Shown in pieces: positions 1 to 64,000 of a DNA stretch of 64,000 bases. The stretch comes from Glaucostegus cemiculus. Its lineage: Eukaryota. Numbering within the stretch: the stretch's first letter is position 1; each line of letters starts with the position of its first letter. Below the pieces are notes generated by a model that searched no databases, was not told the origin of the DNA, and saw only the letters and a list, made by a program, of their open reading frames with translations. A program made the position numbers and the translations under genes. Location: assembly GCA_976551045.1 (NCBI GenBank), contig CDPCPM010000010.1, forward strand, positions 37,324,001-37,388,000. The letters are read 5' to 3'.

Positions 1-624
1 AGTATGTATTCTGCTGAAAGGTCTCAGAGCATATGAATACAGGCATTATTCCAGAGCATGCTGATGCAATATAAAAATTACTTAAATTTTGTAAGTTGCC
101 ATTCACACTTGTGTTTTTCAGAAGGCCTGTAACATTGTTGGGGTGAATAATCCATTTTTCATTTGACACTCTAACATAAATGATTTTGCAGCCCAAAATC
201 AACAGTGGCTGATTTGAAAAAGACCAGTTCAATTATATGAGGGAGTAAAATTTCAGTTCATTGCATTTGCTGTTAGGATGGTGCTCAATTATCCATTTGG
301 ATCATAAATCAGACAAGTGTGCTCCTGATGGGACAGATCAGCACATTCAGCCATTTCAAATGGTACTTCATCTCCAGAAAGACTCTGTTACATTATCACT
401 TATACCCAAGACACCTTCTTCTGTTGGTTGTACTTCCCCTGGGATTTCAAGGTTGACTTCTGGAACCAGTAGAGATTTCATGCTGTTGCCAGGCATTCTA
501 CCCCTTTTATTCAGAAGCATGAATCTATCAACCAAATTGGTTGTCTAGGTGAATTCCTCAGTGTCAGAGGTGACCAGGCAACTCTAAGCTGCCAAATATT
601 CTAATAATCTTAAAGTCACAAAGT

Positions 625-1155
625 CAAAGAATCATACAGCACAGAAACAGGTCCTTCAGCCCACTGCATCCATGCAGGCCTCTTTGGCCATCTATACTAA
701 TCACATTTATCCACATGAGGTCTGCATCTTTCTCAGCCTTGCCTATACAAGTCTCTTAATGTCTGAATGCCTCCTAAACATATTGATTATTTCTGATCCA
801 TTCACCTCCTCTGACATCACATTCCAGATATCAACCACTCTCTGTAAAAAAAACCTCTCCCTTCAGATCCTTATGGAAAGTCACTTTATACCCTTCTGTT
901 TTTAGTAAGCTTTCCATGGTAAAGGATTCTGGCCATCTACCCCATCTCTGCCTTTTATATTTTCATATAGCATGATCATGTCACCCCTCAGTCACCGTCT
1001 TTCCAGGGAAGTTAAGTCCAACCTTTCCAAAATATACCTAAAACTAAAGTCCTCCAATCCAGGCAACATCCTCATGAATCTCTCAGGACTCTCTCCAGCA
1101 CAACCACATTCTTCCTATCATGTGGTGATCAGAACTGTACACAATACTCTAAGTT
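625..1155 (-). mobile_element. Degenerate CR1-type LINE 3' fragment
   Basis: Minus strand at ~1124-1153 reads L-E-Y-C-V-Q-F-*-S-P, matching the CR1 ORF2 C-terminal LEYCVQFWSP motif; tail-like sequence at ~630-670. Confidence 0.7.
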
Positions 1156-2153
1156 ACTTCTTATAATAAAACAAACCACAATATCCTGCCTTACTACTTT
1201 TGAAACGTAATATATATTTGTTCCAAGATAAACCCCAACTCTTCTAACTTTTAGTACAATTCAACACCAACACAATAACCATAAATATAATAATCCATGG
1301 CAAGATAGCTAGAAATAATGTAGGTTTTGAATCCAATAAATGCTGCAGCTCCTTAACTATGCTCACGTCAACTCCCTTATGTATGTTTTCTTTCATGAAA
1401 ATATTTTGTACTTGAATCAAATCAATCAGTAATTTCTTTAAACTTGGTTTTACTGTGCCTTGGCTGTCCAATCTACTTTTCATGGAGATAAACCAAAATC
1501 TTTGACTTGCTATGTTAATATTATTTTACTATTCTTACTATTTAAATTAAAATCAAAAAACTTTATTTTAATTCAAGGGTGGAATGATTACTTGGCATCA
1601 GGTGAGATTCACAAACTACCTTTCCAAACACTTAATGTTGTCAAACCTGATGCACCCAGAAGTTTTCCCAAATAAACATTGAAATTGTTCATTTTATGGA
1701 CTTCAGTTTCAGTTGCCCTCTTGACAACTGTGCATCAGTAAGTGAAGTTTCTTCAAAAAAGGACTGCCTCACGTACGCACGCTGCGCAGTCCATACGACA
1801 CAATCTATGCAAAGGAAGATGAATTATATTCCTAAACATTAGAACAGTAACTTACACTCGTGGACCTGCCCACAGAGAAGGGCTGATTATTTTAATCACG
1901 CTACGCACAGAAGTTCTGCTGCATAATTGCTGACATTGAGAGAATCGGAAAATAAGAACAGATCAAATAATAGTTCTGGAGGATGTTTCTACACAGTATG
2001 CCTCACCTCAGCAGAAACAGTGGTTCTATCATTTACATCATTTGAAGTTTGAGTTATGGTTTGGCCACATTAAGGCCACTGGGGACGCGGTTGCCCTTTG
2101 AGGTTGGATTTTGGATCTTGCAATAAATGTCGCCAACTTTATGAGGAACGTAC

Positions 2154-4466
2154 CTCGTAACAAAAATTCTGGGACAGCGGATCACGGCCAAACACTTCAA
2201 CATAATTCGGGGGGATCTGAAGGTTTACACTGGCTTTTTGTATTCCATTAAGAGAATGTGTTGAGCTCATGCAACCACATGTGCCGAAAACGCAGCTGCG
2301 GCGGCTAAAAACGTTTCTGCTTCTGTGGACCTGAACAGCTAGGATAACTAAAATCACTAGGAAAACAGAGGAGATTGTTCCCAAAGCTATGACCAAGTAA
2401 AGGCTTATGTCCGAAGGGAATCCGAGTTCTTCACTGAGGCCACTCAGTTCTGAGAGAAGTTCTGTGTCACTGCCCTCAAGTGTTAAGATTATATTAATTG
2501 TGGCCTTAAGTGGTGGGACCCCATTATCCTTTACCACAACTACTAAGCTTTGTTTAGTTGCATCTTCATTCACAACTCGACGGATTGTCCATATCTCTCC
2601 TGTGTCAGGCGCAATGGTGAAAAGACCAGGTTTCGTGACTTGGGCCAGTTGATAAGTAAGTCTTGCATTCTGCCCCGAATCTGAATCGACAGCAGATACC
2701 TTGGTCACCAGATAACCCGGTCCTGCTGATCTGGACAGTGTCTCCGCTGCTGTCGAACCGTGCTCAGGCCTTGGGGATACAATCACCGGGGCGTTATCAT
2801 TCTGATCCAAGATGACCACATTAATTGATACATTGGTGCTCAGCGGCAGCTCTCCGGCGTCCGTTGCTTGGACCTCAATCTGAAAGTTTTTCAATTCTTC
2901 GTAGTCAAAAGAACGCTCAGCGGATATTATACCATTATCTGAATTTATAGAAACATAACCAGATACTGGAGAACCACCGACCTGAGTCTTAAGAATAGAA
3001 TAAGACAGTTTAGAATTTTGATTTACATCTACATCAGAAGCTAGCACTGAGTAAATGGAACTGCCAATGACATTGTTCTCCGTCACATAGGCGGTGTACA
3101 ACTCCTGCGAGAAATGCGGAGGGTTGTCATTTACATCTGAGATCTTTAGCTGAATGGTTTTGTTCGTGGTAAGCGCGGGCAACCCTGCATCGCTGCACGA
3201 AATGGTGATCCCATATTGGGAAACCAATTCCCGATCCAGCAAATCTTTGGTGAGTAATCGATAGTAGTCCTCAAACGTCGAATCTAATCTGAAAGGAAGG
3301 CTGCTTGGAATCTGGCAGTGGGTTTCTCCATTCTCTTCCGTATCTGAGTCGGTCACACTGATTAAGGCTACCACAGTCCCTGGCGGGGCATTTTCGGCGA
3401 CTGAACTGGACAAAGAGGTGAAAGCCACCTGCGGAGCGTTATCGTTCACATCCACCAGTTCCACAAGCACATCGCAATGTACGGGCACAGAAAGGAAACC
3501 CCTGTCCTCAGCTTGTACACTAATCTCCAACTCTGTTCCCGTTTCAAAGTCCAGAGGTCTTTTCACTCTGATCTCGCCGGTGTTCGAGTCTACGCTGAAC
3601 AGTTCCCGCGCTTTGGCAGAAGCGTGGCGACTAAAGGAATACACTATCTCTCCATTGGAACCTTCGTCAACATCGGTAGCGTTGACTTTGATCACCAGCG
3701 TTCCTAAGGGCACATCTTCCAACAGACGGACTCTGTAAAGCGCCTGGCTAAAAGTGGGCACATTATCATTGGCATCCAGGATGCGGATAATAATCTGTGC
3801 GGTGCCCGACCGTTCAGGAATGCCTCCGTCAAGAGCCGTCAGCAGCAACTGCAGAGTGGACTGATGCTCCCTATCAGGGGTTCTTTCTATTACCAGAACC
3901 GGGAGCTTACTATCCCCACTGCGAGACTGTACATCCAGCACGAAATATTGATTTGTAGCCAATCGGTAGGTCTGCAGCGAGTTGGTGCCGACGTCCGGAT
4001 CATACGCAGACTCCAATGGGAAGCGGGATCCAGGGGCTGCCAACTCGGATATTTCCAAACAGAATTCATTCTTTGGGAATTGGGGAGCGTTGTCATTTAT
4101 ATCCAGAATCTCCACCTCGATGTGATACACATTCAGAGGGTCGTCAATGACGGTCTCCAAAGTCAAGGCGCAACTGGGAGCTGAACCACAGATCTGTTCT
4201 CTGTCAATTTTATGGTTCACAAGTAAAGCCCCTTTGTCTAGTTTCACATAGAGATACTGTTTTCTGGGACTGGGCATAATCCGAAAATTCCGAGCCGAGA
4301 GCTGCTCCGCATCTAAACCCAAGTCAGCTGCGATATTCCCAACAAAGGCGCCCAGCTGCAATTCTTCGGGAATCGAATAACGTATCTGTCCAGAAACCAG
4401 ATTCCAGGAAAGCACTAAACACAACAGTGGCCATTTTAACAACCAATATATTTTGTACAATCCCAT
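2154..4466 (-). CDS. Clustered protocadherin variable exon V1 (3' end disrupted; see findings)
   Basis: Signal peptide, six EC repeats (DxNDN, DRE/DYE, AxDxG motifs), TM, IPPNYVEVF tail. First ATG is at 4466 (the ORF track starts at a GTG). ORF stops at 2139-2141. Candidate in-phase donor GAG|GTACGT at 2154|2153; canonical-position donor GAG|GTGAGG at 2007|2006 lies beyond two in-frame TAA. Confidence 0.85.
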
Positions 4467-4705
4467 TTCAAGCACAACGCATTCCCGAATGTTTCAGCAC
4501 GTCACGGCGCTGCTCATTTGTTCACTGGAATAAAGTGGTTATTACGTTTTAAAATCCCAGTTAAGGCACTCCATTATAAGAAAATACCTGCAGTTGTGAA
4601 AAATCTTCGAGATTTTGTATTTGCAGTCAAATCTTCCCAAATCTTGTAAAATTACAATTCTGATACAATCTCAGGCAGCTCGCTATCCGGTCTCATATTG
4701 CATTG

Positions 4706-4881
4706 GATCAGATGTGATGGCGGAGAGGCAGGGAAAAGGGCCGTCAGGATCTCCAGTCACCATTCAGCTTCTGATTGGTGAGTGGAGCGGCATTCGCCTT
4801 CAGCCAATCACAAGAGACCTAACTTCTTAAAGCTGGCACACTCTATCGGGCTTTGAAAAGCAATATTTATAGTTGCGCAAT
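4706..4881 (-). promoter_or_regulatory. Conserved promoter module of V1
   Basis: Read on +: GATGGCGG 4716, ATTGG 4774, CCAAT 4804, TTCTTAAAGC 4824, TATTTATAGTTGCGCAAT 4864. Same block order upstream of all 13 exons. Confidence 0.8.
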
Positions 4882-5594
4882 CTAAATTTGAACCTGCCTC
4901 CATTATTACGCGTTCAGAGATTTAAATATCCCACTCAAATACTTTTCAAGAGGGTTTCCGGAAGGAGGAATTAAAGACCATATATTAATGCTTTACTTGT
5001 AAAATGATTACATGTTTCCCTGAAAGTCAGTTCGCCCAATTGAACTGCTTCAATATTCTTCTATATTACATTCACCTGTCTATTTCAGGTAGTTTTGATA
5101 CTCTCACTGACCTCTGAACCGTGATATTATCAACATAGATGATCAGCAAGAAATCAGTTACAAAACACGATTGTCACGATATTACCAGGATTATGTTTAC
5201 ATTCAGTGCAGCTATATATGCACCATATTCTTCAAACAATACTATGAAAGGTTAGTGTGTTGATGGCTGGGTATTATTTAACATATATCATAGATTCATT
5301 GAGATGCTCTAGGATTATTTTCCCTGTATTTGTCATGTTTTAAATTGGCTGAAACATCCTTCAGCGACGACAATGCCTGAATCATAAATAACGCCTAACA
5401 CCTTCAAAAAGAATCGCCACAGACTACTTAGATAGTGTAAATAAAAGTAAAATGCTTTGTGGTTATGAGTTGTAGATATCACACGGAACTTCAGATCAGC
5501 AAACAGAAAATGTCAGCAATATGTTCTACTGCAAATAGATGCAACCATATCAAACTTGTGAGGTATCTATTTCCCTTCTTAAGGAACACCTCAC

Positions 5595-8069
5595 CTCAGT
5601 ATTTACAGAGTTTCTACAATTTTCAGGAGCCTGGGAGTGCAGATATTTGCATTTCTCATTAGGCCCACCCCCGCCTTTATTTGTCACTGCAGATGAACTA
5701 CACGTATTGGGAAACGGGTAATCTCTCTTGGTAGAACCTATAGTTGAATTGGTTCCATAGCGAAAGCTTTGAGAAAGCGGATCGCCACCGAATACCTCCA
5801 CATAATTCGGAGGTATCTGAATGTTTCTGCTTGCTTTCTGAATCCCATTGAGAGAGTGTCTTGATTTATAACAGCAGCAGATGTCCCCGTAACAACTGTA
5901 AGCACCAAACCCACTCCTGCTTTTATGGACCTTCACAGCGAGGATGATTAAGATCAGCAGAAGGATGGATGAAATTGCCCCCAAAGATATCACCAGGTAA
6001 AAACTCAACGCCGACTTGAAAGCCACCTCATCGTCCAGATCGGTGACACCAGAAAGCAGTTGGGCATCCCCATCGACCACCGACAAGCTGATGGTCATGG
6101 AAGCTGAAAGCGGCGGCGTTCCGTTGTCTTTTACCACAATCGTTAACTTTTGCTTTGCCGCATCCTTCGCCACCATGCGACGGATGGTCCACACTTCGCC
6201 CGTGTCCGGTGAAATGGTGAAAAGACCTGGGTCAGTCGCCTGGACAATCTGGTAAGAGAGGCGAGCATTCTGGCCCGAGTCAGCATCCATGGCAGACACT
6301 TTGGTAACCAGGTAACCTGGCTCCGCAGAGCGGGACATCGTTTCCGGGACGGTTGACCCACGTTCTGGTAGTGGGTGTAGAATCACTGGGGCATTGTCGT
6401 TCTGGTCAAGGATAACAACGTCCACCGAAACGTTGCTGGTGAGTGGTGGGATTCCGCTGTCCTGTGCTTGAACCTGGAACTGGAAGCTTTTGAGTTCCTC
6501 GTAGTCGAAACTTCTTTGAGGAAAAACGATTCCATTCTCCGAATTAATGTAGACATAGTTGGCTACAGACTCACTCTGGACCTGACTTCCCGGAATGGAA
6601 AATGATAGTTTACCATTCAGGTTCAAATCAGGATCTGTGGCTGTCACTGAGAGGACGGAGGCTCCGATGACGTTGTTCTCCATCACATAGGCTGTGTAAG
6701 AGGATTGGCTAAAACGAGGCGAGTTGTCATTGACATCTGAGATCTCGATCTGCATGGTTTTCTTGGAAGTCAGAGGAGTCGAGCCTGAGTCACGACAGAG
6801 TAAAGTGACGTCATACTTGTGGATGTTCTCCCGGTCCAACTGGTCTACGGTTAACAATTTGTAATAGTTTATTAAGGGCGAATTCAGTTTAAATGGAAGG
6901 TTATTTGGGATTTGACAATCAACCTCACCGTTTTTCCCAGAGTCTTTGTCTGCAGTACTAACCAGCGCTATCACAGTCCCCGGGGGAGAGTCTTCGCCAA
7001 TTGGACTGAACAAAGAGGTCACCGTCACCTCTGGAGCGTTATCATTCTCGTCAATAACATCCACATGAACACGGCAGTAGGCAGGTACTGGAGCGGAGCC
7101 TTTGTCCATTGCCTGAACATTGATCTCAAAGGCACTATTTACCTCATAGTCCAAATCCCCCTTCACTTTGATTTCCCCTGTTTTGGAATGCAGATCAAAC
7201 AGTTCACGTACTGTCGCCGAGGTGTGGCTTGTAAAGGAATACTCTATATCTCCATTTGAACCATCATCCAAGTCAGTCGCATTAAGCTTTATCACAAGTG
7301 TTCCTTTGGGCACATTTTCATTCAGGCTGACCCTATACACCGACTGAGAGAACACGGGAGAATTGTCGTTGGCATCCTGCACTGCGATTAGTATTTCAGC
7401 AGTGCTGGACCTCGGAGGGATCCCCCCATCCTCGGCAATTAGTTGTAACTTGTGAGTTGCTTCTTTCTCTCTATCCAGTGCCCTCTCCAGCGTTAGCACT
7501 GGCAGCTTCTCATTCCCACTGCGGGTCTCAATGTCGAGCGCGAAGTACTGATTTCCAACTAGGTGATAGTTTTGTAGGGAGTTTGTTCCCACGTCCGAAT
7601 CGTAAGCGCACTCAAGGGGGAAACGTGCACCCGGTGCCGCCACTTCAAAGATTTCTAAACGAAACTGAATCTTTGGAAAATTGGGAGCGTTGTCGTTTAT
7701 ATCCAAAACCTCCACTTCAATCCGATAGACATTCAAAGGATTTTCGATAACAGCTTCCATTGATAAAAGGCAAGTAAGACTCGACCCACAAAGCTGTTCT
7801 CTGTCAATATTTTCTTTCACAAACAAAATCCCATTGTCTAAATTTACGTCCAAATATTTTTTCCCGAGACCCGGCACGACGCGAAAATTTCGAGCTGAGA
7901 GTTCTTTCACATCCAAGCCCAAATCGTCTGCGATATTACCAACAAAGGCGCCAAGTTGCAATTCTTCGGGAATGGAATAACGAATTTGTCCCGAAACTAG
8001 ACCCCAGAAGGAGAATAGACAGTATAACAGATGCCATTTTCTTAAGCAATATATTCTACAATATCCCAT
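5595..8069 (-). CDS. Clustered protocadherin variable exon V2
   Basis: 839-aa ORF with signal peptide, 6 EC, TM and cytoplasmic segment; phase-0 donor GAG|GTGAGG at 5595|5594; read-through stop at 5550. Confidence 0.95.
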
Positions 8070-8306
8070 TTCCAGCGAAAATCATTTCAAATGCTTCAGC
8101 GCAGCCCTGATCCGTTCGCGAAACCGTCTTAATAAACGTCTTCCTATATAATTTTACAGAGCTTTCATTTATATAAAAATACCTGCACAATTTGAAAATC
8201 CAGACATTAACTAAGGCAGATGTTCCTATTTCTAAAATCATCCAAAGGTGCATGCTCAGATCGTAATATAGCATTACGCGGCTTGCTGTCCATTTTTGCA
8301 CTGTAG

Positions 8307-8469
8307 CTGATCTTACGTGATGGTGGATAGGGAGAGATCTCCAGCCAACTTCTGGCTTCTGATTGGCGAACGCCTACATTTCCGCATTCAACCAATCACT
8401 GCCCTAGCACTGCTTAAAGCTAGACCGGCCTTGAAAACTGCGTAAAAGCGGTATTTATAGTTGTACACT
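8307..8469 (-). promoter_or_regulatory. Conserved promoter module of V2
   Basis: ATTGG 8362, CCAAT 8392, TGCTTAAAGC 8411; the GGGCAGTC block is missing. Confidence 0.8.
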
Positions 8470-8689
8470 TAAAAACATTTACCCTCCTTTTCTTTCGACA
8501 TATTAAACGTATTCCTTCTGCAAAACATTCTAAGAGGAAAAATCAAAACTTGCTATAAATACGGCGACATATCTTGTTGCGTTTATTGTTATTTATCTTT
8601 AGATGGCAGAGCAACGTCTACTCCTTCAATAACGTCCATGACGCATCCAACATAAAACGCATTCCTGCTTCGTTTTGAAAATAAACCAA

Positions 8690-8875
8690 ACTGCAGAAGC
8701 TGAAAATCTGAAATAAAAACAGAAAATGTTGGAAACAGCAGTAACTCAGGAAGCATCTGTGCAAAGAGAAACAGATTTAACGCTTAAGGTCGAAGACCCT
8801 TGGTCAGATCTGATTTGTTTCCACAGATGCTGCCTGACCCGCTGACTGCTTCCAGCAGTTTATGTTTGCATTTCT
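8690..8875. mobile_element. Penelope-like element terminal relic (partly palindromic)
   Basis: CAGATGCTGCCTGACC..CTGCTTCCAGCA on + and its inverted counterpart (CAGGAAGCATCTGTG); same family as 22545-22792. Confidence 0.5.
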
Positions 8876-9212
8876 GGAGATTTTCTTTGTTAGAAAGCCG
8901 AACAGCAACCTATCATTATACTGTCATAAAATATTGGTATGTTGGCTGTACTCGTGGATTTCATTACAATCTGCTATATCCATACAACTTACAATAATTT
9001 TTAAGTGGCACAATTACAGCAACCCCAAATATACTGGGTGCCACATAAATGAAAAAACAAAATGATGAATTCATTGAGCCTGGTCGATAGATGATGATCA
9101 GGAAAAGTCCAAAATAGATGGGAATCACAGCTTTTCATTTCCACCGGTTGAGATCTTGACGTGTATCCAAATCAAACGTGCAGTTCCCCTCACCTTTGGA
9201 AACGCTTCTCAC

Positions 9213-11657
9213 CTCACTATAGTCGGTGTTTCTGCAGCTTGCAGAGTTTGATACTGGTGGAATCTCTTCATTCCCAACAGGGTAGACACTGCCGTTATTC
9301 TTGCCTGCAGGTGAGCCGCACGTGTTGCGGAACATGAAGTCTCCCTTGATAGTGTGTGTAGTGGAGCACGTATCATAGCGGAAACTCTGAGAAAGTGGGT
9401 CGCCCCCGAACACTTCAACATAGTTTGGGGGTATCTGAAGACTCCGACTCGTCTTTTGACTCCTTGCCACAAAACAGCAAGAGTTACAATCATCAAAACC
9501 CCGTCTGTTTCTGTGAACTTTAATGGCGAGCACAACCAAAATTGCGAGAAAGGCCAAAGAAATTAATCCCAAGGCTATAACCAAATAAAACCTCGTGTCC
9601 GGAGCCAAAACTGCTTCTTCAGATAAACTGTCCACCTCAGATAACAATTCTGATTTACTCTGTTCCAAGGAGATAATGATGGTTATTGTAGCTGAAAGTG
9701 TTGGCTCCCCGTTGTCTTTTACAACAACGACCAAACGTTGCTTCCTTAGATCTGTGTCCAGGACGCCACGGATTGTCCATATATCCCCCGAGTCTGAGGA
9801 AATTGTAAAAAGTCCAGAGTCTGTAGCTTTGAAAATCTGATAAGTAAGGCGAGCATTCTGGCCAGAGTCTGCGTCGGTTGCGGATACTTTGGCGACAAGG
9901 TAACCGGGCTCAGCGAACCTCGACACAGTCTCCGTCACCGTAGAGCCATATTCTGGCAGTGGATGAATGATGACTGGGGCATTGTCATTTTGATCGAGGA
10001 TAATGACATCTACTGAAACGTTGCTGCTCAGTGATACAGACCCAGAGTCTTGTGCTCGGACACAGATCTGAAAGTTTACAAGTTGTTCGTAGTCAAATGA
10101 CTTCTGAGCGTAGATGACACCAGTTTCCGCATTAATATTCACGTAAGCGGATACTGGCAAGACCTGATCCCATGTTTCCAAGATAGAGTAAGACAACTGA
10201 GAGTTCTGGTCTACATCCGGATCAATGGCAGTCACTGAGAAGATAGAAGACCCAATAACATTGTTCTCCGTTACGTAGGCTGTGTATGAAGATTGCGTAA
10301 AACGCGGTGCGTTATCATTTACATCGGAAATCTCCACCTGGATGGATTTCTTGGATGTGATAGGGGGAGTTCCGCTATCACTGCATACGATTGTAACATC
10401 GTAATTTGAGATACTTTCGCGATCCAGCCGTTGCTCCGTTAGTAATCTGTAATAGTTCGTCAAAGAGGAATCCAGTTTGAAAGCAGAACTACTTAAGACT
10501 TGGCAATGTACCTGCCCGTTATCTCCTGAGTCTTGGTCATTCACGTTAAACAGGGCGACAACTGTCCCGGGCAAGGCGTCCTCACTGACAGGACTGAATA
10601 TAGAAGTCAATGTCACCTCCGGTGCGTTGTCGTTGATGTCAATAACGTCCACCAACACTTCACAATGTACAGGAGTTGCATAAGGCCCCTTGTCCGTCGC
10701 TTGTACGTTGACCTCAAAAACATCGTTTTCCTCGTAGTCCAAATTCCCTTTGACCCTGATTTCGCCGCTTCTGGAGTCCACACTGAACATCTCACGGACT
10801 CTGTTGGAGGCATGGCTACTGAAGGAGTACACAATCTCCCCATTGCTGCCATCATCTAAATCAGTAGCATTTAGTTTGATTACCAGTGTACCTTTGGGTG
10901 TATTTTCCAGCAGCCTCGTCCTATATTCCGATTGCTGGAACACCGGCGCGTTGTCGTTCGCGTCCAGCACTGTGACAATTATTTGCGCCGTCCCAGATTT
11001 TTCAGGGATGCCTCCGTCCTTGGCAATCAGGACTAACTTGTGGATACTTTGCTTTTCCTTGTCTAGTAGTCTTTGCAACACTAACACTGGCAACTTGCCA
11101 TCTCCACGGCGTGACTGCACGTCTATCGTGAAATACTCGTTGTCGTTCAGCTGGTATGTCTGTACAGAGTTGACTCCGGCATCTGGGTCATGCGCAGACT
11201 CGAGGGCAAAGCGCGCACCTTGTGCCACAACTTCTGAGATTTCCAAGCGGAATTGGGTTTGGGGAAAGCTGGGGGCGTTGTCATTTACATCCAGAATTTC
11301 CACTTGAAAGTGATACACGGTTAGCGGATCTTCGATCACGGCCTCTAAGAACAATGTACACGCGGGGTTCGACCCGCAGAGCTGTTCCCTGTCAATTTTC
11401 CCCTTTACATAAAGAACTCCATTGTCCAAATTTACATCAAGATACTGCTTCCTGGGTTTAGACACAATCCGAAAACTGCGGGCAGCCAGCTCCTTCACGT
11501 CTAAATCCAAATCGTCTGCGATATTCCCAACAAAAGCACCCAGTTGCAGCTCTTCAGGAATTGAATAGCGAATCTGTCCCGAAACCAGACCCCAGGATGA
11601 TAACACAAAGTAAAAAAGTGACCATTTTAACAGCCAATATGTTTTAGAATCTCCCAT
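9213..11657 (-). CDS. Clustered protocadherin variable exon V3
   Basis: 6 EC plus TM; first in-frame ATG at 11657 (track start 11678 is TTG); donor GAG|GTGAGA at 9213|9212. Confidence 0.95.
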
Positions 11658-11901
11658 CTCCTGCACAAAGCATTGCAATTACTTCAGCGCGACACGCCAT
11701 TCACCGATTTTCTTGAATAAGATTCTACAAATGCCAGTTTTAAAGATAAAAGAGGCAATGTTGCATAAAGTACCTGTATTTTTCAAAGGTTATTGATATT
11801 TTTCTCGAACCCTTTTCATTTCAATTAAAATATCCAGTGCTTTCGAATACAAAACCCGTTCCAGCGTTATGCGGCTCGCTATGCGGAGTTTGACACTGTA
11901 T

Positions 11902-12074
11902 CTGATCATACGTAATGGAGGCTGGGAGGGAAGGGGGCAGTCAAGATCTCCAGACACATTTCAGCTTCTCATTGGTGAACTGACGTTCAGCCAATCATCT
12001 GGCAGAATATTTCTTAAAGCTGGAATGTCTCTGTTAACCTCCGTGTCACAATTACATTTTTTTTAGTGTACAAT
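11902..12074 (-). promoter_or_regulatory. Conserved promoter module of V3
   Basis: ATTGG 11971, CCAAT 11991, TTCTTAAAGC 12011. Confidence 0.8.
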
Positions 12075-12826
12075 ATAAATTACTTGCACTGTTTTCTGTA
12101 TTGGTTTGGCAGTTTCCTTTTTTGTGCTAACTTGTGGTGGGTTTTCTAAGCGCTACTACTTTTCAACCCATTAAAAAGAGCCTATTTTATGTAATTTTGC
12201 AGGTATCTAATCCTTGATATGCATGGTTTCATGCCATTTCAAAACAGATAACCAACACTTAATTTTGTTATTTCTAATGCTTAATCCCCAATTCAGTCCA
12301 TGACATTATACAAGCAGTTGACTGTTGATCTGAGCTATTTGAGTAAGACATGCCATTTCACAAAGTTTCCGTTAAAAAAAAACAATCCAGTACCAAACCT
12401 CATGACATCAGCATCATGAGGAGGGCAATGACACTCATTTCTTTTAATCTCCAATGCTCAGTGAACAACCAGTGCAAGCATATTTGGTGTTTTCTTTTTA
12501 CCATGAAAATATAGCTGACAATATATCCAGCACTATTTTTCTGCAATTGTGCTTTATCTGTACATTTTTAATGGTAATATTTTCCGACTCCCACATACAA
12601 CGAAATGTTAAAACAATATAAACGCACCAAAAGGCAAACGATTGATTAGCAGAGGAGCTGATCCAGAAATAGCGACTGGAAATGCAGATCACAGAGTGAT
12701 CTGATATGACCGATTCACAGGTATTGCCTAAATCCGATCTTCGTGATCTAAATGTTTTCAGTAATCATTTGTACTTCCAATTGAAACCCATGAGGTGTTC
12801 TTTTCGCCATCGAATAACAACCTCAC

Positions 12827-15271
12827 CTCATTATTTACAGTGTTCCTGTACTGCGCAGAATTGGGGGTTTGTAAGGTATCGCCATTTCCCAAAAAGCCAC
12901 TAGGAGCATAATTCTTACGCGTAGATCCACTGTTGGACAACCTGACATCCTTCTTTACAGAATGTGAACTTGAGCATGAATCATAGCGGAAGCTCTGAGA
13001 AAGTGGATCACCCCCAAACACCTCAACGTAGTTTGGTGGTATCTGAAGGCTTCTTTTGCCTCTGTGGAATCCATGTATTGAGTTTCTTGCTGTAAAGCAA
13101 CTACATGAGCCAAGAGGAGAGGTTCTATGGACCTTAATAGCGAGGATAATCAAAATCATGAGGAAAACAGACGAAGTGACCCCTAACGTTATTACGAGGT
13201 AAAAGCTGGTCTCAGAAGCAAACACGGGATCCTCAGACAAACTATTCACTTCTGACAGCATTTGTCTATCATTTCCAACTAAAGACAAGATGATTGTCAC
13301 TGTGGCTGTAAGTGGCGGTGATCCATCGTCCTTTACACAGATGACCAACCTTTGCTTAGCGGCGTCATTCTTCCTAATACTGCGTATTGTCCAGATTTCT
13401 CCCGTGTCCGGTGAAATGGTAAAGAGACCGACGTCAGTGGCTTGGAGAATCTGGTAGGCAAGACGAGCATTCTGGCCAGTGTCACTGTCCGTAGCAGAAA
13501 CCTTGGCAACCAGGTAACCTGGTTCTGCGAGCCGGGAAATGGTCTCTAACACAGTAGAACCGAATTCAGGTAACGGATGCACTATCACGGGAGCATTGTC
13601 GTTCTGATCCAAGATAATTACATCCACTGAAGCATTTCCAGAAAGTGGTGGGGAACCGGAGTCCCGTGCCTGAACCTGGATCTGAATTTTTTTGAGATGC
13701 TCGTAGTCGAAACTTCTCTGCGAAACTATGACACCACTGCGCGAGTTAATCGAGACATAAGTGGATATTGACATGCCCTGAATCTGAGTCTCCAAAATAA
13801 AATAGGACAGATGGGCGTTCCTATTTAAATCGGCATCTAAAGCAGTCACAGAGAATATGGATGCACCAATCGGGTTATTCTCCATCACATATGCTGTATA
13901 TATAGGCTGTGTGAACTGAGGTGGGTGATCATTTATATCCGAGACCTCCACCAGGATCGTTTTGTTGGCTGTCAGTGGAGGAATCCCGGCGTCGCTGCAC
14001 ACGATGGTTACATTATATGTTGAGACATGTTCACGATCCAGGGTCTCCCGGGTAACCAGTCTATAATAGTTATTTAAGGATGAATCTAGTTTAAACGGAA
14101 ACTGGCTAGGGATTTCACAATCTACGTGCCCGTTGTCAGCCGAATCCTTGTCTGTTGAACTGATCAGAGCCACTACAGACCCAGGGAGCGAATCTTCACC
14201 GACAGGGCTGAATAAAGATGTCAGTGTTATCACAGGCGCGTTGTCATTCACATCAACAACGTTAACCACCACGTGACAGTACACAGGAGTTGCGTAAGGA
14301 CCCTTATCTTTTGCTTGAACGTTAATCTCAAAAACACTATTTTCTTCGTAGTCCAGATTGTTTTTAACTCTGATTTCACCAGTTTTAGAATCCAGCCCAA
14401 ACATTTCACGAACTCTATTCGAAGTATGACTACTAAACGTATACACGATTTGTCCATTGAGTCCAGCATCCAAATCTTTGGCATCTAGTTTAATCACTAA
14501 CGTTCCTTTGGGTGCATTCTCCCGCAAACTGACCCTGTAGACCGGCTGGGGGAAAACAGGCGCGTTGTCATTGGCATCCTCTACAGCGATCATTATTTCA
14601 GCAGTGCCAGATCTCTCAGGAATCCCTCCGTCTTTAGCTATTAACACCAACCTGTGTGTACTTTCCTTTTCTCTGTCCAGCGGTCTTTCCAAGACTAATA
14701 CCGGTAACTTTCCGTCGCCACCCCGCGTCTCAACATCGAGGGAAAAATAGAGATTGTCTACTAGCTGATAGCGCTGTACAGAGTTGGTTCCAACGTCCGG
14801 GTCCTGTGCGCACTCCAGAGCGAAGCGCGTTCCAGGAGCAGCCACCTCTGATATTTCCAAATTGAACCGGCTCTGTGGAAAGCTCGGGGCATTGTCATTT
14901 ACATCCAAAATGTCCACTTGAAAATGATACACATTTAGAGGATTTTCAATCACCGCTTCCAAAGATAACGTGCAAGCGAGGCTCAGCCCACACAACTGTT
15001 CTCTGTCCATTTTTTCCCTCACAATCAAAACCCCATTGTCTAAATTTACGTCGATATACTGCTTGCTGGGCCCAGGCACAATTTGAAAACCGCGAGCTGA
15101 GAGTTCTTTTAATTCCAAATTCAAGTCCTCTGCGATGTTCCCAACAAAGGCGCCGACATTCAATTCTTCAGGAATCGAATAACGTATCTGTCCAGAAATT
15201 AGTTGCCAGGAAGGGATAATACAATATAAAAGTTGCCATTTCATTAGCCAATATAATTTATAAAATTCCAT
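12827..15271 (-). CDS. Clustered protocadherin variable exon V4
   Basis: 6 EC plus TM; ATG at 15271; donor GAG|GTGAGG at 12827|12826. Confidence 0.95.
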
Positions 15272-15512
15272 TTCCAGCGCAAAGCATTTCAAATGATTGA
15301 GAACAACGCGGCGCCGTTGAATAATTCCTGCTAAAAAGAGTAAATTATGATTCCATTTTGACTAATACAGCTGAATTGCATAAAAAACAAACGTTGTGCT
15401 TAAAAAATCTACGTAACGATTTCTGACAAACCTTATTTCTTCCAATTTCGCCAAAAGATGAACGTAAAGAACCGAATGTTAGAACAAGCAGCTCTACCCT
15501 GATACACGGTAT

Positions 15513-15692
15513 CTAGTCGTATATAATGGCGGAAGGGGAGGGTAGGGCAGCAGAGATCTCCAGTCACATTACAGCCGCTCATTGGTGAAAAAGGCTGACT
15601 TAAGTTCAGCCAATCACCACACGAAGCATTTCTTAAAGCTGGACTGCATTTATAAAACTTGGCTCAATTAACTATATTTAAGGTTGTACAAT
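15513..15692 (-). promoter_or_regulatory. Conserved promoter module of V4
   Basis: ATTGG 15581, CCAAT 15610, TTCTTAAAGC 15630. Confidence 0.8.
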
Positions 15693-16559
15693 ATAAAATC
15701 TAACCAACATTCTCTTCCATTATTTTAGATTCCGGTACACAAATATTAAATTCTAAGGTGTATTTTGCACCTAGTTGATATGCAATTCAATTCTGGGCGA
15801 AAGTTATACTTTACTGAATGCTTAGTCGGTTTAATTCACCGAAAGCAGGCTTACTTATCATTTCCTGTATATACTATTTAACATGTTTAAGTAACTTGAA
15901 CATCATCTCACATTACTCTCAGCACTACAGCAGTGTGTGAATATCAGATGACAAAAGTGAAAATAAAAAATATACAATTTCAATGCTTTCTTATGGCGGG
16001 AGGGAGATTAATAATTTTGAAAACGCAGCCCATCAAGTTGAAACAAATGTTTGCAACTGCAATGGTGTCCCACACTACAGCCTTTGCACCCTTAAAGGAC
16101 TAATGTCAAATGGAATTGGATGGCTTATGAACACAGTGACCCAGAGATGACTTGTCATTTTTCCTACAAACAAGTGTGCAAATGTTTAACTGCAACAATG
16201 TATTGTAGCGTTGAGAATGCTGCACTGTCACAGATATCATATTCCAGACGAGACTCTGTCTGGTCTCCATGGGATGCCGAAGTTCCCTTGCATTATTTTG
16301 GAGAGCAGAGGACTTCGCCTCGATGTCATGACCAACACCTATTACCCCTCCGCCAGGATATGTTAAACAGGTTAACTCTCTTTATTCCACATTGAGGTTT
16401 ATGGTAGCTGCACGCATATTGGCTGCCATTTTCCACCTGAGGAGGTGAAAAGTTTCAACTGTGAGTTCAACTGGACACGTTGGTTTGTGGGAGATTTGAC
16501 TGTGGAGTATTCATTCACACGAGACTTGGAAAAAAAGAGGGAAGACAATTGGATGAGGG

Positions 16560-16830
16560 AAGTCAAAATCAACGGAATTGATCGAAGGGATTGGGATGCG
16601 GATTACAGGTGATATAAGAAAACATTTTTCATGAAGCGATTGGCAGGGGTTCTGAACTCACTGTCTGAAAGGCTGTTAGATGCAGAACCCTCTTTACATT
16701 TGAAAAGCGCAGGAATGCTTACTTGAGGAGCATAAGCTGCAGGAAAAGCGATTAAACACTGGAAGACAGGAATGGATTGGATAGATCTTTTTCAACCGGC
16801 ACAGAACGATGGGCTAAGGACCTCCTTCTG
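16560..16830 (+). mobile_element. Degenerate CR1-type LINE 3' end
   Basis: Decayed RKxFFxxRxxxxxNSL-like coding remnant followed by tail ACGATGGGCTAAGGACCTCCTTCTG; recognised by eye only. Confidence 0.45.
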
Positions 16831-17140
16831 TTTCGGACATTTTTTGTCAATCCATGATAACAAAATCGAATTCAAACATTACTTCTTTGGTTATAACAAG
16901 CTTTTCAACCCCTCGAATCAACTTCAGGATCAACTTCATGTTTTAATATTGCACAGTAAAATGGTGGCAATAGCAATTATTTAACCGTAAACTGACGGAA
17001 ACACCTATTGGATAAGACACTTCTGCTCCGGTATGCGTCGTATAACTCGCACAAGCAAAGCAAGGTCTTATCTTCCTGATGCCAACCAGCTTCCAGATGT
17101 TCAGTTAACACCGACCTCTCCTACCAGACAGGCTTCTCAC

Positions 17141-19606
17141 CTCAGAATGAGCAGACTTCCCGCAATTCGTGAATAATACACTTCCTCCATTTGTAATAGC
17201 CCCACCGGAGGCTCTGTTCTTTCCTTTCGATGAACCATTGGTGTTTGGGAACGGGAAGTCTCCCTTTGTTGAACATGCCATGGAACAAGTCTCATAGCGG
17301 TAACTTTGTGAAAGCGGATCACCCCCAAATACTTCAACATAGTTGGGAGGAATGTGAAGGCTGCGGCTGGCTTTCTGAATTCCATTCAGTGATTGCCTTG
17401 TACCAAAGCAACCACACGGGCCCAGTACAGAACCGTGGTCCTCAAACATATTTCTGTTTTTGTAAACTTTAACAGCTAGTACAATTAAAATCACCAGAAA
17501 AATGGACGAAATTATTCCTAATGAAATCACTACGTAGAGGCTGGTTTCATAAGCAACGTTGGGTCCTTGCAACAAGCCGTTCCTGTCGGACAATAACGTT
17601 TCCTCACCATCTATCAACGACAAAATAATATTTATTGAAGCAGAAAGTGCTGGTGTCCCATTGTCACTCACTTGGACAACCAAAGACTGTTTGGTTGCAT
17701 CGGTCTTTGCAATAGCACGAGTTGTCCATATTTCTCCCGTGTCCTCTGAAATAGTAAATAGTCGCAAGTCAGTAGCTTGGAGGATCCGATAGAAGAGGCG
17801 AGCATTTTGCCCCGAGTCGGCATCTGTAGCCGTAACTTTGGTCACTGGATGGCCTGCTTCAGCGAATCGGGATACAACCTCCGTGGCCGTTGGCCCATGC
17901 TCGGTTAATGGATGAACGATCACTGGGGCGTTATCATTCTGGTCAAGGATGATGACATCTACGGAAGCATTGCTGGAAAGTGATGGGACTCCACGGTCAC
18001 GTGCCTGAATCTGGATCTGAAAGGTTTTTAACTGTTCGTAGTCAAAAGATATGTAAGAATAAATAATGCCAGTCTCCGAATTAATATAGATATAATTGTT
18101 CACTGACTGGCCCCCTAACCAACTTTCCAGAATATCATACGATATTCGAGCATTTTCATCCAGGTCTGGATCAAAAGCCGTCACTGAGAAAATCGAGGCA
18201 CCGATGTTATTGTTCTCCATCACGTATGTAGTGAACAAAGTTTGAGAAAATTGTGGGGAGTTGTCGTTTCTGTCTGAAACCTCAATCAGGATGGTTTTGT
18301 TAGTGGTGAGATGCGGAGTTCCTCCATCTCTGCAGGTAATAGTTACATCGTACATGGAGATAGATTCACGGTCGAGGAGGTCTCGGGTGAGTAATCTTAA
18401 GTGCTTCTTCGAGGAAGAATCCAGCGTGAAAGGCACTTTATTTCCTACTTGGCACTGGAGTTGTCCATTCTTGCCAGGATCTCTATCAGACGCACTTATT
18501 AGAGCTACTACAGTTCCAGGTGGCGATTCCTCCGGTACTGGGCTTGATAAAGATGTTAGGGTTATCTCAGGCGCATTATCATTTACATCTAAAATAGTCA
18601 ATAAAATATGACTGTACACGGGGACAGCATTAGAGCCCTTGTCTTTTGCTTGTATAATAATATCAAATGTACTATATTCTTCATAATCTAAATTGGTATT
18701 AAGTTTTATTTCACCAGTATGAGTATCCAAACCAAAAATCTCACGGACTCTGGCAGAGGTATGACTACTGAAAGAATACAGAATCTCTCCGTTGGAACCA
18801 TCGTCCAAATCAGTGGCATTTACTTGTAGCACTGATGTCCCTTCAGTCACATTTTCTAATAAACTGGTCTTGTAAACCGACCGAGAGAATACCGGTGTAT
18901 TATCGTTTGCATCTTCCACTGCGATATTAATTTGAGCTGTGCCTGACCTTTCGGGGACCCCGCCATCTTTTGCTAAGAGCAGTAGTCTGTGGTTCGAATG
19001 CTTCTCCCTGTCCAGGGGTTGTTCCAGTACTAAAACAGGCAACTTCCAATCTGCAATTCCAGCTTCAACATTTAATACAAAGTACTCATTTGCAGCTAGT
19101 TGGTAGGTTTGAACGGAGTTGGTTCCAATATCCGGATCGTGGGCGCACTCGAGAGGGAAGCGCGCCCCTGGCGCGGTAAGCTCAGAGATTGTAAGGCGGA
19201 TCTGGCTTTTTGGGAAACTAGGAGAGTTGTCGTTAATATCCAGAATATCCACTTCGATTTGGTACAGATTGAGAGGATTTTCAAGCACGGCCTCCAAAGA
19301 CAGAGCGCAAGTGAGGCTTGGACCACAGAGTTCCTCCCTGTCAATATTTTCCTTTACAAACAAAATACCATTGTTTAAATCCACTTCCAAATACTGCTTT
19401 CTTTCACCTGAGACAAGACGAAAATTACGAGAGGCGAGCTGTTTAACATCTAAACCTAAATCGTCAGCAATATTCCCAATAAAGGCGCCTCGCTGCAATT
19501 CTTCAGGAATCGAATAATGAATCTCAGCCAAAACAAGCTCCCAGGAGATAAGCATGTAACACAACAGTTCCCATTTTAAGAAACAAAATATGTTATAACA
19601 TCTCAT
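17141..19606 (-). CDS. Clustered protocadherin variable exon V5
   Basis: 6 EC plus TM; ATG at 19606; donor GAG|GTGAGA at 17141|17140. Confidence 0.95.
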
Positions 19607-19850
19607 CGCCGGCGTTAAACATTCCAATGGCTTCGGTGCGATACTGTGGCTTTCGGTTTATTCCTGTGATTAAAAAATTATTTATACCTTCATGAGAAAG
19701 GCTTCCTTGTAAAAGAATATATTTTCTTTCAATAAATTGTCCCGATTGTTTGGTGAACCTCCCCAGTTTGTTGCTGAAATCCGCATTAGATAGATCCACG
19801 AGAACTGCTGCAACCCAACGCAGCTCGCTGTCCAATTTCCATTGTTTCGT

Positions 19851-20009
19851 GTTCGTATGTAATGGTGGAAGGGAAGAGGCAGTCAGGATCTCCAGTCACA
19901 GAGCAGCTGCTGATTGGTGGGCCATAGTCAACCAATCAGAACTATGTTCACTTCTTAAAGCTAGGCTGTCCTGTTAAAGCGACATTGCCTACAATTATTG
20001 TTGCACAAT
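19851..20009 (-). promoter_or_regulatory. Conserved promoter module of V5
   Basis: ATTGG 19913, CCAAT 19932, TTCTTAAAGC 19952. Confidence 0.8.
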
Positions 20010-21409
20010 CAATATACATTAACACACTTTAACATTCAATATTTTCGATATTTTCTTTCCACTGTGAAATCTTTCTAATATATTGAAACTTGCCCTGTTC
20101 AGAACATGCGTCAAGAAGAGCATGCTCATAAGTAATACATTTTCTAAAGGCAGGCACTCGGTTATTTTGATGTAATTATTCATGAAACAGATTTAACTGC
20201 CTTTAAATGTTATTAGTCATGTATGATCTCTCGAGAAACAAACAATTTATACTATATCTGGAAGGAAGGAATACTGCACTGGATTAGCCACCAGCTTGCA
20301 TTAACGTTTAGTTTCCGGGTCAGAATCCTCTGGGTTCAAAGGACAAGGGCCTTTGCGTAAAATTTGTGTAAAATTTATGCAGAATTATCCAAGCGCACTG
20401 ATATATTCTACATAGATGCACTGATGCCACCAGGGCTTACAGAGGCAGAAAACCATGAACGCACAAACAAATTCTGCTAATTGCACTTGACCACTTATTA
20501 GGACGAGATCTAAGTAGCTCCTCTCCCTTGCTTTCCCCGTTGTCTTACTGCTAATTCCAAGCTTTATAAAGTTCTTCAAAAGTCATTGGCGAAACTTCAT
20601 TCAGCCTTCGTTTAGGCAGGCTATCCAGATCATAACAATTCTATGCATGGAAACTCTCCTCTAGCTGCAGCTGTATTGTAGAGAGCGTTGGTTATGTCTG
20701 GCGTGAGAACACTTGGTAAACGCCGGATTGTTGAATTTGATATCCAGGGCTAAAGAAGAAGTCAGAAGTGTTGGTAATACTAACGCACTCGGTCATCTTC
20801 ATATCAAGATCTTCAAAATCACCTTTCCTATCCATTTCCCAATCCCTTTCATTTTCTGCGCTGAACTCAGATCAACATTCAAATGTAACAATCCAGTGTT
20901 AGTATCAAATGTTTTCTCATCAGGTACAACCAACTATTCATTCTGCAGAAAGGAACAAAGTAGAGATAACAATGATTTTTTTTTATGATTGTAAGTTTTT
21001 CTTGTGACCTTCACAGAAGAAGTGGATGTTGAATATATTCATGCATGTATTTTACTTATCAAACCAGGCAGTGCACAAACGACTCCCCGGTATTTGTATG
21101 GTTTTCTTCACTAACTCTGACAGTAATCCTATATCACCTGGCATTTTAACCTATTGTCAATAACTAGGTATTTACTCAGACTATGGTTATTTTGTTACCA
21201 TTTTCCTTCAGAACCTTGAAAATGGTGAAACTTCTCATTTCCATTAATGATGTTCTTAAATACGTTGATCTTGGCTTTCACCTCTAATTCCCTATATCCT
21301 TTAGAATCTCGCTTTGTCACTAAAGGCCCTACATTTGGATATACTATCCCAGATGGAATCTAAGTACCTTTTATTACAATGCACAGATTATTTTCTTTCT
21401 CGGATGTTT

Positions 21410-21860
21410 TAGATATTAAGGCAATCAAGGCATGTGAGGCTGGTGCGTGTAGGTGGCGCAGAGATAAATGATCAGCCATGATCTTGTTGAATGGTGGAGC
21501 AGGCAAGCACTCAACCGCCCAAAGCAAACAACAAACTGCTGGAGGAACTCAGCGGGTCAAGCAGCATCTCTGAATGCAGAGGAATAGTCCACGTTTACGA
21601 GCCAGTATAAAGATGAGGGGGAGGGTTGACGCTGGAGCTACTGACCGACAGGTGGATCCAAGTGAGAAGATTTGATGGGCAGATGGAGTCAGGTGAGAGG
21701 GTGGGTGGTTGGGGGGTGGAAATAGCGTCAGAGGCTGGAAGGTAATAGGTGGAGACAACAAAGGACTTCAGATTATGGTATCTGATAGGAGAGGTGGTGG
21801 TAGATCCAGATAAGGAGGGGCCTAATCTAGTTGCACTCACGAATGGCCTAGTTCTGTTAC
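21410..21860. mobile_element. CR1 tail interrupted by a Penelope-like fragment (~21510-21835)
   Basis: CR1-like tail GATCAGCCATGATCTTGTTGAATGGTGGAGCAGGC resumes as GAATGGCCTAGTTCTG at ~21841; the insert contains CTGGAGGAACTCAGCGGGTCAAGCAGCATCT and a G-rich tract. Confidence 0.5.
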
Positions 21861-22002
21861 CATGCTGAGTGTTCTTATGCTACTAACATCGATATAATTA
21901 TACATGTTTATAGACAATAAGGAGGACATTCGCCTGATCGAGTCGATTCCAGTCCAATCCATGCGCATTGCATGATTAATTAATTGTTCACCTTTACTTC
22001 GA

Positions 22003-22112
22003 CATACACACCACGTGTACACACGCACACAGACACGCACACAGACACACACAGACACAGACATACACACACACGCACACAAAATCCTCCCCCCCCCCAC
22101 ACACACAAACAC
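22003..22112 (+). repeat. Imperfect (CA)n/(CACAGA)n microsatellite
   Basis: Directly visible. Confidence 0.9.
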
Positions 22113-22544
22113 AATGCTGGTTCCTACTTCACCCGCTCCCATTTAGATCACGTGACCCCGAGAATTATAAAGCGCATATACTGTATCTGTTCCAGCACTT
22201 TGATGACACCACATCGTCATCAAATCAATCAAAGCTGAACAGCATTTCCTAATATATTAGCTGATATCAAGTGTTCGTTATGATTTGTTATACATCAATC
22301 CAGATGAACAATGTACCTGACATCACGTTCAAGTCTGACCGATGGTTGAACATCTACTCTCTATCTGATAGCAATGAAGTTTTATCTTACACGTGCAACG
22401 AACTGATGTCACCTACAACACACAATTATACGACCAATTAATTGAATAAATAGAAGAAACTGCAAAAACAACCAGAATTATTTCATAAAGTGTTGATGCT
22501 GAATCAATTTGAAGAGTGTCAGGGAAATTAGGAAAAGCGCAATG

Positions 22545-22792
22545 GAGACACAAGAGACTGCAGATGCTGGGAATATGGAGCAACACACAAAAAATCTGGA
22601 GGAACAGCAGGCCAGGCGGCATCTGTGGAGGAAAACGGACAGTTGGCGTTTCGGCTCGAGAACCTTCATCAGGATTGGGCTTGATATCAGCCAGTCCTAA
22701 TGAAGGGTCGCCACCCAAAACGTCGACTGTCCATTTCCCTCCATAGATGCTGCCTGACCCATCGAGTTCCTCCAGTACTGTGTGTGTTGCTG
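22545..22792. mobile_element. Palindromic Penelope-like terminal element with two hammerhead-ribozyme relics
   Basis: ~105-bp inverted arms around GGCTTGATATCAGCC; CTGATGA..GAAAC core on - strand (22640-22677) and CAGTC-CTAATGA-AGGGT-CGCC-ACCC-AAAA-CGTC-GACTG on + strand (22692-22729). Confidence 0.7.
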
Positions 22793-22903
22793 AGGAAAAG
22801 AGCAATGCGTTATTTAAGAAACATTATCTGTGGCAATTCAGCGCGGCCATATAAAGTTTACAAGGTGCATTTATGGATCAGCAAAGTTACACAGCTGTCT
22901 CAC

Positions 22904-25357
22904 CTTGCTAATGTTGCTACAATTGTTAGAATGTGCTGATTGCAACTGTTCATTATTGCACGCAATTTCACCCCCGGCATCATTACTGCATCCGTTGGAG
23001 TATAAGAAATCTCCCTTGGTCGAATTGGAAGTGGAGCAGGTCCCGTAGCGGAACCTTTGAGAAAGAGGATCGCCCCCAAATACTTCAACATAATTCGGGG
23101 GTATATGGAGAGTTCTCCCGCCCTTTTGGAAGCCATTCATCGAGGTTCTTGCTGGAAAGCAACAGCATGTATCCAGGGAACAGGTATAGCCGCCAAAACC
23201 ATTTTTGGTTTTGTAAACTGTGATGGCAAGACCGATTAAAATGACAAAGAAAGTGAACGAGATTATTCCTAAAGCGATAACAAAGTAGAAGCTTATATCA
23301 CCGGAAAACCCAACATCTTTAGACAAGTTGTTCACACGAGAAAGAATTTCTGTATCATCTTCTGCCACCGACAAGATGAGAGTAATTGTAGCAGAAAGTG
23401 ACGGCGTCCCATTATCATTTACCGCAGCGACCAGCCTTTGCTTGTTTGCATCTTTCCTCGCGAAGTCGCGGATTGTCCAAATTTCTCCTGTATCAGGTGA
23501 GATGGTGAAAAGTCCGGCGTCAGTTGATTGGAGAATCTGGTAAGAGAGTCGTGCATTCTGTCCCGAGTCAGCATCCGTGGCAGTGATCTTGGTGACCAGG
23601 TAACCTGGCTCTGCGAGGCGGGATATTGTCTCCAATGCTGTTGAGCCATACTCTGTGGCAGGGTGCACGATCACCGGGGCGTTGTCATTCTGGTCAAGGA
23701 TAATTACATCCACCGAAGTGGTGGCAGTGCGTGGCGGGTCTCCAGAGTCCCTGGCCTGGATTTGTATCTGAAAGTTTTTGAGTTGTTCGTAATCGAAAGT
23801 TCTCTGAGCAATTATAACACCGTTTTTGGAATTGACACTGACATAATTGGATATGGGCTCGTTCAGTGATAGTCTTTCCAGAACTGAGTAAAATATTTTG
23901 GAGTTCTGGTTCAAGTCTGGATCAAGAGCCGTCACTGTGATGATTGAAGCCCCTATGACGTTGTTCTCCATCACGTAAGCCGTATAGGAAGGCTGCGTAA
24001 AGTGCGGCGCGTTGTCATTAATATCCGAAACTTCCATTGTAATTGTTTTACTGGTTGTGAGAGGAGGAGACCCCAAATCACTGCACATGATAGGAATGTC
24101 ATAGCTCGAGGTATTTTCTCTGTCCAGCAACTCATGAGTAAGTAATCTGTAATAATTCCTCAACGACGAATCCAGCACGAAGGGTAGTCTGGCTGCGATT
24201 TCACACTCCACCTGCCCATTTTCTCCAGAGTCATGGTCCGATACACCGATCAGAGCAACCACTGTCCCGGGTGGTGAATCCTCACGGATAGGGCTGAATA
24301 AAGAGGTTAACTTCACCTCAGGGGCGTTATCATTGACATCGATAATATTAACCAGAACGTGACAGTATCCGGGACTTGGGTTAGTCCCCTGGTCCAGTGC
24401 CTGTACATTAATTTCAAATATACTGTATTCCTCATAGTCCACATTTCCTTTAACTCTGATTTCCCCTGTTTTGGAATCCACAGAAAATAATTCACGGACT
24501 CTTGCAGACGTGTGACTACTGAATGAGTACAATATGTCTCCATTCGAGCCATCGTCTAAATCAGTGGCATTTAATTTGATAACCAGTGTTCCTTTGGGCA
24601 CATTTTCTGGCAGACTAATTCTGTAAACGGAGTTTGGGAAGACGGGTGCGTTGTCGTTTTCGTCCTGCACTACAATTATTATTTCAGCCGTGCCAGTTTT
24701 AGCAGGGATCCCCCCGTCTTTGGCTAGCAGTCCCAACTTATGTGTCGCTTGCTTTTCTCTATCCAAAGGCCGTTCGAGCACTAATACTGGCAACTTACCG
24801 TCCCCACCGCGCGAGTCAATATTCAATACGAAATATTCGTTAGCAGTCAGCTGGTAGGTTTGCAGGGAATTGGTTCCAACGTCCGGATCGTGTGCACACT
24901 CCAAGGCGTAGCGCGCTCCGGGTGCAGCTAGCTCCGAGATTTTAAGGCGAATCTGGCTGTCCGGGAAACTGGGAGCATTGTCGTTTACATCCAGAATCTC
25001 CACTTCGATGTGATACACAGTCAAAGGATTTTCGACCACAGCCTCCAAAGACAAAATGCACGTGAGGCTCGCTCCACACAACCGCTCCCTGTCGATTTTC
25101 TCTGTAACAAACATAATTCCATTGTCTAAATTTACCTCCAAGTACTGTTTCCGGGAACCAGGCACAATCTGAAAATTGCGAGCTGAGAGCTCCTTTGCAC
25201 GTAGCCCCAGATCGTCCGCGATATTTCCAACAAAGGCGCCCAGTTGCAGCTCTTCAGGAATCGAATAACGAATCTGTCCAGAAGCCAATGCCCAGTTCAA
25301 GAAAAAACAATACAGCAGTTGCCAGTTTAGCCTCCAAAATATTTGATAATATCCCAT
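22904..25357 (-). CDS. Clustered protocadherin variable exon V6
   Basis: 6 EC plus TM; ATG at 25357; donor AAG|GTGAGA at 22904|22903. Confidence 0.95.
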
Positions 25358-25584
25358 TGCCGGCACAAATCATTCCAATTGCTTCAGCGCTATACGGCGC
25401 CGTTGGTTCAGTTCTGAAAATTAATTTCTTGATATATAATTTCCGTGGTGAACAAGCGTTACAAGGCACAAAAATCTGAGGTTGCGAGTCGTTGAGATTT
25501 TTTTCCGTGTTTCTCTGAAGCTGCCGAGTAGCCGAATAAACCAAGCAAACATTTCGCAGTCCGCCATTCAGGTTTTCACTGTGT

Positions 25585-25766
25585 CTGATCGTCTGTGACG
25601 GTGGATGGGGAGGAAAGAGGGCAGTCAAGATCGCTAGTCGCTTCGCTGCTCTTGATTGGCCAACGGAGTCCCTCACGTTCAACCAATCCTTGCACTGAGC
25701 GTTTCTTAAAGCTGCAATGTCTTCTCAATATTATTTGGTTAAAGTTAACATTTACAACTGTGCAGT
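25585..25766 (-). promoter_or_regulatory. Conserved promoter module of V6
   Basis: ATTGG 25655, CCAAT 25683, TTCTTAAAGC 25703. Confidence 0.8.
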
Positions 25767-26744
25767 TAAAAATCCAATCTTCCTTTCCCCTTATAATTAT
25801 GATCTTACTTGCTAAATTAATCCTGGAAAAATGTTTTATAACGAATACATTTAATAATATTTCCCTCTCGCTGTACAATGTATGTATATCCAACTTGTTC
25901 TTATGAACCCTTATTTTTTCTGGTTATTTCGCCACTAATCCCACTTTATTCAACTAAACATGATAAATTGTAACATAATAGCTATTCCATTCTCACAGAG
26001 GCAATATTTTATCATCTAAATTTTGGAATTACTTTGTGAACAGAAAACGTTGGGAAATATGATACCAGAACCGATTAAAAGCAGAATGGACCTTGGCTGA
26101 CAGGGAAACGATGAGTTAAAATCCGTTCAGTTCATTGCTTGTAAACATTTGGTGTAATTGTAATGCAATTCTGGTTAATACCTGGTGTAAATGAATAATG
26201 AAACGTTCACTAAGCAAAACATTCGACACTTCAATCTGAAGCCCCCAGCCTTATAAAAATCTCTCAAAGCAATAAAATATTTAATTTTCTTGATGCAATG
26301 GCTGACACAATATGGGCAAAAAAATTTAAGTTATTTTCTGAACAGAATGCCATGGCCATTAGTATCATCATTTGACTTATTCAAAGCATAATGAGAGGAA
26401 AGAACATTTGTCGGCATATTGAAATAATTCCAGCCATTGGATCTACATCAGGTTTAGATATTAAGTAACCTGTTTGCAAACCCTGCACGGATATCTAATG
26501 TTGCTCACAAGGAAATTGTTGTGCGCATGTCTGGTAATAAACATGCTGAGAGTTCTTCCTCTCATTGCCAAAAGTAAACATACACAGACAGTGTGGGATA
26601 ACCTCAACGTGCAGAAATTCAAATATGCTCAAGTGTGTTTCAAGAGTATCCATGAAGTCACGTGAATCTTCAGAAAGCACTTTAAAAAAAGATTTGATAA
26701 TATCTTTGTAAAAAATGTGAACAACTGCAGAGAGATACGGGCAC

Positions 26745-26950
26745 AAAGAACATCAGAAATAACAGCTGAACTATATCATCCAGTCCCTGGAGCCTGCTCC
26801 ACAATTCATCATGATCATAGCAGATCTCACCTTTGGACCTTAACTCTGTCCCCATAATCTTTGATTCTGCTGTACATATAAAATCTTTCCACCTCTGTCT
26901 TGAATATGCTCAATGACTCAACATACGTAGATCATTGGTGAAGGTAATTG
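26745..26950 (-). mobile_element. Degenerate CR1-type tail
   Basis: GAGCCTGCTCCACAATTCATCATGATCATAGCAGATC is a reverse-complement match to the tail at 21470-21505. Confidence 0.5.
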
Positions 26951-27162
26951 TAAAAAAAATCAAACAGAGGCTGAAAATCATCATTGTCTCTGTCTTTGGT
27001 CAGACTCGTATCCTGATTTAAAACAAAGATGCTCAGAAGTAATAGAAACAAAAAATGAAAAAAAAAAGAGAAGCCTGAAAATCGATTCCCATCCAGCGAT
27101 CCTCAAACATATCTAAACCAAACCAAATGAGTGTATCTAATTGCTTTTAAGAAGGGCCTCAC

Positions 27163-29607
27163 CTCGTTGTTCACAGTGCTGCTGTAATTGTCCAAGTTCA
27201 CACTTTCAGGTTTGTCTTTCCTGAAAAACTCATTCTGCATATAATGATTGTCTCCAGATTGCCCATGTACTTTGACGTTTGTCGACTGCAAAGTTGAACA
27301 TGACTCGTAACGAAATCGTTGAGAAAGCGGATCGCCCCCGAATACCTTGACATAATTCGGAGGTATCTGCAGGCTTCTGCTGGCCTTTTGAACTCCATTC
27401 AGAGAATTCTTTTCTCCAAAGCAGCAAAAGGAACTGCACTGCCCTCCCAATTCTTGTCTGTTTTTCTGAACCTTAACAACAAGGATAAGTAAAATAACAA
27501 AGAAAATGACAGATGTTACCCCAAATGTTATGACCAAGGAGAAGCTAAGATCGTGAGTGAACCCGGAATTTTTAGGGAAACTGTTGACACTGGCGAATGT
27601 TTCACTTTCAGTACCGACTACAGTCAATATTATCGTCACAGACGCCGAAAGTGAAGGGGCTCCATTGTCTTTTACCACAATCACCAGCTTTTGCTTCGAG
27701 GCGTCCTTGCTCATAATTCGACGGATAGTCCAAATTTCGCCAGTCTCTGGTGAAATAGTGAAAAGGTCATGATGGGTAGCCTGAAAAATTTGGAAAGAAA
27801 GCAAAGCATTTTGACCACTGTCATCGTCGGTGGCTGACAACTTGATGACTAGGTATCCTGGTTCTGCAAACCGGGATATTGATTCTGTTGCTGTTGACCC
27901 ATATTCGGGCAAAGGATTCAAGATCACCGGGGCGTTGTCATTCTGATCAAGGATAACAATTTCCACTGAAACGTTGCTGCTGAGGGGCGGGTCTCCGCAA
28001 TCCTGAACCTGAACTTGGATCTGGAAGATCTTCAATTGTTCGTAGTCAAAAGATCTCTGAGCAAAGATGACGCCGCTCTCTGAGTTAATAGAGACAAAGG
28101 AATTTGCCTGGTTGTCCTGAAGTTGAGACTCCAGAATAGAAAACTTCAATCTGGCATTCTGTCCTACATCAGGATCGAATGCATTTAAGCGTAATATAGA
28201 TGCACCAATAATATTATTCTCCATGATGTTTGACGTGTACATGGTCTGCATAAATCTTGGCGCATTGTCATTTATATCTGAAACCTCAACGCGAACAGTT
28301 TTCATGGACGTGAGAGGAGGGATTCCTGCATCCGTGCATGTTATAGTAACATCATACCTGGAGGTATTTTCGCGATCCAACTGTTGGTCAATAAGCAGCC
28401 CATAATAATTCTTCAAAGATGAATCGAGTCTAAAAGGCAATTCCTTTGAAATTTGACATTGTACTTGTCCGTTTTGTCTCGAATCCTTGTCTTCTACACT
28501 GAACAGAACAACCACCGTCCCACAGGGGGCATCTTCTAAAACTTTACTCGATAGGGATGTGAGCGTCAGCTCGGGTGCGTTATCATTGACATCGACAATG
28601 TCCAACAACACGTCACAATACACAGGCATTGAGTTCAAGCCCATGTCCGTTGCTTGTATGTTAATCTCAATTGTGTTACTTTCTTCATAATCCAAATTCC
28701 CTTTCAATATGATTTCGCCAGTTTTAGAATGAACATCAAAAAGTTTCCGTACTCGAGCAGAATTATGGCTGCTGAACGAGTAGATAATATCTCCATTGGA
28801 ACCATCGTCCAGATCAGTCGCGTTTAATTTGATAATAAGCCTTCCTTTGGGTGCCGACTCCAATAGGCTGACCTTGTAAACCGACTGAGGGAAAATAGGC
28901 ACATTATCGTTTGCATCCTTCACTGTGATGGTAAGCTGAACGCTACCTGATCTTAAAGGGACCCCGCCATCTTCTGCTACCAGAACTAATTTGTGGACGG
29001 ATACTTTTTCTCTGTCCAAGGGACTCTGCAGCACCAATACTGGTGACATCTCATTCCCATTGCGCACTTGCACATCCAAGGAGAAATATTCGTTCGGTTG
29101 GAGCTTGTACGTTTGCAAGGAGTTGGTACCAACATCCGCATCGTGCGCAGACTCGAGAAGGAATCGCGATCCCGGTGCTGCCAGCTCTGATATTTCAAAG
29201 TGGATTTGGCTCTCCGGGAAACTGGGAGCATTGTCATTTACATCGAGAATCTCCACTGAAACCTGGTACAGTTTGAGGGGATTTTCGAGCAATACATCCA
29301 ATGAAAACACACAAAGGAGGCTCGATTCACACACCCGTTCCCTGTCAATTTTTTCCTTCACAAATAAAATTCCATTGTCCAGATTGATGTCCACATATAA
29401 TTTCTTGGGACCAGATACGATCCGAGAACCTCGTGTCGAAAGCTGCTTTATATCTAAACCCAAATCGTCTGCGAGGTTCCCAACAAAGGCGCCCAGTTGC
29501 AGCTCTTCAGGAATCGAATAATGAATCGTCCCCGAAACTATATTCCACGTAGAGAACACGCAGTATAGCAATCGGCATTTTAGCAGCCAATATATTTTGT
29601 ACCTCAT
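27163..29607 (-). CDS. Clustered protocadherin variable exon V7 (closest outgroup to V8-V13)
   Basis: 6 EC plus TM; ATG at 29607 (track start 29730 is GTG); donor GAG|GTGAGG at 27163|27162; shares FQATHxDLFTIS and GGVPxRSGxVQ with V8-V13. Confidence 0.95.
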
Positions 29608-29832
29608 TTCCAGTGTGAAGCATTCCAACGTTTTATCGGACGTGACGCCACCATTGATCGTCCCTTTATTTAGATGTTTCAAGTATTTCAACCACGGTGT
29701 TCCACACTCCTGCCGAATCACAAATCGCACGGTTCATTTCATGCTCGTCTTCTGATTATGTTCAAAGTTACCAGTGGAGTCTCGCGAAAATAAAATCCTA
29801 CGGGCTGCTGGCTATGCAATTTTTCACCACGT

Positions 29833-30011
29833 CTGATCTCACATACGGGGTAGGTGGGTAATGTCGGGGCAGTCCGGATCACCAAACACATCTTAGCTTC
29901 TGATTGGTGAACACAAGCGCATTGATATTCAGCGAATCATGATGCACACCATTTCTTAAAGCCGCGTTGTCCTAAATCAGCACAGAATTATTGCATTTAT
30001 CGTTGCACAGT
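29833..30011 (-). promoter_or_regulatory. Conserved promoter module of V7
   Basis: ATTGG 29903, second box altered to CGAAT 29933, TTCTTAAAGC 29953. Confidence 0.8.
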
Positions 30012-32526
30012 TTAAATTTATATTTAAGATTTATTTCAGTATTCTGCACGTCTTGGCCTGTGGTGAAAAAATTTCGAGCTGATTCACAATGAACATTCTC
30101 AAGGTGATCTGCAGAAAGCTGCTCAAAATAAACATATAATACGTATGAACGGAATGTACTGGCTTGACTTATTGGGTGCATTCATATAATTCCATTTATT
30201 ATCCAAATATACCATAAGTAATTCAACCATGGTTTTTCTAATCCATTTGCTGCAACTTATTGTTTTCGTAAAGATAAGTTATGGCCTCTCGTTCTGTAAA
30301 AATAAACTAGTCAGTACTATTGCCCTTCCTGTGCTCCATCCCATCAATATGTCAATAACCACTAAATTGTGGCGCTAAAGAGCTAACAATAAAGTCCATT
30401 CCCAATACGACAACCACTGACCTCTAAAATTGGTAACCTTGCTTGATTATAGAGGATTTAATGCTTTGTTCCCCTTGTCCCGCTCTGAGATCCAAATTAT
30501 TTCAACAGTTTAAATGTAACTTGTACTGATAGTTGGGTCTTCAAGTTTCAGAAATAGGCATGAAAGTAATGTTTTATAATGTCAGTGTAATCTGTCATAC
30601 TTTAGGAGGTACAGAAACATCTTAATTCTTAATTTGCAATACTAATCCTTTCATACTGGCATGATGCTCTGATGCAGTAATTGCACGACCACTTTCATTC
30701 ATTTCCTTTTAGCTTTTTGAACCCATGCCAGTGGAGATTTCCTTCTTGTACTCCCGCTTGCTGATATGTAGTCATGAATCTTAAAGCATAATTTATGCAC
30801 GTTAAGATATGGTTTTTAATATGTCAATGTAACTCTTACTTAGCACGTTACAAGTGGAAACTAATCATGAACTATCAACGTGTCTTCACGAGGTTCTATG
30901 ATAGTGAAAAGTAATAACACAGCTATAAGATGCAGAATCATTGCTAAAGATCGAATAACGGATCCTTGGAAATTATTCAAAGAGATAGAAGCAACCACTA
31001 TCTTCTGGCAGTAAGACAACTCTTGTTTCATCAAGACAACCTTCAATACAACCACACATCTCCAAGTGGATTGTTGTGTAACATCCGCTGGAAAATCTAA
31101 GTTAACTTCGTACATTCTAGTTTAGTTATATCTCAACAAACCATCACTCTATATGTAGGTTTCAGGCTTTTCTTGAAAATACCATCTCAGAATGTAGGCT
31201 GCCTACTGAGATTTGCAATGATCAATATCATGTGTCATAAATATTCCAGTAGATTGATGCCTTATTATCAATATATAGGCTTTGAATATTGGCACAGCAT
31301 TATCTTCCTGGCTGATACAGATGTAATTCTATGGAAAGCATTAACAAGTCATGGTGATTTCCTTCATTGTGACTACGCTTGGTGATTCAAGTCCTACAAT
31401 CTCATGGTGCAATGGAGAATTTTGATTTTGGTTTTGTTACCCCTCAAAATACGCTAATTAAAACAGAAATCCAGGAGGTAAAAGTCAAACGTTACATCTG
31501 AACAATTTTCCTACTGATTTTGTAACTAGGGTTTGATTGTTTTCAACCCAAATATTCAAATTACCATTAATCTTTTCACTGTTAATAGTCAATTTTCTTT
31601 TTTTAAAATTCACTGGATGTGGGCGACATTGGCAACACCAGCACTTACTGTCCACTCTTCACTGTCCCTGAACCAGGAGACTGTAGAGAGTCACCACATT
31701 TCGGAAATATGCGTCACCTAAGTAACATAAGATTTGAACAGTACATAAATTGGTAGATTGCGCGTCTGCCTTCAGGGCATATTCTCCAGAAATGGGGATA
31801 ATACATTCCTTCACGTAGGCCAAGGGAAATCAATTTACCTCTGTCTAAAATCATTGTTATATTGAATCTTACGCCAATTTCTTGAGGACGCTAACGCATA
31901 TTAAACTATTAACTTTTAAACACTAAAACGATCCAAGGTCCTCTGCAATTCCTGTGAAGTCCAACAATGCAACCACAAAACATATGGAAATACTCATCAT
32001 GTCAAGCAGCACTAACGGAGAGAATCCCAGATATAACAGTCCAGACTGATCACCTTACATCGATTTAATGTAATCGACTGGAACTTGCTCTTTGTTCTCA
32101 CTCCACAGATGCTGATGTATTTTCAGTATATAGCGTTTTATTTGTTTCCGCTTTCCAGCATCTATATGGGTTTTCCCTTCGAAATTGAACTGTAAGGTGA
32201 CCTAATAAAACTGGAATGAACTGTGCTTTTGAAAGAATTACTCACGAAAAGCATGCTCAGCGGTAGCTTCGTTGTTTCTCGAAAGTAATTCAAAATATAA
32301 AGTGCAGAAAATGTGAACAAGTTATAGCACACACAGAGCACATCAATAAACTTCAGTTGGGAAGAAGGTCGGAAGAGACACATGCGGGCTTCCAGGACAT
32401 GATGTAGCAACGAAGTGGAGTTACATATAATCGTATCAAAATCATCAGAATAAAAGGAACATATGGCAATTAGGCATATAGATCAAGTTTCCAAAACAAA
32501 TTGTTTTCTTTTGCGAAGTAGCTCAC

Positions 32527-34974
32527 CTCATTACTTGTATTACAGTTGTATATGTCAGAGTTTAACATTCCCGCATTTTCTTTCCCAACGGGATTCTTTT
32601 GAGCACAGAGAACAGCTGCAGATGGTCCGCACATTCGAGGAGTTGTAAGGTCTCTCTTCACGGACTGCAATGTCGAACACGACTCGTAACGGAAACTCTG
32701 AGAAAGTGGATCACCTCCGAATACCTCAACGTAGTTCGGTGGTATCTGAAGGCTTCTGCTGGCCTTTTGAATTCCATTTAGAGAATTTCTTGTTTCGAAA
32801 CAGCAACAGAAATTTAAAGAACTGTATTGGCATCCCACACCATTCCTGCTTTTATGGACTTTCATAGCAAGGATAATTAAAATCACGAGGAAAATGATGG
32901 ATGTCGTCCCTAATGCTATAACTAAGTAAAGATTCAGATCAGGAGAGACATCACGATCTTCAGGTAAATTGGTGGCACTGGAGATCATTTCACCTCCTGT
33001 CACAGATAATACTATGGTTGCTGTGGCTGAAAGTGATGGCATTCCGTTGTCCTTTACAACAATGACCAGCCTTTGTTTTGAAGCATCCTTGCTTCCAACA
33101 CCACGAATAGTCCAAACTTCCCCTGTGTCTGCTGAAATAGTGAACAGGTCACGATGGGTAGCCTGAAAAATGTGGAAAGACAGACGGGCATTCTGACCAG
33201 CGTCGGCGTCAGTAGCTGATACCTTGACAACGAGGTATCCCGGTTCAGCAAACCTGGATATTGTCTCCATTGCTGTTGAGCCGTACTGGGGTAAAGGATG
33301 CACGATCACTGGGGCATTATCATTCTGATCAAGGATAACAACATCTACTGTAACGTTACTGGTGAGGGGCGGGTCTCCAGAATCCTGCACCTCAACTTGG
33401 ATCTGGAAAGTTTTCAATTTTTCATAGTCAAACGATCTCTGAGCAGATATGACACCAGTCTGTGAGTTGATGGAGAAATATGGGGCTGCGGATGAATTCA
33501 GTATAGTAAAGTTCAGTCGGGCATTCTGTCCTGTGTCTGGGTCGAAGGCTGTAAGGGAAAATATGGAATCCCCAATGACGTTGTTTTCCATGACCCTTGC
33601 CGTGTATACCGGCTGTGTAAACTTTGGCGCATTATCATTTACATCTGAAACCTCCACACCGATCGTTTCCTTGGATGTAAAGGGAGGGTGCCCTGCATCC
33701 GTGCAAGTTACAGTAATGTCATACCTGGAGGTGGTTTCACGGTCCAGCGTATGTTGAATAAGCAGTTCCCAATTGTTCTTTACAGCGGAATCCAACTTAA
33801 AAGGCAGGTTGTTGGGAATTTGACATTGTATTTGCCCATTTTGCCCGGAATCCATATCTTCTGCACTGAGGAGGGCGACAATAGTTCCAATAGGAGCATC
33901 TTCTGCCACGGCATTTGAAGTGGATGTCAGCGACAGATCAGGAGCGTTGTCATTCACATCGATGACATCCACCAACACATCACAGTGTTTAGGCACAGCG
34001 TCAGGGCCATTATCAACTGCCTGAATATTAATCATAAATGTTTCGCGTTGTTCATAGTCTAAATGCCCCTTCAGTCTGATTTCACCAGTTTTAGAATTGA
34101 CCCTAAATAATTCACGAACTTCGGCTGAATTATGGCTGCTGAGGGCATACGTTATCTCTCCATTGGCACCATCATCCAAATCAGTGGCGTTTAATTGAAT
34201 AATCAGAGTTCCTATGGGAGCTGATTCCAACACATCAGTCCTATAAACTGACTGGGAGAAAACAGGAGCGTTGTCGTTCGCATCCTTCACTTTTATTGTT
34301 ACCTGGACCCTGCCCGATCTCACAGGGACTCCGCCGTCTTCGGCAAGCAACGTTAACTCGTGGGTTGATATAATTTCTCTGTCCAAGGCCTCCTGGAGAA
34401 CCAACCCCGGGAACATCCCTATTCTATCGCGTTCTTGTACATCAAGAATGAAATATTCATTGGGAACGAGCTGGTATGTCTGTATGGAGTTTGTTCCAAT
34501 GTCCGGATCGTGTGCAGCTTCGAGGGGGAATCGCGTTCCCGGTGCCATAATCTCAGAGATTTCCAGGCGGATCTGGCTTTTGGAGAAACTGGGAGCGTTG
34601 TCATTTACATCGAGAATCTCCACTTCCACCTGGTGCAGACTGAGGGGATTTTCCAGCACAACGTTGAAGGATAAAACGCAGTCGGTGCTCGGCCCGCAAA
34701 GTTGTTCCCTGTCGATTTTTTCATTCACAAATAAAATCCCATTCTCCAAATTTACGTCAACATAGCGCTTCCTCGGACTGGGCGCCACCCGCAAACTACG
34801 AGCCGACAGCTGCTTTAAATCCAACCCTAAATCAATGGCGATATTCCCAACAAAGGCGCCCAGTTGTAATTCCTCGGGAACAGAATAACGAATCTGGCCA
34901 CAAACAAAATCCCAAGAGGTGAAGAAGAAGCAAAACAGTTGGTATTTCACCAGCCGGTATATGGTATCTCTCAT
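32527..34974 (-). CDS. Clustered protocadherin variable exon V8 (recent expansion group)
   Basis: 834-aa ORF, 6 EC plus TM; donor GAG|GTGAGC at 32527|32526. Confidence 0.95.
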
Positions 34975-35186
34975 TTCCAGGGGAAATCATTCCAATGGTT
35001 TCAACCCGAGACAAAGCCTTTTAACAATGATTTGATATTAATGGGACACATACGATGCAGAAAATATCTCTACCTTTTTGAAAATTGCTCTGTTGTCCTC
35101 ATTTAAATGTTCTCATGTTGTTTCCAATTCGAAATGAATCGTGTTGAAATCCTCCGGAGCTGCCGGCTGCCCAGTTTTCACGGCGT

Positions 35187-35365
35187 CTGATCTTACGCGA
35201 TGGCGGCTGGGTACTGAAGGGGGCTGTGCAGATCACCAGGCACATCTCGGCTTCTGATTGGTGGACAAGGTAGTATTCATATCTGCCCAGTTAGAAATCA
35301 GCTCATTTCTTAAAGCAAGAAGCACTGAAATTGGCACAGATTTGTTATATTTATTACTGTACAAT
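35187..35365 (-). promoter_or_regulatory. Conserved promoter module of V8
   Basis: ATTGG 35257, second box altered to CCAGT 35287, TTCTTAAAGC 35307. Confidence 0.8.
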
Positions 35366-36262
35366 TATAAATTATTTCAGCATTTTTGATTATTCAAATG
35401 TTGCTGAAATTCAGCTCCAGAACCGTGGTTTGAGGAACTACGATGCAGTGAACATTTTATCGATCAAATATGAAAGCAAAAGCCTTCAGGACTAGATCAA
35501 ACTGAACAACTCAACTGGCCTTGCTGGGAATCTAATCACAAGTATGTTTCATATGTCTTTTTTTCTTTGTGGTTTTACAATCGTCGCCACCTGTTAATTA
35601 ATACTCATGGAGCACTGTCGTCCTCCATTTTAACAGAACCAAATAATAAAAAAAAAACAACTGCTATACCGAGAGGAATAATCACTTTCATCATGATTTG
35701 CAAACGAGTAGGTCAATAGTAACTTATTTCGAAAAGAGTTATATTCTTTCCCGTCTTGCCCACAATAAACTGTCCAGTGACTTAGATTTTATCCATAGCT
35801 TTTCATAAAGCCAGCATGCAAATAATATCCATAGTTTTTTTTTCTAAAGCCAAAGCTAATGTGATTGCCTCTTGTTTAAAATGTAAACCAGAATGCATCA
35901 TGTCGACTATTAAATTTCCTTCCAACCCTGAAATGACACGAGTTCGAATGGTATTACTCTAGAAATGATCGAATATTAATTTATACCATGCTACTCTACT
36001 GACTCGAACACCAATATTCTCTCAGGTACTTGAACAGTCTCCCGTTTCATTACAGCTGTGCATTCAAGTTTAAGTTGGAATCATAGATCAACATTCCTTC
36101 ACTAATACTGGATCCAGATCTTGGAACTTCTTACACAGTAACTTTACGGAGGATCCATAAGCACAAGGATCTCACTGGTTCATGAAGGTGTCTATCCTCC
36201 AGTATTTCATGGGCAACGAGGGTTGGGTAAAGCGCTGGCCTTGCCTGTGATACCCACATCCC

Positions 36263-36280
36263 ATATATATATATATATAT
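36263..36280 (+). repeat. (AT)n microsatellite
   Basis: Directly visible. Confidence 0.85.
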
Positions 36281-37848
36281 AAGCATAACATTGATTGTTG
36301 AAGTCTCTATGAAGACTCTTCCATTTCGGATACTTCCTAAAATACCTGGACAATAATATGTGTCGGAATATTTGCTGTTGGCCACACGATGTTAATTTAT
36401 ATTCAACATTCCTTACATAAGGAGGAAGTCAGTACCCACATGGAACAAACCCAATACAAGGTTGATGCTTTGGCTTTTAACTCAGGTAACGTTCATATTT
36501 AACACATTTGCTAGGCATCGGACCTCCCCAGCAACATGTATGACAGCCAGTTCCCCGCGAATTAACTCACATTGCCAAAACCGAATCAACATCCTATTAA
36601 CAAGGGTTTCACCATTTATCAGAAACCACTGAAGTAGCAACATTAGTGTTGTAGTTATGACAGGGCACCAGAATTTGGACTTCAGGGGGTTGCACATATT
36701 CTGCCATTTGAAAGCTGCAAATCAGAATTTTGCTCGAATATTTTCCAAATACCTGAATATGTAACGGTAACAGCACCCAGAATTATCGACACTATTCATT
36801 GATTAGCAGTACATAAAATGCCTTAAATGTTCATTCAGTCCATCGCAGAATTCACTGGGATAGCCTTGTGATATATCTCAAAACTTTCTCCCAGTTCTGG
36901 CAGCGAACAAATACAAGATCATAAGGCAGTAACAGCACGACAAAGTCTCATACCAGGATATACCTCAATATTTATACGAAACATTTGAATAAGTTACATG
37001 CATGCTTTGGCTGTGAAAGGACACTATGTTTTTTTTTCTGTGTGGTTTGGGAGCTCTCCGTGAACTTTCCAAAACTAAGAATCTTGTTGGAATATTCTCC
37101 ATTAGATTGGACAGGTAACTCCAACCACACTAATAGAGTTCCACAGTGTCCAAAACGAAGCTACCAGGTTGATTAGCAGTGCATTAAGTACTTTCGATAC
37201 TTTAGACATGGAGCAAGAACATAAAAATAAAAGAAACATTCATCATGCCAAGCACCACTGATGGAGAGAACCTCAAATATAACTTTCCAGACTGATCACC
37301 TTACATCGACTTCTGATATAAGGTCATCGGCCGGAAACGTGGACTCTTGAGTTTTCGCTCCATAGATGTGGCTATGTCTTCAGTAGACAGTGTTTTAGAA
37401 ATTCCTCTTTCCAGTAACTACTTGTTTACTTTCTTTTAGTTATTACGTACAAAGCGACCTAATACATCTGAGATGAACTGTTACTTTCAAAGGAAGTGCT
37501 CAGAACAAGCATGTGCAGAAGTATGCTCGAGGCTTCTCGCAAGACAGATAAAATAGAAAGTGCAGGAAATATGGGCTAATTTTAACACTCACTGACCATT
37601 TCGAGAAACTTCAAATGGTATACAGATTCGAAAGAACATTATGCGGACTAGGCTAGCAACACATTAGAGTTATATATAATCGTACAAAGACATGAAAAAT
37701 TCAGATAAAAAGAGTACATGGCAATTAGACCTGTGGATCAACATCAGTATGCACAAAGACATGTTGAACTAGATATTTAATTCGTACCCGTAAATGCAAT
37801 GGCCCGAGTTTCCAAAAAAGGTTTGTTTCCTCTTGAGAAGTAGCTCAC

Positions 37849-40296
37849 CTCACTATTTGCACTGCAGTTGTAGATGGCAGCGTTCAGCATTCCTGCATTT
37901 TCTTTCCCAACCGGCTTCTGTTGCGCACAGGAAATAGCTGCAGATGGTCCACATGTTTTAGGAGTCGCGAAGTCTCTCTTCACGGACTGCAATGTTGAAC
38001 ACGACTCGTAACGGAAACTCTGAGAAAGTGGATCACCTCCGAATACCTCAACATAGTTCGGTGGTATCTGAAGACTTCTACTGGCCTTTTGAATTCCGTT
38101 TAGAGAATTTTTTGTTTCGTAACAGCAACAGACATTCAGAGAACTGTATTGGCATCCCACGCCATTTCTGTTGTTATAAACTTTAATCGCAAGGATAATT
38201 AAAATCACGAGGAAAATGATGGATGTCGTCCCTAATGCAATGACTAAGTAAAGATTCAGATCAGGTATAAAGTCACGATCTTCAGATAAACTGGTGGCCC
38301 TGGAGATCGTTTCACCTCCTGTCACAGATAATACTATAGTTACTGTGGCTGAAAGTGAGGGCGTTCCGTTGTCCTTTACAACAATCACCAGCCTTTGTTT
38401 TGAAGCATCCTTGCTCCCAACACCACGGATAGTCCAAACTTCCCCCGTGTCTGCTGAAATAGTGAACAGATCACGATGGGTAGCATGCAAAATGTGATAA
38501 GACAGACGGGCATTCTGACCAGAGTCAGCGTCAGTAGCTGATACCTTGACAACGAGGTATCCCGGTTCAGCAAACCTGGATATTGTCTCCACTGCTGTTG
38601 CGCCGTATTGCGGTAAAGGGTGTACGATCACTGGAGCGTTATCGTTCTGATCAAGGATAACAACATCTATTGTAACGTTACTGGTGAGGGGCGGGTCTCC
38701 AGAATCCTGCACCCGAGCTTGGATCTGGAAGTTTTTCAATCGTTCGTAGTCAAACGATCTCTGAGCAAATATGACACCAGTCTGTGAGTTGACAGAGACG
38801 TATGGGGCCATGGACGAATTCAGGATAATAAAGTTTAGTCGGGCATTCTGTCCTGTGTCTGAATCGAAGGCTGTCAGGGAGAATATGGAATCCCCGATGA
38901 CGTTGTTTTCCATGACCCTTGCCGTGTATACGGACTGCGTAAATCTTGGTGCATTATCGTTCACATCGGAAACCTCCACACGGATCGTTTTCTTGGATGT
39001 GAGTGGAGGGTTTCCTGCATCTGTGCAAGTTACAGTAATGTCATATCTGGAGGTGGTTTCACGATCCAGCGTATCTTGTATAAGCATTTTCCAATTGTTC
39101 TTTATTGATGAATCCAACTGAAAGGGGAGTTTGTTCGAAATTTGACAATGCACTTGCCCATTTTGCCCAGAATCCTTATCCTCTGCACTGAGGAGGGCGA
39201 CAATAGTTCCAACTGGAGCATTTTCTGGCACTGCATTTGACAAGGATGTCAACGACAGATCAGGAGCGTTGTCATTCACATCGATAACATCGACTAACAC
39301 ATCACAGTGCTGTGGCACTGCGTGATCGCCATTGTCGACTGCTTGTATATTAATCATAAATGTTTCTCGTTTTTCATAGTCCAGTTGCCCTTCTAGTCTG
39401 ATTTCGCCAGTTTTGGAATTCACCCCAATTAATTCACGAATTTCAGCTGAATTATGGCTGCTGAGGGTATACGTTATCTCTCCATTAGCGGCATCGTCTA
39501 TATCAGTGGCGTTTAATGTAATAATCAGCGTTTCTCTGGGAGCCGATTCTAACAAATTAACCTTATAAACCGATTGCGAGAAAACAGGCGAGTTGTCGTT
39601 CGCATCCTTCACCGTGATTGTTACCTGGACCCTGCCCGATCTCACAGGAACTCCGCCGTCTTCAGCTAAAAGCGTTAATTCGTAGGTTGATATTATTTCT
39701 CTGTCCAAGGCCGCATGGAGAACCAACACCGGGAACATCCCTATTCTATCACGTACTTGTACATCAAGAATGAAATATTCATTGGGAAGGAGCTGGTATG
39801 TCTGTACGGAGTTTGTTCCAATGTCCGAATCGTGTGCGGCTTCGAGAGGGAATCGGGCTCCCGGTGCCGTAATCTCGGAGATTTCCAGGCGGATTTGGCT
39901 TTTGGAGAAACTGGGAGCGTTGTCATTTACATCGAGAATCTCCACTTCCACCTGGTGCAGACTGAGGGGATTTTCCAGCACAACGTTGAAAGATAAAACG
40001 CAGTCGGTGCTCGGCCCGCAAAGTTGTTCCCTGTCAATTTTTTCATTCACAAATAAAATCCCATTCTCTAAATTTACGTCAACATAGCGCTTCCTCGGAC
40101 TGGGCGCCACCCGTAAACTGCGAGCCGAGAGCTGCTTTAAATCTAACCCCAAATCAATGGCGATATTCCCAACAAAGGCGCCTCGTTGCAATTCCTCGGG
40201 AACAGAATAACGAATCTGGCCATAAACAAAATCCCAAGAGGTGAATAAGCAGCAAAATAGTTGGTATTTCACCAGCCGGTATATGGTATCTCTCAT
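37849..40296 (-). CDS. Clustered protocadherin variable exon V9
   Basis: 6 EC plus TM; donor GAG|GTGAGC at 37849|37848. Confidence 0.95.
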
Positions 40297-40508
40297 TTCC
40301 AGGAGAAATCATTCCACTGGTTTCAACCCGAGACAAAGCCTTTTGACTGCGATTTGATTTTAATGGGACAAATACGATACAGAAAATATCTGTACCTTTT
40401 TGAAAATTGCTCTGTTGTCTTCATTTAAATGTTCTCATGTTGTTTCCAATTCGTAATGAATCGTGTACAGACATTGCGTAGCTGCTTGCTGCCCAGTTGT
40501 TACAGCGT

Positions 40509-40684
40509 CTGATCTTACGCGATGGCGGCTGGGTACTGAAGGGGGCTGTACAGATCACCAGGCACATCTCAGCTTCTGATTGGTGGACAATGTAATAATA
40601 TCTGCCCAATTAGAATTCAGCTCATTTCTTAAAGCAAGAGTTGCTTAATTTGGCACAGAGTTGGTATATTTATCACTGCACGAC
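40509..40684 (-). promoter_or_regulatory. Conserved promoter module of V9
   Basis: ATTGG 40579, CCAAT 40606, TTCTTAAAGC 40626. Confidence 0.8.
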
Positions 40685-42916
40685 TGAAATTTATTTCAGC
40701 ATTTTTGGTGATTCAAATGCTTGCGGATATTTAGCTCCAGTACAGTACTTTCAGGAAATACGATGCAGTGAATATTTTATAAATCAAATATGAAAAACAA
40801 AATCTTTCAGGAACTAGATCAAACTGAACAACGTAACTGGTCTTGCTGGGAATCTAATCACATGTATGTTTCATGTGTATCTGTTCCATCGCAGTTTTAC
40901 AATCGTGGCCACCTGTTAATTAATACTCATGGAACACTATCGTCCTCCATTTAAAGAGACAAAAAATCCAACTGCTGTACCGGGGGTATAAACTCTGTCT
41001 CCATCATCTTCAAACCCACAGGTGAACAATCATTTATTTCTTAAAAAATAAATATTTCTATCCCGTGGTGTCCACAATAAATAGCCGATTAACTTCGCTT
41101 TTCATAATTTAAGGGCGAGCATGCAAGTAATTTCCATGGTTTATCTCAAAAGCAAAAGCCTGTGTGATTGCCTTTTGTTTAAAATATAAACCAGAATGCT
41201 ATCATGTCAACTATCGAACCTCTTTTCAGCCCTGAAGTTAGAGGAGATCGAATGGCATGACTCCAAAAATGATCGGAGAATTAATTTATGCAATGCTACT
41301 CTAATGTATCGAAAATCAATATTCTCTCAGGTACTTGAACATTCTCCCGTTTCATTACTGCCATACGTTGAAGTTTAAGTTGGATCTGTACATCAGTATT
41401 CCTTCACTGATACTGCATCTAAATTTTGGAACTTATTACGCAATAACTTTATGGAAGATAAGGCCCTCACTAGTTCATGAAGCTGTCTATCCTCCACTTT
41501 TGCAAGGGCAACGAGGGATGGGTAAAACTCTTGCCTTGCCTGTGACACCCACATCCAAGATACCTTGAAGCATAACACTAATTGTGGAAGACTCTGGGCA
41601 GACTCTTCCATCTAGGACCCTTCCTAAAATACCTGCAAAACAATATGTGTAGGAAAGTTTGCTGTTGTCCTCACGATATTAATTTATATTCAACATTCCT
41701 TGCAATCCGTACCCACTGCAACAAGTTCCACACAGTGTTGATACTTTGACTTTTAGATGAGGTAACTTTGAAATATAACTCAGTTGCTAGGCACTGGCCA
41801 TCCCCAGCAATAGGTATGAAAACCACTTCTCCTCGAATTATCTCACATTGCCATCATTGACTCCACATTCTATTAACATGGGTTTCACCATTTATCAGAA
41901 ACTACTGAACCAGCAACATTAGTGCTATGGTTATGACAGGGAACCAGAATTTGGACTTCAAGGGGTTGCACTTATATTCTGCCATTTGAAAGCTGCCAAT
42001 CAGAATTTTGCTTGAATATTTTCCAAATACCTGAATATGTAACTTCAGCAACACACAAAATTCACGACACCATTCAGCTCAAAGCTTTCAGCCTGATAAG
42101 CAGAACATAAAGTGCCTTAAATGTTCATTCAGTCCATCGCAGAATTCACTGGAATAATCCTGTGATATTTCTCCAAATTTACTGGCAGTTCTGGTCAAGG
42201 AAGAACTGCAAGTACATAAGGAAATAATAGCAGGACAGAATCCCACGTCTACTAAGATATACCTCACTATTTATGAGAAACATTTGAATTATCTGTATAC
42301 ATACTTTGGCAGTGAAAGGACATCACATCGTTGGTTTCCTTGGGCTTTGGTAGCTCTACAAATACATTCCAGCACTAAGAGGGAGATAATCAGAATCTTG
42401 TTGGAATATTCTCCATTAGATTGGATAGGTAACTTCAACAGCTCTTAGAGAGTTCCATAGTATCCAGAATGAATCTTTCAGGTTGATGAGCAATGCATAA
42501 AGTATTTTAGATTCTTTAGACATAAAATAAGAACATAAAAAGTAAAGAAATACTCATCATGTCAAGCAACACTGATGGAGAGAAACCGAGATATAACTTT
42601 GCAGACTGATCACTCTACATCAACTTCTGATTTAAGGTCATCGGCTGGAAACGTGGACTCTTGGGTTTCGCTTCAGAGATGTGGCTGCTTTTTCAGTACA
42701 CATTACTGCTACAGGACCTGGTATACCAAAGCAGTGGAGTTAAAATTTATCGGACAAAGAACTCGACAGGTTGGACAAAAAGAGTACATGGCAATTAGAC
42801 CTGTGGATCAAAATCACTATGCACAAATACATTTTAACCTAGATAGTAAATTTGTCCCAGTAAATACAATGGCTTGAGTTTCCAAAGCGATTATTTTCTT
42901 TTGCGAAGTAGCTCAC

Positions 42917-45364
42917 CTCGTTATTTGTATTGCAGTTGTACATGCCAGAGCTCCCCATTCCTGCATTCTCTTTCCCAATAGGTTTCCTTTGCGCATAGGG
43001 AACAGATGCAGATGGTCCACACGTTCGAGGAGACGTGAAGTCTCTCTTCACGGACTGCAATGTTGAACACGACTCGTAACGGAAACTCTGAGAAAGTGGA
43101 TCACCTCCGAATACCTCAACATAGTTCGGTGGTATCTGAAGACTTCTACTGGCCTTTTGAATTCCGTTTAGAGAATTTTTTGTTTCGTAACAGCAACAGA
43201 CATTCAGAGAACTGTATTGGCATCCCACGCCATTTCTGTTGTTATAAACTTTAATAGCAAGGAAAATTAAAATCACGAGGAAAATGATGGATGTCGTCCC
43301 TAATGCAATGACTAAGTAAAGATTCAGATCAGGTGTAAAGTCACGATCTTCAGATAAACTGGTGGCACTGGAGATCGTTTCACCTCCTGTCACAGATAAT
43401 ACTATAGTTACTGTGGCTGAAAGTGAGGGCGTTCCGTTGTCTTTTACGACAATCACCAGCCTTTGTTTTGAAGCATCCTTACTCACAATACCACGGATAG
43501 TCCAAACTTCTCCCGTGTCTGCTGAAATAGTGAACAGATCGCGATGGGTAGCTTGAAAAATGTGATAAGACAGACGGGAATTCTGACCAGAGTCAGCGTC
43601 AGTAGCTGATACCTTGACAACGAGGTATCCCGGTTCAGCAAACCTGGATATTGTCTCCACTGCTGTTGCGCCGTATTGCGGTAAAGGGTGTACGATTACT
43701 GGAGCGTTATCGTTCTGATCAAGGATAACAACATCTATTGTAACGTTACTGGTGAGGGGCGGGTCTCCAGAATCCTGCACCCGAACTTGGATCTGGAAGT
43801 CTTTTAATTGTTCATAGTCAAATGATCTCTGAGCAGATACGACACCAGTCTGTGCGTTGATCGAGACAAATTTGGCTGCGGATGAATTCAGTACAGTAAA
43901 GTTCAGTCGGGCATTCGGTCCTATATCTGGATCGAAAGCTGTCAGGGAGAATATGCATTCCCCAATAACGTTGTTTTCCATGACCCTTGCTGTGTATAAG
44001 GGCTGCGTAAACCTTGGTGCGTTATCATTTACATCTGAAATTTCCACACGGATTGTTTTCTTGGATGTGAGGGGAGGGTTCCCTGCATCTGTGCAAGTGA
44101 CAGTTATGGAATACCTGGAGGTAATTTCACGATCCATCATATCTTGTATCAGCAGTTTCCAATTGTTCTTTATCGGCGAATCTAACTTAAAGGGTAGTTC
44201 ATTCGGTATTTGACATTGTACTTGGCCATTTTGCCCGGAATCCTTATCTTCTGCACTGAGGAGGGCAACAATCGTTCCAATTGGAGCATTTTCTGCCAGG
44301 GCATGTGACAAGGATGTCAACGACAGATCAGGAGCGTTGTCATTCACATCGATAACATCGACTAACACATCACACTTCTGAGACATTGCGGGATGGCCAT
44401 TATCGACGGCCTGTATATTAATCACAAACGTTTTAGTTTGTTCATAGTCTAAATGCCCCTTCAGTCTTATTTCGCCAGTTTTGGAATTAACCCCAACTAA
44501 TTCACGAACTTCAGCTGAATTATGGCTGCTGAGGGTATACGTTATCTCTCCATTAGCACCATCATCCAAATCAGTGGCGGTTAATGTTATAATAAGAGTT
44601 CCTTTGGGAGCTGATTCTAATATATTGACCTTATAAACCGACTGTGAGAAAACAGGAGCGTTGTCGTTCACATCCTTCACCGTGATTGTTACCTGGACCC
44701 TGCCCGATCTCACAGGGACTCCGCCGTCTTCGGCAAGCAGCGTTAACTGATGCGCCGATATCGTTTCTCTATCCAAGGCCCTCTGTTGCACTAGGACAGG
44801 TAACCTTCCTATCCTATCGCGTTCTTGTACGTCAAGAATGAAATATTCATTAGGAACGAGCTGGTATGACTGCAAGGAGTTTGTTCCAATGTCCGGATCG
44901 TGTGCGCCTTCGAGGGGAAAACGCGCTCCCGGTGCCATAATCTCGGAGATTTCCAGGCGGATCTGGTTTTGGGGAAAACTGGGAGCGTTGTCATTTACAT
45001 CGAGAATCTCCACATCCACCTGGTGCAGACTGAGGGGATTTTCAAGCACAACGTTGAAAGACAAAACGCAGTCGGTGCTCGGCCCGCAAAGTTGTTCCCT
45101 GTCGATTTTTTCATTCACAAATAAAATCCCATTCTGCAAATCTACGTCAACATACCGCTTCCTCGGACTCGGCGCCACCCGCAAACTGCGGGCCGTCAGC
45201 TGCTTTACATCTAACCCCAAATCAATGGCGATATTCCCAACAAAGGCGCCCATTTGCAATTCCTCAGGAACAGAATAACGAATCTGCCCATAAACAAGAT
45301 TCCAGCGGGAGAACAAACAGCAAAACAGTTGGTATTTCACCAACCAGTATATATTGTCTCTCAT
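42917..45364 (-). CDS. Clustered protocadherin variable exon V10
   Basis: 6 EC plus TM; donor GAG|GTGAGC at 42917|42916. Confidence 0.95.
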
Positions 45365-45573
45365 TTCCAGGAGAAATCATTCCAATGGTTTCAGCCCGAG
45401 ACAAAGCCTTTTGACAGCGATTGATTTAAATGGGACGAATACGATGCAGAAGATATCTGTAGCATTCTTTAAATTGCTCTGCTGTTTTCATTTGAGTTCT
45501 CATGTTGTCTCTCGTTCGAAAGAAATCGTGTACAAATCCACCGGAGCTGCTGATTATCCCGTTTTTACGGCGT

Positions 45574-45751
45574 CTGATCTTACGCGATGGCGGCTGGGTA
45601 TTGAAGGGGGCTGTGCAGATCACCAGTCACATCTCAGCTTCTGATTGGTGACAATGTAACATCCCTATCTGACCAATTAGAGAGCAGCTCATTTCTTAAA
45701 GCAAGAAGTGCTTACTTTGGCACAGAGTTGTTCCATTTATGACTGCACAAT
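45574..45751 (-). promoter_or_regulatory. Conserved promoter module of V10
   Basis: ATTGG 45644, CCAAT 45673, TTCTTAAAGC 45693. Confidence 0.8.
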
Positions 45752-48242
45752 TGAAATTTCTTTCAGCATTTTAGGCCATTCGGATTTTTGCAGAAATTTA
45801 TTTCCAGAACCGCAATTTCAGGAACTACGATGCAGTGGATATCTTAAAGATTCAATATAAAATAAAAGCCTTCAGGAATGTGATCAAGTTGAACAACTTA
45901 ACTAATCTTGCTGAGTAACTAATTACTGGTATGCGGAATGTATGTATATTCCATCGTGGTTTTAACACCGTGGCTACTATTAATTAATACTCATGGAACA
46001 CTGTTGTCCCCGGCAACTTTCAGTACAAACAAAACACAACTGCTATATCAGGAGGAATAACTTCTTTGTGTGTCATTTTCAAACGAAAATGGCAATAGTA
46101 ATTTAATTTCTAAAACAATTATATTTATATATCCCTGATATCCAGAATAAATAGCCGAGTGACCGACTTAATCCCTGGTTTTTCATAATTTAAGGGCTAG
46201 CATAGTAATAACTCCATAGTCTTTTTGTAAAGCAAAAGCTAATGTTACTCCCTTTATAAAACGTAAACCAGAATGCCATGATGCCCGCCATTAAATCTCT
46301 TTCCTGTCCTGAGATTAGACGTGATCCATAGGCAGTGTTCCAGAACTGGTTGGAGAATCAGTTTGTCCAATTTTACTCTACTGACTTGAAAATCAGTATT
46401 CCACCAGGTACTTTAAAACTGTATGCTTTCATTACTGCTAAACTTTAACGCTGACTATCACCATTCCTTTACTGATAATTGAAACTAAATCTTCGAGCTC
46501 CGTAGGCAATCACAGTACGGGAGATCAATCAGAACAAGGGCCACACTGGGTCACGAAAGTGTCTCTCCACCACTTTTTCAAGGGCAAAGTGGAAAGTATA
46601 AAAACACTGGCCTTGCCTGTGACCCCCACATCTAAGATACAAATGAGCTTAACTTTGATTGTTGAAGACTGCTAATCCCCAAAGCAAAGCAACTCCACAG
46701 TAATTCCCTGGGACCCTGCCTGTATACTTCCATCTTGGACACTTCCAAAAACATTAGCACAATATTATGATGGGAACGTTTGCTGTTACTTGCACGATGC
46801 TAATTTATATTCAACATTCCTTGCAGTCGGTAACCACTAATAAGCTCTACACAATGTTGATACTTTGACTTTTAATTGAGGTAACAGTCAAATATAACAC
46901 AATTGCTAGGGATTGGCCATCCCTAGCGACAGGTGTTACAGCCACTTCTCCTGGAATGAATTCACATTGCCATCATTGAATCCACATCCTATTAACGGTG
47001 GTTTCACTGTTATGAATGTTATGGCTCAGAAAGAGCACCAGAATTTGGACTTCAGTGGGTTCCTCTTACTTTCTGCCATCTGAAAGCCGCAAAGCAGAAT
47101 TCTGCTCGAATATTTTCTGAATACTTGAACATGTAACTACAGCAGCACCCAGAATACTCTACGCCAACCAGATCAAATCATTCAGCCTCATCAGCAGTAC
47201 TTAAAATGCGTTAAAGTTTCGTTCATGCCACCGCAGAGTACACTTCAATTTCCCAGTGATATTTCTCCAAATTTTCTCACAGTTCTGGCGAACGAAGAAA
47301 TGCAAGTGCATAAGAAAATAACAGCTCGACAAAATACAGCATCCTACTGCACTATTTATCAGAAACATTTGAATTAGCTATATACATACTTTGACTGTGA
47401 CAGAACACTACATGATTGTTTGTTTCTGTGGCCTTTGTGAACTTTTTGTGGACTTTGCAACACGAATAAGGAAGTAATCAGACTCTTGTTGCTATATTTT
47501 CCATTATATTGGATAGCAATATAACAACACATGGACAGTTACATGGTGCCCAGAACGAAGCTTTCAGGTTTATTAGCAGTGCATAAAGTACTTTAAATAC
47601 CTTTGACATAAATTAAGAACATAGAAAGTGTGGAAAAACTCATCATGCCAAGCAGCACGGATACAGAGAAACCAAATATACAACTTTCAAAACGGACCAC
47701 CTTACATCGATTTCTGATTTAGGTCATCGGTCAGAAACGTGGACTCTTGGTTCTCGCACCACGGAAGTTGCTGTATTTTCCGTATTTAGTAATTTTTTTG
47801 TTTCACTTTCCAGAGTCTTCATGTTTTATCCTACGGGTTTTAAATACAAAGTTATCCTAGTAAATCTGAGAGGAGCTGCTGCTTTCAAACAAAGTACTCA
47901 AAACAAGAATTTGCAACAGTATGCTCGAGGCCTCTCGTAAGACAATAAAAATATAAATTGTAGAAAATATGGGCCAGTTTTAACAGTCGCTGAATTCTTT
48001 TACAGAATTCAGTTGGGACAGAAGGTGGTAAGCGCATTATACGGGATTCCAGGACCTGCAGCAGCAACCCATTCGAGTCACATATAATCGGACAAAGACC
48101 TGAACAATTAGAATAAATATCATACATGCAATTGGGCATGTGGATCAACATCAGTATGCACAAAGACATCTTGACCGAGTCCCAGATAAAGGAATGGCAC
48201 GAATTTTGAAAACGATTCGTTTTCTTTTGGGAAGTAGCTCAC

Positions 48243-50690
48243 CTCATTATTTCTGTTGCAGTTGTAGATGTCAGAATTTAGCATTCCTGCACTATCTTTC
48301 GCAATCGGTTTCTCCTGGGCACAGCAAATAGCTGCAGGTGGTCTGCACGTTTGAGGAGTTGTGAAGTCTCTCTTCAGGGACTGCAATGCTGAACACGACT
48401 CGTAACGGAAGCTCTGAGAAAGTGGATCACCTCCGAATACCTCAACATAGTTCGGTGGTATCTGAAGACTTCTGCTGGCTTTTTGAATTCCATTTAGAGA
48501 ATTTCTTGTTTCGCAACAGCAACAGACATTCAGATAACTGTATTGGCATCCCACACCATTTCTGTTGTTATAAACTTTAATCGCAAGGATAATTACAATC
48601 ACTAGGAAAATGATGGATGTCGTCCCCAGTACAATGACCATGTAAAGATTCAGATCAGGTGTAAAGTCACGATCTTCAGATAAACTGGTGGCACTGGAAA
48701 TCGTTTCACCTCCTGTCACAGATAATACTATGGTTACTGTGGCTGAAAGTGAGGGCGTTCCGTTGTCCTTTACAACAATCACCAGCCTTTGTTTTGAAGC
48801 ATCCTTGCTCCCAATAGCACGAATAGTCCAAACTTCTCCAGTGCCTGCTGAAATAGTGAACAGATCGCGATGGGTAGCCTGAAAAATGTGGTAAGACAGA
48901 CGTGCATTCTGACCAGCGTCGGCGTCAGTAGCTGATATCTTGACAACGAGGTATCCCGGTTCAGCAAACCTGGATATTGTCTCCATTGCTGTTGAGCCGT
49001 ATTGGGGTAAAGGATGCACGATCACTGGAGCGTTATCGTTCTGATCAAGGACAACAACATCTATTGTAACGTTATTGGTGAGGGGCGGGTCTCCAGAATC
49101 CTGCACCCAAACTTGGATCTGGAAGTTTTTCAATTGTTCATAGTCAAACGATCTCTGAGCAAATATGACACCAGTCTGTGAGTTGATGGAGACATATGGG
49201 TCTGGGGATGAATTCGGGATAGTGAAGCTCAGTCGGGCATTCTGTCCTGTGTCTGGATCGAAGGCAGTCAGGGAGAATATGGAATCCCCAATGACGTTGT
49301 TTTCCATGACCCTTGCCGTGTATGCGGGCTGCGTAAACCTTGGTGCGTTATCATTTACATCTGAAACTTCCACACGGATCGTTTTTTTGGATGTGAGGGG
49401 AGGCTGACCTGCATCTGTGCAAGTTACAGTAATGTCATACCTGGAGGCAGTTTCACGATCCAGTGTATGCTGCAGAAGCAGTTTCCAATTGTTCTTTACA
49501 GTTGAATCTAACTTAAAGGGTAGTTCATTCACAATTTGACACTCTACTTGCCCATTTTGCCCGGAATCCTTATCTTCTGCACTGACGAGGGCGACGATAG
49601 CTCCAATTGGAGAATTTTCTGCCAGGGCATTTGACAAGGATGTCAACGACAGATCAGGAGCATTGTCGTTCACATCGATAACTTTCAGTAACACATCACA
49701 CTGCTGTGACATCGCGGGATGGCCTTTATCGACTGCTTGCATATTAATCACAAACGTTTTAGTTTGCTCATAGTCTAAATGCCCCTTCAGTCTTATTTCC
49801 CCAGTTTTGGAATTCACCCCAACTAATTCACGAACTTCAGCTGAATTATGGCTGCTGAGGGTATACGTTATCTCTCCATTAGCACCATCGTCCAAATCAG
49901 TGGCGTTTAATGTCATAATAAGAGTTCCTTTGGGAGCTGATTCTGATATATTAACCTTATAAACCGACTGCGAGAAAACAGGAGCGTTGTCGTTCACATC
50001 CTTCACCGTGATTGTTACCTGGACCTTGCCCGATCTCATAGGGACACCGCCGTCTTCGGCAAGCAGCGTTAACTGATGGCCGCTTGTCGTTTCTCTATCC
50101 AAGGCGCTCTGTAACACCAGAACAGGTAATTTTCCTATCGTATCGCGTTCTTGTATATGAAGAATAAAATACTCATTCGGAAGAAGCTGGTACGACTGCA
50201 AGGAGTTAGTTCCAGTGTCCGGATCGTGTGCGGCCTCGAGGGGGAATCGCGCTCCCGGTGCCATAATCTCGGAGATTTCCAGGCGGATCTGGCTTTTCGG
50301 GAAACTGGGAGCGTTGTCATTTACATCGAGAATCTCCACTTCCACCTGGTGCAGACTGATGGGATTTTCAAGCACAACGTTGAAGGACAAAACGCAGTCG
50401 GTGCTCGGCCCACAAAGTTCTTCCCTGTCGATTTTTTCATTCACAAATAAAATGCCATTTTCCAAATTTACGTCAACATACCGTTTCCTCGGACTGGGCG
50501 CCACCCGCAAACTGCGAGCCGAGAGCTGCTTTAAATCTAACCCCAAATCAATGGCGATATTCCCAACAAAGGCGCCCAGTTGCAATTCCTCGGGAACAGA
50601 ATAACGAATCTGGCAGGAAACGAGACTCCAGCGGGAGAACAAACAACAAAACAGTTGGTATTTCACCAACCAGTATATATTGTCTCTCAT
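48243..50690 (-). CDS. Clustered protocadherin variable exon V11
   Basis: 6 EC plus TM; donor GAG|GTGAGC at 48243|48242. Confidence 0.95.
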
Positions 50691-50899
50691 TTCCAGGAGA
50701 AATCATTCCAATGGTTTCAACCTGAGACAAAGCCTTTTAACAGCGATTGATTTAAATGGGACAAATACGATGCAGAAAATATCTTTACCTATTTGCAAAT
50801 TTCTCAATCGTTTTCATTTGATTGCTCCTGTTGTCTCCAGTTCGAAACAAATCGTGCACAAATGCTCCGCAGCTGCTGGCTGCCCAGTTTTCACGGCGT

Positions 50900-51077
50900 C
50901 TGATGTTACGCAATGGCGGCTGGGAACTAAAAGGGGCTGTGCAGATCACCAGGCACATCTCAGCTTCTGATTGGTGGACAATGTAACAGTCATATCTGAC
51001 CAATTAGAGTGAAGCTCATTTCTTAAAGCATGAAGTGCTACTTTGGCACAGAGTTGTTCTATTTATTACTGTACAGT
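50900..51077 (-). promoter_or_regulatory. Conserved promoter module of V11
   Basis: ATTGG 50970, CCAAT 51000, TTCTTAAAGC 51020. Confidence 0.8.
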
Positions 51078-53000
51078 TGGAATTTTTTTCCACATTTTTG
51101 ACCATCTAGTTTTTTTTGCAGAAATATAGCTCCAGAATCATAATTTCAGGAATTACGATGCAGTGAATATCTTAAAGATGAAATATGAAATAAAAGCCTT
51201 CGGACACGTGATCACAGTGAACAACAGAACTTCTCTTGCTGAGTGACTAATTAAATGCATTCTCCAAGTATATTTGTTCCATCGTAGTTTTACAATCGTG
51301 GTCTCCTGTTAATTAATACTCATGGATCACTGTCTCCCGCTCGCGTGAAGAGAACCAAGTCAAACTAAATACTACTGCTATACCAAGAGGAATAACCTCT
51401 TTGTGCGTCATTTTCAAAAGAGTAAGTCAATTGTAATTCCATTCCAAAGCAATTATATTTATATCCCATAGTGTCAACAATAAATAGCCGAATGACTGAG
51501 ATTTTATCCAAGGGGTTTCAAAATTTACGTGTTAGCATGCAAATAATCTCCATCGTTTTTTCCCCTAACGCAGAAGCTGATGCGTTTGCCTTTGCGTAAA
51601 ATGTAAACGAGAATGCCGTCATGTCTACCATTACATCTCTTTCCTGTCGTGATATTAGACGAGATCTATGGTCTCGTCCAGATCTCCAGAACTGTTTGGA
51701 GAATTAATTTGTGGAATGCTACTCCCCTGACTTGAACAACAATATTGCCCCAGGTACTTTAACATTCTTTGGTTTCATTACTGTTATACGTTTAACTTTG
51801 ACTATGAATCATATATCACCATTACTTCGCTGACAATGGAACTAAATCTTCGAACTTCTTATACAATAATTTTACAAGAGATAAAGACCTTGTCGATGCC
51901 ACCCATATCTTAGACAAAATGGAACATATGTTTGATCGTTGAAGACTGCTTATCCCAAAAGCAAAGCAGCTCTGCAGTAATTCCTAGGGACTCTGCGTGA
52001 AACCTTCCAGCTCGGACACTTCCCAAAATATCTTAACAATATTATGTGTGGAAAAGTTTGCTGTTGACCACACGAGGCAGTCCGTAAGCACTTGAAACAT
52101 GCTCGACGCAGTGTCGATGTTTTGAATTTTAACTGAGGTAACGTTCATAAATAACACAATTGCTAGACATTGGCCATCCCCAGCAACATGGTATGTCAGC
52201 CACCTATCCTCGAATTAACTCACATTGCCATCATTGAATTCACATCCTATTGACATGACTGTCACCATTTATCAGAAAGTACTGAATGAGCTACATGAGA
52301 GCCGTGGTTAAAACAGGGCACCAGAATTTGGACTTCATGGGGTTCCTCTTGTCTTATGTCATTTGAAAGCCACAAACCAGAAGTTTGCGCGAATATTTTC
52401 CATATACCTGAACACGTAACTGGACAACACGCAGAATACTCGAGTCCATCCAGAGCATAGTTTTCAGCCTGTTTAGCAGTACATAATATGCCTTACACAT
52501 ATTAATTCATGCTACTGTAGAATACACTGCAATATGCCAGTAATATTTCTCCAAATTCTCTCCAAGATCTCGCCAAGGAAGAAATGTAAGTGCAGAAGGA
52601 AATAACAGCAGGAGAAAAATCCCACAACCAACTAAGATATACTTCACTATTTATCAGAAACTTTTGAATTAGCTGCGTACATGTTTTGGTTGTGACAGAA
52701 TACCGCATGATTTTGTTTTGTTCCCGTGGGCTTTGCAGCTTTTCATAGACTTTCCAACACTAAGGATGTAATCAGTATCTTGTTGGAATAGTCTCCATCA
52801 GATTGTATTGCTAACTCCATCACACTTAGAGAGTTCCACAGTGTTAAAAAAGATGCTTCCAGTTTAATGAGCAGTGCATAAAGTACTTTGGATGCTTCAG
52901 ACATAAAATTAGAACGCAAAAACTATAGAAATACTCATCATGCCAAGCAGCACTGATGGAGGGAATCCCAAACATAACTACCCAGACTGATCACCTTACA

Positions 53001-53286
53001 AGATCACAAGATCACAAGACAATGGAGCAGAAGCAGGCCAGTCGGCCCATCGAGTCTGCTCCAAAGGGAAGGGAAGGGAAGGTGGGGGGGGGGAAAAAAA
53101 AAAACAAAAAAAAAACCTACTATTCTAAGTCCAAATCCCTGCCTTATCTCCATATCCCTTGATACCTTGACCATTTATTTTTTTATTTATTTATTTATTT
53201 TTTAAAAATATTTTTCCCGCGTCAGTCCACCGTCCTCCACCCTTCTGCCAGGAATCCCGTCACGCCCCGCGTCAGTCCTCGATCAG
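53001..53286 (-). mobile_element. Young short retroelement with CR1-like tail, inserted in one unit only
   Basis: Absent from paralogous units (empty site CACCTTACATCGA); TTACA duplicated at 52996-53000 and 53287-53291; 8-bp tandem tail (CACAAGAT)n; CpG-rich head. Confidence 0.7.
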
Positions 53287-53696
53287 TTACATCGACTGAT
53301 TTAAGGTCATCGGCCAGAAATGTGGACTCTTGGTTCTCACTCCACAAATATTGCTGTATTTTCAGTACGTAGTGATTTTTTTTTAGTTCCGCTTTCCAGC
53401 AGCTACATCTTTTTCTCCGTCCGGGTTGTAAGTACAGAGTGACCTAGTACATCTGGAGTGGGCTGCTGCTTTCACACGAAGTACTCACAACAAGCTTGTG
53501 GAACAGTATCCTCAAGGTCTCCCGTAAGATAGTTAAAAAGATAAATGGTAAAAAAAGGGCCAGGTTAAACAGTCACTCAGTACTTCGATAAACTTCATTT
53601 AGGATGGAAAGTTGTACGAGAATCATACGGGTTTGCAGGACCTGGTGTGGCAACACGTTAGACTTACATATATTCGCAAAAAGGCACGAATAATTA

Positions 53697-53894
53697 TATT
53701 GCCTTTATCTCTCGTAAAGTGATTGCAAAAGAAGCTCGAAGATTTAGTTCCATTGTCAGTGAAGGAATGGTGATATATTATTCATAGTCAAAGTTAAACG
53801 TATAACAGTAATGAAACCAAAGTATGTTAAACTACCTGGGAGAATATTGTTGTTCAAGTCAGTAGAGTAGCATTCCACAAAGTAATTCTCCAAC
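53697..53894 (-). repeat. Inverted ~195-bp copy of cluster spacer sequence
   Basis: Reverse complement of ~57497-57690 and ~51697-51888; absent at the homologous position of other units. Confidence 0.85.
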
Positions 53895-54037
53895 GAATAA
53901 AAAGACTATATGGCAATTAGGCATGTGGATCAACATCAGTATGCACAAGGACATTTTGATCTAGATAATAATTTCGTCCAGTTAAAGCAATGGCCCGAGA
54001 ATCAAAAACGCTTTCTTTTTTTTGCGAAGTAGCTCAC

Positions 54038-56485
54038 CTCGTTATTTACAATGGAGTTATAGATGTCAGAATTCAGCATTCCGGCATTCTCCTTCCCAAT
54101 GGGTTTCTTCTGGGCATAGGAGATATTTACAGATGGCCCACAGGATCGAGGATTAGTGAGGTCTCTCTTCATGGACTGCAAAGTTGAACACGAATCGTAA
54201 CGGAAACTCTGAGAAAGTGGATCACCTCCGAATACCTCAACATAGTTCGGTGGTATCTGAAGGCTTCTGCTGGCCTTTTGAATTCCATTTAGAGAATTTC
54301 TCGTTTCGTAACAACAACAGACATTCAGAGAACTGTATGGGCATCCCACACCATTTCTGTCTTTATGAACTTTAATAGCCAGGAAAATTAAAATCACGAG
54401 GAATATGATGGATGTCGCCCCTAATGTGATGACTAAGTAAAGATTCAGACCGGGTGTAAAGTCACGATCTTCAGATAAACTGGTGGCACTGGAAATCGTT
54501 TCACCTCCTGTCACTGATAATACTATGGTTACCGTGGCTGAAAGTGAGGGCGTTCCGTTGTCCTTTACAACAATCACCAGCCTTTGATTTGAAGCATCCA
54601 TGCTCCCAATACCACGGATAGTCCAAACTTCTCCCGTTTCTGCTGAAATAGTGAACAGATCGCGATGGGTAGCCTGAAAAATGTGGTAAGACAGACGGGC
54701 ATTCTGACCAGCGTCGGCGTCAGTAGCTGATATCTTGACAACGAGGTATCCCGGTTCAGCAAACCTGGATATTGTCTCCATTGCTATTGAGCCGTATTGG
54801 GGTAAAGGATGCACGATCACTGGAGCGTTATCGTTCTGATCAAGGATAACGATATCTATTGTAACGTTACTGGTGAGGGGCGGGTCTCCAGAATCCTGCA
54901 CCTGAACTTGGATCTGGAAGTTTTTCCATCGTTCATAGTCAAATGATCTCTGAGCATATATGACACCAGTCTGTGAGTTGATGGAGAAATATGGGGCTAC
55001 GGATGAATTCAACATAGTAAAGTACAGTCGGGCATTCTGTCCTGTGTCTGGATCGAAGGCTGTCAGAGAGAATATGGAATCCCCAATGACGTTGTTTTCC
55101 ATAACTCTTGCCGTGTATACAGACTGCTTAAACCTTGGTGCGTTATCATTTACATCTGAAACCTCCACACGGATATTTTTCTTGGATGTTAGGGGAGGGT
55201 TCCCTGCATCTGTGCAAGTTACAGTAATGTCATACCTGGAGGTAGTTTCACGATCCAGCGTATCTTGTATAAGCAGTTTCCAATTATTCTTTACAGATGA
55301 ATCTAACTTAAATGGTAGTTTGTTCGGAATTTGACATTTTACGTGCCCATTTTGCCCAGAATCCTTATCTTCTGCACTGAGAAGGGCGACAATAGTTCCA
55401 TTTGGAGCATTTTCTGCTACGGCGTTTGACAAGGATGTCAACGATAGATCAGGAGCGTTGTCATTCACATCGATAACATCCACCAACACATCACAGTGCT
55501 GAGGCACTGCGTAAGGGCCATTGTCTACTGCTTGGATATTCATCACAAAAGTTTTGGTTAGTTCGTAGTCTAAGTGCCCTTTAAGTCTGATTTCACCAGT
55601 TCTGGAATTCACACCAACTAATTCACGTATTTCAGCTGAATTATGTCTGCTAAGCGCATACGTTATGTCTCCGTTTAGACCATCGTCCAAATCAGTGGCG
55701 TTTAATGTAATAATCAGAGTTCCTATAGGAGATGATTCCAACAGATTAACCTTATAGATCGACTGCGAGAAAACAGGAGCGTTGTCGTTCGCATCCTTCA
55801 CCGTGATTATTACCTGGACCTTGCCCGATCTCACAGGGACTCCGCCGTCTTCGGCAAGCAGCGTTAACTCGTGGGTTGATATCATTTCTCTGTCCAAGGC
55901 TCTCTGCAGAACCAACAGCGGTAACTTTCCTATCCTATCGCGTTCTTGTACATCAAGAATGAAATATTCATTCGGAAGGAGCTGGTATGAATGTAAACTG
56001 TTTGTTCCAATATCCGGATCGTGTGCGGCTTCGAGTGGGAATCGCTCTCCCGGTGCCATAATCTCGGAGATTTCCAGGCGGATTTGGTTTTGGGGAAAAC
56101 TGGGAGCGTTGTCATTTACATCGAGAATCTCCACTTCCACCTGGTGCAGACTGAGGGGATTTTCAAGCACAACGTTGAAGGATAAAACGCACTCAGTGCT
56201 CGTCCCGCAAAGTTGTTCCCTGTCGATTTTTTCTTTCACAAATAAAATCCCATTCTCCAAATTTACGTCAACATAGCGCTTCCTCGGACTGGGCGCCACC
56301 CGCAAACTGCGAGCCGAGAGCTGCTTTAAATCTAACCCCAAATCAATGGCGATATTCCCAACAAAGGCGCCCAGTTGCAATTCCTCAGGAACGGAATAAC
56401 GAATCTGGCCATAAACGAGACTCCAGCGGGAGAACAAACAGCAAATCAGTTGGCATTTCACCAACCAGTATATGTTGTCTCTCAT
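54038..56485 (-). CDS. Clustered protocadherin variable exon V12
   Basis: 6 EC plus TM; donor GAG|GTGAGC at 54038|54037. Confidence 0.95.
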
Positions 56486-56695
56486 TTCCAGGAGAAATCA
56501 TTCCAATGGTTTCAACCCGAGACAAAGCCGTTTAACAGCGATTTGATTTAAATGGGACAAATGCGGTGCAGAAAATGTCTGTACCTTTTTGGAAATTGCT
56601 CTGTTGTTTCAGTCTGACTTCGCATTTTGTCTCCAGTTCTAAAGAAATCGTGCACTCATCGTCCGGAGCTGCTGGCTGCCCAGTTTTCACAGCGT

Positions 56696-56874
56696 CTTAT
56701 CTTACGTTATGGCGGCTGGATACTGAAGGGGGCTGTGCAGATCACCAGTCACATCTCAGCTTCTGATTGGTGGACAATGTAACAGTCATATCTGACCAAT
56801 TAGAAATCAGCTCATTTCTTAAAGCAATAACTGCTTCATTTGTCACTGACTTGTTCTATTTATTATTGCACAAT
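56696..56874 (-). promoter_or_regulatory. Conserved promoter module of V12
   Basis: ATTGG 56766, CCAAT 56796, TTCTTAAAGC 56816. Confidence 0.8.
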
Positions 56875-59306
56875 TGAAATTTCTTTGAGCATTTTAGCTG
56901 ATTCAGATTTTTGCGGAAATTTGTTTCCAGAACCATAATTTCAGGAACTACGTTGCAGTGAATATCTTAAAGATCAAATACGAACTAAAAGCCTCCAGGA
57001 ACGTGATAAAAATGAACAACCTAACTTGTCTTACTGAGAAACTAATTAGATGCATGCTCCATGTACATTTGTTCCTTTGTGGTTTAACAATTGTGCTCAC
57101 CGTTAATTAATACTCGAGGAACACTGTCGTCCCCTCCTTTGAATAGAACCAAATCAAAGAATACACTACTGCTGTTCCAAAAGGAATATCCTCTTTGTGC
57201 GTCATTTTCAAACTAATAAGTCAATACTAATTTCATTTCTAAAACATTGTTATTTATATTCCCTGGTATCCACAATAAATAGAGCAGTGACTTCGATTTT
57301 ATCCATAGCTGATCACAATTAAGGGCAAGCATGGGAATGCTCTCCATAGTCGTTTTCTAAAGTAAAACCTAATGTATAAAAGCCTTTGTATAAAATGTAA
57401 ACCGGAGTAACATCATGCTTACCACTAAATCCTTTCCCTGACCTGAGATAAGACGAGGTCTATGGTCTTTTCTAATTTCCATATGCCCAGAACTGTTTGG
57501 AGAATGAACTTGTGGAATGCTACTCCACTGGCATGAACAATAATATTCACCCAGGTACTGTAACATTCTCTGGTTTCATTACTGCTATATGTTTAACTTT
57601 GACTATGAATCATATATCATCATTCCTTCACTGACCATGGAACTAAATCGTCGAGCTTCTTTTGCAATCACTTTACGGGAGATAATGGCCTTGCCTCTGA
57701 CACCCATATCTAAGACACAAATGAGCATAAGTTTTATAGATGACGTCAGCTGATCCCAAAAGTATCTCCACACTAATTCCTGGGGACTCTGTGTTGACCC
57801 TTCCATCTCCGACACTTCCCAAAATATCTGCAAAGTATTATGTGTGGGAAGGTTTGCTGTTGACCACATGATGTTCATTTATATTCAAGATTCCTTAGAT
57901 AAGGAGGCAGTCCGTACTAACTCGAAACAAGCTCTACAGAGTGTTGATACTTTGAGTTTTAACTGAGGTTACATTTATATATAACAGTTGCTCAGTATTG
58001 GCCATCGCCAGTCACAGGTATGACAACCACGTCTCCGGGAATTAACTCACTTTGCCATCCACATCCTATTAATATGGGTGTCACCATTTAACAGAAACTA
58101 TTGAACGAGCAACGTAAGTGCTTTGGTTACGACAGGTCACCAGAATTTGGAATTCCGGGGGTTCCTCTTTTCCTCTACCATTTGAAGCCACAGATCAGAA
58201 ATTTAGTCGAATATTTTCCAAATACCTGAATATGTAATTGGAGCAACACACATAATACCCGACTCCATGCAGGTAAAAGCTTTCAGCCTGACTAGCTGTA
58301 CATAAAATGCCTTACACTTGTTCATTCATGCGACTGCAGAGTACACTGAAATTTCCCAGTGATATTTCTCCAAAGTCTCTCCCAGATCCGCAAGTACATA
58401 ACGAAATAACAGCTGGACAATACCCATGACCAGGTAAGATATGCTTCACTACACAAATTATCAGAAACATCTGAATTAGTTACATGCTTACTTTGGCTGT
58501 GCCAGGGCACCACACGATTTTTTTTGTTGTGGACTCTGAGAACTTTTCATACACTTTCCAACACTAAGGAGCTAATCAGGACCTTTTTGGAATATTCTCC
58601 ATGGGACTGGACAGGTAACTCCAACAACAATTAGACAGTTCCATAGTGTCCAGAACGAAGCTCTGCACACACTACTTTAGATACTTCAGACAAAAAAACA
58701 AGAACATATAAAGTATAGAAATATTCATCATGCTAAGCAGCACTGATGGAGAGAACTCCAAATATAACTCTCCAGACTGATCACCTTACATCACCTTCTG
58801 ATTTCAGGTCATCGGCCAGAAACCTGGACTCTTGGTTCTCGCTCCACAGATGTTGCTGTATTTTCAGCATGTAGTGATTTCTTGTTAGTTCCGCTTTCCA
58901 GCATCTACATGCTTTTCTCCTTTTGGGTTTTAAGTACAAAGTGATCTAATACATCTGGAATGATATGCTGCTTTCAAATGAAGTACTTGCAACAAGAATG
59001 TGAACTAGCACACTCGAGGTCAATAGCCCAGTTTTTACAGTCACTGAATGCTTCGTAAACTTTAGTTGGGAAAGAAATTGTACAGAATCATAGGGGCATC
59101 CAGAACCTGCTGTAGGAACGCATTGGAGTTACATATTTTTATACAAAGACCTGAACAGTTAGAATAAAAAGAATACATGACAATGAAAACTGTGGATCAA
59201 AATCAGTGTCCACAAATACATTTTGGCCTAGATATTAAATTCAACTCAGAAAACTCAATGGATCGAGTTTCCAAAAGAATTTCTTTTCTTTTGCGAAGTA
59301 GCTCAC

Positions 59307-61754
59307 CTCATTATTTGCATTGGAGATGTACATGTCAGAATTCTGCATTCCCGCATTCCCTTTCCCAATCGGTATCTTCTGGGCATAGGAAATACCTGTA
59401 GATGGTCCGCATGTTTGAGGCGTCGTGAAGTCTCTCTTCACGGATGGCAATTTTGAACACGACTCGTAACGGAAACTCTGAGAAAGTGGATCACCTCCGA
59501 ATACCTCAACATAGTTCGGTGGTATCTGAAGGCTTCTGCTGGCCTTTTGAATTCCATTTAGAGAATTCCTCGTTTCGTAACAGCAGCAGACATTCAGAGA
59601 ACTGTATTGGCATTCCACGCCATTTCTGTTCCTGTGAACTTTAATAGCCAGGAAGATTAAAATCACGAGGAATATGATGGATGTCGTCGCTAATGCAATG
59701 ACGAGGTAAAGATTCAGATCAGGTCTTAAGTCACGATCTTCAGATAAACTGGTGGCACTGGAAATCGTTTCACCTCCTGTCACTGATAATATTATGGTTA
59801 CTGTGGCTGAAAGTGAGGGCGCTCCGTTGTCCTTAACAACAATCACCAGCCTTTGATTTGAAGCATCCTTGCTCCCAATACCACGGATAGTCCAAACTTC
59901 CCCCGTGTCTGCTGAAATGGTGAACAGATCGCGATGGGTAGCCTGAAAAATGTGGTAAGACAGACGGGCATTCTGACCAGCGTCGGCGTCAGTAGCCGAT
60001 ACCTTGACAACGAGATATCCCGGTTCAGCAAACCTGGATATTGTCTCCATTGCTGTTGAGCCGTATTGGGGTGAAGGATGCACGATCACTGGGGCATTAT
60101 CGTTCTGATCAAGAATAATAACATCTATTGTAACGTTACTGGTGAGGGGCGGGTCTCCAGAATCCTGCACCCGAACTTGGATCTGGAAGTTTTTCAATTG
60201 TTCGTAGTCAAACGATCTCTGTGCAAATATGACACCAGTCTGTGAGTTGATGGAGACGTATGGGGCTACAGATGAATTCAGCATAGTAAAATTCAGCCGG
60301 GCATTCTGTCCTGTGTCTGGATCGAAGGCTGTCAGGGAGAATATGGAATCCCCGATAACGTTGTTTTCCATCACCTTTGCCGTGTATACGGGCTGCGTAA
60401 ATCTTGGTGCGTTATCATTTACATCTGAAACTTCCACACGGATCGTTTTCTTGGATGTGAGCGGAGGGTGCCCTGCATCTGTACAGGTTACAGTGATGTC
60501 ATATCTGGAGGTAGTTTCACGATCCAGCGTTTGTTGTAGAAGTAGTTTCCAATTGTTCTTTAGAGATGAAACCAACTTAAATGGCAGTGTATTCGGAATT
60601 TGACATTGTACTTGCCCATTTTGCCCGGAATCCTTATCTTCTGCACTGAGCAGGGCGACGATAGTTCCAATTGGAGCATTTTCTTTCACGGCATTTGACA
60701 AGGATGTCAACGATAGATCAGGAGCGTGGTCATTCACATCTATAACATCGACTAACACATCACAGTGCTGAGACATTGCGGGATGCCCATTATCGACTGC
60801 TTGTATATTTATCATAAATGTTTTGATTTGTTCATAGTCTAAATGCCCCTTCAGTCTTATTTCACCAGTTCTGGAATTCACGGCAACTAATTCACGAACC
60901 TCAACTGAATTTTGTCTGCTGAGGGCGTACGTTATCTCTCCATTCCGGCCGTCGTCCAAATCAGTGGCGTTTAATTTAAATATCAGAGTTCCTATGGGAG
61001 ATGATTCCAACAGATAATTCTTATAAACGGACTGAGAGAAAACAGGAGCGTTGTCGTTCGCATCCTTCACCGTGATTGTTACCTGCACCTTGCCCGATCT
61101 CACAGGGACTCCGCCGTCTTCGGCAAGCAGCGTTAACGGATGAGTCGATATCGTTTCTCTATCCAAGGCCCTCTGTAGCACCAGCACCGGGAACATCCCT
61201 ATCCTATCGCGTACTTGTACATCAAGAATGAAATGTTCATTAGGAAGCAGCTGGTATGTCTGTATAGAGTTTGTTCCAATGTCCGGATCGTGTGCGGCCT
61301 CGAGGGGGAATCGCGCTCCCGGTGCCATAATCTCGGCGATTTCAAGGCGGATCTGGCTTTGGGGAAAACTGGGAGCGTTGTCATTTACATCGAGAATCTC
61401 CACTTCCACCTGGTGCAGACTGAGGGGATTTTCAAGCACAACGTTGAAGGATATAACGCAGTCGGTGCTCGGCCCACAAAGTTGTTCCCTGTCGATTTTT
61501 TCATTCACAAATAAAATCCCATTCTCTAAATTTACGTCAACATAGCGCTTCCTCGGACTGGGCGCCACCCGCAAACTGCGAGCCGACAGCTGCTTTAAAT
61601 CTAACTCCAAATCAATGGAGATATTCCCAACAAAGGCGCCCAGTTGCAATTCCTCGGGAACGGAATAACGAATCTGGCCACAAACAAAATCCCAAGAGGC
61701 GAACAAGTAGCAAAGCAGTTGATATTTCACCAGCTGGTATATGGTATCTCTCAT
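59307..61754 (-). CDS. Clustered protocadherin variable exon V13
   Basis: 6 EC plus TM; donor GAG|GTGAGC at 59307|59306. Confidence 0.95.
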
Positions 61755-61967
61755 TTCCAGGAGAAATCATTCCAATGGTTTCAACCCGAGACAAAGCCTT
61801 TTAACAGCGATTTGATTTTAATAGTAGAAATGCGATGCAGAAAATATCTGTACCTCTGTTGCGAATTGTTCGAATGCATTCATTTAAATGTTCTCATGTT
61901 GTCTCCAATTCGAAAGAAATCGTGCAGAAATCCTCCGGAGCTGCTTGCTGCCCAGTTTTCACTGCGT

Positions 61968-62134
61968 CTGATCTTCCGCGATGGCGGCTGGGTACTGAAG
62001 GGGGCTGTGCAGATCACTAGTCACATCTCAGCTTCTGATTCGTGAACAATGACTGACCAATTAGGATGCAGCTCATTTCTTAAAGCAAGAATTGCTTGAC
62101 TTCGGACAAGTTGTTTTATTTATTACTGCACACA
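61968..62134 (-). promoter_or_regulatory. Conserved promoter module of V13
   Basis: First box altered to ATTCG 62038, CCAAT 62057, TTCTTAAAGC 62077. Confidence 0.8.
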
Positions 62135-64000
62135 TGAAATTTCATTCAGCGTTTTCGATTATTTAGATTTTTGTGGAAATTTAGCTCTGGAACCATAGTT
62201 TCAGGAACTACAATGCAGTAAATATCTTCGCGATGAAGTGTAACCAAAAGTCTTCAGGAACATGATTAAACTGAACAACCAACTCGTCTTGCTGAGTAAC
62301 AAATTGCATGCATGATCCATGTGCATTTATTTTAACGTTGTTTTACAATGGTGGCCATCTGACAATTAATTTTCAGGGAATACTGTCTCCCCCCCCCCCA
62401 GAATAGAACCAAATCAAATAAAATACAGATACAATGCCAAGAGGAATATCCTCTTTCTGCTTCATTTCAAACCGAGAGCTCAATGGTCACTTCACTTCTA
62501 AAAGAAATATGTTTCTATCCCTGATGTCCACAATAAACCGCCAAGTAACTTTGATTTTATCTATTGCTTTTCATAATTTAAGGGCTAGCACGGTAATACT
62601 CTCCATTGTTTTTTTTCTGAAGCAAAATCTGATGTGATTGCCTTTGTTTAAAATCTAAAGCAGATTGCCATCATGTCTACCACTGAATCTCTTTCCAGTC
62701 CTGATATTTGACCAGCTCATGAATGATCGCAGCATTAATTTACAGAATACGCATCTACTGTTTCGAAAATCAATACTCTCTCATGCTCTTTAAATTTTTC
62801 TGGTGTTATTACTGCTCTCTGTTTAACTTTGACGAGGAATCATACAAGATCTCTTAGAACTTCTGTTGCAATAACTTTATGAGAGATCCATCAGCACAAG
62901 GACCACACTAGTTCATGAAGATGTTTTTCCACCACGTTTTTAAGGGCAGCGTGGGATGGGTAAAACACTGACCCAGCCAAGATAAAATAAGCATTACTTT
63001 GGTCATTGGAAACTGCTAATATCCAAAGCAAAGCCTCTCTGCAGGAATTTCTTGGGATTCTGCATGGACTCCTTCATCTCTGACACTTCCTCAAATATCA
63101 GCACGATATTATGTGTGGGAAAGTTTCCTGCTGACCACACGATGTTGATATACCCACTTGGAACAAGCTTTACACAATGTTAATGCTTTGAATCTTAACT
63201 GAGGGAACATTCATATATATCTTAATTGCTCGGCATTGGCCACCCCCAGCAACAGGTATTACCTGTAACAGGTAACAGATAACCTTTTCTCCTCGAATTC
63301 AGTCACAACAGCAGCAGTGAATCAACCTCATATTAACGTGGGGTTTCACCATTTATTAAAAAAAATATACTGAATTCACAACATAAGTACGGTGGTTATG
63401 ACAAGACACCAGAAGTTGACTTTCAAGGGGTTCATCTGGTCTTCTGCCACTTAGAATTCCCAAATCGGTATTTTGTTTGTGTATTTTCCAAATACCTGGA
63501 CGCGTTACTTTACCAACACCAAGAATTCTTAACGCCATTCAGATCAAAGCCTTCAGCTTGATTAGCAGAACAATGATTATATAAGGATGATAACATCATG
63601 TCCTCTTCAGTTAAATCTCACTATTTATCAGAAGCATTTGAACGAGCTACATACATACTTTGACTGCGGAAGGAGACCACATCTTTGGTTTCTATGGGGT
63701 TTGGAAATTCTCCGTGTCATCTCCATCGCTACGAAGGAGGTAATCAGAAGATTGTTAGAATATTTTCCACTTGCTTTTATAGTTAAACCCACCAACACAC
63801 AGGAAGTTGCATGGTGTCCGGAACAAAACTTCCAGACTGATTCACAAAATACTTCAGATATTCATGCAGTCTGCCAGAGAATGCGCTACCATAAATCACT
63901 GATACCACTTCAGAAACGTTTCCAAGGTTTCACACTCTCCTACCAAGAAGTACAAGAGCAACAGCGCGGTGCCAGCACCACAGATTCGTGTCACATACGC

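Follow-up and report, generated by a model that had tools for sequence, protein, structure and literature searches.

A conserved out-of-frame ATG 16 nt upstream of the start codon in one clade of clustered protocadherin exons of Glaucostegus cemiculus

Control of the clustered protocadherins has been studied almost wholly as promoter choice, and the locus described here raises the question of whether the protein dose of each isoform might also be tuned in translation, by an out-of-frame ATG placed at a constant distance before the start codon. The window analyzed is a stretch of 64,000 nucleotides (assembly GCA_976551045.1, contig CDPCPM010000010.1, positions 37,324,001 to 37,388,000), and it contains 13 tandem variable exons, V1 to V13 (Table 1), each with a main ATG that opens a cadherin reading frame of 775 to 856 aa (13/13), with Pfam Cadherin_2 and Cadherin domains in V2. 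Constant exon 1 lies about 4.7 kb past the start of the window, V1 being the last variable exon before it, and the spliced 3' ends of RNA contigs from a relative agree with the donors of the V exons; the arrangement is that of clustered protocadherin variable exons, in which tandem ectodomain genes of one exon each are joined by splicing to a common constant exon. A genome search with constant exon 1 found no match beyond itself. The clade that carries the upstream ATG adjoins the last constant region and, from the order of the subclusters, is probably nu-like.

The upstream ATG, its reading frames and its distribution

The initial annotation described an out-of-frame ATG (uATG) 16 nt upstream of every start codon, and all 13 coordinate pairs do read ATG/ATG on the minus strand with an offset of 16. 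Its description of the context also holds, with G at -3 in 13/13 and variable bases at -2 and +4, and no uATG in the window is followed by G at +4. The uORFs of V2 to V13 overlap the main ATG, as had been stated, and encode 9 to 52 aa, while the 4-aa uORF of V1 ends 1 nt short of the main ATG. An overlapping uORF, defined by an out-of-frame AUG upstream and a stop past the main AUG, is found in 12/13 exons of the window and in 25/27 members of the clade, the exceptions being V1 and L012, a paralog that has lost the -16 ATG although gene and promoter are both intact.

Table 1. Features of the protocadherin array and its leaders, in window coordinates
Feature	Position	Strand	Main ATG	Remarks
Variable exons V1-V13, 13 in tandem	2139..61754	minus		V1 2139-4466 ... 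V13 59241-61754
V2 inverted CCAAT box pair	8362..8396	minus		in conserved promoter block (about -345..-230) common to all V exons
V2 inferred 5' leader	8070..8301	minus		about 215-232 nt, no intron; relative's RNA contig ends at 8284 and 8301
V2 conserved -27..-1 block	8070..8096	minus		almost gap-free; holds uATG and main Kozak context; precedes every V exon
V1 uORF, 4 codons	4468..4482	minus	4466	uATG at -16
V2 overlapping uORF, 9 codons	8056..8085	minus	8069	covered by sense RNA reads of relative
V3 overlapping uORF, 9 codons	11644..11673	minus	11657	
V4 overlapping uORF, 9 codons	15258..15287	minus	15271	
V5 overlapping uORF, 9 codons	19593..19622	minus	19606	
V6 overlapping uORF, 39 codons	25254..25373	minus	25357	
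V7 overlapping uORF, 38 codons	29507..29623	minus	29607	
V8 overlapping uORF, 52 codons	34832..34990	minus	34974	
V9 overlapping uORF, 52 codons	40154..40312	minus	40296	
V10 overlapping uORF, 38 codons	45264..45380	minus	45364	
V11 overlapping uORF, 52 codons	50548..50706	minus	50690	
V12 overlapping uORF, 38 codons	56385..56501	minus	56485	
V13 overlapping uORF, 52 codons	61612..61770	minus	61754	

Looking beyond the window, the -16 ATG occurs in 26/27 paralogs of one protocadherin clade in the same genome, including the pseudogenes L001, L008, L013, and L014, and in 0/46 of the other variable exons examined, so that it is confined to one clade and is not cluster-wide as the annotation had supposed. 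Nor are the 13 V exons independent, because V8 to V13 are recent duplicates (as are L001 to L011), and the window represents about eight lineages. In close species the V2 uATG is unchanged in 4/4, although the orthologue comparison, which the annotation had proposed, is a weak test with 6 to 7 differences per 113 to 141 nt (three DNA runs).

Two other clades have upstream ATGs of their own. One carries a weak-context ATG at -10, and its start codon is preceded by an A/T-rich block that ends in GAATG and resembles the block of the -16 clade. There the block is conserved yet the A of the -10 ATG changes three times, so something other than an ATG can also keep the end of a protocadherin leader constant. 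In L019 to L021 of another clade an ATG stands at -25, in the same frame as those at -16 and -10, and it is possibly a fossil ancestral start; the shared frame of the -16, -25, -13, and -10 ATGs is not significant, with four origins and two possible frames. A fossil start was rejected for the -16 ATG itself, as it implies a signal peptide of 31 to 32 aa compared with mostly 23 to 29 in other clades.

For the uATG to act in translation it must be part of the mRNA, a point the annotation had singled out, and RNA contigs of a relative with ~95% identity to Glaucostegus cemiculus, which are blind to start-site heterogeneity, run from the coding sequence of V2 to V5 out to -206..-280 with no intron-sized gap and with the uATG inside the leader. 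Seven stranded raw reads from the relative fall on V2, giving a depth of 6 over the uATG, all sense, with no joint and no step. A leader intron excising the uATG was rejected, there being no joint in the relative's reads or contigs.

Conservation of the -16 ATG and its block

The leaders of V1 to V7 were said to be otherwise poorly alignable; the mid-leader does align poorly, and the last ~27 nt form an almost gap-free conserved block. The uATG is not an isolated island within it, as columns -27, -26, -19, -17, -6, and -3 are also 13/13 in the window. Compared in pairs, 10 deep paralogs share an identity of 0.88 at -19..-14, as against 0.44 in the mid-leader and 0.53 at -13..-7, and third codon positions of the same genes are saturated (0.42-0.56; signal-peptide third positions, 0.56). 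Across 27 paralogs the Fitch changes at the uATG triplet number 0/1/0, compared with a mean of 5.9 to 6.0 per mid-leader column (inflated by poor alignment), and around it they number 0 at -3, 3 to 4 at -2, 2 at -1, and 6 at +4; around the main ATG they are 0 at -3, 2 to 3 at -2, 2 at -1, 0/0/0 at the ATG, and 2 to 3 at +4. This profile suggests start-codon-like constraint on the uATG, mirroring that of the main ATG. No indel separates the two ATGs, compared with 51 distinct gap patterns in -215..-31, though this is weak evidence with ~3.6 expected in 13 nt at the latter rate. The leaders of the 27 genes hold 106 ATGs in all, and the other aligned ones are kept in only 16/27, 13/27, and 7/27 genes compared with 26/27 for the -16 ATG. 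The sequence comparison indicates that the -16 ATG has changed far less than drift would allow, and selection is the likely reason for its persistence.

What exactly is kept is harder to delimit. The uORF peptide is not, because it ranges in length between 4 and 52 aa (4, 8, 9, 38, 39, or 52 over the clade), unlike in a conserved-peptide uORF. When columns were shuffled within the 27-column block (post hoc), a three-column run with at most one change arose in 28% of trials, and such a run together with an invariant -3 base in 3.5% (P = 0.035-0.28). In the 23 intact genes A-17, G-19, A-27, T-11, and C-6 never change and the T of the uATG changes once, A-17 being altered solely in two pseudogenes; since flanks such as A-17 are equally invariant in intact genes, the unit under selection may be a longer motif. 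Two other candidates were rejected: an in-frame upstream stop, the overlapping TGA at -15 being present in just 19/27, and a conserved RNA hairpin, as the -50..+40 region folds differently from one paralog to another in single-sequence predictions. Further upstream, -45..-26 of V1, V4, and V6 looks by eye like RE1/NRSE half-sites, separate from the uATG.

Candidate roles of the -16 ATG

We give about even chances to the reading that selection has kept the -16 ATG as an overlapping-uORF attenuator, in which a decoy start would lower the amount of protein made per mRNA. Starting from a cap about 230 nt upstream, scanning ribosomes would initiate at the uATG and make a short, unconserved peptide of 4 to 52 aa and no protocadherin; that protein would come only from ribosomes that leak past the uATG or that the main ATG, close by, captures again. 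By capturing most scanning ribosomes the decoy would damp output constitutively, having become fixed in the clade's ancestor and then been copied by tandem duplication; it would be neither cluster-wide nor vertebrate-wide, nor an equaliser.

The context of the uATG is predicted to be about as strong as that of the main ATG and able to initiate. Mammalian FACS-seq efficiencies (PMC4299517 supplement), which are a prediction when applied here, are 79 to 98 for the eight uATG contexts looked up and 78 to 108 for the main contexts (k = 0.86). A leaky-scanning model, validated only for starts at least 20 nt apart where the actual gap is 16 nt, gives 16 to 32% pass-through and hence three- to sixfold damping, which is the most to be expected given the competition between AUGs spaced about 17 nt or less. 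The modeled outputs spread 2.5-fold with the uATG and 1.4-fold without it, contrary to the dosage equaliser that had been proposed. Besides the invariant flanks and the -10 clade, other observations weigh against an attenuator: the leaders already hold two to seven ATGs each, and therefore one more need not set output; L012 is intact without the -16 ATG; and no such ORF appears among the human Ribo-seq rows listed for clustered protocadherins (below).

A tentative extension, less likely than not, is that the protocadherin identity code of cartilaginous fishes gained a further, post-transcriptional level. In this view a clade-wide decoy AUG at -16, with counterparts at -10 and -25 in two other clades, would set the surface amount of each stochastically chosen isoform, with close-AUG competition as a tuned attenuator. 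If a selected decoy is the true explanation, translation too would help to set the protein dose of each isoform in at least one lineage. The array also offers a natural allelic series for close-AUG competition, with 26 genes that have the ATG, one without, varied contexts, and the weak-context -10 version.

The principal rival, plausible though less probable than the attenuator, holds that selection keeps a site to which a protein binds, in DNA or in RNA (about T-T-G-N-A-A-T-G, as part of a longer block), with the ATG incidental and any damping a tolerated side effect. The invariant flanks in intact genes fit this explanation, as do G-N-A-A-T-G in 24/27 and the GAATG-ending block of the -10 clade, whose ATG comes and goes, but a transcription-factor site would not be expected to stand at one set distance from the start codon while its distance to the promoter varies, there is no shared RNA fold, and a palindrome fails because its left half has two to five changes per column compared with zero to two in the right half. 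TEAD sites need the second G of GGAATG, which changes three to four times over the clade, and the strict TEAD (M-CAT) hexamer fits less well than a bare ATG; the annotation had rightly ranked it lower, GGAATG being kept in 10/13 compared with 13/13 for the ATG (clade, 20/27 compared with 26/27). If a bound motif is what is conserved, the block marks a leader element not described before, for which these genes give up much of their translation.

That the ATG has no function, and is a founder's ATG that recent duplication, or gene conversion extending out of exon 1, has kept in place, is improbable and largely refuted by the deep-paralog identities, which remain at 0.88 over the hexamer in genes saturated at third positions and divergent on both sides of it. 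The recent duplicates noted above would accommodate it, as would the loss of the ATG in one intact gene and its retention in four pseudogenes, but at the signal-peptide third-position rate the Poisson probability of at most one change in three columns is P = 6e-5, out-of-frame ATGs elsewhere in the clade leaders are mildly depleted (74 compared with 96 expected), and little conversion was reported among elephant shark protocadherin genes (PMC2764143). Very unlikely is an ATF4-like stress switch, in which a short strong uORF permits reinitiation that the -16 uORF blocks unless ternary complex is low, since although 10/27 paralogs have, at about -139..-153, a uORF of five codons with A at -3 (aligned ATG in 13), most deep paralogs (V1, V2, V4-V7) lack it and, on the ATF4 model, a 16-nt gap would hardly allow delayed reinitiation to pass over one ATG and use the next.

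Relation to known systems

The array resembles the chondrichthyan delta, epsilon, mu, and nu protocadherin subclusters, which likewise consist of tandem ~2.4-kb variable exons with their own conserved promoters and a common constant exon (PMC2764143). Known control of protocadherin clusters is transcriptional, through promoter choice, the CGCT element, and NRSE/REST (PMC2926608). A literature search on protocadherin translation and uORFs, with the elephant shark promoter alignments (Yu 2008, PNAS) outside its scope, found no uORF control of protocadherins, and the 48 PCDHA/B/G rows among the matches listed from human Ribo-seq ORFs included none at -16, the ORFs in those rows being scattered uORFs and two ouORFs that initiate at TTG.

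The two-uORF stress switch of ATF4 is similar in pairing a short upstream uORF with an overlapping inhibitory one, as about a third of the paralogs do, but here the first uORF is not conserved clade-wide and the inhibitory AUG is just 16 nt from the main AUG. Closer are overlapping uORFs that repress by leaky scanning, of which 4,679 translated examples were called in human (PMC10908861); they share with the -16 uORF an out-of-frame leader AUG, a frame that extends past the main AUG, a moderate Kozak context, and an unconserved peptide, and differ in that here, in a putative member of this kind, one offset is kept in 26 tandem paralogs with saturated synonymous sites. In yeast reporters, out-of-frame uATGs at -25 to -7 repress, more weakly when closer, and in the Brownian-ratchet model of scanning an out-of-frame uAUG within about 17 nt competes with the main AUG, as proposed here (PMC9743702); those reporters are synthetic, whereas the protocadherin leaders hold a natural conserved pair whose 16-nt spacing lies at the edge of the competing range. 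The putative attenuator is in this respect a new instance of an already known mechanism.

The upstream ATG and its distribution

All 13 clustered-protocadherin variable exons of the window (V1-V13, minus strand) carry an out-of-frame ATG 16 nt before a main ATG that opens a protocadherin ORF of 775-856 aa, and in every case it has G at -3, as the initial annotation claimed. The claims that the upstream ORF overlaps the main ATG in V2-V13 and that 10/13 exons read GGAATG also held. The overlapping ORFs are 9-52 codons long, and that of V1 ends a single nucleotide short of the main ATG. Absent from that annotation were the recent duplication of V8-V13 and a conserved block, almost without gaps, over the final ~27 nt of the leader, where six further columns agree in 13/13 exons.

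The first cadherin repeat, used as query, gave at least 78 matches, 74 of them at 37.33-38.72 Mb on the contig that holds the window (G000:C10:37324001-37388000); all 65 matches outside the window were retrieved, and starts were assigned to 73/74 cluster exons, L029 being too broken. Constant exon 1 lies outside the window, ~4.7 kb beyond where it starts, which makes V1 the final variable exon, and we infer that the subcluster is probably nu-like, in the delta/epsilon/mu/nu naming of chondrichthyan protocadherin subclusters (PMC2764143). The -16 ATG occurs in 26/27 members of one clade, consisting of V1-V13 and L001-L014 outside the window, and in 0/46 other variable exons, while other clades have overlapping out-of-frame near ATGs at other offsets (-10 in 12/17 of L039-L055, -25 in L019-L021, -13 in L035) and 31/73 exons have none within 30 nt; the ATG is therefore clade-specific, and not cluster-wide as had been proposed. 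The sole intact clade paralog without it, L012 (G000:C10:37494300-37497800), has AGG instead, with gene and promoter intact, and represents a natural control.

The -10 ATG, which L039-L041, L046 and L047 lost or never gained, sits in a conserved A/T-rich block much like the one around the -16 ATG, displaced by 6 nt, and the -25 ATG could be an ancestral start moved out of frame. The broken exons L001, L008, L013 and L014 (stops, frameshifts) still have the -16 ATG, and A-17 is changed only in L013 and L014. GTG replaces the start codon in L043, L058 and L034, the L058 ORF being otherwise intact.

Features of the protocadherin leaders
Feature	Exons	Location	Strand	Remarks
Promoter block	27/27 paralogs	~230-345 nt before every main ATG, for example window 8300-8420		strongly conserved
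RE1/NRSE-like stretches	V1, V4, V6	window 4492-4512, 15297-15317, 25383-25403	minus	by eye
5-codon uORF	V8, V9, V13, L001, L002, L004-L006, L009, L011	~-139..-153		A at -3
-10 ATG	L042-L045, L048-L055	G000:C10 38.15-38.31 Mb		out of frame; 12/17 paralogs
-25 ATG	L019-L021	G000:C10 37.79-37.85 Mb		out of frame; upstream of unusually short (18 aa) signal peptides

Conservation of the -16 ATG

Changes were counted over the 27 paralogs on trees from the coding or the upstream region, and came to 0/1/0 at the ATG triplet, 2.8-3.0 per column across the -30..-1 block, 4.1 at signal-peptide third positions and ~5.9 in the mid-leader, a figure inflated by poor alignment. Other aligned leader ATGs are retained in 16/27, 13/27 and 7/27. 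Much as at the true start, -3 and the ATG itself are fixed at the upstream ATG whereas -2 and +4 are loose, and no indels separate the two ATGs in the clade alignment. The -16 ATG is real and clade-restricted, and is likely kept by selection.

Three results speak against conservation as a start codon alone: A-17, A-27, T-11 and C-6 are unchanged throughout the 23 intact genes, where the T of the ATG has one change; a within-block shuffle gave P = 0.28 (0.035 with an invariant -3); and the -10 clade keeps its flanking block while the A of its ATG shows three changes. The main rival is a bound DNA or RNA motif with the ATG inside by accident, a plausible though less likely explanation. GGAATG is the TEAD consensus, but TEAD fits poorly, with the motif in 20/27 paralogs, and no shared RNA fold was seen among the paralogs. 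Among 10 deep paralogs, identity at -19..-14 (0.88) is far above that at -13..-7 (0.53) and at third positions (0.56 in the signal peptide, 0.42-0.56 along the exon), which argues against drift and conversion, and neutral persistence of the ATG is improbable.

Promoter and transcripts

Within the promoter block lie an A/T-rich box, a pair of inverted CCAAT boxes separated by 20-30 nt, a GATC core and, stopping just short of the inferred start site, a pyrimidine tract. Transcript data come from a ~95% identical relative, as contigs of two runs that we took for RNA by guess and that end at splice donors with extra letters. These extend upstream to -215/-232 (V2), -236/-238 (V3), -206 (V4) and -249/-280 (V5), just downstream of the promoter block with its paired CCAAT boxes at ~-300 to -340; no intron-sized gap was seen in the V2-V5 leaders, the contigs being blind to start-site heterogeneity. 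Seven raw V2 reads, stranded and all sense, cover the upstream ATG at a depth of 6 and position -111 at a depth of 4, and show neither a joint nor a step. Four further species share the V2 upstream ATG, which at only 4-6% divergence tests its conservation weakly.

The V1 picture is blurred by V2 read-through, and one RNA-like contig (window 2152-5620) that runs from the 3' end of V2 across the intergenic stretch and through the whole of V1 is read-through or a retained intron. An extra G at 4484 of V1 is missing in that relative. Between V3 and the V2 promoter, a high-copy SINE-like fragment (window 8688-8865) draws thousands of reads on both strands. By eye, -45..-26 of V1, V4 and V6 resembles an RE1/NRSE half-site pair without spacer.

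Predicted effect and known systems

The -16 ATG is present, out of frame, conserved and positioned within the relative's transcript. Initiation there would lower the amount of protocadherin made, and the most likely reading, at about even chances, is a constitutive translational damper. In the FACS-seq table of PMC4299517 (supplement file 4; 18 contexts looked up), -16 contexts score 79-98, main contexts 78-108 and the -10 context 29 (weak). Leaky scanning modelled with k = 0.86 would let 16-32% of ribosomes pass the upstream ATG, a 3-6-fold damping; the -10 ATG would damp 1.3-fold. The damping is an upper bound, since yeast AUGs no more than ~17 nt apart compete with each other and repression weakens as the uAUG moves nearer (PMC9743702). 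The suggested dosage equaliser found no support, as modelled output spreads wider with the ATG (0.11-0.28) than without (0.67-0.93). Leaders hold 2-7 ATGs each (mild depletion, 74 observed vs 96 expected); besides the ATG of the 5-codon uORF, a second one aligns at ~-128 in 16/27 paralogs. An ATF4-like switch is unlikely.

Overlapping uORFs are a known mechanism and common (4,679 in human; PMC10908861), and it is apparently the -16 ATG of this clade that was undescribed. Known protocadherin cluster elements are transcriptional (PMC2926608), and we found no literature description of protocadherin control by uORF, uAUG or Kozak context, though the elephant shark cluster figures and supplements may show the block. 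None of the 48 human PCDHA/B/G rows listed in supplement file 11 of PMC10908861 has an ORF at -16, which is weak evidence because short ORFs across the main start are hard to call. What those human rows hold is a scatter of uORFs and two overlapping ORFs that initiate at TTG.
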